Source: a virus (Duplodnaviria; Caudoviricetes). From it: a DNA stretch of 64,000 bases. The notes below the pieces were generated by a model. That model saw nothing but the letters and a program-made list of their open reading frames with translations. It did no database searches and was not told where the DNA came from. The DNA lies in the IMG/VR virus record IMGVR_UViG_3300025084_000012, positions 15,125 through 79,124 of that record; one strand, written 5' to 3'. Both the position numbers and the translations under genes were made by a program. Below, piece by piece: positions 1-64,000 of this stretch (position 1 is the first letter of the stretch; the number at the start of each line of letters is the position of its first letter).

Positions 1-46
1 GGGGAACTTGTTGCATGAGAGTTCAGACTGAGGAGTATGAGGAAGA

Positions 47-226
47 ATGATTGGAAGTGTGTGGATTAACAAGCACATGAATAAACGTGCTCGCATTGTA
101 GCAGAGCCACTCGTTACTGTCTTTGAACTTGAGTATGAAGATGATACTATCGCAAACCAAAGATGGTCAGCAGGTGACTTACACAAGCATTGGCTTCGTG
201 CTGACATGGTTCTTGAGGAGGAATGA
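47..226 (+). CDS. small hypothetical protein (59 aa, not in ORF track)
   Basis: Translated by hand as MIGSVWINKH...DMVLEEE*. Its stop overlaps the ATG at 223 (ATGA coupling). Confidence 0.55.
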   Translation: MIGSVWINKHMNKRARIVAEPLVTVFELEYEDDTIANQRWSAGDLHKHWLRADMVLEEE

Positions 227-489
227 GTATGACTGAGAAAACTGTATGGCAATCGAGTAGCCTTGAGGCTAAATGGAAAGATGGCAGAGGTGATGTCAGG
301 CTGGCACAAGTTAGTTTCTATGGCAAGGATTGGATTGACCTACGCATACTTCGTGATGGTAAGCAACACACAAGACACGGAGTACGCTTGTCTATAGAAC
401 AGGCTACTGAGATGCTACCACGTCTCATAGAAGCAATCGAAAGTGCGAAGGCTAACGAAGAACAGAAGGAAAGAACCGACGACTCTTGA
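223..489 (+). CDS. PC4/YdbC-family ssDNA-binding protein
   Basis: VRLAQVSFYGKDWIDLRILRDGKQHTRHGVRLSIEQ matches the PC4 pattern V.V..F.GK..IDIR....G..T.KGISL..EQ. Confidence 0.75.
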   Translation: MSMTEKTVWQSSSLEAKWKDGRGDVRLAQVSFYGKDWIDLRILRDGKQHTRHGVRLSIEQATEMLPRLIEAIESAKANEEQKERTDDS

Positions 490-512
490 AGTTGATATAT
501 AAAGGAACAGTA
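489..512 (+). promoter_or_regulatory. conserved viral promoter motif, copy 1
   Basis: AAGTTGATATATAAAGGAACAGTA contains TATATAAA; ATG 524 lies 11 nt downstream. Confidence 0.85.
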
Positions 513-523
513 AAACACTCTTC

Positions 524-751
524 ATGGAAAGAGCAACATCAGTTAGCCATGTTGAGTACGAAGTCATTAGTTGGCTTCGTGACAACATCGACATCAGAGA
601 ATTAGAACAAGCGATGGTTAATGACGAAGTGACAAAGAAGCGATGGTCTACTGGTGTAGCCAATGTTTGTTCCCTATTGGACAACATGTGCAGTAGACGA
701 GTACACAAGTTACCAAAGACACACACAGAATACAAGGAGAAATCAAAATGA
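524..751 (+). CDS. hypothetical protein
   Basis: 75-aa ORF directly behind promoter copy 1. Confidence 0.7.
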   Translation: MERATSVSHVEYEVISWLRDNIDIRELEQAMVNDEVTKKRWSTGVANVCSLLDNMCSRRVHKLPKTHTEYKEKSK

Positions 752-882
752 AATGCGATATGTGTAGATATAATGGAATGGAATCTAAAGGACTTCGATG
801 TGGTAAGTACAATGTATGTAGCCCATGCATTGACAAGTCCATTGAGGCGAGAATGTTTTTGATAGGGAGAGATAAACAATGA
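748..882 (+). CDS. small Zn-finger protein (44 aa, not in ORF track)
   Basis: MKCDMC...VCSPC... has two CxxC pairs and ATGA overlaps on both sides. Confidence 0.65.
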   Translation: MKCDMCRYNGMESKGLRCGKYNVCSPCIDKSIEARMFLIGRDKQ

Positions 883-1424
883 ACATATTTGTATTAGATA
901 GAAACCCAATTACTGCGGCACGTATGCATTGCGACAAGCACGTTCCCAAGATGTGCGTAGAAGCGGCACAGATGATGGCATCAGCCCTTCACAGGCACGA
1001 TGTACCTCATGATTCAATGCCCCTTACCAAGAGTGGTACAATGTACAAAGGTGGCTACAAGCATCACCCATGTACAGTATGGGCAGGTGAAACTCGTACC
1101 AACTTCTTGTGGCTTGGAGTACATGCTGTTACATTGTGTAACGAGTACAGCCAACGCTTCGGCAAAGAACATGCCTGTAACCAACCCATCCTACGGATGA
1201 TGGAACTACATCATGTCATCCCTGATGACGGGCTAACACAGTTTGCATTGGCTATGCCTGATGAGTACAGACCTGAACCTGTCGATGGTGAGATTGTATA
1301 CCATGCTTATCCTAAGTTTGCTATCGAAGCATACCGTCGCTATTACCATTCCAAGCAGTTCGCCAAGTGGGAGAAGGGTACACCTGCTCCCGACTGGTGG
1401 CGAGGCGTGGAGGTGACGGCGTGA
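879..1424 (+). CDS. pyrimidine-dimer DNA glycosylase (DenV-like family)
   Basis: MNIFVLD.NP..AA..HCDKHV.KM..E.AQ and HHPCTVW..E...N..WL signatures. Confidence 0.75.
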   Translation: MNIFVLDRNPITAARMHCDKHVPKMCVEAAQMMASALHRHDVPHDSMPLTKSGTMYKGGYKHHPCTVWAGETRTNFLWLGVHAVTLCNEYSQRFGKEHACNQPILRMMELHHVIPDDGLTQFALAMPDEYRPEPVDGEIVYHAYPKFAIEAYRRYYHSKQFAKWEKGTPAPDWWRGVEVTA

Positions 1425-1425
1425 A
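1405..1425 (+). repeat. 21-nt direct repeat, copy 1 (GCGTGGAGGTGACGGCGTGAA)
   Basis: Identical to 2031..2051; contains the RBS, the upstream stop and the downstream GTG start. Confidence 0.9.
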
Positions 1426-2050
1426 ATCGAAGAAGGTACTGAATCTGTATGCAGGTATCGGAGGTAATCGAAGAGGATGGAGTGACGACTATGATGTTAC
1501 TGCTGTTGAATATGATGCCGAAATTGCTAAGGCTTATGCTGAAAATTTCCCTGATGACGAAGTGGTTGTTGGCGATGCTCACGAATACCTACTCGCCCAT
1601 TATCACGAGTTCGATTTCATTTGGGCTTCACCACCATGTCCGACGCATTCACAATACCGATTCAATATAGGTGTACGTGCGAAGGGCTACGCCCCAGTCG
1701 TTCCCGACATGACGAGCCTGTACGGACTCATCACATTCCTCAAGCACCACTACGAGGGCGCTTGGGCTGTCGAGAATGTCAGACCATACTATGAACCCCT
1801 GATTGAACCTACGGCTCGTGTTGGTCGTCATGAAGTGTGGGCTTCGTTCCCACTTAGCAACCTGAAAATAAAAAGTAATGGTATGAGGGAAAACAATAAG
1901 ATTACTCAAGCACAACAAGCGAATGGTTTTGATATTTCACATACTAAAATAAAAAATAAACGACAAGCGTTGAGAAACTGTACTCACGCCGAAGTAGGTT
2001 CTCACATCATTAAAGGATGGGAAGCCGATAGCGTGGAGGTGACGGCGTGA
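1421..2050 (+). CDS. short C5-cytosine DNA methyltransferase (209 aa)
   Basis: Motif I LYAGIGG, motif IV WASPPC, motif VI VENV. The GTG start at 1421 follows GGAGGTGA (the track start at 1367 is probably too early). Confidence 0.8.
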   Translation: MKSKKVLNLYAGIGGNRRGWSDDYDVTAVEYDAEIAKAYAENFPDDEVVVGDAHEYLLAHYHEFDFIWASPPCPTHSQYRFNIGVRAKGYAPVVPDMTSLYGLITFLKHHYEGAWAVENVRPYYEPLIEPTARVGRHEVWASFPLSNLKIKSNGMRENNKITQAQQANGFDISHTKIKNKRQALRNCTHAEVGSHIIKGWEADSVEVTA

Positions 2051-2051
2051 A
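2031..2051 (+). repeat. 21-nt direct repeat, copy 2
   Basis: Identical to 1405..1425. Confidence 0.9.
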
Positions 2052-3078
2052 GATTAGGAATGCATTAGGATTATTCGATGGTACATCCTGTGGCCGACTG
2101 GCTTTGAAACGAGCAGGTATCGCATTAGATAACTACTACTCGTCTGAGATAGACAAGTATGCTATTCAAATCGCTGATAAGAACTACCCTGATAACATAC
2201 GGTTAGGCGACGTTCTCAATTGGCGTGACTGGGATTTAGAAGACGTTGATTTAATCACTGCTGGCTCTCCGTGTCAGGGTTTCTCGGCGGCTGGTAAGAA
2301 ACTTAATTTTGAAGACCCTCGTAGTAAACTGTTCTTCGAGTTCGTGGATATTCTTAATCACTACAAGCCAAAGTATTTCTTACTTGAGAATGTAAAAATG
2401 AAAGGAGAGTGGCGAAACATCATCACCGAATACTTAGGTGTCGAACCCATTCTAATCAACTCCAACTTAGTGTCAGCACAAAACAGACCTCGTTACTACT
2501 GGACAAACATACCTAACATTCAGCAACCTGACGACAAACTAATTTTTCTTGAGGATGTTCTTGAGGATGATGTTGGTGAAGAGTATCACCTAACGACAAA
2601 ATGGAAAGCGTGGTGGAACAAGAACAAAGACTTTCAAATCAAAAAGAAATACTCTGACGTAAATCCTGACAAGGCAATTTGTATGACTGCTCGACAGTAC
2701 GCAAACTGGAATGGGACTTTCGTAACCGTCCCGTTTGCTATGACGGAAAGAAGGACTGAAGAATCTAAGAGAATCAGAAGAGAGTATCAGAAGAAACACG
2801 GAAGAGACTTCTCTCCAAGAAGAGGTAAGAAATTAGTACCAAGAAGCGACGGGAAGATGAATTGCTTAACAGCGACTTACTCTCTCAAAGAGCATACAGT
2901 CCTCGACAATCAAACTGTATACAGAAAACTAACTCCTATTGAGTGTGAAAGGCTACAGACTTTACCTGATGACTATACGCTTGGTGTTTCTAATTCACAA
3001 CGATACAAGATGTTAGGTAACGGTTGGACTGTTGATGTGATAGCCCATATCTTCAGACACATGGAGATGGAAGAATGA
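2047..3078 (+). CDS. C5-cytosine DNA methyltransferase
   Basis: LFDG motif I, GSPCQGFS motif IV, LENV VI, QNRPR VIII, RKLTPIECERLQ IX, RYKMLGNGW X. Confidence 0.93.
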   Translation: MKIRNALGLFDGTSCGRLALKRAGIALDNYYSSEIDKYAIQIADKNYPDNIRLGDVLNWRDWDLEDVDLITAGSPCQGFSAAGKKLNFEDPRSKLFFEFVDILNHYKPKYFLLENVKMKGEWRNIITEYLGVEPILINSNLVSAQNRPRYYWTNIPNIQQPDDKLIFLEDVLEDDVGEEYHLTTKWKAWWNKNKDFQIKKKYSDVNPDKAICMTARQYANWNGTFVTVPFAMTERRTEESKRIRREYQKKHGRDFSPRRGKKLVPRSDGKMNCLTATYSLKEHTVLDNQTVYRKLTPIECERLQTLPDDYTLGVSNSQRYKMLGNGWTVDVIAHIFRHMEMEE

Positions 3079-3383
3079 GTTACACACCAACGGTGTTGCA
3101 CACCAGCATAGATGGAATTGGTTACTTGTGCGGTGCAGAGCGAATAGACTCATGGCATGAAAGATGTATGAGTGATAGGTTCGCCAAGTCTCTACCAAAA
3201 TGCGAGGACTGTGAAGAAGTGAAGAACCAAAGGTTCGGTGTTGATACAAAGGTAGCACTGAAGAAAGAGATGAGTCGGCGTATGGCTGGTGGTGACCGTA
3301 TAGGTAAGTCACCTGACATGGAAAGACCAGCCCCTATACCGAACAGTCGCACAGTTGTCAGTGACTACAGGAGGGATGCTTGA
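3075..3383 (+). CDS. hypothetical Cys/His-containing protein
   Basis: 102-aa ORF coupled on both sides; CEDC motif. Confidence 0.6.
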   Translation: MSYTPTVLHTSIDGIGYLCGAERIDSWHERCMSDRFAKSLPKCEDCEEVKNQRFGVDTKVALKKEMSRRMAGGDRIGKSPDMERPAPIPNSRTVVSDYRRDA

Positions 3384-3889
3384 TGTCCTACAGTGTTGAG
3401 TGCATTAAGTGTAACCTTCCATTTACAAAGAGGTCGATGAAATCTAAGCAAAAGGTTTGTCACGATTGTCTTTACGATAACACATTCACAACCATACAGA
3501 ACGCTCGTTACAATTCTATAAATCAAGAGATGAGTAAGGAAGAGTTACTCGCTAAAATCAACGTCATGGATGAGAAGATGGACACAGTAGCACAAACAAT
3601 TGAGACGCTGGTTAAAGATTCAGTCAAGAAGGAAGTTGATGTCGCATCACTGGAACACGGTGACGCATTCATTGACTTAAAAGCCAGCATCGTTTCTATG
3701 CAAAAGGAGCACGAGGAGAAGATAATGACGCTACTCGCTACAGTGAACTCTCGTATGGTGTCTCTTGAGAAGAGAGTAACCGATAGAGTCACCCTAATCA
3801 GGCAGAAGATTAGAGAACTCAGACATGAGGCGAGGCAACGCAAATGGTCTATCACAGAAGAAGGATGGACTATGACAACTAAATTGTAA
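3380..3889 (+). CDS. Zn-ribbon plus coiled-coil protein
   Basis: N-terminal CIKC...CHDC followed by a heptad-rich helical region. Confidence 0.65.
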   Translation: MMSYSVECIKCNLPFTKRSMKSKQKVCHDCLYDNTFTTIQNARYNSINQEMSKEELLAKINVMDEKMDTVAQTIETLVKDSVKKEVDVASLEHGDAFIDLKASIVSMQKEHEEKIMTLLATVNSRMVSLEKRVTDRVTLIRQKIRELRHEARQRKWSITEEGWTMTTKL

Positions 3890-3911
3890 GTTGATATATA
3901 AAGCAACAGTA
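3888..3911 (+). promoter_or_regulatory. conserved viral promoter motif, copy 2
   Basis: AAGTTGATATATAAAGCAACAGTA, 1 mismatch to consensus, intergenic. Confidence 0.85.
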
Positions 3912-3930
3912 AGAATACAGAGTAAGAGGA

Positions 3931-4500
3931 ATGAATATGGAATGGACAGATGGAACAGGTAAAGCACTAAGCAAGTTAGCAAGTGAATTGACGAAGCAAG
4001 AGAAGAAGAGGCGTGACCCTAAACAGGAATACTACGCTGACCCTCAACTCTATGTCATGGACTTGAAGAGTGGGGCGGCTATGTTGATTGAGACAGACAA
4101 AGAGAACACCAAAGGTAAGACACATGGTAGAGGTTATCGAAAGTGTGCTGAGGTTCAGCAACGGATGCCAGCCAAGTTCCCAAAGAAGAATGTCATGGCT
4201 CGTCTACTGGCTATGGCTATTCGTAACTTCGTACCCACAGAAACTGACCCAGCACACTACAGCGTTGTGGTTGAGAATGCAATCAAGGACATAGCAAAGA
4301 TGCTTACCAATGATTCCGAATGGAACATTGAAGAAGAGAAGCACTCAGCGGCACTCAATAAGGCCATCGACAAACTGATGGATGAAACAATCAGCACTCG
4401 TGCTGGTGACACACTACTCAATGTTATCTTCACTGAGGTAGACACAGCCATGATGGATGTCTCCGCTATCAAGGAGAACAAACAAGAGGTGGTATTGTGA
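3931..4500 (+). CDS. hypothetical protein
   Basis: 189-aa ORF after promoter copy 2 with a purine-rich RBS. Confidence 0.7.
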   Translation: MNMEWTDGTGKALSKLASELTKQEKKRRDPKQEYYADPQLYVMDLKSGAAMLIETDKENTKGKTHGRGYRKCAEVQQRMPAKFPKKNVMARLLAMAIRNFVPTETDPAHYSVVVENAIKDIAKMLTNDSEWNIEEEKHSAALNKAIDKLMDETISTRAGDTLLNVIFTEVDTAMMDVSAIKENKQEVVL

Positions 4501-4697
4501 AATACCCAACATTGGTTATTCAACTAACGAGTGACTCAGGTGTGCCTATTGACATGCCTAATGACTGGCTTGAAAGTGTCATGCAAATATCGAGTATGCT
4601 TCATAGCAAATACAGATGCGGCATTGATGTCTTGTATGGTGAGGCGACTAAAGAAGGATTCAACATCATAGAAAAAGAGGTGAACAAGAATGATTGA
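4497..4697 (+). CDS. hypothetical protein
   Basis: 66 aa, GTGA-coupled to the upstream ORF. Confidence 0.6.
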   Translation: MKYPTLVIQLTSDSGVPIDMPNDWLESVMQISSMLHSKYRCGIDVLYGEATKEGFNIIEKEVNKND

Positions 4698-4974
4698 CAC
4701 AGACAAATACGAAGGACACACAGAAGGAGAATGGTGGTATGTTGATTTCACTAACTGCCCTAACGGGTCTAAGGACTCATACATTATGAGCAATACTGGA
4801 AAGGTATTTCAGAATCTCACAGGTTCCTTGTTGCCTGACGAATTGCTCATAGCAGACGCACCACTACTGCTCGCAGAAGTCAAGCGGTTGCGACAAGTGG
4901 TTACTGACTTGTTGCTTGAGTTTAACATAGGTTCGTCGTCTTACTGGAGAAGAATAGAGGAGGATTTGAATTGA
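4690..4974 (+). CDS. MIDTDKYEGH paralog 1
   Basis: Shared N-terminal MIDTDKYEGH and IADAPLLL.E..RLR blocks. Confidence 0.8.
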   Translation: MIDTDKYEGHTEGEWWYVDFTNCPNGSKDSYIMSNTGKVFQNLTGSLLPDELLIADAPLLLAEVKRLRQVVTDLLLEFNIGSSSYWRRIEEDLN

Positions 4975-5285
4975 TTGACACAGACAAGTACGAAGGACAT
5001 ACGGAAAGACCGTGGGAGATTCATGGAGAGCGCATCTGTGCTCAAGACGCTTGCGAAGTAGGGAATGTAGGTGGTGAAATTGCGACTCTAAATCCTAAAA
5101 TTGACACTCGTTTTTGGTTGCCTAACTCTCAACTCATAGCAGACGCACCACTTCTCCTTGAAGAAATCAAGCGGTTGCGTGAAGGTATCAAGGAGTTGGC
5201 GGAAAGTTGGACTAACCGAAAAGTTGGAAGACCAAGTGACCTACTTGTACTTGCGGCAAATGAGTTGAAGAGGTTGATTGAATGA
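4971..5285 (+). CDS. MIDTDKYEGH paralog 2
   Basis: Same conserved blocks; TTG start. Confidence 0.8.
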   Translation: MIDTDKYEGHTERPWEIHGERICAQDACEVGNVGGEIATLNPKIDTRFWLPNSQLIADAPLLLEEIKRLREGIKELAESWTNRKVGRPSDLLVLAANELKRLIE

Positions 5286-5560
5286 TTGACACAGACAAAT
5301 ACGAAGGACATAGTGAAGGTGAATGGAAAGTAGGCGCACGAAAAGGTGCTATGACTGTGAGGGATTCTAACGGTGAAGAAATAGCGGCAACCAATTCTTA
5401 TTCAAACGCACGAATCATGGCCGACGCACCACTTCTCCTTGCAGAAGTCGAACGATTGCGTGGAGTCCTCTTGCGAATTATTGATACTGCTAAAGGAAAA
5501 CCATTCATAAGCGGACACATTAATTCAATTGTAGCAGAGGTTTTCAAGGAGTTGATTTGA
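5282..5560 (+). CDS. MIDTDKYEGH paralog 3
   Basis: Same conserved blocks; NARIMADAPLLL. Confidence 0.8.
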   Translation: MIDTDKYEGHSEGEWKVGARKGAMTVRDSNGEEIAATNSYSNARIMADAPLLLAEVERLRGVLLRIIDTAKGKPFISGHINSIVAEVFKELI

Positions 5561-5809
5561 ATGAACGACCACCAAGATAGTGAGAACTTCTCTTACGAGA
5601 GAACATGGGAAGAGATTGAGACTATGCTCAACGATGCTGAGCGAAAACAGAACAAGCATCTCTTGGCTCTTCACAATCTTGCACTCACGAAAGAAGAAAA
5701 GGTTCAGCACATGAGAGATTACAAAGGGCTACAGGGAGTCATCTATGGACTTCGCTGGGTGCTTGGAGACATGAAGATGTCAAGAAAGAAGGTGTTAGGA
5801 GATGAGTGA
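5561..5809 (+). CDS. hypothetical helical protein
   Basis: 82-aa ORF in a coupled gene string. Confidence 0.65.
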   Translation: MNDHQDSENFSYERTWEEIETMLNDAERKQNKHLLALHNLALTKEEKVQHMRDYKGLQGVIYGLRWVLGDMKMSRKKVLGDE

Positions 5810-6140
5810 TAAAGCAGAGATAGTTGCTCGTACCGTAGAGACGCACGCTGGTGTAGATAGAGGTATGCAACTGGCATTGGCTATGGGTTTGAAAGGAGGC
5901 GAGTACGCTTCCGCTAAGGCTCTGTCAATCAAGGTAGCAGGTGATGATAGATGGATGAATCAGAGAAGCCCACACGGGTTGATGGTTGATTGTCTCTATC
6001 TATGCGCTAAGCGTAAAGGTATCAAGACCAGCGCTGTTAAGGTTCGTAACCTGTCGTTTCAGATATTAGGTGTGGGTACACAACCAAGACCTAATGGTTG
6101 GCAAGGCGAGTTCACAGATTTAATCGAGGGGTTGCTATGA
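5802..6140 (+). CDS. single cyclin-fold TFB/TFIIB-like protein
   Basis: ALAMGL...AKAL...RSPHGL...LYLCA..KG aligns by eye with the TFB cyclin repeat (CSELGL...AIEI...KSPTGL...IYIAS..LG). Confidence 0.6.
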   Translation: MSDKAEIVARTVETHAGVDRGMQLALAMGLKGGEYASAKALSIKVAGDDRWMNQRSPHGLMVDCLYLCAKRKGIKTSAVKVRNLSFQILGVGTQPRPNGWQGEFTDLIEGLL

Positions 6141-7393
6141 CAAAGTTCGCATTACTCGCTGACATACATGAGCAACTACGCTTAGGTAAAGCACCAGTTA
6201 CTCAACTGGCTCGACTGACAACACTTGAGGACACACTGGCTCTTTATCGTCTGTTCTACATCGACCAATTACCGACTGACCCATTCAAACTCATCGCTTA
6301 TGAAGCAGCATTGTTTTATGATGTGGTCAAGGATATGTTACCTGAAGAAGAGACGTGGATGGCTCTTGCATCTGAGAGTGCAAACTCAGGCTCACGAGAT
6401 TTCGACCTCTCTTATGTTGAAGCGTTGCTTCAATCATCCAAGTCTTTCACAGAAGTGGCACACAAATTTAACGAGAAAGAAGCACGTCTACTTTGGCGAT
6501 GGTGCATTAAAGATTCACCAGTCATAACAAAGAGAGCATTCTTTGGAGCACTTGCTCGTATTCATGCAGTTCCGAATGAAGCCATGACACGCAACATGAC
6601 ATCGGAGACTCTCACCAAGTTGTTCAGAGACAAAGAGAGCCTTAGTGTGAATCTACGATGGTCTGAGTATGATTGGTTTCCCTCACCTATGCGATGGAAA
6701 GCATACACTTCACTCGCTCCTCCTGAAGAGAATCACTTGGCTGTAGTTGTTCCCAAAGGTGACATTATATATCTTCACAACCATGTCGTGCGAGACAGGA
6801 TGGGAAGGAAGATAGGTAGGCATGGCTACAGTGCCAACTATCTCTACGAAGCAGTGCGATGTCCCGATAGCGGTGTTGAAACAATCATAGACAGAGTGAA
6901 AATACGTTCACCCCTTGAGACTTTTGTAACTCGTGTGGGGGGTGAGCATGGGAGTGGCTACATGTCCACTGACAGCAACTGGGATGACATTGTTCGTGAA
7001 TTGCAGTCACCTGATGTAAGATGCATTCGACTCATCAAACCTAATCAAGAGTTCAAACCTGATGCTATTGGTGGCTATGTAATGCACGCTGACCGAACTA
7101 AGGTCTTCCTAAGAGTAGATTACAAAGTTAATGGTTTCGGAACACTACAGGCTCTCGATGGTATTGATGACTTTGTAGACATGACAGCAGCGTTTCCTCT
7201 TCCTGATGAGTTAAAGAATCCACTCGACATCGAGTGTGCTGTGGCTGAGATAGCAGCAGTGCGAGTCGGAGGAAGACATGGTTGGGAGATGGTTATACTA
7301 ACCGATTATACAGTCATTAAACTGAGGACTGACTTGGGTATCAAAGACGTGACTCAGTACGTTGAACTGGTGGCAAGGAGTGGTGTAGAATGA
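6137..7393 (+). CDS. degenerate ATP-dependent DNA ligase-like protein
   Basis: Ligase-like N-terminal helical domain, FPSPM in place of PML, PKGDII in place of KxDGxR, RLIKPNQEFKP in place of motif IV/V. Start ATG 6137. Confidence 0.5.
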   Translation: MTKFALLADIHEQLRLGKAPVTQLARLTTLEDTLALYRLFYIDQLPTDPFKLIAYEAALFYDVVKDMLPEEETWMALASESANSGSRDFDLSYVEALLQSSKSFTEVAHKFNEKEARLLWRWCIKDSPVITKRAFFGALARIHAVPNEAMTRNMTSETLTKLFRDKESLSVNLRWSEYDWFPSPMRWKAYTSLAPPEENHLAVVVPKGDIIYLHNHVVRDRMGRKIGRHGYSANYLYEAVRCPDSGVETIIDRVKIRSPLETFVTRVGGEHGSGYMSTDSNWDDIVRELQSPDVRCIRLIKPNQEFKPDAIGGYVMHADRTKVFLRVDYKVNGFGTLQALDGIDDFVDMTAAFPLPDELKNPLDIECAVAEIAAVRVGGRHGWEMVILTDYTVIKLRTDLGIKDVTQYVELVARSGVE

Positions 7394-7704
7394 GTAAATT
7401 TGTCAGAACACACAAGGGCTTGCGAAGGCGTTGGACACTTGACTTGATACGAGGAGGGCGTAAACTGGCATTAACTGATGATGGTAGAACTATATTCGGT
7501 AAAATGTATACTTACAAGAACAGGGATTTGATGGCTAAGGTGTCATCAAATCGCACCTTCAATGGTCGCTTGTATCTTATTGATGATGTGCATTCAACGA
7601 AAGACGGAGCAGAATACTATGCAAAGGCTCATCGGTATGAAGGCCGAAAGGCTCGTATCATTCCGAGTAAGTATGGTTACATCTTGTATGTGAGGTTGGA
7701 ATAA
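7390..7704 (+). CDS. basic hypothetical protein
   Basis: 104-aa Arg/Lys-rich ORF, coupled. Confidence 0.65.
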   Translation: MSKFVRTHKGLRRRWTLDLIRGGRKLALTDDGRTIFGKMYTYKNRDLMAKVSSNRTFNGRLYLIDDVHSTKDGAEYYAKAHRYEGRKARIIPSKYGYILYVRLE

Positions 7705-8144
7705 TGACGATGCAAACAAATGACAAGACAGGATTCGGTATTGGCTTAGGCTACATGCTCGGCCAACTCAAGTTCAATACCTATGTAAGTAAAGACTCAC
7801 AAGCAAAGGTGGGTTACAGGGTTAGGCGCTCTGTTGTATGGCGTGACCCTCTACCATTACACATCATTCCCTATGTTGAACAGGTGTTAGACATAGGTGA
7901 TTTTCTTGCTCATGAGTTTGACATGCAGGGGTTCACATCCAACAGAGCACAGAAGAGACTACACCTTCTCCTACAGACTCTCAATAAAGAATACCCTATT
8001 CTCAATGCCTTCGCTGATAACATAGGCTACCACATGTGGACATTCGTGTATGACAATCCCCCGCCTAATGACTATGAGATGTTTCTCTCGTGGGCTAAGG
8101 CATACGATGATGAGTACGAACAACTATCTCTTGAAGAGGACTAA
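7704..8144 (+). CDS. degenerate LAGLIDADG-like protein
   Basis: LGYMLGQLKFNTYVSKDSQAKVGYRV and KEYPIL resemble LAGF.DGEGCF.V.I.K....K.GY.V and KYPL; the acidic catalytic residue is absent. Confidence 0.4.
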   Translation: MTMQTNDKTGFGIGLGYMLGQLKFNTYVSKDSQAKVGYRVRRSVVWRDPLPLHIIPYVEQVLDIGDFLAHEFDMQGFTSNRAQKRLHLLLQTLNKEYPILNAFADNIGYHMWTFVYDNPPPNDYEMFLSWAKAYDDEYEQLSLEED

Positions 8145-8149
8145 TTCTG

Positions 8150-8173
8150 AAGTTGATATATAAAGGAACAGTA
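8150..8173 (+). promoter_or_regulatory. conserved viral promoter motif, copy 3
   Basis: Exact AAGTTGATATATAAAGGAACAGTA; ATG 8185 lies 11 nt downstream. Confidence 0.85.
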
Positions 8174-8184
8174 GGATGATATTT

Positions 8185-9135
8185 ATGGAGAACAGCACAG
8201 AACCACAGACCTTGGAGGACATAGCAGGTCAGACTGCCTTTGTCTCCGACGCTATGGGTTGGCGGAATGGTGGTAAGTGGCCTCGTGCTGTTCTCCTCCA
8301 CGGTATGCAAGGCACTGGTAAGTCCACTGCGGCGAAGGTCATGCTCCGTGAGAAGATGGGTGACTACTTTGACCCCATGAACTACATCATTGTCAATGCC
8401 TCAGATGACAGAGGGCTTGACTACATTCGTAACCAACTCAAACAGATGAGTGCGGTCAAGGCTGTAGGCACTGACAGGAGAGGCATCATCGTAGACGAGG
8501 CTGACGGCCTCACCCCTGCTGCTCAAGATGCTCTAAGGGGCATCATGGAAGAGTATGCTGACAATGTTTTCTACATCTTTACATGCAACGAGATTAGCAA
8601 AATCAAACCTGCTATCCGAAGCAGGTGTCTTGTGTATGAGTTCAAGCCTATCAGTCCTGAAGATGGGGCTAAGAGGCTTGTTGATTTATTCAAAGGACAC
8701 TTATCCAACATGGGTGATGATACACTCAGCGCTTGGAGTAACACATTCATGCGACTCATGAAGTTCACTGGTGGTGATATGCGTATGGCTATCGCTATCA
8801 TGGCGAGTCAAGGTGACGCTCCCCTTACTTCTCTACAGAAGAGACTATCCGATGGGGGCAACCCATCACAGGCCGCACTTGCTGCTATCAGTGGTGACTA
8901 CGGCGACATGCGTAAGCAACTCTATACCATGTTTGACAGAGGGCTTTCACTTACCTTCGTCATGCGAACATTCCATGAGAACCTAACCGAGTTCTTTGAG
9001 ATGGATGAAGACAACACATGGACAGTCATGGGTGTGCTGGGAGAGATGATTCCCCACATGTATGAATGGCCTATCGGTTCATATTCCTTTGTTGATTGCC
9101 TTGTGGCACGACTACGAAAGGAGGTATTATCATGA
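8185..9135 (+). CDS. rfcS: replication factor C small subunit (clamp loader)
   Basis: Walker A GMQGTGKS, NASDDRG, Walker B IVDEAD, AQDALR and SRC motif. Confidence 0.93.
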   Translation: MENSTEPQTLEDIAGQTAFVSDAMGWRNGGKWPRAVLLHGMQGTGKSTAAKVMLREKMGDYFDPMNYIIVNASDDRGLDYIRNQLKQMSAVKAVGTDRRGIIVDEADGLTPAAQDALRGIMEEYADNVFYIFTCNEISKIKPAIRSRCLVYEFKPISPEDGAKRLVDLFKGHLSNMGDDTLSAWSNTFMRLMKFTGGDMRMAIAIMASQGDAPLTSLQKRLSDGGNPSQAALAAISGDYGDMRKQLYTMFDRGLSLTFVMRTFHENLTEFFEMDEDNTWTVMGVLGEMIPHMYEWPIGSYSFVDCLVARLRKEVLS

Positions 9136-10472
9136 CAGACGAATATGAAGATAACGGACAAAATGAAGACGACCACACTGTAGCGGTAAGCAGTAGCCTA
9201 CCCGAAGGTGTGCTGGAGCGACTGGAGCAATATGCTACTCGTACCAAACAAGACATCCAAAAGGTAGTCACTGACTTCCTTGCACAAATTAACAAGGAGC
9301 ATGGGTGTACTGACCCAAGCCAAGAAGATGAGGACTTACTCATTGACTGGGCTGAACAGATGTTCATTGAGACACGGAACATTGGTAGTGGCGGAGCACC
9401 TATGGCTGGCTCTGTTCCATTCGTTGGATGCTTTGTCGGTGTCGATGACAAGCGACGTGACCGTCGAAGCAACCTCGTTGCTCGTGCCAAACGTGACTTC
9501 ACACTTGACCCCAACTCCGCTATCGGTAGTGGAATGGTAGGACATTACCACAAGACAGACGGCCTATGGTCACTATCTACAAACAAAGGCTCTTCTCTTA
9601 CAGAGATGCCTGTAGATGAAATCCCTGATAACTCTTTCATCGCTGACGGTGAGCGCATTTGTTTGCTCGCTAAGAGTGGCCGACCAAAAGCCATGTCGAT
9701 GAATGGTCGTAACTACCACTTCTTAGGCGCTTCTGAAGATGAGTTCACCAACGATGGTGCTATTCAACTATGGCGTTTGGACATGCAAGGCGAGGACGCT
9801 GACGCTGAGATTCTCATTGGTGAACCATGTCGTATCATGGCACGACCACCGAGCGAGAAAGCCGCTGAAGGATTCAAGGATGTCTTGTCTACCAGCATGG
9901 GAATATCCAAGAGTATCGAATACACTGATGCTTTTGTTAATGATGGTATGAAGGGCTTACTCAAGCCGTTCAAGTTTTGGACTGATAACGACCTCCACCC
10001 TCACTACGTCCCACTCGATGAGTTGGTTGATGCCTTTGAGTCAGGTAGCCGTACCTTCACAATCAATGGTGAACAAGGTCGCAGTGGCCCAATAGTCTTC
10101 ACTAAGGGAACAGTGAACCGTATGTCCACTGAGCCTCGTGACAATCAGTACGATGAAGACGGACGAGGTTATTCACTCACACTTACTTCTACTGCTCTTC
10201 AAAGCCAACATGGTAGCACAGATGCTGCTGATGTTATGTGCTGGGTCGGTAGTGCTTGTAACGACTTGGTTAATCCATTCGTTGCACGAACAGATGACGA
10301 GACTATTCCCTACGCAGAACGCTCTACAGTGTTGGTGTGTGGTCGTATTGCGGTCAAGCGTAAAGACGGTAAGGACATCCCAAGCCTCAAGGTGATGGGT
10401 GTCTTTGCTGATGCTCGACGTATTCGACAACGACAGACTGGTGGAGATACAGGCAAGGGTCAATTTAACTGA
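9132..10472 (+). CDS. RPA-like OB-fold ssDNA-binding protein
   Basis: C-terminal OB-like pattern (TKGTV...LTLT...VMCWVG...VLVCGRI...LKVMGV) and replication-operon context. ATG 9132 follows GAGGT. Confidence 0.6.
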   Translation: MTDEYEDNGQNEDDHTVAVSSSLPEGVLERLEQYATRTKQDIQKVVTDFLAQINKEHGCTDPSQEDEDLLIDWAEQMFIETRNIGSGGAPMAGSVPFVGCFVGVDDKRRDRRSNLVARAKRDFTLDPNSAIGSGMVGHYHKTDGLWSLSTNKGSSLTEMPVDEIPDNSFIADGERICLLAKSGRPKAMSMNGRNYHFLGASEDEFTNDGAIQLWRLDMQGEDADAEILIGEPCRIMARPPSEKAAEGFKDVLSTSMGISKSIEYTDAFVNDGMKGLLKPFKFWTDNDLHPHYVPLDELVDAFESGSRTFTINGEQGRSGPIVFTKGTVNRMSTEPRDNQYDEDGRGYSLTLTSTALQSQHGSTDAADVMCWVGSACNDLVNPFVARTDDETIPYAERSTVLVCGRIAVKRKDGKDIPSLKVMGVFADARRIRQRQTGGDTGKGQFN

Positions 10473-10483
10473 GGTGATTTACA

Positions 10484-11485
10484 ATGGCGGGATTTGGAAA
10501 AACAAAAGAAGCACAAACTGAAGCAAAGGCAGAGAAGGTGCTGGAGGAAACTCCAGCGGTTAAGCGTAAAGACGATGACCCCTTTGCTGCTCTACGCAAC
10601 GAACTACAGATGATGGACAATGCTCCACAGACACACTTGTTCATGGGTATTGCGGGACATGACAACACTGGTAAGACGGCTATCGTTACTGATGCGTTTA
10701 CTAAGTGGCTGGCTATGCCTGAACGAACAGAGCAAGAGAAGGAAATGCAACTATGGATTATGGACTTTGAAGGTGGCGGGGCTGCTAACAAGTCAGCGTT
10801 CCATAGAGACAATGACAACATTAAGATTTTTGAACCGTGGGTGATGATGAAAGGTGATAGCACTGCTTACAACTATCCTGACACTCATCTACGTGTAATG
10901 AGCATAACTCAATTCGCTAATGACATCGCTCAGAAGCAACGTCATCCTGATTATGATGGCCCTCGTCTATGGGGATTCCATGTCACTGGTGTTGATTTGT
11001 GGGACAGCGTATGTGTAAACTGTATGCGTATCGTAGACTTGAACATCGCTAAGGATGGTATCGAGGCCGCTGACTGGAACAAGAAGGTCGGTCACCAATG
11101 GGACTGGGCTATCCGTAAGACTCGTTTCCACCAACTCACTGGGTTGTGTCGTGGACTTGTCAAGGCTGGTGTCCGAGTCTTTTGGGAGACTCACTTACGA
11201 TTAACTAACTACTCGTGGGGTAACAATGAAGACAGCGCTTCTACATGGCGACCTGATTGGGAAAAGGCAAGCAACAACTTCGTCTATCAGATTCTCATAT
11301 GTGAGCGCAAAGACATTCTCGATGATGAGACTGGTGATGTGGTCAAGTCCGAATACACTGTTCGGTTCGACAAGAGCAAAACCAATGCACGACTACAAGG
11401 ACAGAAGAGGACTACTCTCGTTACAGAGGCAGGTAAAGAGCCACAATGGTATGGCCTACCTGAACTCTATGACGGAACACTTTGA
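10484..11485 (+). CDS. RecA-superfamily P-loop ATPase (Sak4/AAA_24-like)
   Basis: Walker A GHDNTGKT, then WIMDFEGG; located next to the SSB gene. Confidence 0.65.
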   Translation: MAGFGKTKEAQTEAKAEKVLEETPAVKRKDDDPFAALRNELQMMDNAPQTHLFMGIAGHDNTGKTAIVTDAFTKWLAMPERTEQEKEMQLWIMDFEGGGAANKSAFHRDNDNIKIFEPWVMMKGDSTAYNYPDTHLRVMSITQFANDIAQKQRHPDYDGPRLWGFHVTGVDLWDSVCVNCMRIVDLNIAKDGIEAADWNKKVGHQWDWAIRKTRFHQLTGLCRGLVKAGVRVFWETHLRLTNYSWGNNEDSASTWRPDWEKASNNFVYQILICERKDILDDETGDVVKSEYTVRFDKSKTNARLQGQKRTTLVTEAGKEPQWYGLPELYDGTL

Positions 11486-11486
11486 T

Positions 11487-11604
11487 TCAACATGGGGGTT
11501 TGGGGAATAAAAAACGGGACACTTAACTCCTCTCAGGAGCCGAAACCTGAGTGGCCTAAGCGGGGTACTTCTTTCTTCACCTCGCCCCGTTTCCCCCACC
11601 TTGA
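11487..11604. other. GC-rich nested inverted-repeat element (candidate structured RNA, terminator or origin)
   Basis: CTCAGG/CCTGAG, CTTA/TAAG, AAACGGG/CCCGTTT, TGGGGG/CCCCCA and TCAA/TTGA nest into one long hairpin. Confidence 0.55.
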
Positions 11605-11613
11605 GGTGATACT

Positions 11614-12369
11614 ATGACAAAAGTAAACATGAACAGAAAACAGTTGTTGGACTTCCTATCGGAGTTCGGTAAAAACACAGAAGACTTACGTATCAAGTTC
11701 GATGATAAACACATGACAGCATCTGTTGCTTTCATCTCGTACTACTTATCGAAGACGAGAGAAGTAGTAGGAGTTGTGGGAGAAAGTGGTAACCTCGACA
11801 TCACTGAACTGGTCAAGGTTCGACAGTTTCTCAAAGCAGCGAAGGATGATGTGGTGAACATCTCACAGACAGGTTCAGCAAAGACACTGAACATTACATG
11901 TGGGTCATCTAAGATTACTATGCCTACGTCTTCCACAATCATTAGTGCGGCTAAGGCTACACTCTTTGAGAAGTTGATTGAAGAAGCCGAGACAAGTAAG
12001 TGGACAAAGTTCCACTCGTGTGACCTGAACGTATCAGGAACCATCACACTGGATGAGTTGTCTACTGTATCGAAGATGAGAGGTATTCTCAACAGCAGTC
12101 CTATCTTCAAGGTTACAGCCAATGCGAGTGAAAATGAGTTTCTCATATCTTCGGGCAAGAGGCATGAAACCAAGTTGTTCACTACACTTGAGTTGCGTGA
12201 TTCCACTGGTCCAGTTACTGGGAGCGTGAGTTCTACATTCGGTTCATGGCTGATGGATAACATAGCCCTTCTCGGTAAGGGTGAGGCTACCATACACATG
12301 GGTGAAACGACTATCATCGCTCTTGAAAAAGACGAAGACCTACTTGTTATCGTAGACCAAAGAGCGTGA
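11614..12369 (+). CDS. pcn: PCNA-like sliding clamp
   Basis: 251 aa with two similar halves of alternating beta/alpha pattern; lies between RFC and PolB; GAGGTGA RBS. Confidence 0.7.
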   Translation: MTKVNMNRKQLLDFLSEFGKNTEDLRIKFDDKHMTASVAFISYYLSKTREVVGVVGESGNLDITELVKVRQFLKAAKDDVVNISQTGSAKTLNITCGSSKITMPTSSTIISAAKATLFEKLIEEAETSKWTKFHSCDLNVSGTITLDELSTVSKMRGILNSSPIFKVTANASENEFLISSGKRHETKLFTTLELRDSTGPVTGSVSSTFGSWLMDNIALLGKGEATIHMGETTIIALEKDEDLLVIVDQRA

Positions 12370-12373
12370 TTGA

Positions 12374-14782
12374 ATGATTATCGACTGGTACTACCCTGCT
12401 GACTCCGACAACTTCGGACAGCCTAATCTCTACTTACGGACTCGTGACAAGGATGGTGTACTGCATGAAGAGCACATATGGCCTGAAGACAAGAAGTACG
12501 TAAAACCACATTGTTGGATTCCACTAAACACACCTGAGTGGAAACTTAATCGTATGCTCGCTCGATACCCCAGTGCTCGGATTCATCGGAACATTCGTGC
12601 TGCTGGTATTGACAAGAAGACATTGATGAAAGTTGAGGTAGACAGACCTACTGACTTGTGGGACATCAAAGACGAGATGCCTACTTATGAAGCAGACTTG
12701 AATTACCTTGACCAAGTGCTACTGAAACTCTATCCTGAGAAGTTACCTGAGTTCAAGCCACGAGTGTGGTATTTTGATTTGGAGTGGGATGTCAAGGATG
12801 ACTTCACATCCGTCATGGCTATCGTGGACAGTGACCTTGAGAAGCCTGTTGTATTTGCATGGGCTGATGAAGAAAAAACCAATTGTCCTTATCCAATACA
12901 CATCGAAAGCGCAAGATACAGAACAGTGCGTGATGAAGATTACATACTACAAATCCACCCCTCCGAAGCGGAGATGCATGAAGCCTTCATTGATTTCTTA
13001 CACAAGCGTGACCCTGACATTCTCGTAGCCCATGCTCTGATGTGGGCTGACTTACCGCACCTGATGCGTAGACTGAAAGACCCTGACCAACTTTCACCAC
13101 TCGGTCAAGTGATTCGACCATTCAAGGGTAGAGATGGTTACAAGGACACTCAACAACCCATCAAGGGTAGACTGTGCTGGGACTCAGCGGCTCACTGGAA
13201 GAGTGGGAGTGGCTTTGAATCGCTATGGCAAAAGTCAGGACGTGGACAACTACCTAACCGTAAGTTGAATACTATAGCGGAGTTGCTTGAACTCGGTAGT
13301 AAACTGACAGAAGAGATTGAGGGTATGACTGTTCACAATGGTTGGTATGAATACTGGAGTGAGTTCGTAGATTATTGTCTTCTCGATACCACGTTACTGC
13401 GTGACATTGACAAGAAACTCAACGCCATTGATTTCTTCGTTGCTACTCAGCAATTGTGTGGTGTCTCGTGGGCGAGCACACACAAAGTCACTCGATACTT
13501 TAGAGGGCTTGTTGGTAGAAGGACGGATAAGAAAGCCAAGAGTGCTATCAACAATCGACGTGAACAACTCACTGCCGCCCACATTCCTGACCCTATAGCG
13601 GGTCGCCATGAGGGTGTAGCCATTGTGGACTACGCTTCTCTCTATCCTAACATCATTCTCTCCGACAATCTATCCTACGAGACAAAGCGTGAGCAACCTA
13701 CAGAGACTACCAAGACGCTGGGCGATGGCTCACACTGGTGTCAGAAGAAGAAAGGTCTACTCCCTGCTATCGTAGAAGAGATGCTTGAATTGCGTGCTGA
13801 ATACAAGAGACTCATGCATGAGGCTACAGACCCTGATGAGAAACTCGGTTACGACATGATGCAAACAGCGGCGAAGGTTCTCGTTAATGCACTCTACGGT
13901 ATGACTGGGATGAAGTTCCTTCAAGGTATGTGGGTAGACAACGACATAGCAGCCGCTATTACCCACAGAGGGCGTGAGTGTATTCACCATCTACTGGCTG
14001 AGAGTGAGGAGCAAGGTTACAAATCACTCTATGGTCACACGGATTCGGCTTTTATCCAAGTACCCTTTGACGAAGCAATATCACTCGCTGAGCACTTGAC
14101 TGAGACTGCTAAGAACAAACTTGAGTTACCAACAATGGAAGTTGAACTTGAGGCTTACTTCGATTACTGGACTACTGCTCCAGTGAAGAACCGCTACTTT
14201 GGTATCAAGACGTGGCCTGAGAAAAGCAAGGGTGAGATGAAGATTGCTGGTTATGAAATCAAAGCCTCCAGTTCTTCACGTATAACTAAGCGCATTCAAA
14301 AGGTGGCTATGGAAATGATAGGCACTGGTGCTGATGAAACAGCCGTCACAGATGTACTGAGAGAGATAAGTCTCCAAGTCAAGAACGGTGAGATACCGAT
14401 TGAGGACGTGGCTTGCTCGTCTCGATTGACGATGGACTTTAGGGATTACAAGAGCCTACCCGCACCTGCAAAGGCCGCTATGTACTACAACGAACACGTT
14501 GCCACTAACGCCGAAGAGCGATGGAGTAAAGGCGACAGTGTATCATGGATTTATGTCAAGGGTTTCAATGATGATGTCCCTGACTACTACACACTCAAAG
14601 GAGAGCGAGCGAAGGTAAACTTTGTTGCTTTCCGTGATAAAGCAGAGTTGAAGAACTATTCTATAGACTGGGACAAAGTGCTCAGTGTTATGGTTAAATC
14701 TAAACTCATGCGAATCTATGAGAGCCTTGACTGGGCGCTTGATGCTGCTTCGGGAGTGACAATGCCAAAGTCATATTTTTGA
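12374..14782 (+). CDS. polB: family B DNA polymerase with 3'-5' exonuclease domain
   Basis: ExoI YFDLE, ExoIII YCLLD, motif A DYASLYP, motif B Q...K...NALYG, motif C YGHTDS, KNRY. Confidence 0.97.
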   Translation: MIIDWYYPADSDNFGQPNLYLRTRDKDGVLHEEHIWPEDKKYVKPHCWIPLNTPEWKLNRMLARYPSARIHRNIRAAGIDKKTLMKVEVDRPTDLWDIKDEMPTYEADLNYLDQVLLKLYPEKLPEFKPRVWYFDLEWDVKDDFTSVMAIVDSDLEKPVVFAWADEEKTNCPYPIHIESARYRTVRDEDYILQIHPSEAEMHEAFIDFLHKRDPDILVAHALMWADLPHLMRRLKDPDQLSPLGQVIRPFKGRDGYKDTQQPIKGRLCWDSAAHWKSGSGFESLWQKSGRGQLPNRKLNTIAELLELGSKLTEEIEGMTVHNGWYEYWSEFVDYCLLDTTLLRDIDKKLNAIDFFVATQQLCGVSWASTHKVTRYFRGLVGRRTDKKAKSAINNRREQLTAAHIPDPIAGRHEGVAIVDYASLYPNIILSDNLSYETKREQPTETTKTLGDGSHWCQKKKGLLPAIVEEMLELRAEYKRLMHEATDPDEKLGYDMMQTAAKVLVNALYGMTGMKFLQGMWVDNDIAAAITHRGRECIHHLLAESEEQGYKSLYGHTDSAFIQVPFDEAISLAEHLTETAKNKLELPTMEVELEAYFDYWTTAPVKNRYFGIKTWPEKSKGEMKIAGYEIKASSSSRITKRIQKVAMEMIGTGADETAVTDVLREISLQVKNGEIPIEDVACSSRLTMDFRDYKSLPAPAKAAMYYNEHVATNAEERWSKGDSVSWIYVKGFNDDVPDYYTLKGERAKVNFVAFRDKAELKNYSIDWDKVLSVMVKSKLMRIYESLDWALDAASGVTMPKSYF

Positions 14783-14791
14783 GGTGACAAA

Positions 14792-14935
14792 ATGAAAAAG
14801 ACAAGACAAACAACACTGGACGAATACGGACTGACAACTGATGGGCGAAGACAAACCAAACTCACTGAGTTTGGAATGACGTTTGAAGTTGATATAAAAA
14901 GGAACAGTAAAGATGAGGTTGGTGAAGAAGAGTGA
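14792..14935 (+). CDS. 47-aa tandem PIP-box microprotein (not in ORF track)
   Basis: MKKTRQTTLDEYGLTTDGRRQTKLTEFGMTF...; own GAGGTGA RBS; stop overlaps the next GTG. Confidence 0.75.
   Translation: MKKTRQTTLDEYGLTTDGRRQTKLTEFGMTFEVDIKRNSKDEVGEEE
14886..14909 (+). promoter_or_regulatory. conserved viral promoter motif, copy 4
   Basis: AAGTTGATATAAAAAGGAACAGTA, 1 mismatch, inside the microprotein ORF. Confidence 0.8.
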
Positions 14936-15297
14936 CAGAAGAAGAGACTTTCAAAATTAAGTGTGCTAAGATTGCAGGTAAGATTGTGAACCTACTTGCT
15001 GAGAAGAATGCTCAGTATGGTGACAGTGCCTTTGACCCTATCCGCTTCTTCAGCGACCTTCCTCCTGATGCTGGCTTAAGAGTTAGGATTGATGACAAAC
15101 TCAGTAGACTCATGCGTGGAAACGATACAATCGAGTCTGACGTTGATGTGATTGAAGACCTGATTGGTTACTTCATCCTCTTACGCCTGACGATGGATGA
15201 TGAGGAAACAGTTGAGGCATACAAGGACTCAGAACTTAACAAGTTGAAGCCACGTTATCGTTTTCCTCTGCCTAACAAATTTGGTAAGGAGTGGTGA
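14932..15297 (+). CDS. Nmad1/DUF1599-like nucleotide-modification-associated protein
   Basis: KNAQYGDS...RIDDKLSRL...EDLIGY pattern. Confidence 0.7.
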   Translation: MTEEETFKIKCAKIAGKIVNLLAEKNAQYGDSAFDPIRFFSDLPPDAGLRVRIDDKLSRLMRGNDTIESDVDVIEDLIGYFILLRLTMDDEETVEAYKDSELNKLKPRYRFPLPNKFGKEW

Positions 15298-16259
15298 GAA
15301 TGCGCTGGAATCCTAACGAGGAAGAAGATGTTCCTTACAAATATCCTGAGATGCTTGAGTCATACGATAAGAGTCTATACAACTGGCAACCAGAGATGAG
15401 TGACAAGATACTTCGTATATCGAAGTCGTCACTCGGTACATTCGATTTTTGTCCTAAGCAGTATTACTTTGAGAAGATACTGGGGATGAGAGGTGAAGAG
15501 GTAGACCACCATATTCGTGGTTCTAACGTCCACGACGCAGTAGAATGGTTTTGGAAAGCATCGACTGAGAGCCTACCAGCGGTGAACGAACTCATCGCTG
15601 AAGGTAATATCAACGTAGCAAAGAAGGAGTTGCGTAAGTCATTACCCAAGCCTCCTACGCCCTACGTTTTTGGTGAAGAGCCACAACTCAACCTGTATGT
15701 AGACTGGCAATTTGAGCGCTTACTGCATATGCAACATAATCCAAAAGACTGGTTCCCTATCGCTAATGAAGCAGAAGTTCACTCAAAGCGAATCGTAGTA
15801 GCCAGTGACGGAACAGAAGTACCGATTCACATGAAGGGTTACATTGACCGTATCTTCATTGATGAAGACCATACTGGAAGTGTTCTGATGGAGTTGAAGA
15901 CTGGTAAGTGGGTTCCTCGTAAGCGTTCTCAGATGCGTGCAGAGATGCAGTTCTATCGTATGATGTTGGAACACAGTCCTCATATCGAATACCTACCAGT
16001 TGTTGGCTGGGGTTGGCAGTTTCCCGGTGGGGGCATCAACGGAGGCGACGGCCCTCTATGGGATTACGAGAGCGTAAAAGGCCCGGGTGGTCGATACGCT
16101 CCTAAGACAGTAGAGAAGAGACTTGTACGATTAGTTGATGCACACTTGAACGACGATTTCCCTGCTGAGGCTCACGAGGCTAAATGTGCTTGGTGTGACT
16201 TCATGGAAATGTGTCCAGCGTGGATGGGTGATTTAGCGATTGACCCTGAAGATATGTGA
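15291..16259 (+). CDS. solo Cas4-like PD-(D/E)xK nuclease with Fe-S cysteines
   Basis: S.SSL..F..CPKQY, G..VH, GYIDRI...ELKTG and C-terminal CAWCDFMEMC. The start may be ATG 15300. Confidence 0.85.
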   Translation: MVRMRWNPNEEEDVPYKYPEMLESYDKSLYNWQPEMSDKILRISKSSLGTFDFCPKQYYFEKILGMRGEEVDHHIRGSNVHDAVEWFWKASTESLPAVNELIAEGNINVAKKELRKSLPKPPTPYVFGEEPQLNLYVDWQFERLLHMQHNPKDWFPIANEAEVHSKRIVVASDGTEVPIHMKGYIDRIFIDEDHTGSVLMELKTGKWVPRKRSQMRAEMQFYRMMLEHSPHIEYLPVVGWGWQFPGGGINGGDGPLWDYESVKGPGGRYAPKTVEKRLVRLVDAHLNDDFPAEAHEAKCAWCDFMEMCPAWMGDLAIDPEDM

Positions 16260-16268
16260 GATGATAAT

Positions 16269-16568
16269 ATGGATAGAGAAGGACTGTTCGTTGCTTGTAG
16301 ACTCTTAGAGGCTGCACTGGGTAAGATATGGCCTTCCTACAATTTTAGAGTTGAGTCATCCCTTCTCTCAAAACGAATTAAAGTTCACACCACATCAAGG
16401 ATATTAATTGAGAATTATCATGAGGATATAGGTGACGTGGCAAGTTTACTCTTTGAAGTCATCATACATCCATCAAGGCTGAAGTTAGAGCACATCAACG
16501 ACACCTTAGACGATGTTATCACTAAAGTGTTAGAACGAGTCACACTCATAGAAAACGTAGAGGACTGA
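16269..16568 (+). CDS. hypothetical protein
   Basis: 99-aa ORF in the operon. Confidence 0.65.
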   Translation: MDREGLFVACRLLEAALGKIWPSYNFRVESSLLSKRIKVHTTSRILIENYHEDIGDVASLLFEVIIHPSRLKLEHINDTLDDVITKVLERVTLIENVED

Positions 16569-16572
16569 TACA

Positions 16573-17685
16573 ATGGGATTCATTTCGCTGGACTTCCCTC
16601 GTGAAGTGCTTGAGATAGCATCGAACGGGAAGCAGGGTGGTCGTTATTGTGTTAAGGACTGGGAAGAGTTAGAGCGATACTGGAAAGGCAAGAATGGTAG
16701 CGGTAACGTCTACTTCACAGCATACGGCTATCGTGCGACCAAGCCACCAAGAAACCACAGAGTAGACTACGACACACCTATCATCCGTCACTTCGTCATG
16801 GACTTCGATTGTAAGGACTTCAAGCAGAGAGGAGCAGATGTAGATTTTCCATTCATGCACGAACAGGTTAAAAGGCTACATCGTTTTTTGCTAAGCGAAG
16901 ACATTCGACACTTTGTATGGTTTAGTGGTGGTGGGTTCCACGTTTGGATTCCTCTACAAAACATACACACTCCTTCAGATGGTTACAGTGTAGCACGAGT
17001 CAAAGAGGGTGGTAGAAAACTGATTAGTCAGTGGCACAAGAAACTCTCTCTTTCTTGTAACGACCCTACTGTTGCTTTCGATACGTCAGGTATGATTCGC
17101 ATTCCGAACTCATACAACAGCAGAAGAGGATGTTGGAGTATACCAATGGACAGCGACTCGATACTCAACTTGACTTACGATGAGATTATGGAGAGAGCAC
17201 AAACACCAGTTAGTGGTTACATCGAGATTGGTAAAAAAGATATTAACATTACAGTGACAGACCGTAAAAGTCCATTCAAGAAAACGGTGGAGAAAGTAGA
17301 AGGTTTACCTGACATCACATTAGGTTCTACGATTGTCTTACCTTGTCTTGCTCAAGCCGCATTAGGTGAGGGTAACCCTACTCACAAAGCAAGATTCCAT
17401 CTTGTCACATACCTCGCAGCGAGGTTTCGCTGGTTCTACCCAGTGGCCGCTGTGAATGATGAAGACAAGGCTGAGCATGTAGAATTGATATGCCGTATCA
17501 TAGAGGAACAAGGATGGGTTGATTACAACCCTCGTATTACTCGTGAGCAGGTAGAGAACATCGTTTTCGGCGGTGCTGGTAACAGCGGTTACTCAGCCGC
17601 ATCGTGCGCTACACTTGAATACGATGGACTATGCAGCGGAAGATGTCGCTACTTCGACGGTAGCATAGGTGAACAACATGGGTAA
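16573..17685 (+). CDS. priS: archaeo-eukaryotic primase, PriS fused to PriL Fe-S domain
   Basis: DFD catalytic motif, FSGGGFHVW, RIPNSYN; C-terminal LPC...H..R..L...SC......C..C. Confidence 0.88.
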   Translation: MGFISLDFPREVLEIASNGKQGGRYCVKDWEELERYWKGKNGSGNVYFTAYGYRATKPPRNHRVDYDTPIIRHFVMDFDCKDFKQRGADVDFPFMHEQVKRLHRFLLSEDIRHFVWFSGGGFHVWIPLQNIHTPSDGYSVARVKEGGRKLISQWHKKLSLSCNDPTVAFDTSGMIRIPNSYNSRRGCWSIPMDSDSILNLTYDEIMERAQTPVSGYIEIGKKDINITVTDRKSPFKKTVEKVEGLPDITLGSTIVLPCLAQAALGEGNPTHKARFHLVTYLAARFRWFYPVAAVNDEDKAEHVELICRIIEEQGWVDYNPRITREQVENIVFGGAGNSGYSAASCATLEYDGLCSGRCRYFDGSIGEQHG

Positions 17686-17914
17686 GAAAAGATTGATTAA
17701 ATTAATTAAAACAGCATTGAGAGAAGAAGGCAACCTTTCCGTAGAAAGTATCATCACTGTGTTCCAAGACAGATGGCCTCGACAGACCCCATCGACCTCT
17801 GAAATGGCAAGCATCCTTACAAAGAACCCTGATTTTATTGTGATAGATACGTTCAAGAAACAATCAGCGATTAGCGGAACACACTCAGCATACATATGGG
17901 GATTGAATAAATGA
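17678..17914 (+). CDS. winged-helix DNA-binding protein
   Basis: LSVESI...PSTSEMASILTKNPDF followed by a beta-wing ending YIWGL; ATG 17678 follows GGTGA. Confidence 0.55.
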   Translation: MGKKRLIKLIKTALREEGNLSVESIITVFQDRWPRQTPSTSEMASILTKNPDFIVIDTFKKQSAISGTHSAYIWGLNK

Positions 17915-18618
17915 AGCCTGACCTAATTATTGACTCAAACGAGAGAGGCTCTCTCTGTGAATCAATTGAGCGTAGAGCGAAGAAAGAGGGTTTGAATGTT
18001 GTTAGACAATCCCTCGTTGTAGGCGACTACCTCTTGGGCGCTGCTTGCGTAGAAGCAAAGAGTGTAACAGACCTGTTTCAATCAAGTTACAGTGGTCACC
18101 TATGGCGACAACTCGACAACATGGATGCGAACTACGAGCGCTTCTTTCTTGTCATTCATGGTACGATAGCCAAGTATGTAGCCTTCGCAAAGAAGCAAGG
18201 TCGATTCCTAACTCATAGTAGGGTGCAAAATGAACTCACTGGTACGATTGCTCGTATCATGGCTGACTTCGACTGCCAAGTTTTCTTCACTTCTAACGTA
18301 AGTGAAGCCGCTATGTTCGTCACGAAGTTACACAACAAGTTGCACAAACCAGCCAGTAAGCATGGCGCTCACGCTATCCGTAGAGTATCTACAAATGATG
18401 TGAGAGTAGACATGCTACTCACTGTTCCCGGCGTAGGTGCTGAGTTGGCTGAGCGCTTACTTGACAAGTGTGGTAACTTGGAGGAGATGTGCTTCCCTGA
18501 TTCGTTAAAGCAAGTAAAGGGACTTGGAGATAAGAAAAGACAACTCATTGTCGAGGTTTTGACCAGCGAGACACCTGTTCACATTCAACGAACTGTTAGG
18601 CGCAAGAGGGGTTCTTAA
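17911..18618 (+). CDS. ERCC4/XPF-family nuclease with HhH motif
   Basis: IIDSNE...GDY...VEAKS..DL and TVPGVGAELAERLL. Confidence 0.9.
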   Translation: MKPDLIIDSNERGSLCESIERRAKKEGLNVVRQSLVVGDYLLGAACVEAKSVTDLFQSSYSGHLWRQLDNMDANYERFFLVIHGTIAKYVAFAKKQGRFLTHSRVQNELTGTIARIMADFDCQVFFTSNVSEAAMFVTKLHNKLHKPASKHGAHAIRRVSTNDVRVDMLLTVPGVGAELAERLLDKCGNLEEMCFPDSLKQVKGLGDKKRQLIVEVLTSETPVHIQRTVRRKRGS

Positions 18619-18620
18619 AG

Positions 18621-18653
18621 CAACATCGTGCTACATGTTTGTGAGTTTTTTTT
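18621..18653 (+). terminator. putative terminator (short hairpin plus T-tract)
   Basis: AACAT/ATGTT stem followed by a T-run, immediately before promoter copy 5. Confidence 0.45.
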
Positions 18654-18655
18654 GA

Positions 18656-18679
18656 AAGTTGATATATAAAGGAACAGTA
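18656..18679 (+). promoter_or_regulatory. conserved viral promoter motif, copy 5
   Basis: Exact consensus; ATG 18692 lies 12 nt downstream. Confidence 0.85.
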
Positions 18680-18691
18680 GGAAGTGAGATT

Positions 18692-20098
18692 ATGAGAGAA
18701 GCACAAGATTACATGGCGGTCAAGAACTACCCGTTCTTTGACGGTTATGTTGAAAGATTTAGTAGAACGAGTATCGACAATGACATCCCAGCGATGTTAT
18801 CATTCTTCTACATTCAGGGACAAATAGCAGCGCCTTTCGTTCGTATACCGTGGGACGCAAGCCACCTTGACCCTCGTGTGCATGTCTTTTGGATTCAACC
18901 ATCAAGAACTGGTAAGTCAGTTGCTTGGGAGTTCGTAGGTGATGTGCTGAAAGACTGTGGACTTCAACAAGACATGTATACTTCAGGTTCAGATGCTGGA
19001 CTAATTGGCGGTGTTACTAATGAGACAGTGGTAGATGAGAACGGTAAGAAAGAGCAAGTCGCTGTGCAAACAGAAGGTATGCTCGCTGGACAGAAGGCGC
19101 TCAACTTTGACGAAGGAAGTATCATCCTCAATCCCGGTAAGCACTCGCAAGAGACTGTTCTGTATCTACAGTCAGCCTGTAACCCGATTGGTAGTAACTC
19201 AAACATCCTTGTCAAGCACTTGAGTGGTCGTCGTATTGAGACTGAATCACTTGTCTCGTTGTGGATTACAACCTACCCACCTGCTGGTGTTAAGGAGTAT
19301 GTTTTAACGAAGGGTATCTTCCAGCGAGTTCTATTGTATTGGTCTGACTGGGATATGGACAGGCGTATGGGAGTCAGTGTGAAACGTATGGAACGTGCGT
19401 TTACAAAGACACCAAAGCAAAAGTTATCCTACGATGAAATCATTGACTACTTCACTGGGCTTGAAAAGCGACTGCGTGACCGAGTTCTAAACCTGACTGA
19501 GATTTCATTCACTGAATGGGATGGTATGACTCGTGAAGAACAGGAAGATATTGTTCAGTCTGTTATGAACGAGATGTTCACAGCAGACGAGTCATTCTAT
19601 GTGGCTACATACGACTTGGTTGAGGACTTGTATTCGCTACTGGATGGTTTGAACTTCGCTATCGGTAACGTCGTTGCGTCGTTTATTCCCGCTATGGAGA
19701 ACTACTCAGTTATCCTCGCTACTCACATCGCCATGATGGATGAGAAGTGGGTTATCACTGGTGAGCATCTCGACATGGCTAAGGAGATTATCTACGACTT
19801 GTTCAAGAATCTGATTCTATGGCTTGAAGGTGAGGTCGAAGTCGGTGCTAAACAGAATGAGAAGGCTAACCATGCGAAGAACTGGACTACTGCTTACAAC
19901 GTCGTCTCCTCAGTTGAACTGGATAAGAAAGGCGAGGGGTGGAGAAAGAAGGCCGCTGTCATCAAGCAATACTGTATCGCTGAACAAGTTACTCGTGGCA
20001 CTGCATTCAATCGCTTCTCCAAGTGGGGCGCTCACTTGTTCGATGCCGCTAAGGATGGCTCTACCGTTTACATTCGTTTGAAGGAGGTATCGCCATGA
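18692..20098 (+). CDS. divergent MCM-like AAA+ ATPase (putative replicative helicase)
   Basis: QPSRTGKS Walker A, SDAGLIG (MCM S.AGL), GML.....NFDE Walker B, FQR Arg finger. Confidence 0.65.
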   Translation: MREAQDYMAVKNYPFFDGYVERFSRTSIDNDIPAMLSFFYIQGQIAAPFVRIPWDASHLDPRVHVFWIQPSRTGKSVAWEFVGDVLKDCGLQQDMYTSGSDAGLIGGVTNETVVDENGKKEQVAVQTEGMLAGQKALNFDEGSIILNPGKHSQETVLYLQSACNPIGSNSNILVKHLSGRRIETESLVSLWITTYPPAGVKEYVLTKGIFQRVLLYWSDWDMDRRMGVSVKRMERAFTKTPKQKLSYDEIIDYFTGLEKRLRDRVLNLTEISFTEWDGMTREEQEDIVQSVMNEMFTADESFYVATYDLVEDLYSLLDGLNFAIGNVVASFIPAMENYSVILATHIAMMDEKWVITGEHLDMAKEIIYDLFKNLILWLEGEVEVGAKQNEKANHAKNWTTAYNVVSSVELDKKGEGWRKKAAVIKQYCIAEQVTRGTAFNRFSKWGAHLFDAAKDGSTVYIRLKEVSP

Positions 20099-20259
20099 AG
20101 TGTGTTATGTGTAATAGCGACACTAAGTTCTCAGATAACACCCCTACAGGGGTCAAATCCTTTTGTAGTGAGAAGTGTTGGGCTGAATATATCGGAATCG
20201 AAGTGAAGCCTGAAGGCTATTATGGAATGATTCAAAAGAAAGTAGGATGGTGGGCGTAA
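20095..20259 (+). CDS. TRASH/YHS-type Zn-finger microprotein (54 aa, not in ORF track)
   Basis: MKCVMC...FCSEKC; ATGA-coupled. Confidence 0.65.
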   Translation: MKCVMCNSDTKFSDNTPTGVKSFCSEKCWAEYIGIEVKPEGYYGMIQKKVGWWA

Positions 20260-20330
20260 TGGATGAGTCCGAATTGAAGATTTATATTGAAACAGAGGAG
20301 TACATCTACTGGGAATACTGGGAGGCATAA
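20259..20330 (+). CDS. possible 23-aa acidic/aromatic peptide
   Basis: MDESELKIYIETEEYIYWEYWEA*; TAATG-coupled and fills the gap exactly. Confidence 0.3.
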   Translation: MDESELKIYIETEEYIYWEYWEA

Positions 20331-20332
20331 AC

Positions 20333-20944
20333 ATGAGTGACATAATGGCATTAGATATTGAGACTGGTAACTACTCTTGGGAGATAGGTGGCTGGGATAA
20401 GCATAGCCTGTTTGAACCCACTGTAGTTTGCACATGGGATGGAACTGAAGGTCACGCCTTCACCAAAGAAGACATAGACATGGCAAGCGCTACTGTTCAT
20501 GACCTACATCCTCGCACGTTAGGTGACCACTTACAGAAACACATTGACGGTGGAGGTAAAATTCTCGGTCACAACATACGTGGATTTGATTTGCCAGTGC
20601 TAAGTGCTGCACTTGACTGCTGGACTGCTGGTGATTTGATGAGTAAAAGTGAAAGCATTATCGACACCAAGATGCTGGTTAATAAAGCAGCATTGGGTAT
20701 GGGTAAGGTTCACACTACACTCGATACTCTTGTTCGCTCTACTCTTGACTCATCAAAAAGTATGCAGAGTAGTGATGCGCCAGTAGCATGGCGTGAAGGA
20801 AAATTCCTTGAGGTAGCCGACTACTGCCTCAAAGACTGCCAGTTGACTTACGACCTCTACGTGTATGGTCGTGACAACGGTATAGTAAAGAGTCGGAGTA
20901 TGGACGACGGCTCTATAGTTGAAATTGAGGTAGATTGGAAATGA
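20333..20944 (+). CDS. DEDD 3'-5' exonuclease (RNase H-like)
   Basis: LDIET, GHNIRGFD, YCLKD. Confidence 0.88.
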   Translation: MSDIMALDIETGNYSWEIGGWDKHSLFEPTVVCTWDGTEGHAFTKEDIDMASATVHDLHPRTLGDHLQKHIDGGGKILGHNIRGFDLPVLSAALDCWTAGDLMSKSESIIDTKMLVNKAALGMGKVHTTLDTLVRSTLDSSKSMQSSDAPVAWREGKFLEVADYCLKDCQLTYDLYVYGRDNGIVKSRSMDDGSIVEIEVDWK

Positions 20945-22467
20945 CAGATAATAACACAACACAGAGGCTAAACATAGAAGCAGTCAAGCGTATCGCTGAG
21001 ACTGTAAGGACGACGCTTGGGCCATTAGGTATGGACAAGATGATGGTAGACGGTGGTGGTAATGTCATCGTGACAAACGATGGTGCTACTATCTTACGAG
21101 AAGTAGACACTGCTCACCCTGCTGCCAAGATGGTAGTAGAGGTATCGAAGATGCAAGAAGCAAACGCATACGACGGCACTACGAGTACAGTCGTTCTCGC
21201 AAGCCAATTGCTTGCTAACTCAGAGGGTCTATTCAGTAAAGGCTTGCATCCTAACGTAATTATCAAGGGCTACTCAACAGCACGAAACATGGCTGTTGAC
21301 TGCTTAGAAGGAATGCCTGACGCTGTAGGTAACCACGAAGATTATGATATGAACGTATATCTTAGAGCAATAGCAAGAACCGCTATCACTGGTAAGTCGC
21401 TTGAAGCATCCGAAGAGAAGGTCGCTAATCTGTGCGTCGAGACTATCAAGACAATAGGAAACGCTCGTGACGTGAAGACACTCGCTGTTCCCGGCGGCTC
21501 TCTCGCTGACTCGTGGCTTTACAACGGTGTAGTCCTTAACAAAGACTTCATCGGTGGTGGAGATGAGTTCCGTAACTGGGACAACGAAGATGGCGTAGAG
21601 ATACTGCTTCTCAATGGTGGCCTAACCGAAGGCAAAGAGAGTGCAAACGTATCTGTTCAGGTGTCCGATGCAAATTCCTACAGCCAAGTCCAAGCGATGG
21701 GTCGAGACAAACTGCTTGAGGCGGCTAAGGCCGTAGTGAGTAGTGGTGCTAATGTTGTGCTATGTCGTGACGCAGTACATGATACTGCGATTGCATATCT
21801 ACGCAAGCAAGGTATCTCTGTCGTGCAACGTGTGCCTGAGAGCACGATGCGTAGACTGTCAAACGAATTGATGAACACTCCAATCCACATGACACCTGAG
21901 CCATCATCAACAACAGGCATAGGTCACATTGACCGTGTTATTCACAACGACGTGCCGTATCTGTATGTTAATTCATTAGCGAAGGAGTGCATGACTACAC
22001 ACAGAGAATCCACACTGATACTGAAAGGTGCTACACAATCTACTCTCGATGAGATTCAACGAGGGTTTGACGACGCATTGGGTGTTGTGTCATTGGTCAA
22101 GAACGGTGACTCCATACGCTTTGGTGGTGGTTCTACTTACGTCGCTATCGCTGCTCACTTGCGTGCTAACGCTTCTGAGGTTGGTGGACGTGCTCAGATG
22201 GCGATTGAAGCGTTTGCTGATGCACTCGAAGCCATACCTGCTACTATCGCTGAGAACGCAGGTTATGACCCACTCGATACAGTCTTGGCTATGCGACACA
22301 AACTCCCTGAGTTATACGGCCCTGATGTAGAAAACGGAGGGGTTAAGTCCATGACGGGAGTATTTGAACCAACATCGCTTATTCGCAGTGGTATCAACGG
22401 AGCAACAGAAGTCTCATGTGCCATCCTACGCATTGATGATGTCATCGGGCGTAGAGGTGCTGAGTGA
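20941..22467 (+). CDS. ths: group II chaperonin (thermosome-like)
   Basis: TTLGP.GMDKM, VTNDGATIL, DGTTS, GGG, AIEAFADALE.IP..IAENAG. Confidence 0.96.
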   Translation: MTDNNTTQRLNIEAVKRIAETVRTTLGPLGMDKMMVDGGGNVIVTNDGATILREVDTAHPAAKMVVEVSKMQEANAYDGTTSTVVLASQLLANSEGLFSKGLHPNVIIKGYSTARNMAVDCLEGMPDAVGNHEDYDMNVYLRAIARTAITGKSLEASEEKVANLCVETIKTIGNARDVKTLAVPGGSLADSWLYNGVVLNKDFIGGGDEFRNWDNEDGVEILLLNGGLTEGKESANVSVQVSDANSYSQVQAMGRDKLLEAAKAVVSSGANVVLCRDAVHDTAIAYLRKQGISVVQRVPESTMRRLSNELMNTPIHMTPEPSSTTGIGHIDRVIHNDVPYLYVNSLAKECMTTHRESTLILKGATQSTLDEIQRGFDDALGVVSLVKNGDSIRFGGGSTYVAIAAHLRANASEVGGRAQMAIEAFADALEAIPATIAENAGYDPLDTVLAMRHKLPELYGPDVENGGVKSMTGVFEPTSLIRSGINGATEVSCAILRIDDVIGRRGAE

Positions 22468-22637
22468 TGGGAAGACTCCTTGACAAACTCACAGTGAAGT
22501 GTAGGGCTTGTACACACAAGCACATACCAAGAAGACTACAAGCACGTTATCTCGATGGTGACCGTAAGCGCATAAGCCTGTGGCAGTGCAAAGAATGCGA
22601 CCACATATGGCAAGACAGTGTGTTTAATCACCAGTAG
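22467..22637 (+). CDS. TFS/Rpb9-like C-terminal Zn ribbon (56 aa, not in ORF track)
   Basis: CRAC-x25-CKECDHIW with LQARYLDG in place of TFS LQTR.xDE; TGATG-coupled to ths. Confidence 0.6.
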   Translation: MGRLLDKLTVKCRACTHKHIPRRLQARYLDGDRKRISLWQCKECDHIWQDSVFNHQ

Positions 22638-22698
22638 TAGCGAGCCACGTTGCTACAAACCCTGCTATAAATGCTAACAGGACAGGTAACCACATCAT
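22624..22698 (-). CDS. 24-aa single-TM peptide (not in ORF track)
   Basis: MMWLPVLLAFIAGFVATWLATTGD*; GGTGA RBS; last gene of the minus-strand string. Confidence 0.45.
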   Translation of the reverse strand: MMWLPVLLAFIAGFVATWLATTGD

Positions 22699-22699
22699 A

Positions 22700-22864
22700 T
22701 CACCAACTGTTTATGACGGCTTGTGTAGGCGGTGTACCCCAACTGCTCGGCCATTCGTTGAGGTTAATAGCACCGTCAATAAAATACAGACCATGTTCAG
22801 CATACTCGAATTGAGTAAAACCTGCGTTGTGCATTCCCGTTGTCATCTCTTGTGGTGTCATCAT
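22700..22864 (-). CDS. small protein after tail fibre, XkdW/fibre-chaperone-like (54 aa, not in ORF track)
   Basis: MMTPQEM...IDG.INLNEWPSSWGTPPTQAVINSW*; ATGA-coupled to the fibre gene. Confidence 0.55.
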   Translation of the reverse strand: MMTPQEMTTGMHNAGFTQFEYAEHGLYFIDGAINLNEWPSSWGTPPTQAVINSW

Positions 22865-25488
22865 AGCATCTCCGTAATTTGAAAGTAAGTGAGAGTGTTG
22901 AGGGATGCTCCTATGGTTCCGCTACTTGCCGCATGAGCGTAGTGTGCAACCTTATCACCAGTATTTAATTTGATTACTGCTGATATATGTGTATCTGCAC
23001 CGTTAGCACTATTTCTACGAAGCCGAATAGCGTACCCTGAACCTGTATCAACCTGTATTAGAGACATAGTCCATGATGGAGCAGATGTGAAATAAAAACT
23101 ACACGCTACGAGATAGTACCCATCTCTCGGTGCAGTATATTCATTGTTGGATGTACTAAAGTTAGAGCCTTCATTCCACAAAACTGTATCATGTGTTATC
23201 TTTGTTGACCCTGAACTGTAACTTTGATTCCCCGAAAGATAGGCAAAAAACTTCGATGATTTGACGGCTATGTTGTTAATTTCATTAGTGTTGGTGTTTG
23301 CTAATATTGTGTTCGCTAAAATGGAAGGGGCGTTAGCGGCCTGTGCCATAGCGTCTGTGTACTCTGTTGCACCGTCAGCGACGTTCAGCATGGTTCGCAC
23401 ATCTGCGGGAGATATTTCTTCAATAATACCTGCACCTGCGCTGTCTCTTCCAAGTAGTTTATCCGTCGCTGATACATCTTGCATCTTAGCATAAGTAACT
23501 GCATCAGCCGCAATAGTAGCCGCTACTGAACCTGAACCGCTTGCTGTAACATCACCTGTTAGTGCTGTTATACCAGCCGCCGCAAGGTCGCTTGTTAAGG
23601 CAACAGTGCCTGTAGAATCAGGTAGAGTGATTGTTCTATCAGCAGTGGGGTTCGTTACAGTTAACGTAGTCTCAAAGTCACCTACAGCCGTAGAGCCTTC
23701 AAAGGTCAAATCAACATCAACGCCGAGATTGACATTCGTATCAATCAAGACTCTCTCAGTTCCCGCCGTATGCATGGAGATAGTATCGGCATCTGATGAA
23801 GTTTCCACATCTATCTTAGTATCAGTATCAGCGTCTGTTATACTTGAGCCATCACCAGCCAATGCTGCTATAGAAGAAGCAGTAACAGTCTTGACTGCGT
23901 TACCACCATCTGTGTCTTGAATCAGCACTTTGTCAGTAGCGCTGACTGTTGCTGCTGTGTAAGCGTGACCAGTAATAGCGGCATTGACATTTGTCGCATC
24001 AGTAACATCGGCTGCCGCTTCTATGGCTGTGAGTTTACTTCTCTCAGCAGTGCTAATGATTGAACCCGAACCTACTGCTGATACATCGCTCAAGTCAGTA
24101 ACGCTTGATGCTGAGTTAAGAACAGTGTTTGCTCCATGCTTCAAAGCGTTAGATGCACCATTGTCCAGCCAAAGCGTGTTTGCGGTAGTCCCACCGGGAT
24201 TGGCTGCTACGGGTGTGAGTTCAAGCCCTGTAGGGTCAATCAATCCTGTAACGGTCAGTTTACCATTGACAGTGAGTGTAGACGAGGCAGCAGTCCAAAA
24301 CAACTTAGCATCGCTTGTATGACTACCCGCACCATCTGACAACTGAACTAAACCAGTTGCTCCGCTTGCTATGTGGGTGACTGTAGAACTGTGAATCACC
24401 TTGACCCAAGCAGTGCCGTTGTATACGAACATAACCGCCTCGGTGTTAGCCAGCCCTATATTCAACCCACTGGGGTCAAAGGTAACAACACCAGCACCTG
24501 CGTTACTCACAATAACTGTGTGACCGGGAGGGAATGTTCCTGTCGGAGTCAAAGACTTAGCGCTACCACCAGTAAAAGTGAATACTTGTGCATCATCGAA
24601 CTCAAAAGCAAGACTCGCAGTCAGTGCTTTAATGCGATTAGGCCCAAGCAAATGTGTGTGACGGTTCGACCCATCCTTAGCACTGAAGTAGAGGTTTGGT
24701 AAGTTGTCATCTTCGTTATACGACAACCACATAACACCGTTGCTACCAAAGTCTCCTTCTTCACCAGTGCCGTGAATGTCCTCCAAAGCAGTATGTGTGT
24801 TCAAGTGGTTTGTCGAACCCACCGCACCCGTAGTTACGGGAGACAAATAGAACGGCGAAGGTCGGACAAATACTCGCTTGTCGTTGATTTCAGAAAGTGT
24901 GAGTTTGAGGTCATTCGCAGCAGCAGCGCCACTGTTAAACGTAGCCCTGACAGTAGCCAAGACCACAGTTTGCTTATTTGAAGCAGCACTGACACCACTC
25001 ATTTTCAAGTAAGCATCTGCTATTGAACCTGATATGTCTGAGTATGCACCAGCGGCAGTTGTAACGGGTGTAGTTTGAACAAACTTCGCACCCAAAGAAG
25101 TTGCTACAATGACGAACAAACACTCCTTTCCTGATGTCAAGGCGTTAGTGGTTGTACCTGCAAGGAATGCTGAGCCTCCTGTTGTGCTATCTGTTAAGTT
25201 GATAGTGACATCACCACCTGACCCATTATCAATAGTGTAAGGTACACCATCAAGAATAACGCTACAAGCCTTAATTGTGACTTGATGATTACTACCACTT
25301 ACCGCACCGGGTAGGCTTGTAGGAGTGTTTCTATCACTGCTACCAAAGGCTGTATCGTGTGCGTTGAGTACACCGTTACCGTGTAGTCCTTCGTAGATGT
25401 TCGTTAGTGACGGAGATAGGATGTGGTCACCGTCTCGTAGCCCATCGTTTGCCCCTGCTGTGTGTCCTGATATTGGATTGTCGGCCAT
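22861..25488 (-). CDS. tail fibre / receptor-binding protein with C-terminal C1q-like domain
   Basis: Gly/Ala/Thr/Ser-rich; PTADRTITLPDSTGTVAL fibre motif; C-terminal FFAY...TAPRDGYYLV. Confidence 0.8.
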   Translation of the reverse strand: MADNPISGHTAGANDGLRDGDHILSPSLTNIYEGLHGNGVLNAHDTAFGSSDRNTPTSLPGAVSGSNHQVTIKACSVILDGVPYTIDNGSGGDVTINLTDSTTGGSAFLAGTTTNALTSGKECLFVIVATSLGAKFVQTTPVTTAAGAYSDISGSIADAYLKMSGVSAASNKQTVVLATVRATFNSGAAAANDLKLTLSEINDKRVFVRPSPFYLSPVTTGAVGSTNHLNTHTALEDIHGTGEEGDFGSNGVMWLSYNEDDNLPNLYFSAKDGSNRHTHLLGPNRIKALTASLAFEFDDAQVFTFTGGSAKSLTPTGTFPPGHTVIVSNAGAGVVTFDPSGLNIGLANTEAVMFVYNGTAWVKVIHSSTVTHIASGATGLVQLSDGAGSHTSDAKLFWTAASSTLTVNGKLTVTGLIDPTGLELTPVAANPGGTTANTLWLDNGASNALKHGANTVLNSASSVTDLSDVSAVGSGSIISTAERSKLTAIEAAADVTDATNVNAAITGHAYTAATVSATDKVLIQDTDGGNAVKTVTASSIAALAGDGSSITDADTDTKIDVETSSDADTISMHTAGTERVLIDTNVNLGVDVDLTFEGSTAVGDFETTLTVTNPTADRTITLPDSTGTVALTSDLAAAGITALTGDVTASGSGSVAATIAADAVTYAKMQDVSATDKLLGRDSAGAGIIEEISPADVRTMLNVADGATEYTDAMAQAANAPSILANTILANTNTNEINNIAVKSSKFFAYLSGNQSYSSGSTKITHDTVLWNEGSNFSTSNNEYTAPRDGYYLVACSFYFTSAPSWTMSLIQVDTGSGYAIRLRRNSANGADTHISAVIKLNTGDKVAHYAHAASSGTIGASLNTLTYFQITEML

Positions 25489-25832
25489 TATTTCACCTCA
25501 ATGAGTATTTGTATTCGTATCTCGTTTGATTTTGTTTTTGTAAACGATGCTATGGTGTGTCTCGCTATTGGAATAGTGCTGAGTGTGCCTCTGAATTGAA
25601 TGAAGACTTCTTTGAGCGATTCGTTGAAGGAATGAGATGCGTCTAAGAATCCTTCAACCAGTAGTGAAGAATCGCTTACGATACGCACTGTAGGATTGAC
25701 AACCTTGGCGGGTCTACCAGCAGCACCATCACTTTTCGTAGCAGGGTTACCGTCGAAGCCAATGACCATTTCATTGATGTTATCAGCAATCGTTTCAATC
25801 AACAACCGTCTTACATGATTTGATACTGGCAT
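25488..25832 (-). CDS. small tail/baseplate protein
   Basis: EMVIG.DG...KEV...IARHTI..FTK pattern; sits between hub and fibre genes. Confidence 0.55.
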   Translation of the reverse strand: MPVSNHVRRLLIETIADNINEMVIGFDGNPATKSDGAAGRPAKVVNPTVRIVSDSSLLVEGFLDASHSFNESLKEVFIQFRGTLSTIPIARHTIASFTKTKSNEIRIQILIEVK

Positions 25833-27257
25833 TCACTCACCCCTCTCTGTAAATTTAGCAGTCTTGCTACCACCGACTTTTTCACCAGTAGCAACGCCGA
25901 CCACACCTCTACCCATACCTCTCCCTATGATGAAACCATCGCCTGATACACCGTGTCCAACAATCTCTGTTACGACGACTGAAACAATTTCAACATCGCC
26001 AAACAGAGCCATGTTCTTCTCAAGAATCTGCTCGATGCTATCAACTTGGTCACCAGAATTTTTAGTACCTTGAAGTATACCCTGTAGAACGCCTTCAACG
26101 CCACTGTCTACACTCAGGAATACAAGGTCAGCGACGTTTTGAGAGAATTTATGTCTTACTTCGACTAAGATTTTTCTTTGTCCATTATACTCGATAATCA
26201 TACCGGGTCGCAAGTCCCAACTATTCGGATGACCTGCGCTCGTGAGGTTACCAAGCATGACTGCATTTGCTTTCAGTATGTTACGACCAGTCTCTCTTGC
26301 TTGTTCGTTACTACGAACAGTGAAGTCACCAACAATCTGTGGTTCCTCTAACACCTCACCAGCCCGACCTGACTGTTTTTCTGAGTTGTTTACTTCAGCA
26401 AACGCAGTATCGTTTACAGCCGTTGGTAGACCCTCTACAATTACTCTGTTCGATATGTTTTCAATTGGGTTATTGATTGCTGGGCCAGTACGAGCATAGT
26501 GGTCGATAAATCGACTCTTCTCCTCAAACTGGAATGGGACGTAAAGCAAGTTACCAAACCTGTCAAAGTGGATGACTCGGCCATCATGACGGCTAATGAA
26601 CCGTAGAGCATCAACAAGCGTAATACCATGAAAGTCTACACCAACGAAACTGTTGCTGTGTAGTCTTCTATCAACTTGAGAATTGCTTGGACTCAATGGC
26701 AGTGCGATGTTTACAGACGTAAGAGAATCAGCGATGTCTCTGCTGATGCGTATAGCCAAGTCTGTTGTTCTTAAGCCAGCATCAATTGGTTGTCCGAAGT
26801 GAGCCTGTGTTTGAGAAAAACCCAGTTTACTAAGTGTCTTACCCTTCATGTTTCTTACAGCAAAAGTGGTTCCAGTGCCACTATTAACAACTGAAGATGT
26901 TCGCAGTCTTTCACTATCGACACCCTTACCATAAAGCAGCACTGGTTTGTTTTTATCGCTGTCACTGGTAATGCTTGAACCTAAGTAAACCACAGAGCCT
27001 TCGTAGTTTCGCCCATGCGTGCCTGTGTGTTTTAGGATAACAGAATCCTGTAGTTCTGTCATGGTGTAAGTGTGTGGTGTAGAGACAGCATAGGTGGTGG
27101 TTTTGCGTTGCCTCACCGTGACCTTCTTCTCCAAGTTCTTCTGTGGTGTATACTCACCAAGATGAAGGGCGTTGTCCACAAACTTTGGTTTACGCACCGC
27201 CTTCATCACAACATCCGTGTCGGCTGTTGCTCGCTTGTCCTTGAGTAAACCCATCAT
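25833..27257 (-). CDS. baseplate hub / tail-tip protein
   Basis: ITLVDALRFISRHDGRVIHFDRFGNLLY and DLRPGMII are hub-like; tail-tip position. Confidence 0.6.
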   Translation of the reverse strand: MMGLLKDKRATADTDVVMKAVRKPKFVDNALHLGEYTPQKNLEKKVTVRQRKTTTYAVSTPHTYTMTELQDSVILKHTGTHGRNYEGSVVYLGSSITSDSDKNKPVLLYGKGVDSERLRTSSVVNSGTGTTFAVRNMKGKTLSKLGFSQTQAHFGQPIDAGLRTTDLAIRISRDIADSLTSVNIALPLSPSNSQVDRRLHSNSFVGVDFHGITLVDALRFISRHDGRVIHFDRFGNLLYVPFQFEEKSRFIDHYARTGPAINNPIENISNRVIVEGLPTAVNDTAFAEVNNSEKQSGRAGEVLEEPQIVGDFTVRSNEQARETGRNILKANAVMLGNLTSAGHPNSWDLRPGMIIEYNGQRKILVEVRHKFSQNVADLVFLSVDSGVEGVLQGILQGTKNSGDQVDSIEQILEKNMALFGDVEIVSVVVTEIVGHGVSGDGFIIGRGMGRGVVGVATGEKVGGSKTAKFTERGE

Positions 27258-30200
27258 GCATCACCACTGTGGTCTGATGTATTGAACGATACATCTTCCT
27301 TATGTCCCTTGCTGTGCAACGATTGACTGAATCTTGGTTTGACGGTGTAGTCTTTACTCTCACCAGTTCTTCTTGGAGCATCACTCTTGAAGTGCTGTAA
27401 TGTGTTTTCACTGATGACAAGTCGAGTAACAGTGCTCTTCAGTGTCGTCTTATCAAAGCCAGTAACCTCTGTTCCCGGTAACTTCGGCCCTTTCGATACT
27501 GGCACAGTGTCGCTACTGCTCTCAACAAGATACACTGGTTGGTATGGCGCTGATGTGTTAGGATTGGTAGCACGCATGTATGACCCGCTGCTTGCTCTAC
27601 CGTTTGGAGTTGAGTAGGTAAACATTCCATACTTACCACCAGCAGTAGCAGTGAACGCAGTGCTACCGTTTTGCTTGCTATCAGTGTGCAAAGCCAATGC
27701 TGGTCTGAATACCGCTATGTGTTGGTTGTCGAGGAGTCGTATAGGTCGCAGCATAAACTGCACTGAATCATCAGCCATGTTTGTCTGACTGGCTACTGAA
27801 CTTGTTGTTTGGTATGGGTTGCTTGTCTTTGTACCACTCATACCACTTCGTCCCCAACCTGTATCATCGAATGGACTGGCGAAACTACGAGCCTCCAAGA
27901 TGTAAGTTCCACCCATAGGCTTGAAGTTACTTGTGTGGCTGAATCGCATCACACCACCATGAGGCTGAGCAGCGAAGGACAAGGCTGTCAGGTCGTAGTC
28001 GCCAAGCGTTTGAGAGCCTGACTGCATACCACCATGTAGCACAACTCTCTGACCCACACCTCTGTTAGTGTGTAGACTGTGTGCTTCTGAGTTGATGGCT
28101 ACCATGTTGGCGTTGCTGCCAGTCAAGGATTCTACGGTGTCTCCGTCGATACCAATTCGTGGTGACGAGCGAGAAACAGCATCCTTGTGAACCGATGTCC
28201 CGCTGATGGATTCTACCTTGTCGCTGACTGTTGCTTCAGGTTTGAGTAGTCCGTCCTCATCGACTTCCAACCGAGCACTAATACCTCTGACAATTTCACT
28301 TGGTTGTAGTGCATCGTTTCTTGGTCGAATCAAGCCTTGACCGAATGTAGGTTCAGCAGTGTTGCTTGATAAGACAACACCTGAGTTTTGGTACACTGCA
28401 CTGAGTTCAACCAGTCTGTCCTCATTGAATTGTGTTGGGAATCGTACACCACGTCCGTTACCCATGTCTCCTACTCGTAGTGCGTTGGTAGGAGCAAACA
28501 CATCGACCAACGTGGTGTCTGCATTGTTGTTACCAGTGTTCTTTCTACCACCAAAGCGAGGTATTGTAACCGTTGGAGATGCTAATACTGCACCCGATGA
28601 TGTATCTGAGTCAGCGGCTATTCCCTTGAGATTGAAGATAGGCTTGTTATTGTTCCATATACGGGCGTAAGGTGTTCTACCATTAGTTCTATCATACTCG
28701 TATGCATCTCCAGCATCCCATGATGGATTGATACCAAAACTACGAACAGGCATACGCCTAATATCCTCACCACGAGTGTTACCCCACCAGTCGATGAGAT
28801 AATACGATACAGCATCTTTGTAGAAGTTCTTACCCATACCAGCGGAATCGCCCCACCAATCTCGTATCACAGTGCTGGCATTCTTCAAAGTGCGTAGAGC
28901 GCATCCAAATCCTCTCGTCATTCGTCGTCCATCGCTGTAACGCACCTGCCATTCGTATTTGTCGGCATTCAGCATACCAGCAGCAGTTGTTCCACGCTCA
29001 AGAATACCAACATAGGTAGTCGGTAGGTTGGTACTGCTTTGTGTGCTGTCTCCGCCAGCGTAAAGCCACCCGTTACTTGTTATAGTTTCATACTCAACCA
29101 GTGGCCCTGCTTTGTAACCAACAGCAAGATTGCTTGCACCTGAGTGTGTGGCTTGCTCTTGGAATGCTCGCATACCATAATGACCCCATTGAGGTCTGTT
29201 CCAAGCCTGTCGTAGTCCGAAACGATAACCAAACGGATATGTTCGTATACTGCTAAGTGAAGTAGTGCTCACACCATTAGCAACCGCATAACTACCGTCA
29301 TCATCGTCATCTTTCCAATGTATACCAGCATTATGTGCGTAACTTTGTGGAACGTGCCACGCTGCTGATGACATAGCGTAACCGTCTAATCGACTAATCA
29401 GTGGCCCACCACGACTGCCGCAAGGCCAGTAATTGGTAAGCATGTAAGCCCCACCTTGAGCCGACAAACCACTGATGGAGTTGATGTCTGTACCGCTTAG
29501 AATTTCACCATCACCATCAAGGTATACCTTGTCACCTGCCGCAAGATTACTCTCAAATATCTCAGAGTAAAGAGTGATGTCTGCACCACTAACGCCGTTT
29601 ACTCTACCAAGAACTCGCCCATTAGCAAACAAGACATCTTGGTTGCTCACCCCAGTAACTGTGTCACTCATTGTGATAACGGTAACAGTTGTAGTTGTAA
29701 CCGAACTAACAGTCCCAGCAAGTGCTTTAGGTGGAACAGGTGTCTTCATTTGTAATGTAAGTGGGCCGTGACTTGCTGTATAATTGACATCTTGGTAGTG
29801 AATTGTCTCAAAGTGCTGTGGCATACTGTTGTATGCGGCGTTATTAACGGCTCTGTCTAATGTATGATTGTCACCGTTTGTAATCCAAGTTCGGCTGGCA
29901 TCTGAGTAGAATGTATGAGGCCGACCCAAGTTAGGACTCCAAGCACATAGATATGAGTCAGTTGAGAAAAGACTGTTTGTGTCTCTCGTTCCTGTAAGCA
30001 ACTGACTGAGATTTTTGGTCAAAACACTTTCGTTATCTTTAGTGAAGATGTCGTTTACTGATTTTGTAGAATATGATTTACTCAGTGTTAGTTTTGTGCC
30101 ATCGGCTATGGTAACTCCCGTTGGTAGATGAAACACATCAGGCTCATTCATGGTCGCTGAACTGTGACTCAAGCCTTGCCGAGTTGTATAACTAAACGAT

Positions 30201-33200
30201 ACAGTTTTTCCCGTAGAAGAGTCAATGTATTGCAGTTTTTGTTCGTAATACGGTTTTTCAGGGAACAGAGAAGCGTCATCAACTTGGATAGCAGTCGCTG
30301 AAGAATGCGCTCCGACGACCTTACATGTAGGAGCGAGGCTTACGTTCTCCATAATCTTGGAGTAGATGTCAGGATAGATACTTGGGTAACCAGCCAACGT
30401 CAATTGAGCAGCGACTGCACCATAACTTGCTCGACAGAACTGATAATAGTTGTCGATACGATACAAAGAAAGGTGTCTGAAACCAACAGCCGATGCGTCA
30501 GACGGAGTGCCTTGATGCATAATACTCCACCACGGTATGCTTGTAGTAAAGCCGGGTGTAGCGTCTTTGAACGCTACGTCAGGAGTTGTCGGGTGATATG
30601 GATGACCTCGCCTTGTAAACGAAGGACTTTCCGACCCTTGAACTCCAAGTGGATTATAAAGCAGCATTGGTGGAATGTTAGCCAACTGACTACCGTGGTC
30701 AGGGTCGTGGTCAAGGATGACCTCATTCAAGAATATCTCACAGCCTCTTACGTCAGCCAGCGTAGCCTCAGCAAGAATAAGCGTGACACCACCAATGTTA
30801 GCACCGTCTGTCAAGGTTGAGTGTCGTTCTTCGTCGTACTTGATACCGATGACGAGACTCACTTGCTGACTGGTAAGAACAGCAGTGTTGTTTGAAGGAG
30901 TGGAAACATCGGGTAGAGTAGTTGCTGAAGAGTTGTTCAAGTGGAATCCAGTTACCTGTTGCGAGCGTAAGTTTGGCTGAATGACGATTTGATACGCACC
31001 AACTTCGGCAGGGTCAGGGAAGTGGTTAGCCTGAGTATAGTTACCACCAGCCTCAAGGACAATCGAGTGACCACCAGCCTTGTTCATATCTCCAGCAGTA
31101 CCTTTTGACGCAAGTATACCGTAGCCGTCATACTTGATTTTTGTCTCAAACATTAGCGTAAATGCACCACCGTGAATGTCGCTTGGGCCTGACGGATTGG
31201 CTGTGAGTGAACCTACTCTCAGTGCTGGGTTGAGTGGGAATAACCTGTCTTTAACTGCCGTAGGAACAGAGGTCTGATTGTTTGTTGTACCGTCTACCTC
31301 GACCAAGTTGTCAGCCAGTGTCGTATAATCTTCGTCACGCACTAACGCTAAATGGTCGCTGTTCGCTTTTTCGTATAATCCTTGATAGGCTGGATGCGCC
31401 CAATGACCCGGCATCATTGGCATGGTAGCATTGACAAAGTGATGACCCATACGAGGTATAGGCATTGGAGTGAGTTGTGGTCTACTGTATCTTGAGTGAA
31501 TAGTTGTTAGTGCGTTACCAGTAAAGTATTCTGTATGAGCCATGTCAGGACTGTTACCGCTTACCTCGGCATGGTCACGCAGTCGGCGTGCAGCAAATAT
31601 ACGAGCACTACCAGCAGGGACGTAGTATGACGGTGTGATGGTCAATGCACCAACAGCAAAATTATCAGCCATAAATTGAGTAAAATCAATGTCACCAACA
31701 AGGTCGTCAAACACATCTGAACTTATTGACTCATACGAAGCAATAACGCTTTCACCTGTTGCATTGCTGATTCGTATGAATCGTCGGTTATCGGCTACTT
31801 CTTGTGTTCCAAAGCCAGTAGAGAATATGTTTTCGTTGATAGTAGCGCTCGCTGTAATTGAGGTCGAAGTGTAGGAATCTACTGTAAGGGCTTGATTAAC
31901 CACACCAGCGGAGTGAGTGTAAGTTGTCGGGAACTTTTCAGTGTGGCTGTGACCCATCTTTGTTATATGGAAATACAGTGCTCTGTCTTGCTGCTCATAG
32001 GAACTGCGTAGTGTGTTGTTACCAGTCGCCGTCACCCAGCCGTCACGAGTAGACTCAGGGAAGTTCTCGTCTTGTGAGATGTGCTCCCATCCTACTTCGT
32101 TCATAGTTGGCCCTTTTCTTGGAGATTTGACCACGTTGTCAAACAGATGACCAAGATGTGTTGCTCCCAAATCAGGGTGAATCATACCACCGTCACCAAA
32201 TGTTTCTGTTTGATATGCTTGAATTGGGTCGAATCCACTGCGAATAAGAATGTTGCCGGGAATAGATTCGGGGTCAGGCAATTGAATTTCAAAGTTCGGA
32301 GGTATGCCGCTGTTTGCAGGGACAGGCTGTAGACCACTTGCTAATCTTGTCGATGCAGGTTTATATGCTCTGATGACGATACCCAACGGCGAACCACCTT
32401 CAAGCGTATGCACTTGTCCTGTGTCATCTACAACACTAATATCTTCAAACTGTATTTCTTCGTTTGGTATCTCAAGTACGTTACCGATAGCAATAGGGTG
32501 CTCTTTCGCTAACGTAGGGTGCGCTATCTCTTGTGCCTGTAGAACTGGCATCATAGCCGAGTTTGTTGTCTCAAAAGAAAATCGTATGTTACCATACAAC
32601 TTCTCACCCATCTGATGAGCAGTTCCAGCAGCGCCTCCTACTACTGCATCTTTAACACGAGTAATCCACGGCACTGCTCCTAAACCACGAGCATTGGATG
32701 TCGGCATAGTGACTGTCCCACCATCCATTCGTTTCCATACAACATGCTCTGTACTGAAGTTTTTGTGAGGACTGCGCTTTAATACATCGTAAGCATTGAC
32801 ATCACCAGCCCAAAAGATACCTGATTGAGTAGCATGAGTGGTTGAGGTCATCTGCGTCGATGGGTTGGAATTTGTAATAAAATCAGTAGCAAGGTTTCTG
32901 TTTGCTATACCCGCTGCTTCCTTATGATTTAGAATACCTACGTTCTTGTCAATGTCGAAGAACAAATCACCAGTTTCAGCAAGACACGGCTCAGCGTTTG
33001 ACAAAGATGTGTCTGCTGAAATTGAGCCGTGTAAATGTATCTGAGCGTTGAATGGGCTACTATCTAACACTCCGCTTGCAGTGTAGTCACTAATGGTAGG
33101 AGGCGCTGTGTTATCGGCAATCAAAGCCTCTACGTTAGGCCCAGCGTTAGCAGGTGCTACAAAGCGGTCACTGTGGTGGAATCGTTCGTCCCATTGGGTA

Positions 33201-36200
33201 GTGCCTCCAGCCAACAAGTAATCACCTGTAGAGGTGTAGTTGTCTCTGTCCTTTCTTGCCACCAAACTAAGTTCGCCCTCGTGGGCTACAACCAACAAAG
33301 CACGAGAGTAAGTGCCTTGAGCATGAATCAACTCTTTCTGTATCTCAGGCATGTCTCGCATAACTGGTGGGTTGTTAAACTGAGCACCGTCAGCCCAGCC
33401 TACAACATATGTACCAAACGCTATTGGGTCATCAACGCCGTAAGATACAGAGTCAGCCTCACTATCACCATCACTTGGGAAGTTAGTAAGACTACGACCC
33501 GGTATATCTGTTGGTGGCATACTCTCAGGAGAGTTAGGTAGAGGTGTTGTGTGAGGTAGATGACCAAGTACGTTAGCACAAGATGAAGAGCCGCCATACG
33601 GTGAAAATCCAAGCATAGAGTGCCAAGCCCCAAGACCAGCGGAGAAACCACTGTCTACTGATAATGTGTTTAGATACGAATATCGCTCTCCATGCCATCC
33701 TACTGCTCCGACTGGCTTTGTTCTGTCTATTGCATCAGCGATACCGCTAAAGTGCGTTGCCCCAATACCATAAGTTGTAAAGCGACTACTTGCTGAGTTA
33801 TCCACCCCAATAGTTCCACTCTTTGACCATATCCATACTGTTGTTCCAACAGTGGGATTACCAGTTGTGTTTACAGCAGGGTGTGGGAGCGTTACACCAC
33901 CTACATTTGAACCACTGGTGCTATTGAAAGCCGTTGAAGTATTTGCATAAATGCGCCAAGCCTCTCCGTCTTCAAAGGCTTTTAGACCTGTAAGTTTGTT
34001 ATTTGATAAGTAGAATCGACAAAACAAATCTGTACCATCTCTATAGAACGCACGACTGTGATAAGAAGCCCACGCTGATGATTTGACTGAACTACTTACA
34101 GCACCACCGTAGTCGTGATTAGCCTCTGTTCGCAACCAACCTGACGCTGGAACACGATTAGCATTTGCCTGTTCATCTACACCAGCACCAGCCAAAACTA
34201 CGAGGTCAATGAAGCAATCACCACTCTTCAAATTTGATGCACTTGATGCCGTGTTACCAAGTGTATTATGAATATAGGTAATAGTCACACCCGAGTTTGA
34301 AACATTAGGGGCGGGGTTCACTGTAACAGTGCCTCCCACTGAATCAACAGAAGCAACTACGCTGTTGGCTTGTATACCAGTTCCACTTATGGATTGACCT
34401 GCTTGTATTGTAGCGGGGAATGTTCCAGTAACGGCTATGGCTGCAACACCGCTGGTAACATTTGCAGTGAATGTAACGGGTGCTGTAACGGTTCTTACCA
34501 TAGGAGTGGTGCTTACCACGTTGTTTGAGTAACCATGACCAGCAACATCAGTGGCTCCAGTAACCGTACCAACTGGTGTTGCTCCGCCGTAAACGTCGTT
34601 TCGGATATTTGTTGTTCTCGCTTCTAACCAACCGTATCGGTCTTGACGAGTAGAGTTGCCCATTGATGGCATGAACGTACCACCAATAGCCTTGAGAGCA
34701 CCTTTACCGGGAAACGTATTGATAGCAGCGCCCAGTAAGCAAGCCAACTCTTCTCCGTTCTGACAACGTGTAGCGTCTACAACAATGTATTCGTGGTCTA
34801 CATCGCCATGAACTAATGTTTCTGCTGCAAAATCAGGTGATGAACTGTTATCGTTAGAGTAAAGCATTCTTGTAGCCAAAGTTCCAGCGACTCTAAACGC
34901 AGTCTTGTTAATTTGAGTGGCTCCAGTAGCAAGCGCAACTCTTAGGCTATCGCTTTCTCTTGGTGGGTTCATAGTAATTTGATTATCCATCCAAGAACCA
35001 CCGGGATGGTTGCCATTATCCATGTGCCAACACAAATCAGAGTTCTTGACCATACCTCCGCCATAGAACATAGCGTGTCTACTGGGTTGAACGACAGCGT
35101 ATGCTTTTGCTACGTCATCTGTGAAATTGGAAGCAGTGCTGTAGTGTTCAAAGGCGTTGGTAGTGAGCGAGTTACCGTAGTTTCTACCATTCTCAGGTCG
35201 CTCTCGCAAAAATACGGTATCGGGTATACCAACTGGTGACTCCCAGTTTAACACCTGTCTGTAATGGAATCGGTGCTTAGCCAACTGTGTAGCCGCACGC
35301 TCAGGCATATATTCACCTGTACTATTTTGAATGTGATTTGGTAGGAATGGTCTACTGTTTGTCATATTAGGAACTCTTGACCAAGTGTTACCAGTGCTTA
35401 CAGCGTGACCCGGATGAGGCTCAAAGGTATTTATTGGGCTGGTTACTTCTTGTGTTAGTGGGAATGCTTGTCCCGGCCCGAAAATGATGTAGGTTGTTTT
35501 GTTTTCTACACCGTCACGATGGTCGTTATAGCGAGCCGTTGGATGTGCGAAGCGCAACACCATAGGAGATGGCACTTGCATATGGACACCAGCAGCATAT
35601 GGAGCAAGGTTAGGATGTGTTGAACCTACACCAGCCCATGCTCCTCGCTTTAGGTCTTGAGAAAGAATGTTGTCTTTGTTGTAAACTGGTGGGTTGATGC
35701 TACCATGATGTTGCTTTAACAGTGCAGTTGCTGGGAAGAAAGCCATGATAGCGTTGCAGTCAAGCGTAGAAAAAGAGGAGAGAACTTCATTAGCATTCTG
35801 AATACCAGCAGAACCTGTTGGCCCGTTAGCATACGGATGTGTATTATGCTCCGAGTAATCGTTCTTAGTCCCGTCATTGATGTCTATTGTAGCACCACTA
35901 AAGCCACCACCAAAGTAGAGTGGTACATAGTTATCAGGCCCGTCACGAGCACCAGTAAAGTGAATGATTGGTAAGGAATGCACGCTACCAAGAGAGCGTT
36001 TACCAGCAAACAAATATGCTCTTTTGTCAGCGTATTTTTGAATAACAAGTGTTTCGGCTGGACTCGGAATTGCTGAAGGCCATTTTGAACTTCGTAAGTT
36101 TTCGTCAGATAATTGGCTGAATGCCTTTTCAGAAACAAATCCACCACTGTTTACATTTTGACCCTCTGTAACCGCTGTTTCGATACCGTAACTAATAGAT

Positions 36201-39200
36201 GTTTTATTTCCAAAAGAATCTACTCTTGTGTAATCATGAGTTTGCCCGTTTTCATAGTGATTAACAGATGCTTCTTGACCTGCTGGTTTAGCAAAATGCC
36301 ACATTTCATTATCGCTGTGTAAAGCCATTATAGAAGCAGAGTGAACATTAGTCATTTTTAGCGTTGGATTATCAAGATTTGGTAGAATCAAATCACCACT
36401 TGATTCGATAAAGTTTTCACCAATCAAATTCTTGCGCCATGTGTTGGTGTTAATAGGATTGTTTTGTGAGTCTACAATGTTTGGCGTAGCGGTGTTCGCA
36501 TTATGACCTCTACCCTTTGTTGTAATTTGTATGATTGTCGAAGGAATGTAACCACAGTTTATGCTACGACCTTTAGCGATTAGACCATCACCTATAGGTC
36601 TTGTACCATCTCCTCCTACTGTAACTCCGTCACCGTTTAGTTTTAGACTCTCGACTTCACCATATTCAATATGACTGGCTCTGATACCAACGTCTTGTGA
36701 AAGATTTGCTGTGAAGAAGTTCGATATAGACTCGATGTTACCTTTTGTATTGTAGGCTTTGATGCTGATTGATTCTTCTGTAATTCCCCATTCACCAAAG
36801 GTGCGACCATCAGCGGCGTACATGTCGGTGCAATCAAATGTAGTTCCCTCGTTAGGGTCTGATAAATTGATAGCAGCGGCAGTTACGGCTGCCATTAATT
36901 CATCTGTAACAAGTGTAGTCCAATTAGCGACTGGAGTTATCAAAGCGGAAATAGCATCTGTTTCTTCACCAACAACATAGTTACCGATAGTGAGTTTTGG
37001 TGCAGTGCTACTGTGAGTGTGAATTTTATGCTGAGAACTGTATGTGTCACCAGTTACACCGTGGAATACATGTGTCCCAGTTCTACCAGCATTGTTGTCT
37101 CTTGTACGGTGAGTATAGGAAAACATGTTACCCCAGTTACCGCTAAGTGAGTTAGAGAACGTAAACGTCGCATTTGTACCACCTTGACCGACAACAGTAA
37201 TTGTTTCGCCGTTCGTATAACTACCTTCACCAAGAGAAGTAATCACAACAGCAGTAACTTCTCCACTACCGTTTGTGTCGATACTTAGTGTCATCCCGCT
37301 ACCATCCCCAGTCCCTGTAGCCACTGCTCCTGATAGACCAGCACCATATCCTGAACCAGCGCTTAGTGAACTTACTTCGCCTATATCGTTGTAAGGGTCA
37401 GATAAGTGAATAACACCGTTTTCAACAGGGAATCCCATGTAACCCAGCAAGTCGTGGTGAGGGCAATCATCGTATGGGGCATAGAGTGTAACTGTAATTG
37501 TCTTATCTGTTGTATTGTAAACAACATCTGTGTTGTAAGAAGCGTTGGGAGCAGGTGCTCCTCGCCACAAGTTACCTCTCCAATTTGCAAGCGCTGCGTT
37601 ATCAGGTATGGCTGGGAATCGACCTGTTGGGTCACTTATCCCATGCATGTGCTTACCGATGGTAAATCCACCTTGCGAGCAGTCTTTGTGATTAAAGTAG
37701 ACGACAATTTCATTTTCTAACGTCTTTGGTAGAAGCGTATTATCTAAAGCGAATTTTTCTCCTATGTTCTTGTAGATGTAGCGTATACCATGCTCTACTC
37801 CTCTGTGGTCTTGCAGTCGCATAGCATACATAGATGAATCACCTATACTGTCAGGAAATACCTGAGCAGTAGGAATGTGACCAGTATAAGAAGTAGCAGG
37901 GTCTGTGTTCGATACTTTTGTGAGTTGGCCGTAATCATTAGCAAGTTTATCATTACCCTTTCTACCAAAGCCCCACTGACCAGCATCGGGTGCAAAGCCG
38001 GGAATACCAGCAGAAACAAGGCCACCGAAGTTTATTCGTGCTACAGCGTTTGTTCCTACACGTAGACCCTCTGTGAAAGAAGTGTTGAAGCCTTCAACTT
38101 CAAGCGACTCTGTGTTTAGTGTGTTGTGATTCTGACCGCTACCGCTGTGTGCTGATACGGCACGCAGTCTTGGTGTAGTAGTCTCATCGTGATTATTGGA
38201 AAATTCACCTTTTGACGCAACTACTTGCATTGATTCATCAGGCTGTGTGTACTGTCTTAAAGAAGTAATTGGAGCAAAGGGTCTACCGTGTTTATTAAGC
38301 GGCATCGGTGCTGGGTGCATGTTTTCTCCACTCAGTTCATCAGGCAAACACCAAAATGTTCTGAACCGACCACCGTGACCAATCATAAATTCAGGCTTGT
38401 AAGGAACTTGCCCTTTGCTGTTGTCGAGCCACACCGCAAAGTTACGACCAGTAGCACCGGGAACTGTACTGTGAATAATGACTGAAAATCCTTCTTCGTT
38501 ACCATCTATGTCTCTAACAACTCGACCAAGATGAGCACGAACGTAACCCATGTGTGTTCCTTTATCGTGCGATTCAAACGCTTTATCTTCATCCCACCAT
38601 ACAACAGGGTCGTGAGTAGAACCAGTTGTAGCAAAATCAGCCTCACCAGCAATCTTTACGGGGTATTGTTTGTTTGTGTTGTTACTGTGTGTACGCCCTT
38701 TCTTTGCAGCAGCCTGATTTATCATACGCACAACTTCAGTAGCCGCTGCTTCAACGCTCGTGATACCGTCTCTAACTGCAACTTCACCCAAGTCGATGGT
38801 CATTCTTCTCGTAAAGTCCATCTGAGTCCACTGAGGTAAATGCTGTAGTCTTGTTTCACTCATGTTAGACAGGTCAAGAGCCTCTGAACGAACGCCCTTG
38901 AGGGCAAGGAATGCTGGAATAACACGAGTCCCATCGGGTGTATCAAACAGTGTAGACGTTTCTTCGTTTCTTCTGTTCATGAAGAGTGTGAAACTACCTT
39001 TTCCATCACCGCTTACATTGGCAGTGGCTAATGGTAGAATGTGGAGGCTTCGGTCAGAGATAAAGATGGTATCGCCTTCTTCATAGGAAGTGTCTCCTTG
39101 TCTGTTTATGACAGCAGTAACGACTGCTGCTCCTGAGATAGTAACATCGACGGTCATACCATGACCTTGACCGTTTGTAGTTGTCTTTACGTTGTAGAAT

Positions 39201-42200
39201 GTGCCGTTGTTATAACCGCTACCGCCATCTTTTAGTGACAAAGACTTACCTTTTGAAACTCGATGTTGCATTAAAGCCTTAATCAAAATGTCATTGGATG
39301 AAAATAACTTTCTTGTTTTGTCATGCTCCTTATTTGCGTGATAGGGAATAGCAACTGCATTATTGGTACGAGATGTAATACTGTCACCGAGCGTGCGTTT
39401 CTTAGCCAACGGGCCACCAGTGTGATAACCAGTATGAATAAAATGACCATGTGCTTTACCGTAAAGAGCAGCCTGAGTCATAGCAGTTGTAGCATTGACG
39501 ACACTCGTATTGGTTGTGAACACTTTGAAAACTGCATTATTACCACCACCTGAAATTCTGACTTTGGCTTCACGTCCTCCTCTTGAATTGTTATAACCAC
39601 TACCAGCCGTATGTACTTGTATGTCAGTGATTTGTCCTGAAGCGGCTGTGATATTGACTCTTAGACCTGTTCCACCAGCGTTTATGCTTGTTGTCGCTAC
39701 GTTAGTGGCCGTTGCATAACCAGTTCCATTTTGTCGATGCTGAAAAGTTGCACCAATGGGCTCAAGCCTTGTTACAATTCCTGTAACTGGTTGTAGCGTC
39801 TCATTCGACATGTTGTTAGCGATATTGTGAGCGTAAGCACTTTCCATAAAGTTAGAGTGCTGATACTCTCTGATGTATTTGTTTTGAGAAGGATAACCGT
39901 TAGCAACATCTATTTGAGTGATGAATGGATTCTGAGCACCACCATTGTATTTGATAGAATAGTTGCTTAAGTCAATTTCATCTGTTCCGTCTGCTACATT
40001 GAGTGATGATGATAGTCGTTCAAAGCCTAACTCAGCAGCCTTTGGTGAGGTTTGAACTTGCATGTGTATGTCTTGGAAAGCGACGAACTCACGGTCATGC
40101 GCTACGTCATATAGTAAGACACGAGCATGACCTTCTGTAGCAAGATACGGGTCAAGATAGGCTATGGTCGGTGGGTTACTAATACCGAGATTAGTGTAGT
40201 TCAACTCAATGGTTTTATTGACGTGCTGAACAAAGTTACGAGCCGTTTCAATACAACTATCGCCAATCAAGAAGTTTTCAAGAGGAATCGAATCACGAGG
40301 CTCTGTAGCCATGAGTCCTTGACCGCCGTTGAAGCCTTTCCAAACAAGTGCTTCATTGAGCACACCACGACTCTTAGCGAACATACCCTGAACAGCGTGA
40401 GGGTTGTTGTAGGTCATGTTCATCCATACAGTGTCACCACGACGCAATCCACCTTGAGCATAGGGGAACAACCACGTTCTGTTTAAGCAAGCCTCTTCAT
40501 CATTCTTCATCATCGAATGACATCCAGTTCTGATGTATACCTTGTCCGAGGTGGGTGAACTACTCGCTTGAGCAATCATATTATTGAGACTGGCTAAATT
40601 ATCACCAGTAACCGCCGCCTTAAGGTGAATCCGACTATCAACTGCTGGTACTGTCACTGGGTTTCCTTTAATCGCTCCTTCAACGATGTAATCAACCTGA
40701 CCTAATAGCGTCACAGTAACAGCACTTCCACCGATTTCATGCTCAGCATAAATCCAATCGTTAGGTTTGACATTCAAATAAAGTGTATTGGCTTGTACAA
40801 GTTGAGATTTTGTAGCAGAGGAAAGAGCCAGCGTATCAGTCGCAGTAAGACCCGTTATCTCCCACGGCGATGAGTAAAACACGGCTCTACCAGTGTGTGA
40901 TTTGTTTACGGTGTTGTCTAACTTTGTGTTGTATTTATCACTTGAAAAGAAAACATCGTAACCGTATTTTGTTAATGTTGCTACTTCGCCTTTTAGTGTA
41001 TCATTCTTGAGATAAGAAGGAGTTGCGTTGTTTTCCTTTGTCATTACTATAATACTCGACAGTGTATCAAGAGAATCAGTAGGCGTCAGTCCACCACTAA
41101 CCAATGTGCTTTTGTTTTTATTGCCCTCTCCAAAATATACGAATGTGTTTGTGCCAATTTCCAAACTGTAGTGAGCCTGTCCCATCTTCCATTCATAATC
41201 GGAGTTGATGTCGTTTGGTTGTCTTTCAATAGATGGAAACTTGTTTACATCTTCTTGACTCATGATAAGATGAGCAAAACCAGTATACACCGAGCCATTC
41301 ATAATTGGCTCTACACTCAGAATAGTCCCCGTTGCTCGACCACTTTGTACTCTTGCTGCGTGAGGATTTGATAGTGGCCCTGCCTTAAACTCAACTGCAC
41401 TCACATACTGGCGCAAACCATAATCGACGTTACCGCCTTGTGTTTTTACACTGGCTGAGTCATAGTAGTATTCACTTCTATTCTCGAAATCAGCAGCGAC
41501 GTTGAGAGCATCTCCTTTTAGTGGGACTAAGACCTCAGAGTCGTATGAGTTACCCATAATTAGAGGTGTACCTGTTACTAATCCAGATATAAAACCCTTA
41601 GACACATAGGACTTTTCTTTTACAATTTCTATGTAACCATCAGTCGTTGGGTTATTAGAGTACATAGCCCACTCTCCTGAAGGAAGAAACACCCTACGGA
41701 ACAACAATACATTATCGACATTGAAGTGTTTGGTGTTAGATGTTGTTACATCACCTGCTGGAAACATGGTTGGGTTACTGACGTAAACACGATAAGCACT
41801 TGAAAGCGTTTCAAAGTTTACAATGTTTGATTGATTCTTTCTTTCATTAGTAAGAATACTCTTGGCATACGCCCCGTATGCGCTTCTATCAGATGGAGGA
41901 AGGTCTTGGTATCTACGACCAACTGGAGATGGGTTCCATGTATGAGCAGTCATAGTAGGGTCGATGTGTAGTTTTAACGAATTATCAGGGCTTGGATAAC
42001 TGTTGTTCTTTTTATCAATAAAGAACTGCCCTCTAAACAAAGGAATTTCGACCAAAGCACGAGTTGAAGCAAATTGAGTTCCAAGTTGGTAATCGTGAGA
42101 TACGTTGTCCATTGATTGAAACATTCGGTCATTGACTGTTGTACCGTCTGACTGTAGATTTTCAATAAAGAAGTGTCCGTCTCCCATGATGATTTCACCA

Positions 42201-45200
42201 AGAGGGAAATCTTGAGACTGTGTACCTGATAAAGCACTGGCGTCTTTACGCAAACCACTACCAATCACCCATTCTTGGAACGTAGCAACAGCGTTACCAT
42301 TAGGTAAAAGGAAGCGACGAGTAGAAACATGGGAATCAGAGAATAAGAAACAAGCACCAGTCTTACTTTGATACTCTGCGTTTGCTCCATTCTTCAAATA
42401 AATTCTACCTATTTTTGGAAAAGGATAAGTTCCCCAACTCGCTAAATCAGGAGAGTCATTATTGAGAGGAGACACTTCGATAAACTGAGTTCCGTTACTG
42501 GTACTCAAATCTACCCTTACTTTGGTAGCAAGGCAAGAGAATCCTCTTCGGCTACTGTATGGTAGATGAGCCAGTGTGCTTATGTCAAAAGATGGTTTTG
42601 TATCATATGCTCCCTGACCTACACCTCCTAACGTGACACTAACAACGGGTGCGTTGGGGTCTATTTCTTTGACCACATGAGAGTCAGGGCTACCTGAGCC
42701 TAACTCATTGATACTTCGGGTAGAAGCAACGTCAGAAAGACCAACGCAGTGAACAAGTGTGGAGCGTCCATTTTCGTCTTCTACTTGTTCAATACCACGC
42801 AACTTAGAGCGTCCCATCAAAAACATAACAGTGGCTATGTTGCTGGAGTTAGGTCTGTCTCTCTTAGAATAAACATACTGCAACTGATTTGTACGTGCTC
42901 TATCAGAAGGTTGAACGAAGAAACGATGTGTAATTGTAGGACTATTCTTAATTTCAACATTGTCGATAATATCAAATATCTCGTGAATAGGAGACGCTGA
43001 CGAAGTTACACCTATGTCGAATTGACCAGCACTTGGGCTACCGTGAACCGTATGAGGTGTCATGCGGTTGAACTCGGAAGATAGAGTAAGAGAGCCGCTA
43101 TCCGCTACTCTTTCAATCAGTATACGATGAAATACAGAATCGTGCTGGGCTTTTGTGGTATGAGATGCTGTTAGATTCTGAGGAGTTGTGTTCCCTACAG
43201 TTCCTGATGCTGTGAAATTAGCAGGTGTGAGTCGTTCATCTAATTCAACATCGGCTTCAAAGCCCTCGCTAATGTCGCCTACTAACGAGTGACTGAAATT
43301 GACTGAACCTAAATTACCTTCCTTTGACTTTCCGACATCAATGTAACCACCAGCGGCATAGAGTGTAGCGTTACCAGCAGCGACATCGGTTGCTATATCG
43401 TCGTAAACATACACACCACTGGAGACTACATAATTCGACGCTGGTACTGTTTTTTCAATCATGAGCATTGGTGCTGTTTTACTCATTGAAGCCCCTGTGA
43501 AATCAATAGCGTTGTAATGAACTTCGACATACGGAGCAAGCCCACGACTGGCGAGTGTAGGAACGTGCAATAAGGCTACACGACTATCTCTTGATGGGTG
43601 CAAGTGAAACTTACGAACATTTGCATCAATGTTGTTCATGTCTTGAGGCACTGGCCCTTTCAAAACAAACGGAAGTGGGTCAAAGTCGTTGCTTGTAGCA
43701 CTTGCACCGCCAAGTGCTATCAGCGTTCTGTCTGCTCCGCTTAGCCCATTAGAGACAATCTCGTGGACAATACTGTCATTGACCACTCTTAAAGTTTCAA
43801 AAGATGCTGTGTCTTTGTAGTAATCAACTTGAGAGTTGATAGGGAACATTGAGTCAATACCTTTTGAAGCAGCATCATATGTTAGGGTAAGAATATCAGA
43901 ATTACCAGCCTGTTGGTCAAGCGTTTCTTCATTGGCACGAGGCATCAGTCTAAGGTAATGATGCCCTTGAACATGGTTGAGCGTATGACGACCTGAGTGT
44001 CCTATCTGAAAACTTTCATCTAAATCGGTAGGCCAAGCCACCGCAAACGGGTTATTTGTATCGACAGCAGTTGTAGACATGCGGCTGGAATACACCATAG
44101 CGTGTTGCTCGTATTGACCCTCATCAATCAACATCTGACCTGCTCTGTCAATCAACTGTGTAGCAAGATGAGGTGGCTGATATGGACGACCAGTGCCGTT
44201 TTCAATCAGACAATCGGCTGAGATTACAACGAATGAGTTTGCTCCGTTAGCCGGTGTGTGTGTAGAATGTAAAATAGGTCGCAGTCCATTTGTATTGGTT
44301 GTTGTTTTGAAATCCAAGTGAATACTCGATACCAATAATTTACCATTGTTGATGTCTATGCTATGGAGCCTTACACGCTCAGGTGGTTTACCGTTTGGCT
44401 TCTTTGAGTCTTGATTGATTGAGCCGGGATTGATGAGGAGATTGTAAGGAACGTGAGGTACGAGATGATTGATAGTTGTACCGGGTGTACTGTATCTGTC
44501 GATAACAGAGTAGTCACCAGTTGAGTATGGAGAGACTGTAAAATCAACAGAAGAGTCAGTAATTGTTTTACCAGTCAAAGCGTCAGCCAAAGCCTGTGCA
44601 TCAGTAGAATCAATAGCAAGGAGAGTGAGGTTGCTATCTGCTGAGGTGCCGGTAATAGTGTAGACATCTTTCAACGGAGTCACTGGCTCTTCAAATCTAT
44701 ACAACGATACCGTCTTATCACCAACCATTGATGGGTTACGAGTTGTCATCTCGTTGCTAAACGATGAAGAGACATGAATACCCTCGATTACGCCTCTAAA
44801 TTCACCACCTTTACCACCAATGTAGACGTGTGAGTTGTTCGATACCAAAGTTGCATCAATAGGAATAATTTGTTGAGCCACCAAGTCGCCGTTGATATAA
44901 ATTTCAGCCTTACCATTGTTGATACAAGCAACAAGATGATAGAGTGGTCTTTGGTTTTGGCTTAGCGATGTTGCTTTATCTTTACCGCTATCAAAACGAT
45001 TGTAAGAGTCGTCCAGTCCATCAAATGTAGTCACTGGGTAAACTTGTCCATCGTACCCATTTGTCTCAGGCTGTGCACTACGAAGAAAAACTTTCATTGA
45101 ACCAATAGAAGAAGAAAGATTAGCCTCAAACTCAACTGGGCCGGGAGTATCAACACTTCCTATGCTAAGACGAAACTGACCATCTTTCATAAGAACCACA

Positions 45201-45433
45201 CCACCGCAGTCGGGAACAACCCACGCTTCGATAGCCAAGCCATTTCCTAATACGTCAGCAATCATCCCTCGCCCTGTTGCATGAGAAACTATAGACGCTG
45301 AACTTTTACGGGTGATGGCTGTCTCTTTGTCGTAGTCTTCTCCTAACTTACTGAAGTTTCCCTGTGGTATAATGACGCTATCACTCACACCATCAAAGAA
45401 TAAAGCGTGGTTAGATTGAAGCATGATTGGCAT
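27254..45433 (-). CDS. giant (6059 aa) tail-associated protein with N-terminal LamG-like domain
   Basis: Uninterrupted 18.2-kb ORF; LFFDG...IEAWV...YHLV...IYING..V...YIGG LamG pattern; lies within the tail module. Confidence 0.85.
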   Translation of the reverse strand: MPIMLQSNHALFFDGVSDSVIIPQGNFSKLGEDYDKETAITRKSSASIVSHATGRGMIADVLGNGLAIEAWVVPDCGGVVLMKDGQFRLSIGSVDTPGPVEFEANLSSSIGSMKVFLRSAQPETNGYDGQVYPVTTFDGLDDSYNRFDSGKDKATSLSQNQRPLYHLVACINNGKAEIYINGDLVAQQIIPIDATLVSNNSHVYIGGKGGEFRGVIEGIHVSSSFSNEMTTRNPSMVGDKTVSLYRFEEPVTPLKDVYTITGTSADSNLTLLAIDSTDAQALADALTGKTITDSSVDFTVSPYSTGDYSVIDRYSTPGTTINHLVPHVPYNLLINPGSINQDSKKPNGKPPERVRLHSIDINNGKLLVSSIHLDFKTTTNTNGLRPILHSTHTPANGANSFVVISADCLIENGTGRPYQPPHLATQLIDRAGQMLIDEGQYEQHAMVYSSRMSTTAVDTNNPFAVAWPTDLDESFQIGHSGRHTLNHVQGHHYLRLMPRANEETLDQQAGNSDILTLTYDAASKGIDSMFPINSQVDYYKDTASFETLRVVNDSIVHEIVSNGLSGADRTLIALGGASATSNDFDPLPFVLKGPVPQDMNNIDANVRKFHLHPSRDSRVALLHVPTLASRGLAPYVEVHYNAIDFTGASMSKTAPMLMIEKTVPASNYVVSSGVYVYDDIATDVAAGNATLYAAGGYIDVGKSKEGNLGSVNFSHSLVGDISEGFEADVELDERLTPANFTASGTVGNTTPQNLTASHTTKAQHDSVFHRILIERVADSGSLTLSSEFNRMTPHTVHGSPSAGQFDIGVTSSASPIHEIFDIIDNVEIKNSPTITHRFFVQPSDRARTNQLQYVYSKRDRPNSSNIATVMFLMGRSKLRGIEQVEDENGRSTLVHCVGLSDVASTRSINELGSGSPDSHVVKEIDPNAPVVSVTLGGVGQGAYDTKPSFDISTLAHLPYSSRRGFSCLATKVRVDLSTSNGTQFIEVSPLNNDSPDLASWGTYPFPKIGRIYLKNGANAEYQSKTGACFLFSDSHVSTRRFLLPNGNAVATFQEWVIGSGLRKDASALSGTQSQDFPLGEIIMGDGHFFIENLQSDGTTVNDRMFQSMDNVSHDYQLGTQFASTRALVEIPLFRGQFFIDKKNNSYPSPDNSLKLHIDPTMTAHTWNPSPVGRRYQDLPPSDRSAYGAYAKSILTNERKNQSNIVNFETLSSAYRVYVSNPTMFPAGDVTTSNTKHFNVDNVLLFRRVFLPSGEWAMYSNNPTTDGYIEIVKEKSYVSKGFISGLVTGTPLIMGNSYDSEVLVPLKGDALNVAADFENRSEYYYDSASVKTQGGNVDYGLRQYVSAVEFKAGPLSNPHAARVQSGRATGTILSVEPIMNGSVYTGFAHLIMSQEDVNKFPSIERQPNDINSDYEWKMGQAHYSLEIGTNTFVYFGEGNKNKSTLVSGGLTPTDSLDTLSSIIVMTKENNATPSYLKNDTLKGEVATLTKYGYDVFFSSDKYNTKLDNTVNKSHTGRAVFYSSPWEITGLTATDTLALSSATKSQLVQANTLYLNVKPNDWIYAEHEIGGSAVTVTLLGQVDYIVEGAIKGNPVTVPAVDSRIHLKAAVTGDNLASLNNMIAQASSSPTSDKVYIRTGCHSMMKNDEEACLNRTWLFPYAQGGLRRGDTVWMNMTYNNPHAVQGMFAKSRGVLNEALVWKGFNGGQGLMATEPRDSIPLENFLIGDSCIETARNFVQHVNKTIELNYTNLGISNPPTIAYLDPYLATEGHARVLLYDVAHDREFVAFQDIHMQVQTSPKAAELGFERLSSSLNVADGTDEIDLSNYSIKYNGGAQNPFITQIDVANGYPSQNKYIREYQHSNFMESAYAHNIANNMSNETLQPVTGIVTRLEPIGATFQHRQNGTGYATATNVATTSINAGGTGLRVNITAASGQITDIQVHTAGSGYNNSRGGREAKVRISGGGNNAVFKVFTTNTSVVNATTAMTQAALYGKAHGHFIHTGYHTGGPLAKKRTLGDSITSRTNNAVAIPYHANKEHDKTRKLFSSNDILIKALMQHRVSKGKSLSLKDGGSGYNNGTFYNVKTTTNGQGHGMTVDVTISGAAVVTAVINRQGDTSYEEGDTIFISDRSLHILPLATANVSGDGKGSFTLFMNRRNEETSTLFDTPDGTRVIPAFLALKGVRSEALDLSNMSETRLQHLPQWTQMDFTRRMTIDLGEVAVRDGITSVEAAATEVVRMINQAAAKKGRTHSNNTNKQYPVKIAGEADFATTGSTHDPVVWWDEDKAFESHDKGTHMGYVRAHLGRVVRDIDGNEEGFSVIIHSTVPGATGRNFAVWLDNSKGQVPYKPEFMIGHGGRFRTFWCLPDELSGENMHPAPMPLNKHGRPFAPITSLRQYTQPDESMQVVASKGEFSNNHDETTTPRLRAVSAHSGSGQNHNTLNTESLEVEGFNTSFTEGLRVGTNAVARINFGGLVSAGIPGFAPDAGQWGFGRKGNDKLANDYGQLTKVSNTDPATSYTGHIPTAQVFPDSIGDSSMYAMRLQDHRGVEHGIRYIYKNIGEKFALDNTLLPKTLENEIVVYFNHKDCSQGGFTIGKHMHGISDPTGRFPAIPDNAALANWRGNLWRGAPAPNASYNTDVVYNTTDKTITVTLYAPYDDCPHHDLLGYMGFPVENGVIHLSDPYNDIGEVSSLSAGSGYGAGLSGAVATGTGDGSGMTLSIDTNGSGEVTAVVITSLGEGSYTNGETITVVGQGGTNATFTFSNSLSGNWGNMFSYTHRTRDNNAGRTGTHVFHGVTGDTYSSQHKIHTHSSTAPKLTIGNYVVGEETDAISALITPVANWTTLVTDELMAAVTAAAINLSDPNEGTTFDCTDMYAADGRTFGEWGITEESISIKAYNTKGNIESISNFFTANLSQDVGIRASHIEYGEVESLKLNGDGVTVGGDGTRPIGDGLIAKGRSINCGYIPSTIIQITTKGRGHNANTATPNIVDSQNNPINTNTWRKNLIGENFIESSGDLILPNLDNPTLKMTNVHSASIMALHSDNEMWHFAKPAGQEASVNHYENGQTHDYTRVDSFGNKTSISYGIETAVTEGQNVNSGGFVSEKAFSQLSDENLRSSKWPSAIPSPAETLVIQKYADKRAYLFAGKRSLGSVHSLPIIHFTGARDGPDNYVPLYFGGGFSGATIDINDGTKNDYSEHNTHPYANGPTGSAGIQNANEVLSSFSTLDCNAIMAFFPATALLKQHHGSINPPVYNKDNILSQDLKRGAWAGVGSTHPNLAPYAAGVHMQVPSPMVLRFAHPTARYNDHRDGVENKTTYIIFGPGQAFPLTQEVTSPINTFEPHPGHAVSTGNTWSRVPNMTNSRPFLPNHIQNSTGEYMPERAATQLAKHRFHYRQVLNWESPVGIPDTVFLRERPENGRNYGNSLTTNAFEHYSTASNFTDDVAKAYAVVQPSRHAMFYGGGMVKNSDLCWHMDNGNHPGGSWMDNQITMNPPRESDSLRVALATGATQINKTAFRVAGTLATRMLYSNDNSSSPDFAAETLVHGDVDHEYIVVDATRCQNGEELACLLGAAINTFPGKGALKAIGGTFMPSMGNSTRQDRYGWLEARTTNIRNDVYGGATPVGTVTGATDVAGHGYSNNVVSTTPMVRTVTAPVTFTANVTSGVAAIAVTGTFPATIQAGQSISGTGIQANSVVASVDSVGGTVTVNPAPNVSNSGVTITYIHNTLGNTASSASNLKSGDCFIDLVVLAGAGVDEQANANRVPASGWLRTEANHDYGGAVSSSVKSSAWASYHSRAFYRDGTDLFCRFYLSNNKLTGLKAFEDGEAWRIYANTSTAFNSTSGSNVGGVTLPHPAVNTTGNPTVGTTVWIWSKSGTIGVDNSASSRFTTYGIGATHFSGIADAIDRTKPVGAVGWHGERYSYLNTLSVDSGFSAGLGAWHSMLGFSPYGGSSSCANVLGHLPHTTPLPNSPESMPPTDIPGRSLTNFPSDGDSEADSVSYGVDDPIAFGTYVVGWADGAQFNNPPVMRDMPEIQKELIHAQGTYSRALLVVAHEGELSLVARKDRDNYTSTGDYLLAGGTTQWDERFHHSDRFVAPANAGPNVEALIADNTAPPTISDYTASGVLDSSPFNAQIHLHGSISADTSLSNAEPCLAETGDLFFDIDKNVGILNHKEAAGIANRNLATDFITNSNPSTQMTSTTHATQSGIFWAGDVNAYDVLKRSPHKNFSTEHVVWKRMDGGTVTMPTSNARGLGAVPWITRVKDAVVGGAAGTAHQMGEKLYGNIRFSFETTNSAMMPVLQAQEIAHPTLAKEHPIAIGNVLEIPNEEIQFEDISVVDDTGQVHTLEGGSPLGIVIRAYKPASTRLASGLQPVPANSGIPPNFEIQLPDPESIPGNILIRSGFDPIQAYQTETFGDGGMIHPDLGATHLGHLFDNVVKSPRKGPTMNEVGWEHISQDENFPESTRDGWVTATGNNTLRSSYEQQDRALYFHITKMGHSHTEKFPTTYTHSAGVVNQALTVDSYTSTSITASATINENIFSTGFGTQEVADNRRFIRISNATGESVIASYESISSDVFDDLVGDIDFTQFMADNFAVGALTITPSYYVPAGSARIFAARRLRDHAEVSGNSPDMAHTEYFTGNALTTIHSRYSRPQLTPMPIPRMGHHFVNATMPMMPGHWAHPAYQGLYEKANSDHLALVRDEDYTTLADNLVEVDGTTNNQTSVPTAVKDRLFPLNPALRVGSLTANPSGPSDIHGGAFTLMFETKIKYDGYGILASKGTAGDMNKAGGHSIVLEAGGNYTQANHFPDPAEVGAYQIVIQPNLRSQQVTGFHLNNSSATTLPDVSTPSNNTAVLTSQQVSLVIGIKYDEERHSTLTDGANIGGVTLILAEATLADVRGCEIFLNEVILDHDPDHGSQLANIPPMLLYNPLGVQGSESPSFTRRGHPYHPTTPDVAFKDATPGFTTSIPWWSIMHQGTPSDASAVGFRHLSLYRIDNYYQFCRASYGAVAAQLTLAGYPSIYPDIYSKIMENVSLAPTCKVVGAHSSATAIQVDDASLFPEKPYYEQKLQYIDSSTGKTVSFSYTTRQGLSHSSATMNEPDVFHLPTGVTIADGTKLTLSKSYSTKSVNDIFTKDNESVLTKNLSQLLTGTRDTNSLFSTDSYLCAWSPNLGRPHTFYSDASRTWITNGDNHTLDRAVNNAAYNSMPQHFETIHYQDVNYTASHGPLTLQMKTPVPPKALAGTVSSVTTTTVTVITMSDTVTGVSNQDVLFANGRVLGRVNGVSGADITLYSEIFESNLAAGDKVYLDGDGEILSGTDINSISGLSAQGGAYMLTNYWPCGSRGGPLISRLDGYAMSSAAWHVPQSYAHNAGIHWKDDDDDGSYAVANGVSTTSLSSIRTYPFGYRFGLRQAWNRPQWGHYGMRAFQEQATHSGASNLAVGYKAGPLVEYETITSNGWLYAGGDSTQSSTNLPTTYVGILERGTTAAGMLNADKYEWQVRYSDGRRMTRGFGCALRTLKNASTVIRDWWGDSAGMGKNFYKDAVSYYLIDWWGNTRGEDIRRMPVRSFGINPSWDAGDAYEYDRTNGRTPYARIWNNNKPIFNLKGIAADSDTSSGAVLASPTVTIPRFGGRKNTGNNNADTTLVDVFAPTNALRVGDMGNGRGVRFPTQFNEDRLVELSAVYQNSGVVLSSNTAEPTFGQGLIRPRNDALQPSEIVRGISARLEVDEDGLLKPEATVSDKVESISGTSVHKDAVSRSSPRIGIDGDTVESLTGSNANMVAINSEAHSLHTNRGVGQRVVLHGGMQSGSQTLGDYDLTALSFAAQPHGGVMRFSHTSNFKPMGGTYILEARSFASPFDDTGWGRSGMSGTKTSNPYQTTSSVASQTNMADDSVQFMLRPIRLLDNQHIAVFRPALALHTDSKQNGSTAFTATAGGKYGMFTYSTPNGRASSGSYMRATNPNTSAPYQPVYLVESSSDTVPVSKGPKLPGTEVTGFDKTTLKSTVTRLVISENTLQHFKSDAPRRTGESKDYTVKPRFSQSLHSKGHKEDVSFNTSDHSGDA

Positions 45434-45442
45434 ATCGTCACC

Positions 45443-46672
45443 TCAAATAATCATGTCAATTGGTGCAAAGACCATTTGATATGTGTAATGCTGCTCCCCA
45501 GCGCTGTAGCCTACATCTAACTTCTGTATCGTGCCTTGAATACCAGTAGCATCGTCAGTAGTGCTAAACTCTTGATTAGCACTACCTCTATTGTTATCAG
45601 ATACTTTATCCCCTGTTGATTTGAAAATACCAGTGCGAATCAAAAAGTTACGCACGCTGTATTTTTTACCATTTTCAGCGGTAATCATTGAGTTGTAAGG
45701 TATCTGTAAACCAATAGGATAGTCTCCGTTGAAAAAAGCCTGAGTGCCTGTAGCCGCTATAGCACCAGCGGCGATAAGAGCAGTACCACCTGTGGCTACA
45801 CCTACTGCTATACCAGCAAGTAAAGCGGCAGTACCTCTATCTGTGTTATGTAAAATACCATACAAGTCTTGCACTTTATCACCAGCAGATTTGTTATTCA
45901 AATCTGTAGCACTCGTGCCTCCACTGAATACTCTGTGATATGGAGCGTAGTCGCCACCAGCCCTAAATTCTATAGAAGCGGAAGTAGGCATACTCCCTGT
46001 TGTGCCTTGCGTAAGCGTAAGTTTTGAACTACCAGCAGCAGGTGCGAATTCAGATGTCGATACAGAACCATTGATTGTTGAATTAAGATGGCTACCGCCC
46101 AATGCTGTGATGATTGACTGGGCTATGACTGCTGGAGGGGTGAGTGTAGTGTGTGTGTAAATTTTTGTCCCTGAAGGGCCGGGGTCAGAATCGCTTGATG
46201 AGACATTTGATACACCGGGATTAGAAAAATCACCACTACCTGCTATAAAGAAAATCTCCAACACTGTTCCGTCTTGTTCCGTCAAAGTTAATTCACGAAG
46301 ATTATCGTAAAAAACTCGGTCTGCTACTTGATTAAATTGTCCTACTGTGTTATTTTCAGCCTGATTTACAGCAAAGTCAATGACAGCAGTAGCGGCTGTA
46401 GCAGCCGATGAGCGTCGGTTTACATCGTCGTCAGTAAAGATACCTTCAATAACAATAGTAGAATTGACCATATTCAAGTCAATACCTATGCGCTTTCCTC
46501 CGAAAAGAGGAATAGGCATACCACCTACTTTTCGCTCTACACTGAGAGCAATAGAAAGAGCCTGAAGTTCCATAGGAGGAAAGGCTCCATTACCTCCACC
46601 AATGAAAGGAACGCCATCCAGTAGACCAGCATCGAAGTGAAGGCGAATTGGTGTGCCGTAGCCGTCGCTCAT
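45443..46672 (-). CDS. distal tail protein-like
   Basis: Directly downstream of the tape measure gene; beta-rich. The call is positional. Confidence 0.5.
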   Translation of the reverse strand: MSDGYGTPIRLHFDAGLLDGVPFIGGGNGAFPPMELQALSIALSVERKVGGMPIPLFGGKRIGIDLNMVNSTIVIEGIFTDDDVNRRSSAATAATAVIDFAVNQAENNTVGQFNQVADRVFYDNLRELTLTEQDGTVLEIFFIAGSGDFSNPGVSNVSSSDSDPGPSGTKIYTHTTLTPPAVIAQSIITALGGSHLNSTINGSVSTSEFAPAAGSSKLTLTQGTTGSMPTSASIEFRAGGDYAPYHRVFSGGTSATDLNNKSAGDKVQDLYGILHNTDRGTAALLAGIAVGVATGGTALIAAGAIAATGTQAFFNGDYPIGLQIPYNSMITAENGKKYSVRNFLIRTGIFKSTGDKVSDNNRGSANQEFSTTDDATGIQGTIQKLDVGYSAGEQHYTYQMVFAPIDMII

Positions 46673-47985
46673 CTTCCTGACCTCATTGTTGAACCACCGC
46701 TTGCACGAGAAATTTCTTGTTGAATAGTATTGCTTAACTGTCTTGCGAACTCACGCTTATTTGTTCTGTCTGTCATTCCTGAAGCATTGATGCTGATGTT
46801 GAAGGTGTTACCGCCACCGCCACCGCCACCGCCTGTCATTTCAACAGGAATAGAACGACCATTAGGTAAAGGCACTACAGCCTCAGTGCCGTGAAGAGTT
46901 ACAGGATAACCACTGGAAGGCCCGGATGCTATACCACCTTCAGCGAATCCAAGCATTCCTCCTACTGCATCAATTCCTCCTCCAATGAAATCTCCTATAG
47001 AATCTATAGCATCTAAAACTGGCTCAAGTAAATCAGCCACCCATTCAACAGCGGCTGAAAGTGCATCAAAAACAGGAGATATGACATTTTCCCAAGCCCA
47101 AGAAATACCATCGGAAATAGCATCCCAAGCCATTTTAAGAGGTGTGAGAATGACATTCATAACCGACGACCATGCACTAAAAAGTGGTTTTAGATAATTG
47201 TTGTAGGCTGAAACCATTGTAGACATTATCAAATCCCAATTATCTGCTAAGAAAGTAAAGGTATCGAAAAGTGGCTCAAAAATAGGCGTTAGGATAGGTG
47301 ACAGGATATTATCCCATACCCACGCCATACCATCTATGATAATACCGAATGTTGTTCCTATGAGTTCTAAAATAGGTAACGCTATTTTTTTGAACATTTT
47401 GAAAAGTGGCATAACTACTAAGTCCCACGCTGTTTTAAAGTAAATTGTCAACCCTTTCCACAGCGTCTTTATGAGAGCAATACCAGTCTGTATAGGATTA
47501 CCAACTGCATCCCAAAGAGGGACAATTAAATTATCCCACAACAACTTCATTCCAGTAGCAAAGTTATCCCAAAGCACACCTAAGACAGTCATACCAGCCT
47601 CCATAACTGGGCCGACACTGTTCCATAATGGTGTGATTACTTCATCCCATAATACTTGCATACCGAGTAAAAAGACATCCCATGCTACTTTCAAAGTTTC
47701 AAATGCAACTCCAAGAGTGTCTATAACAAAATCAGCAATTGCCTGTATGACTGGCCCTGCTACCTCCCACAGCATATCAAAAATTGGCATGATATTTTCA
47801 TCAAACCAGTCCTTTATCACCTGAAACTTTTCCTTAATAAACGCTATAGCAGCACCAAAAGCACCAGTAACTGCTGATATAGCAGTGCCGAAAATACCAG
47901 CAAGAGTACCAAAGATATTCGCAATCGCACCTGCTCCGCTTGACAACCCACTGAGAGCAACGGTTAAGCCAGCCAGTGCTACCAT
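46669..47985 (-). CDS. tail tape measure protein (short, 438 aa)
   Basis: Periodic Trp amphipathic helices (AWD, LWD, LWN, LWK) and C-terminal FAEGG...HGTEAVVPL; follows the chaperone pair. Confidence 0.85.
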   Translation of the reverse strand: MVALAGLTVALSGLSSGAGAIANIFGTLAGIFGTAISAVTGAFGAAIAFIKEKFQVIKDWFDENIMPIFDMLWEVAGPVIQAIADFVIDTLGVAFETLKVAWDVFLLGMQVLWDEVITPLWNSVGPVMEAGMTVLGVLWDNFATGMKLLWDNLIVPLWDAVGNPIQTGIALIKTLWKGLTIYFKTAWDLVVMPLFKMFKKIALPILELIGTTFGIIIDGMAWVWDNILSPILTPIFEPLFDTFTFLADNWDLIMSTMVSAYNNYLKPLFSAWSSVMNVILTPLKMAWDAISDGISWAWENVISPVFDALSAAVEWVADLLEPVLDAIDSIGDFIGGGIDAVGGMLGFAEGGIASGPSSGYPVTLHGTEAVVPLPNGRSIPVEMTGGGGGGGGNTFNISINASGMTDRTNKREFARQLSNTIQQEISRASGGSTMRSGR

Positions 47986-48263
47986 CAGAAGTCCTCCCTG
48001 TTGAGGAAGTCATAGTCAAGAGATACTGTTTCTCGACCACCACTCTTTGCAGATTGTTTGTCCCGCTTGTGGGCTTTTTCTTCTTGTCTACGACCAACCA
48101 TAGCCCATGTAAAAGACTGATAGAATTGTTGTGGACTCATTTCTTGTACCTCTTTAATCGAAACTGAATAATGTTTTGCTACAATATAGGCTTGCATTTC
48201 AAGTGAGAGTTCTAAATCGGCAGGGCTTTCTATTTTTTTGCGATGAAGAAAATCTTCAATCAC
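47985..48263 (-). CDS. tail assembly chaperone, gpT-like part
   Basis: Immediately before the TMP; in the -1 frame relative to the upstream ORF. Confidence 0.6.
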   Translation of the reverse strand: MIEDFLHRKKIESPADLELSLEMQAYIVAKHYSVSIKEVQEMSPQQFYQSFTWAMVGRRQEEKAHKRDKQSAKSGGRETVSLDYDFLNREDF

Positions 48264-48646
48264 TTGTTCCCGCCTTTGGTAAACCCCCCTGACATCATCT
48301 CTCCAAGTTCGTTAGGACTCGGCAATAATGCAGAGATTTGTTCACCAATGTGGCCTTTGAGTTTCATCAAGTCATCATTTGACATAACTGGATTAGTTCG
48401 CACGACCCAGTGTGAAAAAGCATATTTGTAATACCCCTCAAGGTTAAGAGACATTTGACCATTTTTGTCAATGTTAAACATTTCTTGTGCGGCTTTTTGA
48501 ATATCAAAGAAAGAAACATCACGCAACCAAACTTCCATGATGACATTAGGGTCATCAGGGTCTACGCTGATTTCGTGTTTTTGTTCGTCGTGCCTTCTCA
48601 TTAAAAAATTCTTATTCGCTACTATCGTTTTGGTCATTAGTCTCAC
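48260..48646 (-). CDS. tail assembly chaperone, gpG-like
   Basis: 128 aa between the tail tube region and the TMP. Confidence 0.6.
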   Translation of the reverse strand: MRLMTKTIVANKNFLMRRHDEQKHEISVDPDDPNVIMEVWLRDVSFFDIQKAAQEMFNIDKNGQMSLNLEGYYKYAFSHWVVRTNPVMSNDDLMKLKGHIGEQISALLPSPNELGEMMSGGFTKGGNK

Positions 48647-49133
48647 CTGTGGTCACAGCCGTCTCTTCAACGGGGGTGTCCGACTCTACTTCAGCAGCCG
48701 ATTCTTCGGGGGCTTCAGTCTCAGTCGTGGACTCGGATATACCCTCGTCATCACGTTTCAAGCGTAATGCGAGTTCTGCCTTTGTACCGTAGGCTGGTAG
48801 CCCACGCTCTTTACAAAGTGCCTTTAATTCTTTGACGGTCATAGCGTCATAGGTAAGTTCTGTTGGAAAATCTTCACTGTCACCAATATCTTCAGGAGTA
48901 GCCAAGTTTGATGTTGCTTCATATACTGTTTCTGTTACCTCATCAGCAACCTCTTCTTTGACCACTATAGGCAAAAGTGCAGTAACAGCCTCTTCAATGA
49001 GCCCCAGTGAGCGTTTTTTACCAGCGGCGATAATGTCACCTTCGGTTACACCAATTTGAGAAGCATACCAAAGAGCGTACTCTTCATGAGAAAGTTTAGC
49101 GTAGTTTTTTGCTCGTAGTGCTGGTGTTATCAT
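48612..49133 (-). CDS. acidic SAP-domain protein
   Basis: YDAMTVKELKALCKERGLPAYGTKAELALRL is a canonical SAP pattern. Confidence 0.8.
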   Translation of the reverse strand: MITPALRAKNYAKLSHEEYALWYASQIGVTEGDIIAAGKKRSLGLIEEAVTALLPIVVKEEVADEVTETVYEATSNLATPEDIGDSEDFPTELTYDAMTVKELKALCKERGLPAYGTKAELALRLKRDDEGISESTTETEAPEESAAEVESDTPVEETAVTTGETNDQNDSSE

Positions 49134-49144
49134 GTTAGGTCACC

Positions 49145-51163
49145 TCAAGAGTGTAGTATGCTGTCTCGTGAAACGACACGCAAAGCCTTTGGTAGAATCT
49201 TCAGGGCTGATTTAATAACACCCTTATCTTCAGGAATTGGAAGTGGTGCTTCTACGATGTAGAAGTCATCCAGTATGATGTCAATTTGCTCACGAGTCGA
49301 GGCTGAACCGGGCTTTGTGAAAGACAAACGAATGAGGTTTCCATCTTGTGATGGGTGGTCTATAGCACGTCGGACTTTGTGATACATCACAGGGTCTTCA
49401 ACTATAATCTCACAGTCCATGCTATATTCAGTCTTACCTTCTACAGCGAGAGAAGCGTTACGAGAGCCACCGAATGGGATTTGGTCAGTAACACTGTCGC
49501 TTGTAGCAGCGCCATTGATGGTGTAGAATTGTTGCACACCAGTGTTACCAGTGATGGTAAACGAAACAACTTGAGCGACGTTTACTCCAGCGATAACGAC
49601 TGTTCCGTTGTAAAACATGAAAGGCTTCTGTGTGCCTTTTTCAATACCAGCCTCTTTTCGCTTAGCAAGTGTGCTCGCTGTTTCTTCAAACATGCGATGT
49701 GTCTTGTATCGGTCACCCTTTGTTCCACTTGAAAAATCAGTGGCTGAACCGCTGGTTTCAAGACGACCAGTATCGGTGTAGCAAAGAGAAGAGTCAAAGT
49801 TCACGCTCAATCGTAGAGCAGCGTCAGTATCAGCAGTCATAGAGAAGTCCTTGACCTTGCATCCCTTGAACACACGAGTGAGTTGCTTAGGGTCTGTTGC
49901 TCCACCGTCTGTAACATCAGCATCAGCGCCTTCAACGTCGCTACGACGAATACTAACTTCCATAGCAAACGATGGCACAGAGTCACGGGAGTAAAGCAAA
50001 CGACTGATTGGGAATGTAATAGCCCCTGTTGATTCACGATGAGGACTACCTGTGTTGGTTGCTCCTCCGCCGTCTCCTTGAAAGCGAATGATACGCACTT
50101 GACAACTATCAGCGTGGCTGTAACAAAGACCATCATCAAGGAAGATAGTGTTACCATCAATAGCAGCGATTCTACGAATCTCATTCTTTTGAGTTGTATC
50201 AAAGAAGTCATCGCCTTCAATGTTCACTGCTCCAAACGCAGCACCAGTTGCTGTTGTACCTTCACGGTGCGTTATGATGTCCTCTACTGTTGTGTCTCTA
50301 ATGAGAATGTAATCACCAGCGGCAGCACTATCAGCAGCACCAAGAGGATTTGCCGCATCGGTAAACTCAAGTGCTCCGTCTACTGTAATGAGAGACTGTC
50401 CTTTTTCGACAGCACCGTTTAGAGTGCGAGTAGCACTCATAAGTGAGTCATACAGATTTGCAGCAGCGCCGTTTGCCATGTAAGATATAGACTCCATGCC
50501 CAAGCAGTAATACAACCATCGTGGATTGTGTAGATTGACTTCAAATGACCCACCTTCGTTCAAGAAACGACCCGGCACTTGTATAGCCGTGTCACGACCA
50601 AGACCAACAATGTGGTATCGCTTGAGGTCTACCTTAGTTTCAGGTAGGGTTACAGCAGCGGCAAGACCGAGGAATTGGTCAGTAAGCACACGCTCGCTGC
50701 TGGAGGCTGCCGTGATGTTCCACCCAGCCATGTTTGCATCAAAAGTTGGTGTACCAAAAGAATTGATGATAAGCACATCATTTGTGCCTGAATCAACACT
50801 CGTGCCTGTTTTCAAAGCAGGGGTAACAGTCAGTTGAGTTTTATTGGTGTTGTGATTCTTGTGTTCTAAGACAGTATAAGTGCGCCCAGTATTGTGAGAA
50901 TCATCGAGTGTAAAGTTTGTAATACCGACAATTGAAATCTTGCACCCAACGAGCATACCGACTGGGTATTTCAAAAGCCCCCCAGTACAAGGTAAAGAAG
51001 CGCCACCGCCCTCAAAACCAATGACGCTGGTGTTTGAGTTGCTGTCCGTAGATACATGCTTGAACAAAAACGATGAGCCAAAGCCACCATGTTTCAATTC
51101 TAACGCTGTCTCATGACCGAATGAAATTTCGGTTAAATCTCCTTTGTATACTGTAGATGGCAT
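49145..51163 (-). CDS. major tail tube protein with large insertion
   Basis: Tube-like termini (PFMFYNGTV...SFTITGNTG...EYSMDCEI); position after the terminator gene. Confidence 0.7.
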   Translation of the reverse strand: MPSTVYKGDLTEISFGHETALELKHGGFGSSFLFKHVSTDSNSNTSVIGFEGGGASLPCTGGLLKYPVGMLVGCKISIVGITNFTLDDSHNTGRTYTVLEHKNHNTNKTQLTVTPALKTGTSVDSGTNDVLIINSFGTPTFDANMAGWNITAASSSERVLTDQFLGLAAAVTLPETKVDLKRYHIVGLGRDTAIQVPGRFLNEGGSFEVNLHNPRWLYYCLGMESISYMANGAAANLYDSLMSATRTLNGAVEKGQSLITVDGALEFTDAANPLGAADSAAAGDYILIRDTTVEDIITHREGTTATGAAFGAVNIEGDDFFDTTQKNEIRRIAAIDGNTIFLDDGLCYSHADSCQVRIIRFQGDGGGATNTGSPHRESTGAITFPISRLLYSRDSVPSFAMEVSIRRSDVEGADADVTDGGATDPKQLTRVFKGCKVKDFSMTADTDAALRLSVNFDSSLCYTDTGRLETSGSATDFSSGTKGDRYKTHRMFEETASTLAKRKEAGIEKGTQKPFMFYNGTVVIAGVNVAQVVSFTITGNTGVQQFYTINGAATSDSVTDQIPFGGSRNASLAVEGKTEYSMDCEIIVEDPVMYHKVRRAIDHPSQDGNLIRLSFTKPGSASTREQIDIILDDFYIVEAPLPIPEDKGVIKSALKILPKALRVVSRDSILHS

Positions 51164-51174
51164 GTCGGCTCAAC

Positions 51175-51621
51175 TCAAGGCACTAACTCCGCAAAGATAA
51201 CTACTTCTATCTGAAAGGTCATCCGAAATAAAACCTTTGACCTATCAGACAAGTCGGTTCGGGTCTTGTAAACCATGCGGTCAAAGTTTACACCGTCTCC
51301 TTTTCTTACTGCGTGAATCAATCTTCGTACTTCGTTCTCCATCAATTGTAGATGCTTACGCCCTCTTGCTGTACGAGCATCTACCGTGATGTTTAGACGA
51401 GTTGTGACAAAATCATAGAGTAATTCGGGGGCTTCTTCATTGTGAGCCGTCTCATAACATAAGATGTAATCGTGGCGGGATAAATCAATTCTTTTACCTC
51501 TTTCAGCACCGACTGTCGCTATGTCAGCGATGACTGGTTTGATGTTACCAGTGTTCGCACGATTCCAGTCTTCTAATGTAGAGATAACCATATCAAGAGA
51601 TTCAGTAAATGTAGCAACCAT
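51175..51621 (-). CDS. tail terminator/completion protein
   Basis: 148 aa before the tube gene, with beta-alpha-beta pattern (RLNITVDAR...FRMTFQIEV). Confidence 0.6.
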   Translation of the reverse strand: MVATFTESLDMVISTLEDWNRANTGNIKPVIADIATVGAERGKRIDLSRHDYILCYETAHNEEAPELLYDFVTTRLNITVDARTARGRKHLQLMENEVRRLIHAVRKGDGVNFDRMVYKTRTDLSDRSKVLFRMTFQIEVVIFAELVP

Positions 51622-51625
51622 GTTA

Positions 51626-51967
51626 TCACTTCTCCTTCTTGTATGCTATTTCGTCAGGTAGTAACAGACCACCTTTGAACACTAACTTTTGCTCAATCAA
51701 CATTGGTGACTCACGAAGCATACGCTTGTCAGCCCTTTCTAAAGCAGCATCGACTTCATTTTGAGGGGCTGGTTGGCTACCTTTCTTGTAACCATCATCA
51801 GTTTTTCTAATACTACTCATACCTAATTCCTGAGCCTCAACTTTTTCTCTGTATACTTGAGGTCGTTGAGTAATGAGAGCACGCAACTCTTTCTGATACT
51901 TTGCATCGGACATCTCTTCCGTTAGCGTAGCCAAAAATTCCTTTTGCTCTCTTGACATGTTTATCAC
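51626..51967 (-). CDS. hypothetical neck-region protein
   Basis: 113-aa ORF in the operon. Confidence 0.55.
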   Translation of the reverse strand: MINMSREQKEFLATLTEEMSDAKYQKELRALITQRPQVYREKVEAQELGMSSIRKTDDGYKKGSQPAPQNEVDAALERADKRMLRESPMLIEQKLVFKGGLLLPDEIAYKKEK

Positions 51968-53526
51968 TCAAATACGGTAATCTCAACGTAGCGTGCCAAA
52001 ATAGCATCGACTTCAGCCTTTAGTAACTGAATCTTAGAAGTTAAATCAACATTCTGTGTCCCTTCAGGAATCAAAACGCTTCGGTCATCTGACATCAAAA
52101 CATCACAAGCCACCATCTTTGTAGCAGCCTCTTCTATAGCCTTCTCAAGATAACGCTCACCGTAGATGTAAGAGCACTTAATCGCATTCCATTCAAAGAA
52201 AGGATAGGAGTTGTTAAAGTAAATAATACCCATTTCGTAATCAGCCCACCAGTCTCGTAGTCGCCCTACGTCACCACTACTCGAACCACCTTGTAGGTCG
52301 ATGTTGAAGGTATCTTGGCTAATCTCACCGCTAATATCTCCTAATGCTGAACCAGTGACACGGACACATCCTGTAAAGGATGTTGCTGTTTTACCAGTAT
52401 AACGGAACACTGTATCACCCTTAACGCAAACACCAGCGTGAACAAAAGAACTTGTGTCGTCTACATTGACTGTAGTACCAACAACATCAACGATGGTTGC
52501 TTTGTGATTAGTGGTTTGCTTAATTGAAAGGTTACTGTCGGTGGTAACAATAGAACACGTCTCACCCCCCTTACCAGCACGCATACTGGTAAGTTTGATA
52601 ATACCAGTCCCATAATCAGCGTTTGCTGTAGCGAGAAACTCGTTATCGACATTGATGTCGCTTGAAGAACCTTCCAGTTTGTACGATGGTACGAATGGTA
52701 CTGCCGCTTTACTTACTCTGTCTTCTTTATTGATAAGGTCAGCAAGATTCTGTGCTGTTGTAGCGGGGTCAAAATCGGCACGCCATTGAGTGTTACCTGT
52801 TCCTATCTCTAATTCAGCAGCAGAGCCATTACCTGTTGATACTACGATTGCTCCTGTGAGCGCTCTCACGTCATCAGGAATATGAATACGAGCCTCAGCG
52901 CTGCATATCTCTCGATAGTCGTCACCTTGCCATAGTTCAAGACGAAGAATCTGTTGTACATTTCTAAACAAAAGTGGAGCAGTACCAACATAATCTGTGT
53001 AATATCGTCGTCGGTATGGTTTGTATGTGTCGAAGTTAATGTATTCAGCACTCACGAGATAAGGTCGCCAAGCGTTGTGTGTAATGTTGTCAATCTTGTC
53101 TTGGGCTTCTTTGATACGAGCCTCTACAATTGAGCGTTTCATACCACGAGTTTTACCGTTGGTAAACGATGCTGTGTTTTGAACGTAGGTGTTATCAGCA
53201 GCCTGATAATCAGCAGAAGTGATAACATCGCTGAAATTGAGTTGAACACCATTAGCACTACTACTAATTGTTGTGATAACTCGCTCTGTTCCTAATGGGT
53301 CAGCATCAGAGTAAATGAGAATGGTGTCATCTTTTGAAAAACCCACAGTTCTGTAATCAGCACCTGTAACGAAAACGGCAGTAGTAGTGCTGTCAGCACT
53401 GACTAAAACGGCTTCCTGTGGGCCTATTGAAAGGAAATCTGCAACTTTCTGTGCAGTAGTGTAGACAATAGCCGAAGGGTCAAGTGGTCGTGTTTCAGCC
53501 TCACCGGGATTAAACACTATTGGCAT
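51964..53526 (-). CDS. head-tail adaptor with inserted domains
   Basis: YTTAQKVADFL...RIKEAQDKIDNIT...IEEAATKMVA pattern of gp15/gp6-type connectors; unusually long (520 aa). Confidence 0.65.
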   Translation of the reverse strand: MPIVFNPGEAETRPLDPSAIVYTTAQKVADFLSIGPQEAVLVSADSTTTAVFVTGADYRTVGFSKDDTILIYSDADPLGTERVITTISSSANGVQLNFSDVITSADYQAADNTYVQNTASFTNGKTRGMKRSIVEARIKEAQDKIDNITHNAWRPYLVSAEYINFDTYKPYRRRYYTDYVGTAPLLFRNVQQILRLELWQGDDYREICSAEARIHIPDDVRALTGAIVVSTGNGSAAELEIGTGNTQWRADFDPATTAQNLADLINKEDRVSKAAVPFVPSYKLEGSSSDINVDNEFLATANADYGTGIIKLTSMRAGKGGETCSIVTTDSNLSIKQTTNHKATIVDVVGTTVNVDDTSSFVHAGVCVKGDTVFRYTGKTATSFTGCVRVTGSALGDISGEISQDTFNIDLQGGSSSGDVGRLRDWWADYEMGIIYFNNSYPFFEWNAIKCSYIYGERYLEKAIEEAATKMVACDVLMSDDRSVLIPEGTQNVDLTSKIQLLKAEVDAILARYVEITVFE

Positions 53527-53630
53527 TTCTTATCCCCCGTTACAAAACACTTTTTGGTTTTATCTTCAGCCTCATCGACTTCTTTCGACTTAGCATCAAA
53601 CCAAGCATCAAGAAGAGTGCAACGGGTCAT
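53517..53630 (-). CDS. possible 37-aa protein (not in ORF track)
   Basis: MTRCTLLDAWFDAKSKE...; GAGGAG RBS; ATGA-coupled. Confidence 0.35.
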   Translation of the reverse strand: MTRCTLLDAWFDAKSKEVDEAEDKTKKCFVTGDKKCQ

Positions 53631-53926
53631 GCTCTTGCCTCCTCGTCTATAGAAGCAAGGTTGTATTCCATTGGTTTCTCGCAACTACCGCATGTTTCTC
53701 GCCACATAAAGTGAAGCATACCACAGTGTTGGCATCGAGTACCTGAGCCAATGTTCAAAACATCACTGGCCTCAAGATTACGCTTACGCTGTTGTGAAGT
53801 AATACCCTTGAGTGGGTTTTCTTCGTCAATGACTTTACCAAGAAGGGTTTGTGCGTCAGAACGAATACCCTGCTTTTGAAATCTTTCAATATCACTCAGG
53901 TCAATTGTTTGCTCGGCTAACGACAT
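53627..53926 (-). CDS. Zn-ribbon protein
   Basis: CQHC...CGSC near the C-terminus. Confidence 0.7.
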   Translation of the reverse strand: MSLAEQTIDLSDIERFQKQGIRSDAQTLLGKVIDEENPLKGITSQQRKRNLEASDVLNIGSGTRCQHCGMLHFMWRETCGSCEKPMEYNLASIDEEARA

Positions 53927-53941
53927 ACATACTCCTCACAC

Positions 53942-54115
53942 TCAACTGGTAGTGACAAATATGTAAATGTTACCAAGAACATGATGCGGGTCGCATGATA
54001 CACAAGTATTGCTACTAATAGCGGTGCTAATCTCTGCTGCTATAGCAGTTCTCGCTGTGTCGTCGTTAAAATCCTTCGGCGGAAAAGGCCCAAGAATTGT
54101 TACTGTTTTTGCCAT
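53942..54115 (-). CDS. small hypothetical protein (57 aa, not in ORF track)
   Basis: MAKTVTILGPFPPKDF...; GAGGTGA RBS. Confidence 0.6.
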   Translation of the reverse strand: MAKTVTILGPFPPKDFNDDTARTAIAAEISTAISSNTCVSCDPHHVLGNIYIFVTTS

Positions 54116-54126
54116 GTGTCGTCACC

Positions 54127-54441
54127 TCAAGAGCGACGACCAATTGCGAAGAAAGTTCCACCAATAGTGGCCTGTGCCGCTGCTGGTGTGTGAACAGTGA
54201 TTGTAGTCCCATCTACTGTAGCAAACTCACTAAAGGTGTGAGGCGCTGCGTCAGAAGCATCAGCGTTACCGCCTGTTTCAAGTGTTGCTGGAGCAAGAGG
54301 CCCTGTAGGGGTAACTGTAGCCATGTCAATACTTGCGAGCAAACCACTCAAATCAATGCTTGTGTCAGTTGCTGCGTATGTTCCTGTGACAACCATTCGG
54401 TCACCAAAGTAAGTTGGTCGGGGGTCTATTGATACTGTCAT
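54127..54441 (-). CDS. small beta-rich virion (decoration-like) protein
   Basis: Ala/Thr-rich 104 aa downstream of the MCP; GGAGATGA RBS. Confidence 0.5.
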   Translation of the reverse strand: MTVSIDPRPTYFGDRMVVTGTYAATDTSIDLSGLLASIDMATVTPTGPLAPATLETGGNADASDAAPHTFSEFATVDGTTITVHTPAAAQATIGGTFFAIGRRS

Positions 54442-54443
54442 AT

Positions 54444-54821
54444 TTATTCATCTCCTGTTGTTTCTGTTTCTTCTGCACTTTCTTCAATTAGTGCCTCTGT
54501 TTCTTGAACACCGTCAGGACTCATAACAGTCTCAACAAGTTCAAGTAGAGTAGTTTTTGTTGCATAGCCTTTTGGCTTGATGTCATACTTAGCGAGCCAT
54601 TTTACAATGTCGCCACGCTTCCAACCAGCGTCAGGGATGTCGTCATTTCCTTCATCAACAGAATCGTAGCCTTTGATAATAAAGTCATCACTAAGACGAT
54701 GACCCCATTTGTCAAGCCACGCTGTTGTGACTTCTAAGGGAACACCCTTTTTGAAATCAGGATAGTTGCCGTCAATGTTCCTTGTAGACCAAGAACGACC
54801 CATGTAGGTTACTGTAGGCAA
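54444..54821 (-). CDS. HeH/LEM-like domain protein
   Basis: PDAGWKRGDIVKWLAKYDI......TKTTLLELV. Confidence 0.55.
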   Translation of the reverse strand: MPTVTYMGRSWSTRNIDGNYPDFKKGVPLEVTTAWLDKWGHRLSDDFIIKGYDSVDEGNDDIPDAGWKRGDIVKWLAKYDIKPKGYATKTTLLELVETVMSPDGVQETEALIEESAEETETTGDE

Positions 54822-54832
54822 GTTACCTCACC

Positions 54833-55219
54833 TCAGTTGTAGAGTATCATTACTGTTGTAACGTTCGCTGAACCGCTTGCGTATTGTAGTGTTGCAGTTA
54901 GACCGGAGAAGATACATCCTGTAAGAACAGGTGTTGCCTCTGCTGGTGTTGCTGTAACGCTTAGAATTGCTGTTGCTCCGCCGCCGAGAATAATTGTCTC
55001 TCCGTCTGCTCCACCTGTCACGTTGATTAGTGCCAACTTTGGTGCTGGTGCATATCCGTTTGCTGCGTCTGTTTGTAGTGCGTTGAATGAATCAATGCTT
55101 CCGGGATAAGTTCCACCACGAGCCAAGTATTCTGTGGTGTCGTGTGACCCTGCTCGTAGTTCCCAAGCACCCACAAGGGTTGCTGTTGCTGTTCCGCTTA
55201 ATGTTAATTCTGCTGCCAT
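54833..55219 (-). CDS. capsid decoration-like protein
   Basis: Ala/Thr/Gly-rich 128 aa directly after the MCP with a strong RBS. Confidence 0.5.
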   Translation of the reverse strand: MAAELTLSGTATATLVGAWELRAGSHDTTEYLARGGTYPGSIDSFNALQTDAANGYAPAPKLALINVTGGADGETIILGGGATAILSVTATPAEATPVLTGCIFSGLTATLQYASGSANVTTVMILYN

Positions 55220-55256
55220 ATTTAATCATCTCCATGTTTTTTTGTTTTTTGTGTCC

Positions 55257-56432
55257 TCACTTCAAGTCACGAATGCTTGCTTGTGCTCCAAAGAAAGTTG
55301 TCCATACTTCACCCATTGTTCGGTAAAGTCCCTCTTGACCGAGGCGGTTGATTGCGAATGGGTCACCAGTTTCGATACCTGACTCAAAGTATTGAGTAGG
55401 AATCGCTGTACTGAAGTACATGTAGTCAGTGTCCAAAAGATACATACGGCTTATTCCGTCTGTCTTCACAACATCCTTAGAAGGAATGATTGGAACACCG
55501 TTGTAGGTTGCGACAATGAAACCTGCTTCGATACCCGGAACACCCTTTACACCGTTGTAGGTAGGGGTGACACGCTTCTCTTCCATGAAACGCTGTTGCG
55601 CTTGGAGGAGTTGTTGTAGACGCATCAAAGTGTCATATCCAGTTAGGATGACCTTCGGGTTACCTCCACGTTCCCAAACTTGTTGGAATGTGGTGTCGAG
55701 GTGGTCGAGTGATAGAACACGCTTGTTTGATGCTTGAGTGTCAGCAGCGCAGTTTACTTCAGCGCTTGACCAAGTGTTTGTTCTTCGGTCAATGCTGTAG
55801 ATGTCGAGGTCACCGTCATCAGCGTGGTTGTTGCCGGATGTGGTCTTCAAAGTTGTTGCTGAACCTGAACCATCAGCGGCTTCAGCAGCAGTGATACGGT
55901 CAAGAGATTCAAAGTTGTTACCTGCTACTGTGGAAGAGTCAGTCAAGAGCATCTTGTTTACCATTTCAGCGTGGTGCTTACCCATTTCTTCTTTGAGAAC
56001 TGAGCGCATGTCACCCATACCGTCGTCCTTGTCAGCAAGGAAAACAGCGACTTCGCTTACATCGAATGAGTGAGCGATGGTCTTTGGCTTTGCGGCAACG
56101 TGTTGGAAGACTGGCTTAACAGTCTCAGGTAGTGTACCGTTCTCAGCAATACCACCGTGAACTGTGCCTGAGTTTGGTTTGTCAGTAATGACTCTCCATC
56201 CACTGCGTTCCCACGGCTTCTTTGGCATAATTGAAAATGCGTTAAATTCTTGGTTGAGTTGCGACCAAACCTTGCGACCATAGATTGCTTGGTATGTTCC
56301 AGCGGTGGTACTTAGCATTGGTGCGTCGGCTTTGAGAAGTTCGCTACCAGTGTATGTGTAACCCATTGAGTTACCTGCTCCGTAGTAGTATCTTTCCATA
56401 TCTGTTACTGTTCTTACATAATTTCGTGCCAT
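55257..56432 (-). CDS. major capsid protein (HK97 fold)
   Basis: 391 aa after the protease; IAENGTLPE, YNGVPIIPS and RMYLLDTDY match HK97-type MCP patterns. Confidence 0.88.
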   Translation of the reverse strand: MARNYVRTVTDMERYYYGAGNSMGYTYTGSELLKADAPMLSTTAGTYQAIYGRKVWSQLNQEFNAFSIMPKKPWERSGWRVITDKPNSGTVHGGIAENGTLPETVKPVFQHVAAKPKTIAHSFDVSEVAVFLADKDDGMGDMRSVLKEEMGKHHAEMVNKMLLTDSSTVAGNNFESLDRITAAEAADGSGSATTLKTTSGNNHADDGDLDIYSIDRRTNTWSSAEVNCAADTQASNKRVLSLDHLDTTFQQVWERGGNPKVILTGYDTLMRLQQLLQAQQRFMEEKRVTPTYNGVKGVPGIEAGFIVATYNGVPIIPSKDVVKTDGISRMYLLDTDYMYFSTAIPTQYFESGIETGDPFAINRLGQEGLYRTMGEVWTTFFGAQASIRDLK

Positions 56433-56471
56433 GTTATTTCATCTCCATTTTTTTTTGTTGTTTGTGAGTTT

Positions 56472-57860
56472 TCACTCGCTGCGGTATAGCCCTCCAGCCA
56501 GTTGGTGAACTTCATCCCAACTCATGTTTGCCAAGTCTTGTGTACTTGGTACTTCGAGTGCTGGGTTGACAGACTTAGCGATTGTTTCGCCAGCGCCACC
56601 TGAAAGATTGTCGATTCGCTCATTGAGTGCTCCGAGAGCCTTCATGACTTCATCAAGAGGAGCACGAGCGTCAAAGTTTTGTGCTTGTGCTTTTGAGATT
56701 TCTTCAGCGGATTCTTGAGCGAAGCGACCTTCAAAGTTTGCTTCAAGAGACTTACGGAACGCTTCTTCTTGCTTTGCAGCCTTGAAGACACCGTATGCTT
56801 CTTCGATTCGGTGAGAGTCGATGTCACGACCAGTGATAAAGTCAGACTTTTCGACACTGCCACCACCGCTTAGTCCAGCACGCTGGATAGCGTTAGTAGA
56901 TGGGTTGCCTCCTTCTTGAGCACGACCCTTGACTTGTCCAGCAAAGTAATCAGCACCATCGCCAATTGCTTCAGGAGTGGAGCCGAGGTTTGCCTTTGCT
57001 ACTGTATCAAAGTGAGTGCGAGCAGCACCAGTGTCTACACCAGCAGACTTGAGTGTGTTTTCCATCCAGTCAAGGTATTCAGATGTGATAACATCAGAGA
57101 ACTCAGACTTCTTTTTGTCGTCTTTCTTGTCCTTCTCATCGTCTTCGTCTTTATCCATGTAAGTACCCTTCTCTTGTTTGTCGTCTTTGGGGTCATCGGA
57201 ATCAGACTTACCCTTCTTTTTCTTTTCCATAGCGGCTTGTAGCGCAGGGGGTAGTTCTCCTTTCTCCATAGAGTCCAGTCGGCCTTCTAAGCGGCTTAAT
57301 ACATCGTTCATTTGTTCCATTACTTCTTCGGTCATTTTGTTCACCTTGTTTTTGTCTTCTTTTAGTATATTGAATGTGGCTTCGGGGTTAATTCCTTTTT
57401 CGCATATTGTGATTTCGTGTAGTTCCAGTTTTGATATTTCTTGATATGAGCCGTGGGATTTGTCGCTTTTGTTTACTCGTTTGAATGCTTGTCCTCCGAT
57501 GCTAAAACCTGTTAGGTTTCCTTTTCGGATTTCACTTGATACTTCACGAGCCTTCTCGATGTCGTTTCTTAATTTGACTACAACAAACATTCCGGCATCG
57601 TCTACTTCGCTTTTCCACAACCTCCCTTGATTATCTGTATAATTTGATATTACTTCTCCGACTTGAATGTTTGAATGTGCTAATTGGACGTTTCGATACT
57701 TTGGGTCAGACATGAATTTTTTGAAAGCGTCTTTCAATGCCGACCTTGTAATTAAATCCCCTTGCTTGTCTACGAGTTCAACTGAAGCATACCCTGCCAC
57801 AATGAGGTCATTAGACCCCTTGAGGAGTTCGATACTGTTTCTACGTTGAGTTCGCAACAC
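56472..57860 (-). CDS. prohead protease fused to scaffold region
   Basis: AGYAS...VDKQGD, catalytic H (LAHS), GFSIGG, LHEIT....INPEA; charged C-terminal scaffold. Confidence 0.9.
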   Translation of the reverse strand: MLRTQRRNSIELLKGSNDLIVAGYASVELVDKQGDLITRSALKDAFKKFMSDPKYRNVQLAHSNIQVGEVISNYTDNQGRLWKSEVDDAGMFVVVKLRNDIEKAREVSSEIRKGNLTGFSIGGQAFKRVNKSDKSHGSYQEISKLELHEITICEKGINPEATFNILKEDKNKVNKMTEEVMEQMNDVLSRLEGRLDSMEKGELPPALQAAMEKKKKGKSDSDDPKDDKQEKGTYMDKDEDDEKDKKDDKKKSEFSDVITSEYLDWMENTLKSAGVDTGAARTHFDTVAKANLGSTPEAIGDGADYFAGQVKGRAQEGGNPSTNAIQRAGLSGGGSVEKSDFITGRDIDSHRIEEAYGVFKAAKQEEAFRKSLEANFEGRFAQESAEEISKAQAQNFDARAPLDEVMKALGALNERIDNLSGGAGETIAKSVNPALEVPSTQDLANMSWDEVHQLAGGLYRSE

Positions 57861-57904
57861 ACTAACTACTCCTCTGTTTGTTCACCTACATAAATAAAGC
57901 GGCA

Positions 57905-60900
57905 TCACTCTTCTTCATCCTCATCGTCTGAATCGTTGTACTGCTTGCCCTTTTTTCGTTTTAGGCGTTTGTTACGCAAATGTTCGTATTCTTCTTCCGA
58001 ATCCTCAGTAGGGCGCTCAATCATGTCCCAATCAGGGACACTTTCTTCACTGGTAAGACTGGTTGGCCCTCTTGGAGATTCAATAGCACTACCTACGTCT
58101 ATACCAAGTCCACCTCTACTCGCCCCACCAGTCATTTTTTCTTTTTGTAAAGTGTCAAGTCGTTCTGTCAAGTCAGCGATACGAGTAATTGTTTTGAGCA
58201 TTGTTTTCATACCCGGCTTCATGATGTTCATTTCATCATCAGCATCAATGACCCCAGCCGATTGTTTTTCACTATGTCTTCTGTCTTTTTTAGAATGCAT
58301 AGAGTGATAGGTTTTGTCAGGAATAATCTCCTCAACCACACTATCTTCTTTCTTATCGACTCCTTTCATCATCAACGAGACGGCTTGCTTCCATAGCGGT
58401 TTAACACTTTCAGCCAGTTGTAATGTGTAGTCAGACTGGCCTAATTCACCTATTACTGACTGTGGTGAATGCGCCCAATTTCCAGTATGACTGGATTCTG
58501 ATTTGTAAATAACCTCGTCTAACCCATCAAAAATAATAGATATTTTGTCATTTTTGAGAGTAATATCGTATGGAACTGGGATAACTGGGTGAGATTTTGC
58601 CAGTAGAGATAGCGTCTCAAGACTCGCTGGACTCTCAGCATCAGCCTCTCCTAATATCTTTGAAGAGGTTACATCATAGATTGTTTTCCCATTTCGATTC
58701 CGCTTTTTAACACCCGATACCGATATAGAAACCGTCTCACCTTCTTTGAATGGCTTGGGACTTTTGATAGTCCCAACATCAAGATATTGTTTCCCTTCAT
58801 AATCAACACCTCGATTACCAAATCCTTCAGAGTCAAGTGGGCCGGCTCCTAAACGATAAGTGTACGGCCCTTTACCTCGTACATCTAAGATGATGAAACT
58901 GACATTTTTGTTTTTACGAAGCAAGAACCATTTTGGATGTCTACGTTCTCCTCGCATATATGTTGAGTTTCCATCACGAAGCAACAACTGCTTATGTTCT
59001 TGTTGTAGGCTTTCTACTGTAGATTCAAGTCCACCGTCTTCTGTAATACGAGTATCAAATGGGCCGGGAACTAAAATTTTATCATGACTGTCAAACTGTC
59101 CTCTTAGAACTTTGAGTCGTTCTCTTACTGTCATGTCCGATACATTTGTATCATCGTAGTCAAGCAAGTCAATGATGTGGATGTTGTCTTTCATTTGCAC
59201 TGCGTCGATAATGTAATTCTTCTCGGTCAGTTTTTTGAGGCTTGCTTTGTGCTCTTCGTTGATAGGTACTGCGTTGTTGTCTCCATCGTAAGCAGTAAAG
59301 CGACTTCCCTTTCTTATGATTATCATACGCTTACCATCATAAAATGCTGAGACAACCCAATCGCCGCTAAAACCTCGTAGCGCTTCAAAATCTTTGAGAC
59401 TAAAGATACGATGCATTGGTAGAATAGGAGGAGGACGAGCCTTGTCTTCTTTCAACAAAGCGTCAGGATTCATCAACACCATCAGTGTTTCAGATGGGTC
59501 GCTTGTCGAAATAGCCATAGGGTCAATGTTTGGAGGTAGACCAGTAATGTCAGGACGATTCATATTGGTAGAAGCAACAGGAACTTGATACCCCGATGAC
59601 AATACTTGCTGAACAGCATCTTGACCGTGAACAGCAGTCATTAACTCTTCAGGAATACTATGCAAAAACTGAGGTTCAGTGTTTGTACCCACCATGATGG
59701 TTTTATTACCGGGAAATTCAGCACCAACAGATGGGTGTAATTGTGCATAACCACTATCCATCGTACCTGATGCAAACATATCTTGAACGCTAACACCTCG
59801 ACCACTCGTAACAGGGTGAATTGGGAATGAATCAAACTGTGCTTCTTTGACTTTCGTAGAAGGCGCTACTACCTTGTCCATTGTTTGTGCATTTGTTGGG
59901 TCGAATACATAGAGGTCGTGAACCCTACTCTTAGCGCTGTTAATTGGCTGATTCATATTTCCCTTTAGGCTACCAATAGCATTCATTTTCTTACCGTAGT
60001 CTTTCTTACGTTCTGAAAGTTGAACACGACTTAGACCATGTAAGTTGAGTTGATTTTCTTGATTGGGTCTAAAGAGCGTTTCTAACTGCGTCAAACTCTT
60101 TCCATACTTATCGTGAAAAACACCAGAAAATTTTCTATCAGCCTTTACTCTACCAGTAGGGTCTTCTTTAGCCGATGGTCGAGTCCGAACGTGCTCTCTT
60201 AAAATAGAATTAATTGCTTCATGATGGTCGTCAGTGGTAAACATATCATTTGCTTCTTCACCAGCGAAACTAACACCTGAGCCTAACAAATCACCATGTC
60301 GTAAAACTTTGAGGGGAGCATTCATTCCTTCAAGCAGTCTTGTAATCATGTGATTATGAGCATCATCGTTTGGTAAATTGAGAAGGGAACGAACCTTTTC
60401 AGGAGAGTGTGTAGGTAGAATCTCTTTACCAGCAGCACCCAAAACGCTTGCTATGGTGTGATGAGGTGATACAACATTATCGCCTTGAGAAAGCAATTCA
60501 CTGGCGCTTTTTTGCTCTCTCGTAACTTCACCATAGCCATGCGTTTCTAAACCATGCGCTTCGTGAGGTAATCGCATCAAAGCAAGGTTAGCATCTTTGA
60601 ATAAACGAGAAGTATTTGCTATGAACTTATCAGGAAACTCAGGATTAAAAGCATCAGAGTCTGCTTTTTCATATTCAGGTTTCATTTTTTGAGCCATAGC
60701 CAAGATAGCGTTCATGTCACTTTCATCTTTTTTCTCTGAATGATTGCCTAAATGTTCAAATGCATTAACAAAATCAGGCTGAGCCAATGTATTGATGTCA
60801 TCAATTTGAGATTCTATTTCATGCAGTCGGAGATTGGCTCGTGCGTATTCATCGCTACCTTGCTCGTAGTTCATTATCTCTTCACTAATGTTATCATACT

Positions 60901-63406
60901 CATCGTCTAATTCTTGAATAGCGGTTCGTTGTGACTCAGTTAATGCTCTTTTTGCATCAGTTTTCTTTGTTTTGTGTCCTTGATGAACACGAAACAATTC
61001 TTTACTACCTTCGTTGTGACTAAGTTTTGACCCAGCGGGTAAATTTTTTCGACTAAGACGACGATTCTTTTTCATAGGTTCATGAGGAGGATGAAGACGA
61101 CCACCCATTGTTGCATTACGATGAGTTCTTACTGAGTTTGTATGCGATTGTGTAACTTGCATACCCATACCGCCTATAGCGTTAATTGGATTTGTGCCGA
61201 AGTGATTTGCACCATCTTTATGAACATTCCAAGCAGAGCCGTTGTAGTAGATTTCCCTTTCTTTTTCACTCATGTAGCGAATTGCATTTGCATATTCTCC
61301 GTTTAGAGAAGATGCTTGTCGAAAAGGCATGTTCTTGTTGTTTCTTGGTTTACGATGAATGTGATTTGAAGAATCCCACAGGGAAGTGATACCATGCCCT
61401 CCGATGTGCTCTTTTATCTCTTTTGAATACAGAGAAGGAACGTATCGACCCCAAAGCCCTATTGTTTTTGGATTAGGAATAAATTCATTACCATCCACTT
61501 TACCAATGACAGAATAACCTTCAGCATCCTTTGGTGAAGAATCATGTATCATTTCTAAGTAATGCAAGACGTTTCTACCCATACCGCCTTGATGATGAAA
61601 CTCATCAGCAAAGTGAGCACCGAGTCCGATGATATTATTATTATCGTCAGTTAAGTAATGCTCTCTTTCATTTACTGGAATGTCAGTGATGTCATAACCG
61701 TTTGACCCTCCGTGATGAAACCAATCATGATTGCGAATTGGCTTTTGCTCTCTATTTTCCTCAGCCAACTTTTTTGCTCTGTCCATAATTTGTTTTATCT
61801 TAGGCTGAGAGACAAGCGCTCCTTCATACCCAAGTAACAAAGGATGTGAGTCCATTTCAGTCATATCTTCGTTGTAACCCATAAGACCCAGCATTGTTTT
61901 TACATTTACAAAATTTTGCTCTTTTTCATCAAGTGTCTTCAACTCTTGAAGAATACCTTCACCATGATGAACTGGATGGGCTTTTGCACCCTCATGAATT
62001 TTTGCACCTTGTCGCATCGCACTAATTGGAAGTTGGTTGATGAAATTTTCATCTTCAGGTGGTTTCTCATACGTTCCAACGTCAAAAGCATCTTGATGCT
62101 CAGTAAGAAGTTCGTTGTATTCCGATAGAAGATTGTCATACACAGATGTCGAAGATTGGTTATCACTGTCGAAAGGAATGTCTTGCATCGCCTGTATTAA
62201 GGATTGATTAATGAATCTTGACTCCCCAAAGGGTATATCTTCAATTGTCTCATAGTGTTTCCTAACATTCGCACCATGCATGTGTTGAGGTCGCATGTAG
62301 TGGTCAAATTCACCAGTAAATCTTTGAGCAAGATTTCTTTTGATACGACCAGCGCTAATACGCATACCGCCACCTAAGTCAATGTCTTGAGCATCGTGAG
62401 CGTCTGTACCAACTCCGTGAACGTGATTGATAACTTTCTGTCTTTCAAGCGGAGATAAAAATTCCAAACCATAGAGATAACCCTCGTAGCCAAGCGCTTC
62501 TCTAAGCGCTTTTGGCTCAAGTTCAGAATCACTCTTACCGCTGTAAAGATGGTCATGAATCTCCTGTTCCGTCATACCTTCCTTTGGGTCGTGCATTTCA
62601 CTGTGATATTGGTCACCCTCCCATCTGTCGGATGCATCTTCAAAGTGCATCAATTGTAGAGCGTGCTCATGTTCATCGGGTATGGGATATTTGTTCATCA
62701 TCTCTTTAACGGAGGCTGGGTTTTCTCCTTTCCATCGCTCAAAGTCTCGGAGATAAAGGTCGTGAGCATAATTGTCTTTCAAAGGCCCGAGATGATTGTA
62801 GTGTTTGACATCTTTATTTACCGCATTGTCAAACTTCGTCTTACCAACTACCGACAAGTTGTTTTGTTTTTGCTCATAGTTTTCTTTACCCTTTTCGGCT
62901 TCTTTATATCGTTGAGCCAAACTCATACCACCGGGTTTAGATGCTAAGTAGAAGCGTCGTAACTTTTCTATCATTTTTGACCTACCAGTTATGGCGTGCT
63001 TCTGACGCAAAGGGTGGTGGTCTTTGTGATGAGGATGAGACTCAGAATAATGCTGTCCTTGAGCAAACTCGGCATGAGGAAATGATGAGGCCAAATCAAA
63101 CAAAGAACGCTCTGTCATGCGTCCTTGCCACGGATGCTCACCGAGTCGCATCTCTGAGCCTCGTTCAAAACTAAATACACCCTTTTGCTTCTTATCGAAT
63201 CGGTGTCGCTTTTTTTTAACTTGCTTAAGCAAGGAGTCGCAGATTTCATCCATAGGTGTCTCTTCGATACGAACACCATGATTTTCTAAATTCATCTTAG
63301 CAAAGTGAAAGTCACCAACAGCGTAAGGAATGTCTATACCGTCTATAACTGACTTAAGCAGTTCGTTACGACTTCTGTAATACCAGTCTGTAGGAGTTTC
63401 AATCAA
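57905..63406 (-). CDS. 1833-aa head-module protein with C-terminal inactivated ATP-dependent ligase fold
   Basis: PMH, SAFYDGKR (KxDGxR with K replaced by F), IIDA, IDLL...ERLKVL, STYMRGERRHPKW; His-rich N-terminal region. Confidence 0.75.
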   Translation of the reverse strand: MIETPTDWYYRSRNELLKSVIDGIDIPYAVGDFHFAKMNLENHGVRIEETPMDEICDSLLKQVKKKRHRFDKKQKGVFSFERGSEMRLGEHPWQGRMTERSLFDLASSFPHAEFAQGQHYSESHPHHKDHHPLRQKHAITGRSKMIEKLRRFYLASKPGGMSLAQRYKEAEKGKENYEQKQNNLSVVGKTKFDNAVNKDVKHYNHLGPLKDNYAHDLYLRDFERWKGENPASVKEMMNKYPIPDEHEHALQLMHFEDASDRWEGDQYHSEMHDPKEGMTEQEIHDHLYSGKSDSELEPKALREALGYEGYLYGLEFLSPLERQKVINHVHGVGTDAHDAQDIDLGGGMRISAGRIKRNLAQRFTGEFDHYMRPQHMHGANVRKHYETIEDIPFGESRFINQSLIQAMQDIPFDSDNQSSTSVYDNLLSEYNELLTEHQDAFDVGTYEKPPEDENFINQLPISAMRQGAKIHEGAKAHPVHHGEGILQELKTLDEKEQNFVNVKTMLGLMGYNEDMTEMDSHPLLLGYEGALVSQPKIKQIMDRAKKLAEENREQKPIRNHDWFHHGGSNGYDITDIPVNEREHYLTDDNNNIIGLGAHFADEFHHQGGMGRNVLHYLEMIHDSSPKDAEGYSVIGKVDGNEFIPNPKTIGLWGRYVPSLYSKEIKEHIGGHGITSLWDSSNHIHRKPRNNKNMPFRQASSLNGEYANAIRYMSEKEREIYYNGSAWNVHKDGANHFGTNPINAIGGMGMQVTQSHTNSVRTHRNATMGGRLHPPHEPMKKNRRLSRKNLPAGSKLSHNEGSKELFRVHQGHKTKKTDAKRALTESQRTAIQELDDEYDNISEEIMNYEQGSDEYARANLRLHEIESQIDDINTLAQPDFVNAFEHLGNHSEKKDESDMNAILAMAQKMKPEYEKADSDAFNPEFPDKFIANTSRLFKDANLALMRLPHEAHGLETHGYGEVTREQKSASELLSQGDNVVSPHHTIASVLGAAGKEILPTHSPEKVRSLLNLPNDDAHNHMITRLLEGMNAPLKVLRHGDLLGSGVSFAGEEANDMFTTDDHHEAINSILREHVRTRPSAKEDPTGRVKADRKFSGVFHDKYGKSLTQLETLFRPNQENQLNLHGLSRVQLSERKKDYGKKMNAIGSLKGNMNQPINSAKSRVHDLYVFDPTNAQTMDKVVAPSTKVKEAQFDSFPIHPVTSGRGVSVQDMFASGTMDSGYAQLHPSVGAEFPGNKTIMVGTNTEPQFLHSIPEELMTAVHGQDAVQQVLSSGYQVPVASTNMNRPDITGLPPNIDPMAISTSDPSETLMVLMNPDALLKEDKARPPPILPMHRIFSLKDFEALRGFSGDWVVSAFYDGKRMIIIRKGSRFTAYDGDNNAVPINEEHKASLKKLTEKNYIIDAVQMKDNIHIIDLLDYDDTNVSDMTVRERLKVLRGQFDSHDKILVPGPFDTRITEDGGLESTVESLQQEHKQLLLRDGNSTYMRGERRHPKWFLLRKNKNVSFIILDVRGKGPYTYRLGAGPLDSEGFGNRGVDYEGKQYLDVGTIKSPKPFKEGETVSISVSGVKKRNRNGKTIYDVTSSKILGEADAESPASLETLSLLAKSHPVIPVPYDITLKNDKISIIFDGLDEVIYKSESSHTGNWAHSPQSVIGELGQSDYTLQLAESVKPLWKQAVSLMMKGVDKKEDSVVEEIIPDKTYHSMHSKKDRRHSEKQSAGVIDADDEMNIMKPGMKTMLKTITRIADLTERLDTLQKEKMTGGASRGGLGIDVGSAIESPRGPTSLTSEESVPDWDMIERPTEDSEEEYEHLRNKRLKRKKGKQYNDSDDEDEEE

Positions 63407-63418
63407 TCAAAAACCCCC

Positions 63419-63994
63419 TCAATAGGGGTTGTTGCTGAGAACCCCGTTGTTGTCAAGACGACTTACTCCGCCACCGTCGTGAGGATTCAACATAGTGGCT
63501 AACTTGTCAAGACTTACTTGCACTGATGTAGCACCTTTGTTGGCGACATCTTCGGCGTTGTATGGATATTGATTTGTGGTGTAGTAGGCGTTTCTTGTCT
63601 GACCGCCTGTTTCGGACACAAACATGACATCCATTGGAGAGGAGTTATACGATGTAGAGAAGCCGGGTTGAGAACCTTCGGCAACTGATTTTTTGACTTT
63701 TGCATGTAGTGTATTCAATCCTCTTGAGGCAAGGCTTGGCATACGAGCGTCTTCTTGTCTTTCTACATCACCTGTAGCAGATTTATCAGTCAGAGGCATA
63801 GGTGGGCCACGGAAGCCGGGTCGCTTGATTCCAACACCACGTCTTTCACCACGCTTTTGTTGTCGAGGTGGGCCTTCGTTCATTCTAAAATCGCTTTCAC
63901 CAGTGTCTTCTTGAGCATCCAGTTCACTCATCGGTGACTCATCTACTTCATCAGGAAACTGTCGCTCTCCTCGTGGTTCAGGAGATTCACCCAT
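63419..63994 (-). CDS. hypothetical protein, possibly truncated by the window edge
   Basis: 191-aa ORF; the frame is still open at position 64000. Confidence 0.6.
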   Translation of the reverse strand: MGESPEPRGERQFPDEVDESPMSELDAQEDTGESDFRMNEGPPRQQKRGERRGVGIKRPGFRGPPMPLTDKSATGDVERQEDARMPSLASRGLNTLHAKVKKSVAEGSQPGFSTSYNSSPMDVMFVSETGGQTRNAYYTTNQYPYNAEDVANKGATSVQVSLDKLATMLNPHDGGGVSRLDNNGVLSNNPY

Positions 63995-64000
63995 GTTTCT

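Follow-up and report, generated by a model that had tools for sequence, protein, structure and literature searches.

The replication arm and its promoter cassettes

The window, i.e., the whole stretch of 64,000 nucleotides analysed, makes up the right-hand 64 kb of a group A magrovirus record of 79 kb. The record derives from a tailed virus whose hosts are Poseidoniales (MG-II) archaea. Its + arm is the replication/DNA-metabolism half of the group A magrovirus, split into at least 12 transcription units (Table 1). Among the ORFs of both arms and of the 15 kb upstream, no Pfam match to RNA polymerase (RNAP), TBP or a full TFB was found, in agreement with an earlier sequence-only reading that had noted no RNAP gene in the window. 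The same reading had named five ORFs of the + arm as components of a candidate system for taking over host transcription, and all five are present as open frames.

Table 1. Genes and cassette copies of the + arm considered in the text.
Feature	Positions	Strand	Remarks
PC4-like protein, 88 aa	223..489	+	Pfam and deep profile
Cassette copy	489..514	+	TATATAAAG starts at 496; ATG of the next ORF at 524, 28 nt on
Cassette copy	3888..3913	+	Candidate in-frame ATGs 36 and 42 nt past the first T of TATA, behind GAGG
Mini-TFB, 112-aa single cyclin-box protein of putative TFIIB/TFB type	5802..6140	+	Profile and AF2
ATP-dependent DNA-ligase-like protein	6137..7393	+	AF2 pLDDT 89; Foldseek to archaeal DNA ligases, E 1.7e-10
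Single LAGLIDADG-like domain, 146 aa	7704..8144	+	10-sequence profile
Cassette copy	8150..8175	+	Precedes the RFC-like clamp-loader gene; second ATG at 8185, 28 nt past TATA
RFC-like clamp-loader ATPase	8176..9135	+	Anchor of the conserved block
Family B DNA polymerase (PolB)	12374..14782	+	Served to collect relatives
Cassette copy	14886..14911	+	TATAAAAAG variant; directly after the PolB gene
Small protein, 78 aa, putative wHTH	17678..17914	+	Variable slot between primase-like and ERCC4 genes
Cassette copy	18656..18681	+	Run of eight T before it; ATG 29 nt past TATA
Thermosome-type chaperonin	20935..22467	+	Group A magrovirus marker
Stand-alone C4 zinc ribbon, DUF7479-like, 56 aa	22467..22637	+	Last gene of the + arm

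The five near-identical 24-nt TATA-containing motifs described previously were recovered, and their number could be extended. At up to three mismatches the 24-nt motif has exactly five matches in the window, all on the + strand, with a chance expectation of 0.00 in shuffled sequences; the 13-nt core occurs 12 times in the whole record, always in the forward orientation, with no copy in reverse and none in the reversed-pattern control. All 12 copies sit in the replication arm on the + strand. None was found in the structural arm, whose genes use GGAG-led starts. The cassette spans about 26 bp and joins two elements, the TATA box TATATAAA and, after it, the conserved proximal segment G-[C/G]-A-A-C-A-G-T-A-A; the start codon lies 28–31 nt downstream of TATA in six units and 35–51 nt downstream in six others. 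The cassette has the look of a TATA-type archaeal promoter heading at least 12 gene groups, which we regard as a real promoter regulon.

The cassette in relatives, hosts and other viruses

Relatives of 90–100% completeness carry 7–14 cassette copies each, all on one strand and within the replication arm, and the copies stay at syntenic sites. The distance from TATATAAAG to the ATG is fixed at 28 nt in this virus and in the relatives L011 and L071, whereas the TTGA further upstream moves by 3 nt. Another record, L191, contains four variant cassettes of the form TATATAAA-N-CA[AG]CAGTAA, and the distant record G006 a single cassette, located ahead of the RFC gene and syntenic with the copy at 8150. 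Conservation across lineages covers the TATA box and the TATA-to-start segment and does not extend to the BRE position upstream.

The possibility that the motif is simply the host consensus promoter was not supported. None of five Poseidoniales genomes contains the 18-nt core, and their counts at up to three mismatches equal those of the control; moreover, the viral sites score poorly under an upstream motif derived from one host genome, and the host motif differs. These comparisons support the view that the cassette represents a promoter class of the virus lineage and not a host consensus.

Conserved promoter-plus-flank sequences are known from archaeal viruses (PMC11065993). Those of SIRV2 and other rudiviruses, the T6 promoters of SSV (PMC11065993) and the GTC element (PMC5569661) resemble the magrovirus cassette in that each genome has many near-identical TATA core promoters with a virus-specific flank, and such copies, early-gene regulatory sequences in the rudiviruses and SSV, are believed to act jointly on a single temporal class. 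The rudivirus and SSV sequences precede single small anti-defence genes, whereas the magrovirus cassette heads multi-gene replication and repair operons in a tailed euryarchaeal virus.

The small proteins of the + arm

The product of 5802..6140, termed here mini-TFB, had been described as a one-repeat TFB-like protein; the single cyclin fold stood, as did TFIIB/TFB as the best sequence matches, at marginal E-values. As a single sequence it matches the Pfam TFIIB family with E = 0.22 (12 bits vs. a cut-off of 23.6), and with a 39-sequence profile the top eight solved-structure matches are all TFIIB/TFB (E 0.0066–0.051), with neither Orc6 nor cyclins among the top hits of the profile. The AF2 model (pLDDT 91) is a cyclin box with Z of 9–10 to TFIIB, TFB and cyclin C; since TFIIB and cyclin C score equally high, the TFIIB assignment depends on weak sequence signals. 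The cyclin-box fold can be predicted with confidence, and the similarity to TFIIB/TFB is marginal. In common with the TFB/TFIIB core domain (PF00382; 1AIS, 1D3U, 1VOL) the protein has a five-helix cyclin box, and in alignments its conserved RSP...CiYl.A motif falls on the GRSP...AAaiYiA helix of the TFIIB repeats; it differs in falling under the Pfam cut-off, in having a single repeat, and in its distance from both host TFB paralogues (hhalign probability of 0.8% and 10%). The 49 homologues are conserved, mostly of about 112 aa.

Virus-encoded TFB homologues occur in a subset of rudiviruses, e.g., SSRV1, in the Asgard virus JinchiV1 and in PBV300 (PMC13700489), and, as in the magrovirus, the basal factor TFB/TFIIB has in each case a homologue encoded by an archaeal virus. 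The SSRV1 homologue in BFVD has 270 aa. The magrovirus protein differs from them in having one cyclin repeat within 112 aa and in lacking the Zn ribbon, the B-reader/linker and the second repeat; in addition, a loop, GVGTQPRPxxW, occupies the place of the BRE-reading helix of TFB. Judged by these features, the mini-TFB is predicted to be a protein that cannot work as a complete TFB, and it can be considered a putative new variant among the virus-encoded TFB homologues.

The PC4 assignment of 223..489 held in part. The Pfam PC4 match is under the cut-off (E = 0.0032), and in the deep profile PC4 structures are the top matches at E 0.06–0.16; at least 15 family clusters among the PC4-like relatives listed carry PF02229. 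Its sequence has the sheet-then-helix pattern (beta-sheet first) of PC4/Sub1 and of prokaryotic and phage PC4-like ssDNA-binding proteins (PF02229; 1PCF, BPSL1147 5A4N), although the E-values are marginal, and the product probably has an ssDNA-binding fold. The description of 7704..8144 as a degenerate LAGLIDADG protein was supported: alone it has no Pfam match, its 10-sequence profile matches eight LAGLIDADG endonucleases with E from 8e-4 to 0.05, and where the catalytic acid would stand it has Q and relatives have E, A, S or G.

The last gene of the arm, which overlaps the thermosome stop by 4 nt, had been taken for a TFS-like Zn ribbon, an identity that found no support. The C4 ribbon with its 25-residue spacer scores 10.8 bits against the TFIIS ribbon (cut-off 21 bits), 35 of its 42 relatives match DUF7479 and three match the TFIIS ribbon, and the best solved RNAP-ribbon matches have E of 0.3–1. 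It appears to be a generic zinc ribbon, closest to DUF7479. TFS4 of Sulfolobales is a host TFS paralogue without the acidic tip and an RNAP inhibitor in virus infection. Of viral origin is ATV ORF145/RIP, reported as an RNAP inhibitor (PMC5123050, PMC8448823). Like the ribbon, both are small proteins for which an action on RNAP in infected cells has been proposed; the magrovirus ribbon differs in being under the TFIIS-ribbon threshold, in having no N-terminal domain and in its closeness to DUF7479, so that the resemblance is only a lead. As to the putative wHTH protein, a weak match to DUF3860 (E = 0.005) was its only one, the search giving no solved-structure support.

Only two of the five, the TFB-like and the PC4-like protein, track the cassette across lineages. 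Their genes accompany it in group A, L191 and G006, being adjacent in the latter, and both are absent, together with the motif, from G007 and G008. This co-occurrence is weak evidence because it is nested in one clade, with three outgroup records, one of them only 74% complete. The other three proteins appear to have no tie to the cassette: the ribbon is also present in the cassette-less G008, no LAGLIDADG-like gene was found in G006, and in two close relatives that share the motif (L001 and L003) the wHTH slot is occupied by an unrelated Cys-rich gene.

Possible roles of the cassette and its companions

The reading to which we incline, by a little, comprises a + arm regulon, its transcription by host RNAP, an extra factor, and the mini-TFB as a modulator. 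The cassette is most likely read by the host RNA polymerase with the host TBP and TFB. About half of the units would give leaderless or nearly leaderless mRNA, and the remaining ones a short leader with a GAGG or GGTGA ribosome site. An extra sequence-specific factor, which would time the replication arm as one regulon, is proposed because the proximal segment is conserved while the BRE drifts, and the cassette is absent from the hosts and from the structural arm. The mini-TFB may act at TBP-promoter complexes, where it would be a modulator or competitor of the host TFB and not a self-sufficient initiation factor, since it lacks the Zn ribbon and the B-reader, the parts of TFB that recruit RNAP.

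The gene neighbourhood of the mini-TFB suggests something different, and a transcription context for its gene was not supported. Its gene is overlapped by that of its conserved downstream neighbour, the ligase-like protein, invisible to Pfam, and the order TFB-like/ligase-like/LAGLIDADG-like/RFC/.../PolB is kept in divergent relatives. These conserved neighbours form a replication context that fits a replication role, a serious rival. The cassette would then be a plain strong host-type promoter, identical through selection for strength, and the small proteins would serve replication and repair: the PC4-like one as an ssDNA-binding protein, the cyclin-fold one as an Orc6-like protein or an accessory of the ligase or clamp loader, the LAGLIDADG-like one as a domesticated homing-endonuclease remnant, and the ribbon as a thermosome-linked or generic small protein. 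A near-complete replisome, ssb included, is a known feature of magroviruses (PMC5434244), and group A LAGLIDADG homologues have been interpreted as repair genes (PMC11706807). Orc6, which in eukaryotes belongs to the origin recognition complex and has a TFIIB fold, also turned up in the structural comparison of the mini-TFB; it uses a cyclin/TFIIB-like fold in a replication context that matches the neighbourhood here, but its Z of 7.5 and 6.2 are below the 9–10 of TFIIB and cyclin C, and the sequence profile selects TFIIB/TFB, neither Orc6 nor cyclins. Conservation of the TATA-to-start segment with a drifting BRE position also exceeds what strength alone predicts, and we regard the plain-promoter explanation as possible though rather unlikely.

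The sequence-only reading had proposed that host RNAP is redirected to a private promoter; in its full form, with all five proteins acting jointly and the host shut down as well, the hypothesis is improbable. What survives of it is the virus-lineage promoter class, the one-repeat TFIIB/cyclin-fold protein, the PC4-like fold, and the two co-tracking genes, neighbours in G006; RNAP inhibition in archaeal virus infection has its precedents in the viral ORF145/RIP and the host TFS4, mentioned above. The TFS label, with a ribbon below every TFS threshold, and the wHTH partner were lost, as was any link of the LAGLIDADG-like gene.

Repeated promoter or boundary sequences have been proposed as sites of module exchange in phages. 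To the cassette we give very little credence as such an additional boundary, where identical 26-bp sequences would let related viruses swap units by homologous recombination; variable genes exist away from the cassette too, e.g., in the slot 17669–17914, and module exchange would be compatible with promoter function. Gene content between the cassette copies does vary among close relatives with the flanking units kept, and two methyltransferase genes (1367–3078) and a three-gene paralogue array (4690–5560) are missing or rare in relatives.

A repeated promoter-like cassette in the + arm

The virus record is linear, 79,124 bp long and 74% complete by the CheckV estimate, the window being its bases 15125-79124. 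The + arm, which extends 15 kb further upstream in the record, codes for a family B DNA polymerase (PolB), an RFC-like ATPase, PD-(D/E)XK and ERCC4 nucleases, and primase-like and exonuclease-like proteins, as well as two C5 methyltransferases, an endonuclease-V-like glycosylase, an SNF2 helicase and a thermosome-type chaperonin. The SU10-type major capsid protein, the prohead protease, the tail tube protein and a C1q-tipped fibre are encoded in the - arm. The SNF2 helicase and the thermosome form the marker pair of magrovirus group A (Philosof et al., PMC5434244). Relatives of the polymerase in IMG/VR number 80, with identities from 93% down to 39%; by polymerase the closest cultured relatives are haloarchaeal tailed viruses, at ~23% identity. 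Genomes of Poseidoniales, the presumed hosts, were recovered with a thermosome profile, at 37-40% identity.

Features of the window discussed in the text
Feature	Position	Strand	Size
+ arm, part within the window	1-22637		
PC4-like protein	223-489		
Cassette copy	489	+	
Pair of C5 cytosine methyltransferase ORFs	1367-3078	+	227 and 343 aa
Cassette copy	3888	+	
Three tandem paralogous small genes	4690-5560	+	
TFB-like protein (mini-TFB)	5802-6140	+	112 aa
Ligase-like protein	6137-7393	+	~420 aa
LAGLIDADG-like protein	7704-8144		
Cassette copy preceding the RFC gene	8150	+	
Small ORF 3' of the PolB gene	14792-14935	+	47 aa
Cassette copy	14886	+	
Slot between the primase-like and ERCC4 genes	17669-17914		
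Protein labelled wHTH	17678-17914		78 aa
Cassette copy	18656	+	
Zinc ribbon protein	22467-22637		
Giant ORF of the structural arm	27254-45433	-	6059 aa
SAP-domain protein	48612-49133	-	173 aa

The five near-identical 24-nt TATA-containing motifs reported in the sequence-only reading are confirmed: the window holds five copies with at most three mismatches, all on the + strand, against an expectation of 0.00. Across the whole record there are 12 matches to the 13-nt core, always in the forward direction, with zero counts for the reverse strand and for the reversed-pattern control, and the consensus of the 12 sites is AAGTTGATATATAAAG[C/G]AACAGTAAG. All copies are located between + strand genes; none was found in the structural arm, whose genes are instead preceded by GGAG ribosome sites. 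In four relatives, 90-100% complete, the core TATAWAAAGSARYA is present in 7-14 copies confined to a single strand and to a single span of ~22-35 kb, and a fifth relative record (36% complete) contains 4 copies; the control counts in these five records are zero. Among the related loci L001-L008 the cassette copies occupy syntenic positions.

The TATA box of the cassette lies ~25-30 nt 5' of the unit start, in one orientation and in intergenic sequence, as in archaeal TBP/TFB-dependent core promoters. Measured from the T that opens the TATA box, six units have their first in-frame start at a distance of 28-31 nt and the other six at 35-51 nt; GAGG or GGTGA precedes several of these more distant starts. 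Such a geometry would be expected if an archaeal TBP/TFB promoter gave rise to transcripts that are leaderless or have short leaders, and on a promoter reading transcripts would start ~25-30 nt downstream of the first T in each TATATAAA, on the + strand only. A GTTG...CAAC dyad was rejected as a general element, being limited to the copies with C after AAG and lost in relatives reading CAGCA.

More distant relatives indicate which part of the cassette is under constraint. In L011 and L071, two loci with polymerases ~68% identical, the motif reads TTGA[A/T]TCC-TATATAAAG-CA[A/G]CA; the distance from TATATAAAG to ATG is 28 nt, exactly as in the present virus, and TTGA is displaced by 3 nt. The four copies of the more distant lineage L191 read GTATATAAATCAGCAGTAA, and G006, a complete record whose polymerase is 44% identical, has a single copy, TTTATAAAGCAACTGT, in an intergenic gap ~1.9 kb downstream of its TFB-like gene, in a region corresponding to that of the pre-RFC copy here. 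From these variants it follows that constraint falls on the TATA box and on the stretch leading from it to the start site, and not on the BRE position.

That the motif is simply the consensus promoter of the host, an objection foreseen in the sequence-only reading, is contradicted by the five Poseidoniales genomes searched. The 18-nt cassette core is absent from all five, where the best site has 2 mismatches and sites with ≤3 mismatches are as frequent as in the control. An upstream motif, rGGaTT[C/G]AAg, was derived with our own expectation-maximisation script from 400 kb of a single host genome (G003, L170-L189); some two thirds of 170 upstream regions contain it, for the most part 25-45 nt ahead of a start codon, and a box of the same kind precedes the thermosome genes of many host genomes (L092-L169). 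Under the host matrix the viral sites score from -3.6 to 4.2 bits, the 99th percentile of all positions being 4.3. Because the core is absent from the five host genomes and the scores under the host matrix are low, the cassette is, on these comparisons, virus-specific in sequence, with a TATA box far more canonical and AT-rich than that of the presumed hosts, a comparison made with a host matrix of low information content and with presumed host lineages. The same scores, together with the shift of TTGA relative to TATATAAAG and ATG in L011 and L071, led to the rejection of the TTGA at the 5' end, read as the host TT[C/G]AA box, as the main element. In the upstream regions of G003 and of the thermosome genes the rGGaTT[C/G]AAg box stands without an AT-rich TATA box, and it may represent the promoter consensus of these uncultured archaea.

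The mini-TFB and the other small proteins

The AlphaFold (AF2) model of the mini-TFB has a pLDDT of 91.1 and a pTM of 0.81 and consists of six helices, within which a five-helix cyclin box is recognisable. Aligned with VIA-align, it gives Z 10.1 with yeast TFIIB (rmsd 4.3, 96 residues aligned) and also with human TFIIB, both in pre-initiation complexes, and Z 8.8 with the second repeat of human TFIIB (rmsd 2.6, 90 aligned). A search independent of Foldseek returned cyclin-fold proteins as the top chains (cyclin C 9.8, yeast TFIIB 9.2, P. woesei TFB 9.2, Orc6 7.5 and 6.2); Foldseek, run against PDB and BFVD, returned nothing at E≤0.001, and its top list consists of cyclin-fold proteins only, at E 0.2-1. 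Given the consistent match lists and the VIA Z-scores, the modelled fold is solidly a cyclin box.

The assignment to the TFIIB subtype is marginal. Against the Pfam TFIIB family (PF00382) the mini-TFB alone scores 12.0 bits (E=0.22), below the curated threshold of 23.6. Its homologues form 49 clusters in a search of 5.8 billion proteins, most of them ~112 aa long and several on contigs of ~100 kb, and no Pfam domain was found among them. The eight best matches of a 39-sequence profile among solved structures are TFIIB/TFB core domains (human TFIIB at E 0.0066-0.037, Pyrococcus TFB at 0.051); a 9-sequence profile returned nothing relevant. Of the one-repeat TFB-like protein proposed earlier, the single cyclin box (Z ~9-10) therefore stands, but its TFIIB match remains below threshold.

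One cyclin repeat and an extra N-terminal helix make up the whole protein; the second tandem repeat is missing, as are the N-terminal Zn ribbon and the B-reader/linker, the RNAP-recruiting parts of TFB, and a single conserved Cys is present in the 112 aa. In an hhalign comparison with host TFB the invariant family loop GVGTQPRPxxW aligned at the place of the BRE-reading helix-turn-helix of TFB (GV-tEvTiRnrY type). Recent capture from the host was rejected as an origin, the hhalign probability being ≤10% with both host TFB paralogues. The predicted complex of the mini-TFB (alignment A3) with Poseidoniales TBP scored 0.02 against a mark of 0.32, an outcome that counts neither for nor against binding. 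As a separate observation, two Poseidoniales TBPs (L200 and L201, of 203 and 237 aa) have an insertion between the two repeats. Poseidoniales genes for TBP and TFB are located at L200:1483-2094 and at L194:1474-2400, minus strand.

The remaining candidate mimics fared unevenly; PHROGs contain no match for the PC4-like, TFB-like, LAGLIDADG-like or wHTH proteins. The PC4-like protein scores 17.4 bits with Pfam PC4, short of the 25-bit cut-off (E=0.0032), but a deep profile (A8) places PC4 chains and the bacterial homologue BPSL1147 within the top five solved structures, at E 0.06-0.16; a 5-sequence profile had returned nothing relevant. Its relatives were returned as 108 clusters, fifteen of those listed having PF02229 on record. 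With profile A9, the eight best matches of the LAGLIDADG-like protein are all LAGLIDADG endonucleases, at E 8e-4 to 0.053, and two of the ten members of its alignment match PF00961 at E 0.005, a weak but consistent similarity in sequence. The catalytic acid ending the LAGLIDADG helix is replaced by Q in this protein and is not conserved in relatives, which have E, A, S or G. LAGLIDADG homologues have already been noted for group A magroviruses (PMC11706807).

The TFS-like ribbon lacking the DE pair is indeed a C4 ribbon (CxxC-25-CxxC) with DG at the tip position, where relatives have DD, DE or NE, but the TFS label is not supported. The spacer has the ~24-25 residues of TFS/TFIIS, a feature common to many unrelated ribbons; the N-terminal domain of TFS/TFIIS is lacking, and the TFIIS zinc ribbon family (PF01096) is matched at 10.8 bits against a threshold of 21. 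At E≤0.01, 35 of 42 relatives carry DUF7479 and 3 the TFIIS ribbon; the relatives have been annotated at source as anything from 'RNAP subunit M/TFIIS' to ribosomal protein L32 or L37ae. The solved RNAP ribbons RPA12 and that of T. celer match at E 0.29-0.99, and PHROGs yield three unannotated families only (E 0.018-0.094). The protein, whose gene follows the thermosome gene in group A with a 4-nt overlap, is accordingly treated as a putative generic zinc ribbon. The wHTH label stays putative, the 78-aa protein having only a weak DUF3860 match and no support among solved structures; its homologues are found in L009, L012, L052, L061, L074 and L076. In close relatives this slot is occupied by unrelated small genes (for a Cys-rich protein or for one of two different small proteins) or by none; L001, L003 and L011 encode the Cys-rich protein there, and L005 and L007 have another small protein.

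A role in transcription or in replication

In the present virus and in the divergent relatives L190-L193 the gene order is TFB-like, ~420-aa protein, LAGLIDADG-like, RFC ... PolB, the first two genes overlapping. For the ~420-aa protein a 34-sequence alignment was built from an exhaustive library search; no Pfam or PHROG model detects the protein, and the alignment members have no Pfam matches either. In Foldseek its structural model, with a pLDDT of 89.4, is matched to ATP-dependent DNA ligases of archaea at E 1.7e-10. As this conserved neighbour is ligase-like by its model and is followed by RFC ... PolB, the mini-TFB sits in a replication/repair block. This placement is the main argument for a serious rival to any role in transcription, namely that the partners of the mini-TFB are the ligase-like and RFC proteins; in that case the mini-TFB would be an archaeal-virus counterpart of Orc6, a TFIIB-fold replication protein.

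For a role in transcription the distribution of the genes is relevant. The lineages with multiple cassette copies (group A and L191) possess the TFB-like, PC4-like and LAGLIDADG-like genes; G006, with its single copy, has a PC4-like gene that lies 139 nt upstream of a distant TFB-like gene (E 1.1e-7), and a LAGLIDADG-like gene was looked for there and not found. The cassette, the TFB-like gene and the PC4-like gene are all absent from G007 (98% complete) and G008 (74% complete), yet G008 carries the ribbon (L070). Only the TFB-like and PC4-like genes thus track the cassette, and this is weak evidence because the pattern is nested within one clade. An integrated takeover system, in which the five small proteins together redirect host RNAP to a private promoter, is a hypothesis that we consider improbable. 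A narrower version also seems unlikely: the virus would make the mini-TFB, perhaps together with the PC4-like protein, as a promoter-specificity or anti-TFB factor that turns the RNA polymerase of the host to the replication regulon of the virus. As a specificity factor, the mini-TFB would bind TBP where it occupies the TATA box and recognise the conserved G[C/G]AACAGTA segment that follows; as an anti-TFB factor, it would displace host TFB from host promoters. Were this version true, no truncated basal factor encoded by a virus would have been shown before to reprogram transcription initiation in archaea. If the mini-TFB acts in transcription, this fragment of a basal factor, preserved as one TFIIB repeat throughout the 49 clusters returned, would offer a simple natural probe of TBP/TFB/promoter assembly. 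The choice between a transcription and a replication role is testable with recombinant proteins, without culture of the host.

Archaeal viruses are thought to depend on host RNAP, TBP and TFB (PMC5569661). Early genes with near-identical promoter-plus-flank sequences have been described in rudiviruses and other crenarchaeal viruses (PMC11065993), and the cassette resembles these early regulatory sequences in being present as several near-identical promoter-plus-flank copies in one viral genome. Unlike them, associated with small single genes that are anti-defence candidates, it heads operons with the SNF2 helicase, RFC, the PD-(D/E)XK nuclease and other replication/repair genes. Viral TFB homologues have been reported from some rudiviruses, JinchiV1 and PBV300 (PMC13700489), and the mini-TFB differs from these in being a truncated, single-repeat variant. 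The finding is another case of a known regulon type, combined with a truncated single-repeat variant of virus-encoded TFB homologues. With 12 units behind a single, sharply defined promoter, the regulon predicts operon boundaries, leaderless starts and the binding site of a timing factor. In the searchable magrovirus literature there is no mention of promoters, TFIIB or PC4, and the mode of gene expression is not addressed. Magroviruses are among the most abundant archaeal viruses of the surface ocean, and their hosts are uncultured.

Further genes of the two arms

Several other genes are worth mentioning. The adjoining C5 cytosine methyltransferase ORFs are both lacking in most relatives, and the match of the first, 227-aa ORF is limited to the N-terminal part of the Pfam family. 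The three tandem paralogous genes have two conserved blocks in common (repeat families D1 and D4) and, among relatives, are present only in a few (L008, L016, L017). The 47-aa ORF directly 3' of the PolB gene is kept in 9 related loci at 40-100% identity, and because of this conservation it is probably a real small gene. The single ORF of 6059 aa in the structural arm is very large for a genome of ~100 kb; its sole Pfam signal is a weak Laminin_G_3 match near the N-terminus. Inside the structural module a 173-aa protein carries a clear SAP domain (E 4.8e-11), a DNA-binding motif that is mostly eukaryotic. Thermosome genes 80% and 48% identical to that of the present virus are located in contigs NZQM01000043.1 (L090) and NZQM01000180.1 (L091), binned as a 'Parvibaculum sp.' MAG; the former also has one copy of the promoter cassette, and both are probably misbinned magrovirus contigs.

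What the first reader, a model, noticed from the sequence alone, without database searches (positions are those of the whole stretch)
14780..14935. Unannotated 47-aa double-PIP-box microprotein, in frame with the polB stop codon
KTRQTTLDEYG (14798-14830) and RRQTKLTEFG (14846-14875) both match the archaeal PIP pattern (K/R)Q..L..(F/Y). The ORF has its own GAGGTGA RBS, with the same 4-nt spacing as the clamp gene. It is also in frame with PolB: TGA(14780)-GGT-GAC-AAA-ATG. UGA readthrough would therefore give PolB the clamp-binding tail it lacks, while independent translation would give a free bivalent PCNA ligand. That ligand could be a processivity adaptor or an inhibitor of host PCNA partners, analogous to Thermococcales TIP.
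Basis: partly seen in the sequence, partly recalled or inferred. Interest (0 to 1): 0.85.

Follow-up and report, generated by a model that had tools for sequence, protein, structure and literature searches.

The report
Viral mini-protein of clamp-docking motifs
A virus of abundant marine archaea encodes, right after its DNA polymerase gene, a real and conserved 47-residue protein. It is little more than two copies of the peptide that host replication enzymes use to grip the sliding clamp PCNA, so it probably plugs a clamp's docking pocket and is not a read-through tail of the polymerase; binding itself is untested.

Summary
ORF 14792-14935 (+, 47 aa) lies 9 nt after the PolB stop and in frame with it. 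It has a GAGGTGA ribosome-binding site 4 nt upstream and two Q-T-x-L-x-E-[FY]-G motifs.

It is a genuine gene. In 27 IMG/VR relatives, plus L070 by profile search, a 25-69 aa ORF with one or two such motifs starts 1-15 nt after PolB. Synonymous codon variation is abundant and dN/dS is 0.06-0.4. About 100 unnamed protein clusters match it.

The read-through model fails. The frame matches PolB only in the window's own sub-clade, stops are TGA or TAA, and no fused PolB form was found.

The motif fits the PIP boxes of the presumed host order (Poseidoniales). Host FEN1 ends in QTSLFSF and host RNase HII in QSSLDEW. The last 15 codons overlap a repeated promoter-like element and the next gene's ribosome-binding site, so the functional core is about residues 1-32.

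Two complete relatives that keep clamp and PolB lack the peptide, so it is accessory.

Best reading: a free PIP-box ligand of a PCNA clamp, most likely a decoy for host PCNA. Binding is untested; the one co-fold, with the viral clamp, gave no answer. This scan reached the same reading on another genome (e1-5843953).

The parts
8150..8173 (+). Promoter-like repeat copy heading the replicase gene run (RFC-like, two unknown genes, clamp, PolB, microprotein)
   Evidence: Direct-repeat families D2 and D3, with copies at 489, 3888, 8150, 14886 and 18656
8176..9135 (+). Clamp-loader (RFC small-subunit-like) gene
   Evidence: Pfam AAA and DNA_pol3_delta2; phrog_168 clamp loader at E 7.5e-40
11614..12369 (+). 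Divergent viral PCNA-fold sliding clamp (251 aa)
   Evidence: No Pfam or PDB sequence hit. AF2 model has pLDDT 92.5. Top Foldseek hits are archaeal PCNAs at E 1e-12, TM 0.65-0.70, 11-15% identity
12374..14782 (+). Family B DNA polymerase (802 aa), stop TGA at 14780-14782
   Evidence: PF00136 at E 1.4e-44; phrog_262 at E 1.6e-73. No PIP-like motif in the last 40 aa
14781..14787 (+). GAGGTGA ribosome-binding site of the microprotein, overlapping the PolB stop codon
   Evidence: A GGTGA-type site lies 4-6 nt upstream of the ATG in most PolB-adjacent homologues
14792..14935 (+). Microprotein gene (47 aa, P0001)
   Evidence: Conserved in 27 related loci. dN/dS 0.06-0.4. 103 homologous clusters
14804..14830 (+). 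PIP-like motif 1 (residues 5-13, RQTTLDEYG)
   Evidence: AF2 puts a one-turn helix at residues 9-12
14846..14887 (+). PIP-like motif 2 with its extension (residues 19-32, RRQTKLTEFG plus MTFE)
   Evidence: The extended Q-T-x-L-x-E-[FWY]-G-[FM]-x-F-[ETD] form recurs in homologues. One-turn helix at residues 24-27
14886..14912 (+). Promoter-like TATA element for the next gene block, embedded in codons 32-41 of the microprotein
   Evidence: In most clade members this stretch is conserved even at third codon positions
14921..14925 (+). GGTGA ribosome-binding site of the downstream gene. Its GTG start at 14932 overlaps the microprotein stop (GTGA)
14932..15297 (+). Downstream gene (121 aa, phrog_1485, unknown function)
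   Evidence: In one metagenome protein (P0072) a relative of the small downstream gene seen in L009/L013 is fused behind two motifs (its kinship to phrog_1485 was not tested)

Best explanation
The ORF is an independently translated accessory microprotein of magroviruses (tailed viruses of Poseidoniales, formerly Marine Group II). It is made from the same transcription unit as the clamp loader, clamp and PolB, and its start is coupled to the PolB stop.

Its functional part is residues 1-32. This is a disordered peptide with two tandem copies of an archaeal-type PIP box (Q1, L4, aromatic 7), each followed by a short G-hydrophobic-x-F extension. I infer that each motif docks as a one-turn helix in the hydrophobic pocket of a PCNA-type clamp.

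The motif matches the C-terminal PIP boxes of the host order's own FEN1 and RNase HII. No other protein in this window carries a near-terminal Q..L..F motif. The most likely target is therefore host PCNA. On this reading the peptide acts as a competitive decoy that displaces host polymerases, FEN1 and RNase HII, while the virus replicates with its own divergent clamp and a PolB that has no PIP box.

The acidic tail (residues 33-47) is mostly a by-product of running through the promoter and ribosome-binding site of the next gene.

Shown: the gene is real, is under protein-level selection, resembles host PIP boxes, stands alone and is accessory. Inferred: PCNA binding, the host rather than the viral clamp as target, and an inhibitory outcome.
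For: 1. Real gene. 27 related loci carry a 25-69 aa ORF with 1-2 motifs starting 1-11 nt after PolB (one apparent exception, L032-L034, is a start-codon artefact). All have an ATG and most a GGTGA-type ribosome-binding site.
2. Protein-level selection. Q is invariant in 30 of 30 distinct motif DNAs while codons vary (CAA 17, CAG 13; six Leu codons; all four Thr codons). Pairwise dN/dS is 0.06-0.4, and third-position changes dominate.
3. The motif is a PIP box. It fits QxxhxxA(a) and is close to the archaeal consensus peptide KTTQSTLDSFFK crystallised on A. fulgidus PCNA (PMC4929162).
4. Host match. Of 31 Poseidoniales FEN1 loci parsed, 29 gave a C-terminus; 27 of these end in Q-[TSPR]-[ST]-L-[FL]-x-F and two have K or R in place of Q. 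About 28 of 29 parsed RNase HII genes have Q-x-x-L-[DEF]-[DE]-[WF] or Q-x-T-L-F at or near the C-terminus.
5. Nothing else is conserved. The shortest homologues (25-33 aa) are one or two motifs only. AF2 of the peptide gives no fold (pTM 0.22) except one-turn helices at residues 9-12 and 24-27, the h4-a7 segment.
6. Insulated viral replisome. The viral clamp shares only 11-15% identity with archaeal PCNAs. None of 73 PolBs has a PIP-like tail. No ORF of 80 aa or more on the replication arm of the window has a near-terminal Q..L..F motif; the only near-terminal hit is a minus-strand ORF at 51193-51213.
7. Accessory. Complete genomes G042 and G043 keep clamp and PolB but have no match to the peptide profile. 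On the PolB tree the gene occupies three clades and needs at least 3 gains or losses.
8. Weak support for transcription. Contigs from RNA libraries of three studies cover the ORF, and one spans the PolB 3' end plus the whole ORF.
Against: No binding data exist for any clamp.

Position 8 is Gly rather than aromatic. Host FEN1 and many host RNase HII PIP boxes also stop at position 7.

Host FEN1 has F or L at position 5, where the virus has D, E or T.

Tight coupling to PolB and the adjacent viral clamp would equally fit a role on the viral clamp.

In other contexts the same motif is fused to other modules: a membrane-anchored protein, a coiled coil, and a 100-aa domain on cellular contigs. That pattern looks like a recruitment tag rather than an inhibitor.

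The strict motif is almost absent from Poseidoniales reference genomes. The genome scan gave 16 hits against about 17 expected by my own estimate, and only one was in Poseidoniales. The peptide is therefore a family-level fit to host PIP boxes, not an exact copy of one.
Confidence: 0.5

Rival explanations
1. The peptide is a ligand of the viral clamp rather than host PCNA. It would act as a regulator or plug, or as an adaptor that helps the PIP-less viral PolB use the clamp encoded two genes upstream.
For: It is the last gene of the RFC-clamp-PolB run and is translationally coupled to PolB. PolB lacks a canonical PIP box. One metagenome protein fuses two motifs to the small viral protein that follows PolB in some relatives, as if tagging it for a clamp (P0072).
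Against: There is no second conserved module that could hold PolB; the 25-33 aa forms are motif only. Complete relatives with the same clamp and PolB lack the peptide. In other magroviruses the peptide gene lies near the ligase gene, not next to PolB. The clamp's interdomain region is modelled as an 18-residue helix (110-127), unlike the PCNA connector loop that PIP flanks pair with. PolB has its own conserved aromatic C-terminus. P0072 is a single sequence on one 2.9-kb contig and could be an indel artefact.
Confidence: 0.25
2. The motif is a short linear docking motif for a different host receptor, not PCNA. The resemblance to a PIP box would then be superficial.
For: The conserved unit is longer than a PIP box (Q-T-x-L-x-E-aromatic-G-hydrophobic-x-F) and has Gly at position 8. 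It occurs in front of a transmembrane or lipobox segment in P0116-P0120. It also ends a 545-aa ORF that looks like topoisomerase VI subunit B (my own reading of its motifs; no family search) in a Nitrososphaerota MAG. As far as I know, that enzyme is not a classical PCNA client.
Against: Q1, L4 and aromatic 7 are the most conserved positions and coincide with the host order's own PIP boxes. The predicted one-turn helices sit exactly on h4-a7. In p21, by my recollection, residues C-terminal to the PIP box pair with the PCNA connector loop, so an extension is compatible with a PIP box.
Confidence: 0.15
3. UGA read-through, or frameshifting in other clades, appends the peptide to PolB as a clamp-binding tail.
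For: In the window and its closest relatives (L001-L004, L008) the ORF is in frame with PolB, with no further stop in between.
Against: Of the 28 PolB-adjacent copies parsed, 22 are out of frame, with all three frame relations present. L008 is in frame but has a TAA stop, and L007 also has TAA. Every copy keeps its own ATG and most a GGTGA-type ribosome-binding site. TGA is a common stop throughout the window. No PolB-length protein carrying the motif appeared in the search for longer forms, though that search is only weak evidence. None of 73 PolBs has the motif fused.
Confidence: 0.03
4. The ORF has no peptide function. It would be a translated spacer that merely couples ribosomes from PolB to the next gene.
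For: It is very short. Its stop overlaps the next start (GTGA), and its 3' third is constrained at the DNA level by a promoter-like element.
Against: The amino-acid motif is kept across PolB identities of 43-93%, in different frames and with heavy synonymous turnover. The next gene has its own promoter-like element and ribosome-binding site.
Confidence: 0.03

Closest known systems
Archaeal C-terminal PIP boxes of PCNA clients (FEN1, RNase HII, RFC-L, PolB). Example: the consensus peptide KTTQSTLDSFFK on A. fulgidus PCNA, PDB 1RXM (PMC4929162)
   Same: The Q-[ST]-T-L-[DE]-x-aromatic core is the same. The motif lies in a disordered segment, and a one-turn helix is predicted over h4-a7. It matches the host order's own FEN1 and RNase HII tails.
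   Different: It is not attached to any enzyme; the whole protein is the motif, usually duplicated. Position 8 is Gly, and a G-hydrophobic-x-F extension follows. It is encoded by a virus.
TIP, the Thermococcales inhibitor of PCNA (64 aa; PDB 5DA7; PMC4929162, PMC6204406)
   Same: Both are small archaeal-world proteins with an N-terminal PIP-like motif. In vitro TIP blocks PCNA stimulation of PolB and FEN1. Sister variants of this peptide (L005, L007, L010) carry a stretch of about 17 residues behind the motif whose spacing looks amphipathic (my reading, not computed), like TIP's PIP-plus-helix layout.
   Different: There is no detectable sequence similarity: a profile search of PDB chains at E up to 10 did not find TIP. 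The window's protein lacks the helix. TIP is chromosomal, restricted to Thermococcales, and breaks the PCNA trimer. Nothing suggests that mechanism here.
C-terminal PCNA-binding peptide of p21/CDKN1A (PIP motif first defined there; PMC4929162)
   Same: It is a free-standing, high-affinity style PIP box with basic residues before the Q and a Q-T-x-[LM]-T-[DE]-F core. It works as a competitive replication inhibitor. The residue-level likeness is from my memory of the p21 sequence and was not tested here.
   Different: p21 is eukaryotic and its PIP box is part of a larger regulatory protein. It has a single motif with Tyr at position 8.
Phage-encoded inhibitors of the bacterial beta clamp (Staphylococcus phage Twort and G1 proteins; recalled from memory, not checked)
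   Same: Concept only: a virus-encoded small protein aimed at the host sliding clamp to stop host replication.
   Different: They are bacterial, unrelated in sequence and not simple motif mimics. They are only a functional analogy.

Membership tests
PIP-box motif (QxxhxxAA; Warbrick 1998 as cited in PMC4929162) | Gln at position 1 | tested here: met
   Q in 30 of 30 distinct motif instances
PIP-box motif (QxxhxxAA; Warbrick 1998 as cited in PMC4929162) | Leu, Ile or Met at position 4 | tested here: met
   L in 26 and I in 4 of 30
PIP-box motif (QxxhxxAA; Warbrick 1998 as cited in PMC4929162) | Aromatic residue at position 7 | tested here: met
   F 14, W 11, Y 5 of 30
PIP-box motif (QxxhxxAA; Warbrick 1998 as cited in PMC4929162) | Second aromatic residue at position 8 | tested here: not met
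   G in 19 of 30; the rest are M, I, L or S. Host FEN1 and many host RNase HII tails also end at position 7, so this looks like the local archaeal variant.
PIP-box motif (QxxhxxAA; Warbrick 1998 as cited in PMC4929162) | Sits in a disordered segment and forms a one-turn helix over positions 4-7 | tested here: met
   AF2 pTM 0.22, with the only helices at residues 9-12 and 24-27. This is a prediction only.
PIP-box motif (QxxhxxAA; Warbrick 1998 as cited in PMC4929162) | Physically binds the PCNA pocket | not testable with these tools
   The single co-fold job (viral clamp trimer plus peptide) returned 'no answer'.
TIP (Thermococcales inhibitor of PCNA) | Sequence homology to TIP | tested here: not met
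   A profile of 19 peptides against all PDB chains at E up to 10 found no TIP chain. Pfam found nothing.
TIP (Thermococcales inhibitor of PCNA) | PIP-like motif followed by an amphipathic helix of about 17 residues | tested here: not met
   The window's protein goes straight from motif 2 into the promoter-encoded tail. Only L005, L007 and L010 have a helix-like insert.
Programmed stop-codon read-through extension | Extension kept in frame with the upstream ORF across relatives | tested here: not met
   In frame in 6 of the 28 PolB-adjacent copies parsed
Programmed stop-codon read-through extension | Conserved leaky stop codon and no separate initiation signal | tested here: not met
   Both TGA and TAA occur. 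Every copy has an ATG and most a GGTGA-type ribosome-binding site.
Magrovirus (Magrovirales) replication module | Own PolB, sliding clamp, RFC-like loader and primase on one arm, with a Caudoviricetes structural arm opposite | tested here: met
   The closest contigs are 100-107 kb marine IMG/VR records. The gene set matches the descriptions in PMC5434244 and PMC10768690.

The most novel reading that the evidence does not exclude
Magroviruses run an orthogonal replisome: their own divergent clamp and a PolB without a PIP box. At the same time they flood the cell with a minimal peptide mimic of the host PIP box that jams host PCNA. Host replication and repair would be shut off without harming viral replication. 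Membrane-anchored versions (P0116-P0120) might even sequester host PCNA at the membrane. This would be the first virus-encoded PCNA decoy in archaea, and the smallest natural PCNA inhibitor known to me.
Probability: 0.35. Interest if true: 0.8.

Novelty: new variant of a known kind. Interest (0 to 1): 0.6.

Why it matters
Magroviruses are among the most abundant viruses of the surface ocean, and neither they nor their hosts are cultured. How they take over the cell is unknown.

A stand-alone PIP-box peptide is a testable handle. It is short enough to synthesise, and its predicted partner, Poseidoniales PCNA, can be made recombinantly.

If it blocks host PCNA while sparing the viral clamp, that would explain why these viruses carry a nearly complete and highly divergent replisome. 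It would also give a natural minimal clamp inhibitor.

I found no mention of this gene in the magrovirus papers I searched. In public data its roughly 100 homologous clusters carry no name beyond 'hypothetical protein'.

Tried and rejected
1. Co-fold of three copies of the viral clamp (A1) with the peptide (A2). The verdict was 'no answer' with scores 0.04 and 0.01, and the controls were not run. This is not evidence either way.
2. Pfam and PHROGs on the peptide gave no hits.
3. A PDB profile search with A2 gave only a chance match to a fimbrial construct at E 0.22.
4. A scan of 185,579 species genomes for the DNA pattern encoding R-Q-T-T-L-[DE]-E-[FY]-G gave 16 hits, against about 17 expected by my own estimate. 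Only L089 (Poseidoniales MAG), L096 (a small ORF on a contig binned to a Maricaulis MAG) and the C-terminal cases L095 and L097 (Nitrososphaerota) looked meaningful. The exact viral motif is therefore not common in host genomes.
5. The search for longer, fused forms found no PolB-length protein. Only 8000 candidates were scored, so this is weak evidence.
6. I looked for a shared terminal motif among the window's replication proteins that could be the viral clamp's own docking peptide. None was evident.
7. RNA evidence came only from assembled contigs of relatives at 90-97% identity. These show presence in RNA libraries, not level, transcript ends or translation, and DNA carry-over cannot be excluded.
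8. The bivalent-ligand idea was set aside. Single-motif homologues are common, and most tandem motifs start only 13-15 residues apart.
Full report
**Setting**

The window is part of a 79-kb viral record. The + arm carries a replication module:
- RFC-like clamp loader, 8176-9135
- two unknown genes
- a 251-aa protein, 11614-12369
- family B polymerase, 12374-14782
- the small ORF, 14792-14935
- a phrog_1485 protein
- a PD-(D/E)XK exonuclease
- a primase-like protein

The 251-aa protein has no Pfam or PDB sequence match. It nevertheless folds with pLDDT 92.5 into a two-domain clamp. The best structural matches are archaeal PCNAs at E 1e-12, TM 0.65-0.70 and 11-15% identity.

PolB relatives are 100-107 kb marine IMG/VR contigs. 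The gene content matches the magroviruses (Magrovirales) that are linked to Poseidoniales, formerly Marine Group II (PMC5434244, PMC10768690).

**The observation**

- The ORF is 47 aa and in frame with PolB across TGA-GGT-GAC-AAA-ATG.
- GAGGTGA lies 4 nt before the ATG, exactly as for the clamp gene.
- A strict motif pattern occurs three times in the six-frame translation of 64 kb, and two of those are in this ORF.

**Is it a gene?**

Yes. Among 80 loci fetched with PolB, 73 have an intact PolB 3' end. Of these, 27 carry a 25-69 aa ORF with one or two copies of [KR]-Q-T-[TK]-L-x-E-[FYW]-G starting 1-11 nt after the PolB stop. Each has an ATG and most have a GGTGA-type ribosome-binding site that overlaps the PolB terminus. 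In L032-L034 the script picked an upstream ATG at -47; the true start there is probably a non-ATG codon. L070, which has a split PolB, carries the ORF too.

PolB identity to the window in these loci runs from 93% down to 43%.

The motif residues are held while codons turn over. Q is CAA 17 times and CAG 13 times. Six Leu codons and all four Thr codons are used. Pairwise dN/dS is 0.06-0.4, and third-position differences dominate.

A profile search of 5.8 billion proteins found 103 clusters of 25-111 aa. All are unnamed or 'hypothetical'.

Contigs from RNA libraries of three studies cover the ORF, and one spans the PolB 3' end plus the whole ORF. This is weak support for transcription.

**Read-through**

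This model is rejected.
- The ORF is in frame with PolB only in the window's own sub-clade (L001-L004, L008).
- Elsewhere the offsets are 1, 2, 4, 5, 10 or 11 nt, so all three frame relations occur.
- L008 is in frame but has TAA, and L007 also has TAA.
- One mechanism explains every clade: independent initiation at a conserved ATG and ribosome-binding site. Read-through would need a different recoding event in each clade.
- No PolB-length protein with the motif was found (weak evidence).
- None of 73 PolBs has a Q..L..F motif in its last 40 residues.

**Anatomy**

The C-terminal 15 codons are special. A 24-nt TATA-containing element repeated at 489, 3888, 8150 and 18656, always in front of gene blocks, has a fifth copy at 14886-14909, inside the ORF. 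It is followed by a GGTGA ribosome-binding site and the GTG start of the next gene, which overlaps the stop. The lead for this came from scan note e1-5900879, and I verified it.

Across most of the clade this stretch is conserved even at third codon positions. The VDIK...VGEEE tail is therefore constrained at the DNA level. In the more distant clades the ORF stops right after the motif.

The functional core is residues 1-32.

AF2 gives the peptide no fold (pTM 0.22). The only structure is a one-turn helix at residues 9-12 and another at 24-27, the segment that is helical in clamp-bound PIP boxes.

**What the motif is**

It fits the PIP definition QxxhxxA(a). It is very close to the archaeal consensus peptide crystallised on A. 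fulgidus PCNA (PMC4929162).

I tested this against the presumed host. In 41 Poseidoniales genomes:
- Of 31 FEN1 loci parsed, 29 gave a C-terminus. 27 of these end in Q-[TSPR]-[ST]-L-[FL]-x-F, for example QTSLFSF; two have K or R in place of Q.
- About 28 of 29 parsed RNase HII genes have QSSLDEW, QSSLDDW, QSTLEDW or Q-x-T-L-F at or near the C-terminus.

The viral motif therefore falls inside the host's own PIP repertoire, including the lack of a second aromatic residue.

By contrast, no replication-arm protein in the window has a near-terminal Q..L..F motif. The only near-terminal hit is in a minus-strand ORF at 51193-51213.

**Distribution**

The gene is accessory.
- The clamp and PolB are present in all clades.
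- Two complete or nearly complete relatives (G042 at 100% and G043 at 98%) have no match to the peptide profile.
- On a PolB tree the PolB-adjacent peptide occupies three clades and needs at least three gains or losses.
- The largest peptide-less clade has instead a 70-100 aa ORF with coiled-coil-like sequence at that position.
- In yet other magroviruses a two-motif 33-aa peptide lies near the ligase gene, not next to PolB.
- In a sister lineage the same two motifs are fused in front of a transmembrane or lipobox segment (P0116-P0120).
- A motif-plus-100-aa protein family sits on cellular archaeal contigs.

**Mechanism**

The peptide has no conserved second module. Complete relatives with the same clamp and PolB do without it. 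It mimics host PIP boxes. For these reasons I favour a free pocket ligand of host PCNA: a decoy that competes with host polymerases, FEN1 and RNase HII while the viral replisome uses its own clamp (confidence 0.5).

The main rival is action on the viral clamp (0.25), which the synteny and the coupling to PolB would also fit. A non-PCNA receptor is possible (0.15).

The co-fold with the viral clamp gave no verdict.

Bivalent binding to one ring is unlikely. 7 of 21 distinct peptides have a single motif, and most tandem motifs start only 13-15 residues apart. The duplication more plausibly adds avidity.

**Comparison and novelty**

The motif is a PIP box with one defining feature, the aromatic at position 8, not met. 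The host's own PIP boxes share that deviation.

The protein works like TIP or the p21 peptide but is not a member of either family. It has no sequence similarity to TIP, and the window's form has no amphipathic helix. The L005, L007 and L010 variants do have a helix-like insert behind the motif.

Neither the magrovirus literature nor a PIP-box-in-archaeal-virus search mentions this gene.

The same 47-aa protein was already followed up on another genome in this scan, with the same reading (e1-5843953). New here are:
- the host PIP comparison
- the promoter overlap
- the accessory distribution
- the fusion forms
- the frame statistics that reject read-through

Noticed in passing
window 489-512, 3888-3911, 8150-8173, 14886-14909, 18656-18679: Five + strand copies of a 24-nt TATA-containing element in front of gene blocks. 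One lies inside the microprotein ORF and dictates its C-terminal residues.
   Followed up: partly
L035-L080 (e.g. L045:6401-6643, L053:6365-6607): In the largest peptide-less PolB clade, the slot right after PolB holds a 70-100 aa ORF with coiled-coil-like sequence and a conserved C-terminus (...ELQEELQRKFPELY.INKIDAPTKVG). Its function is unknown. It may be an alternative PolB-associated factor.
   Followed up: no
L011:6367-6486, L071:6367-6486: These relatives (68% PolB identity) have a 39-aa ORF at the same position with no PIP motif. It has an N-terminal G-F-W-D-R-L-F stretch and the same acidic ...VEEE end.
   Followed up: no
window 14750-14779 and all PolB loci: PolB lacks a PIP box, but nearly all 73 relatives end in P-x-x-Y-[WF] or Y-G-W-W. 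This conserved aromatic C-terminus might be the real docking tail for the viral clamp.
   Followed up: partly
window 11941-11994 (clamp residues 110-127): The AF2 model of the viral clamp has an 18-residue helix where PCNA has its last domain-1 strand and the interdomain connector loop. The partner-binding surface may therefore differ from PCNA.
   Followed up: no
L129:5001-5435, L130:5001-5435 (P0116-P0120): A magrovirus lineage fuses two PIP-like motifs to the N-terminus of a 144-aa protein with a hydrophobic segment ending in a lipobox-like L-A-G-C. This would place the motifs on the cytoplasmic side of the membrane.
   Followed up: partly
L132:5001-5459, L138:5244-5621, L139:3461-3838 (P0105-P0115): A 125-152 aa family has one N-terminal motif plus an unknown domain of about 100 aa. 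It sits on cellular archaeal contigs next to thermosome, CTP synthase and QRPTase genes. It is always about 300 nt from a contig end and followed by a 49-aa ORF, so it may mark the edge of a mobile or variable island.
   Followed up: partly
L097:1843-3477 (-): A 545-aa ORF in a Nitrososphaerota MAG that looks like topoisomerase VI subunit B (read from its motifs; no family search) ends in R-Q-T-T-F-E-E-F-G. This suggests a PIP-like tail on that enzyme.
   Followed up: no
window 4690-5560: Three tandem paralogous small genes (94, 104 and 92 aa) all start M/L-I-D-T-D-K-Y-E-G-H. The underlying DNA is repeated with a period of about 285 nt.
   Followed up: no
window 27254-45433 (-): A single 6059-aa ORF in the structural arm, which is very large for an archaeal tailed virus.
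   Followed up: no
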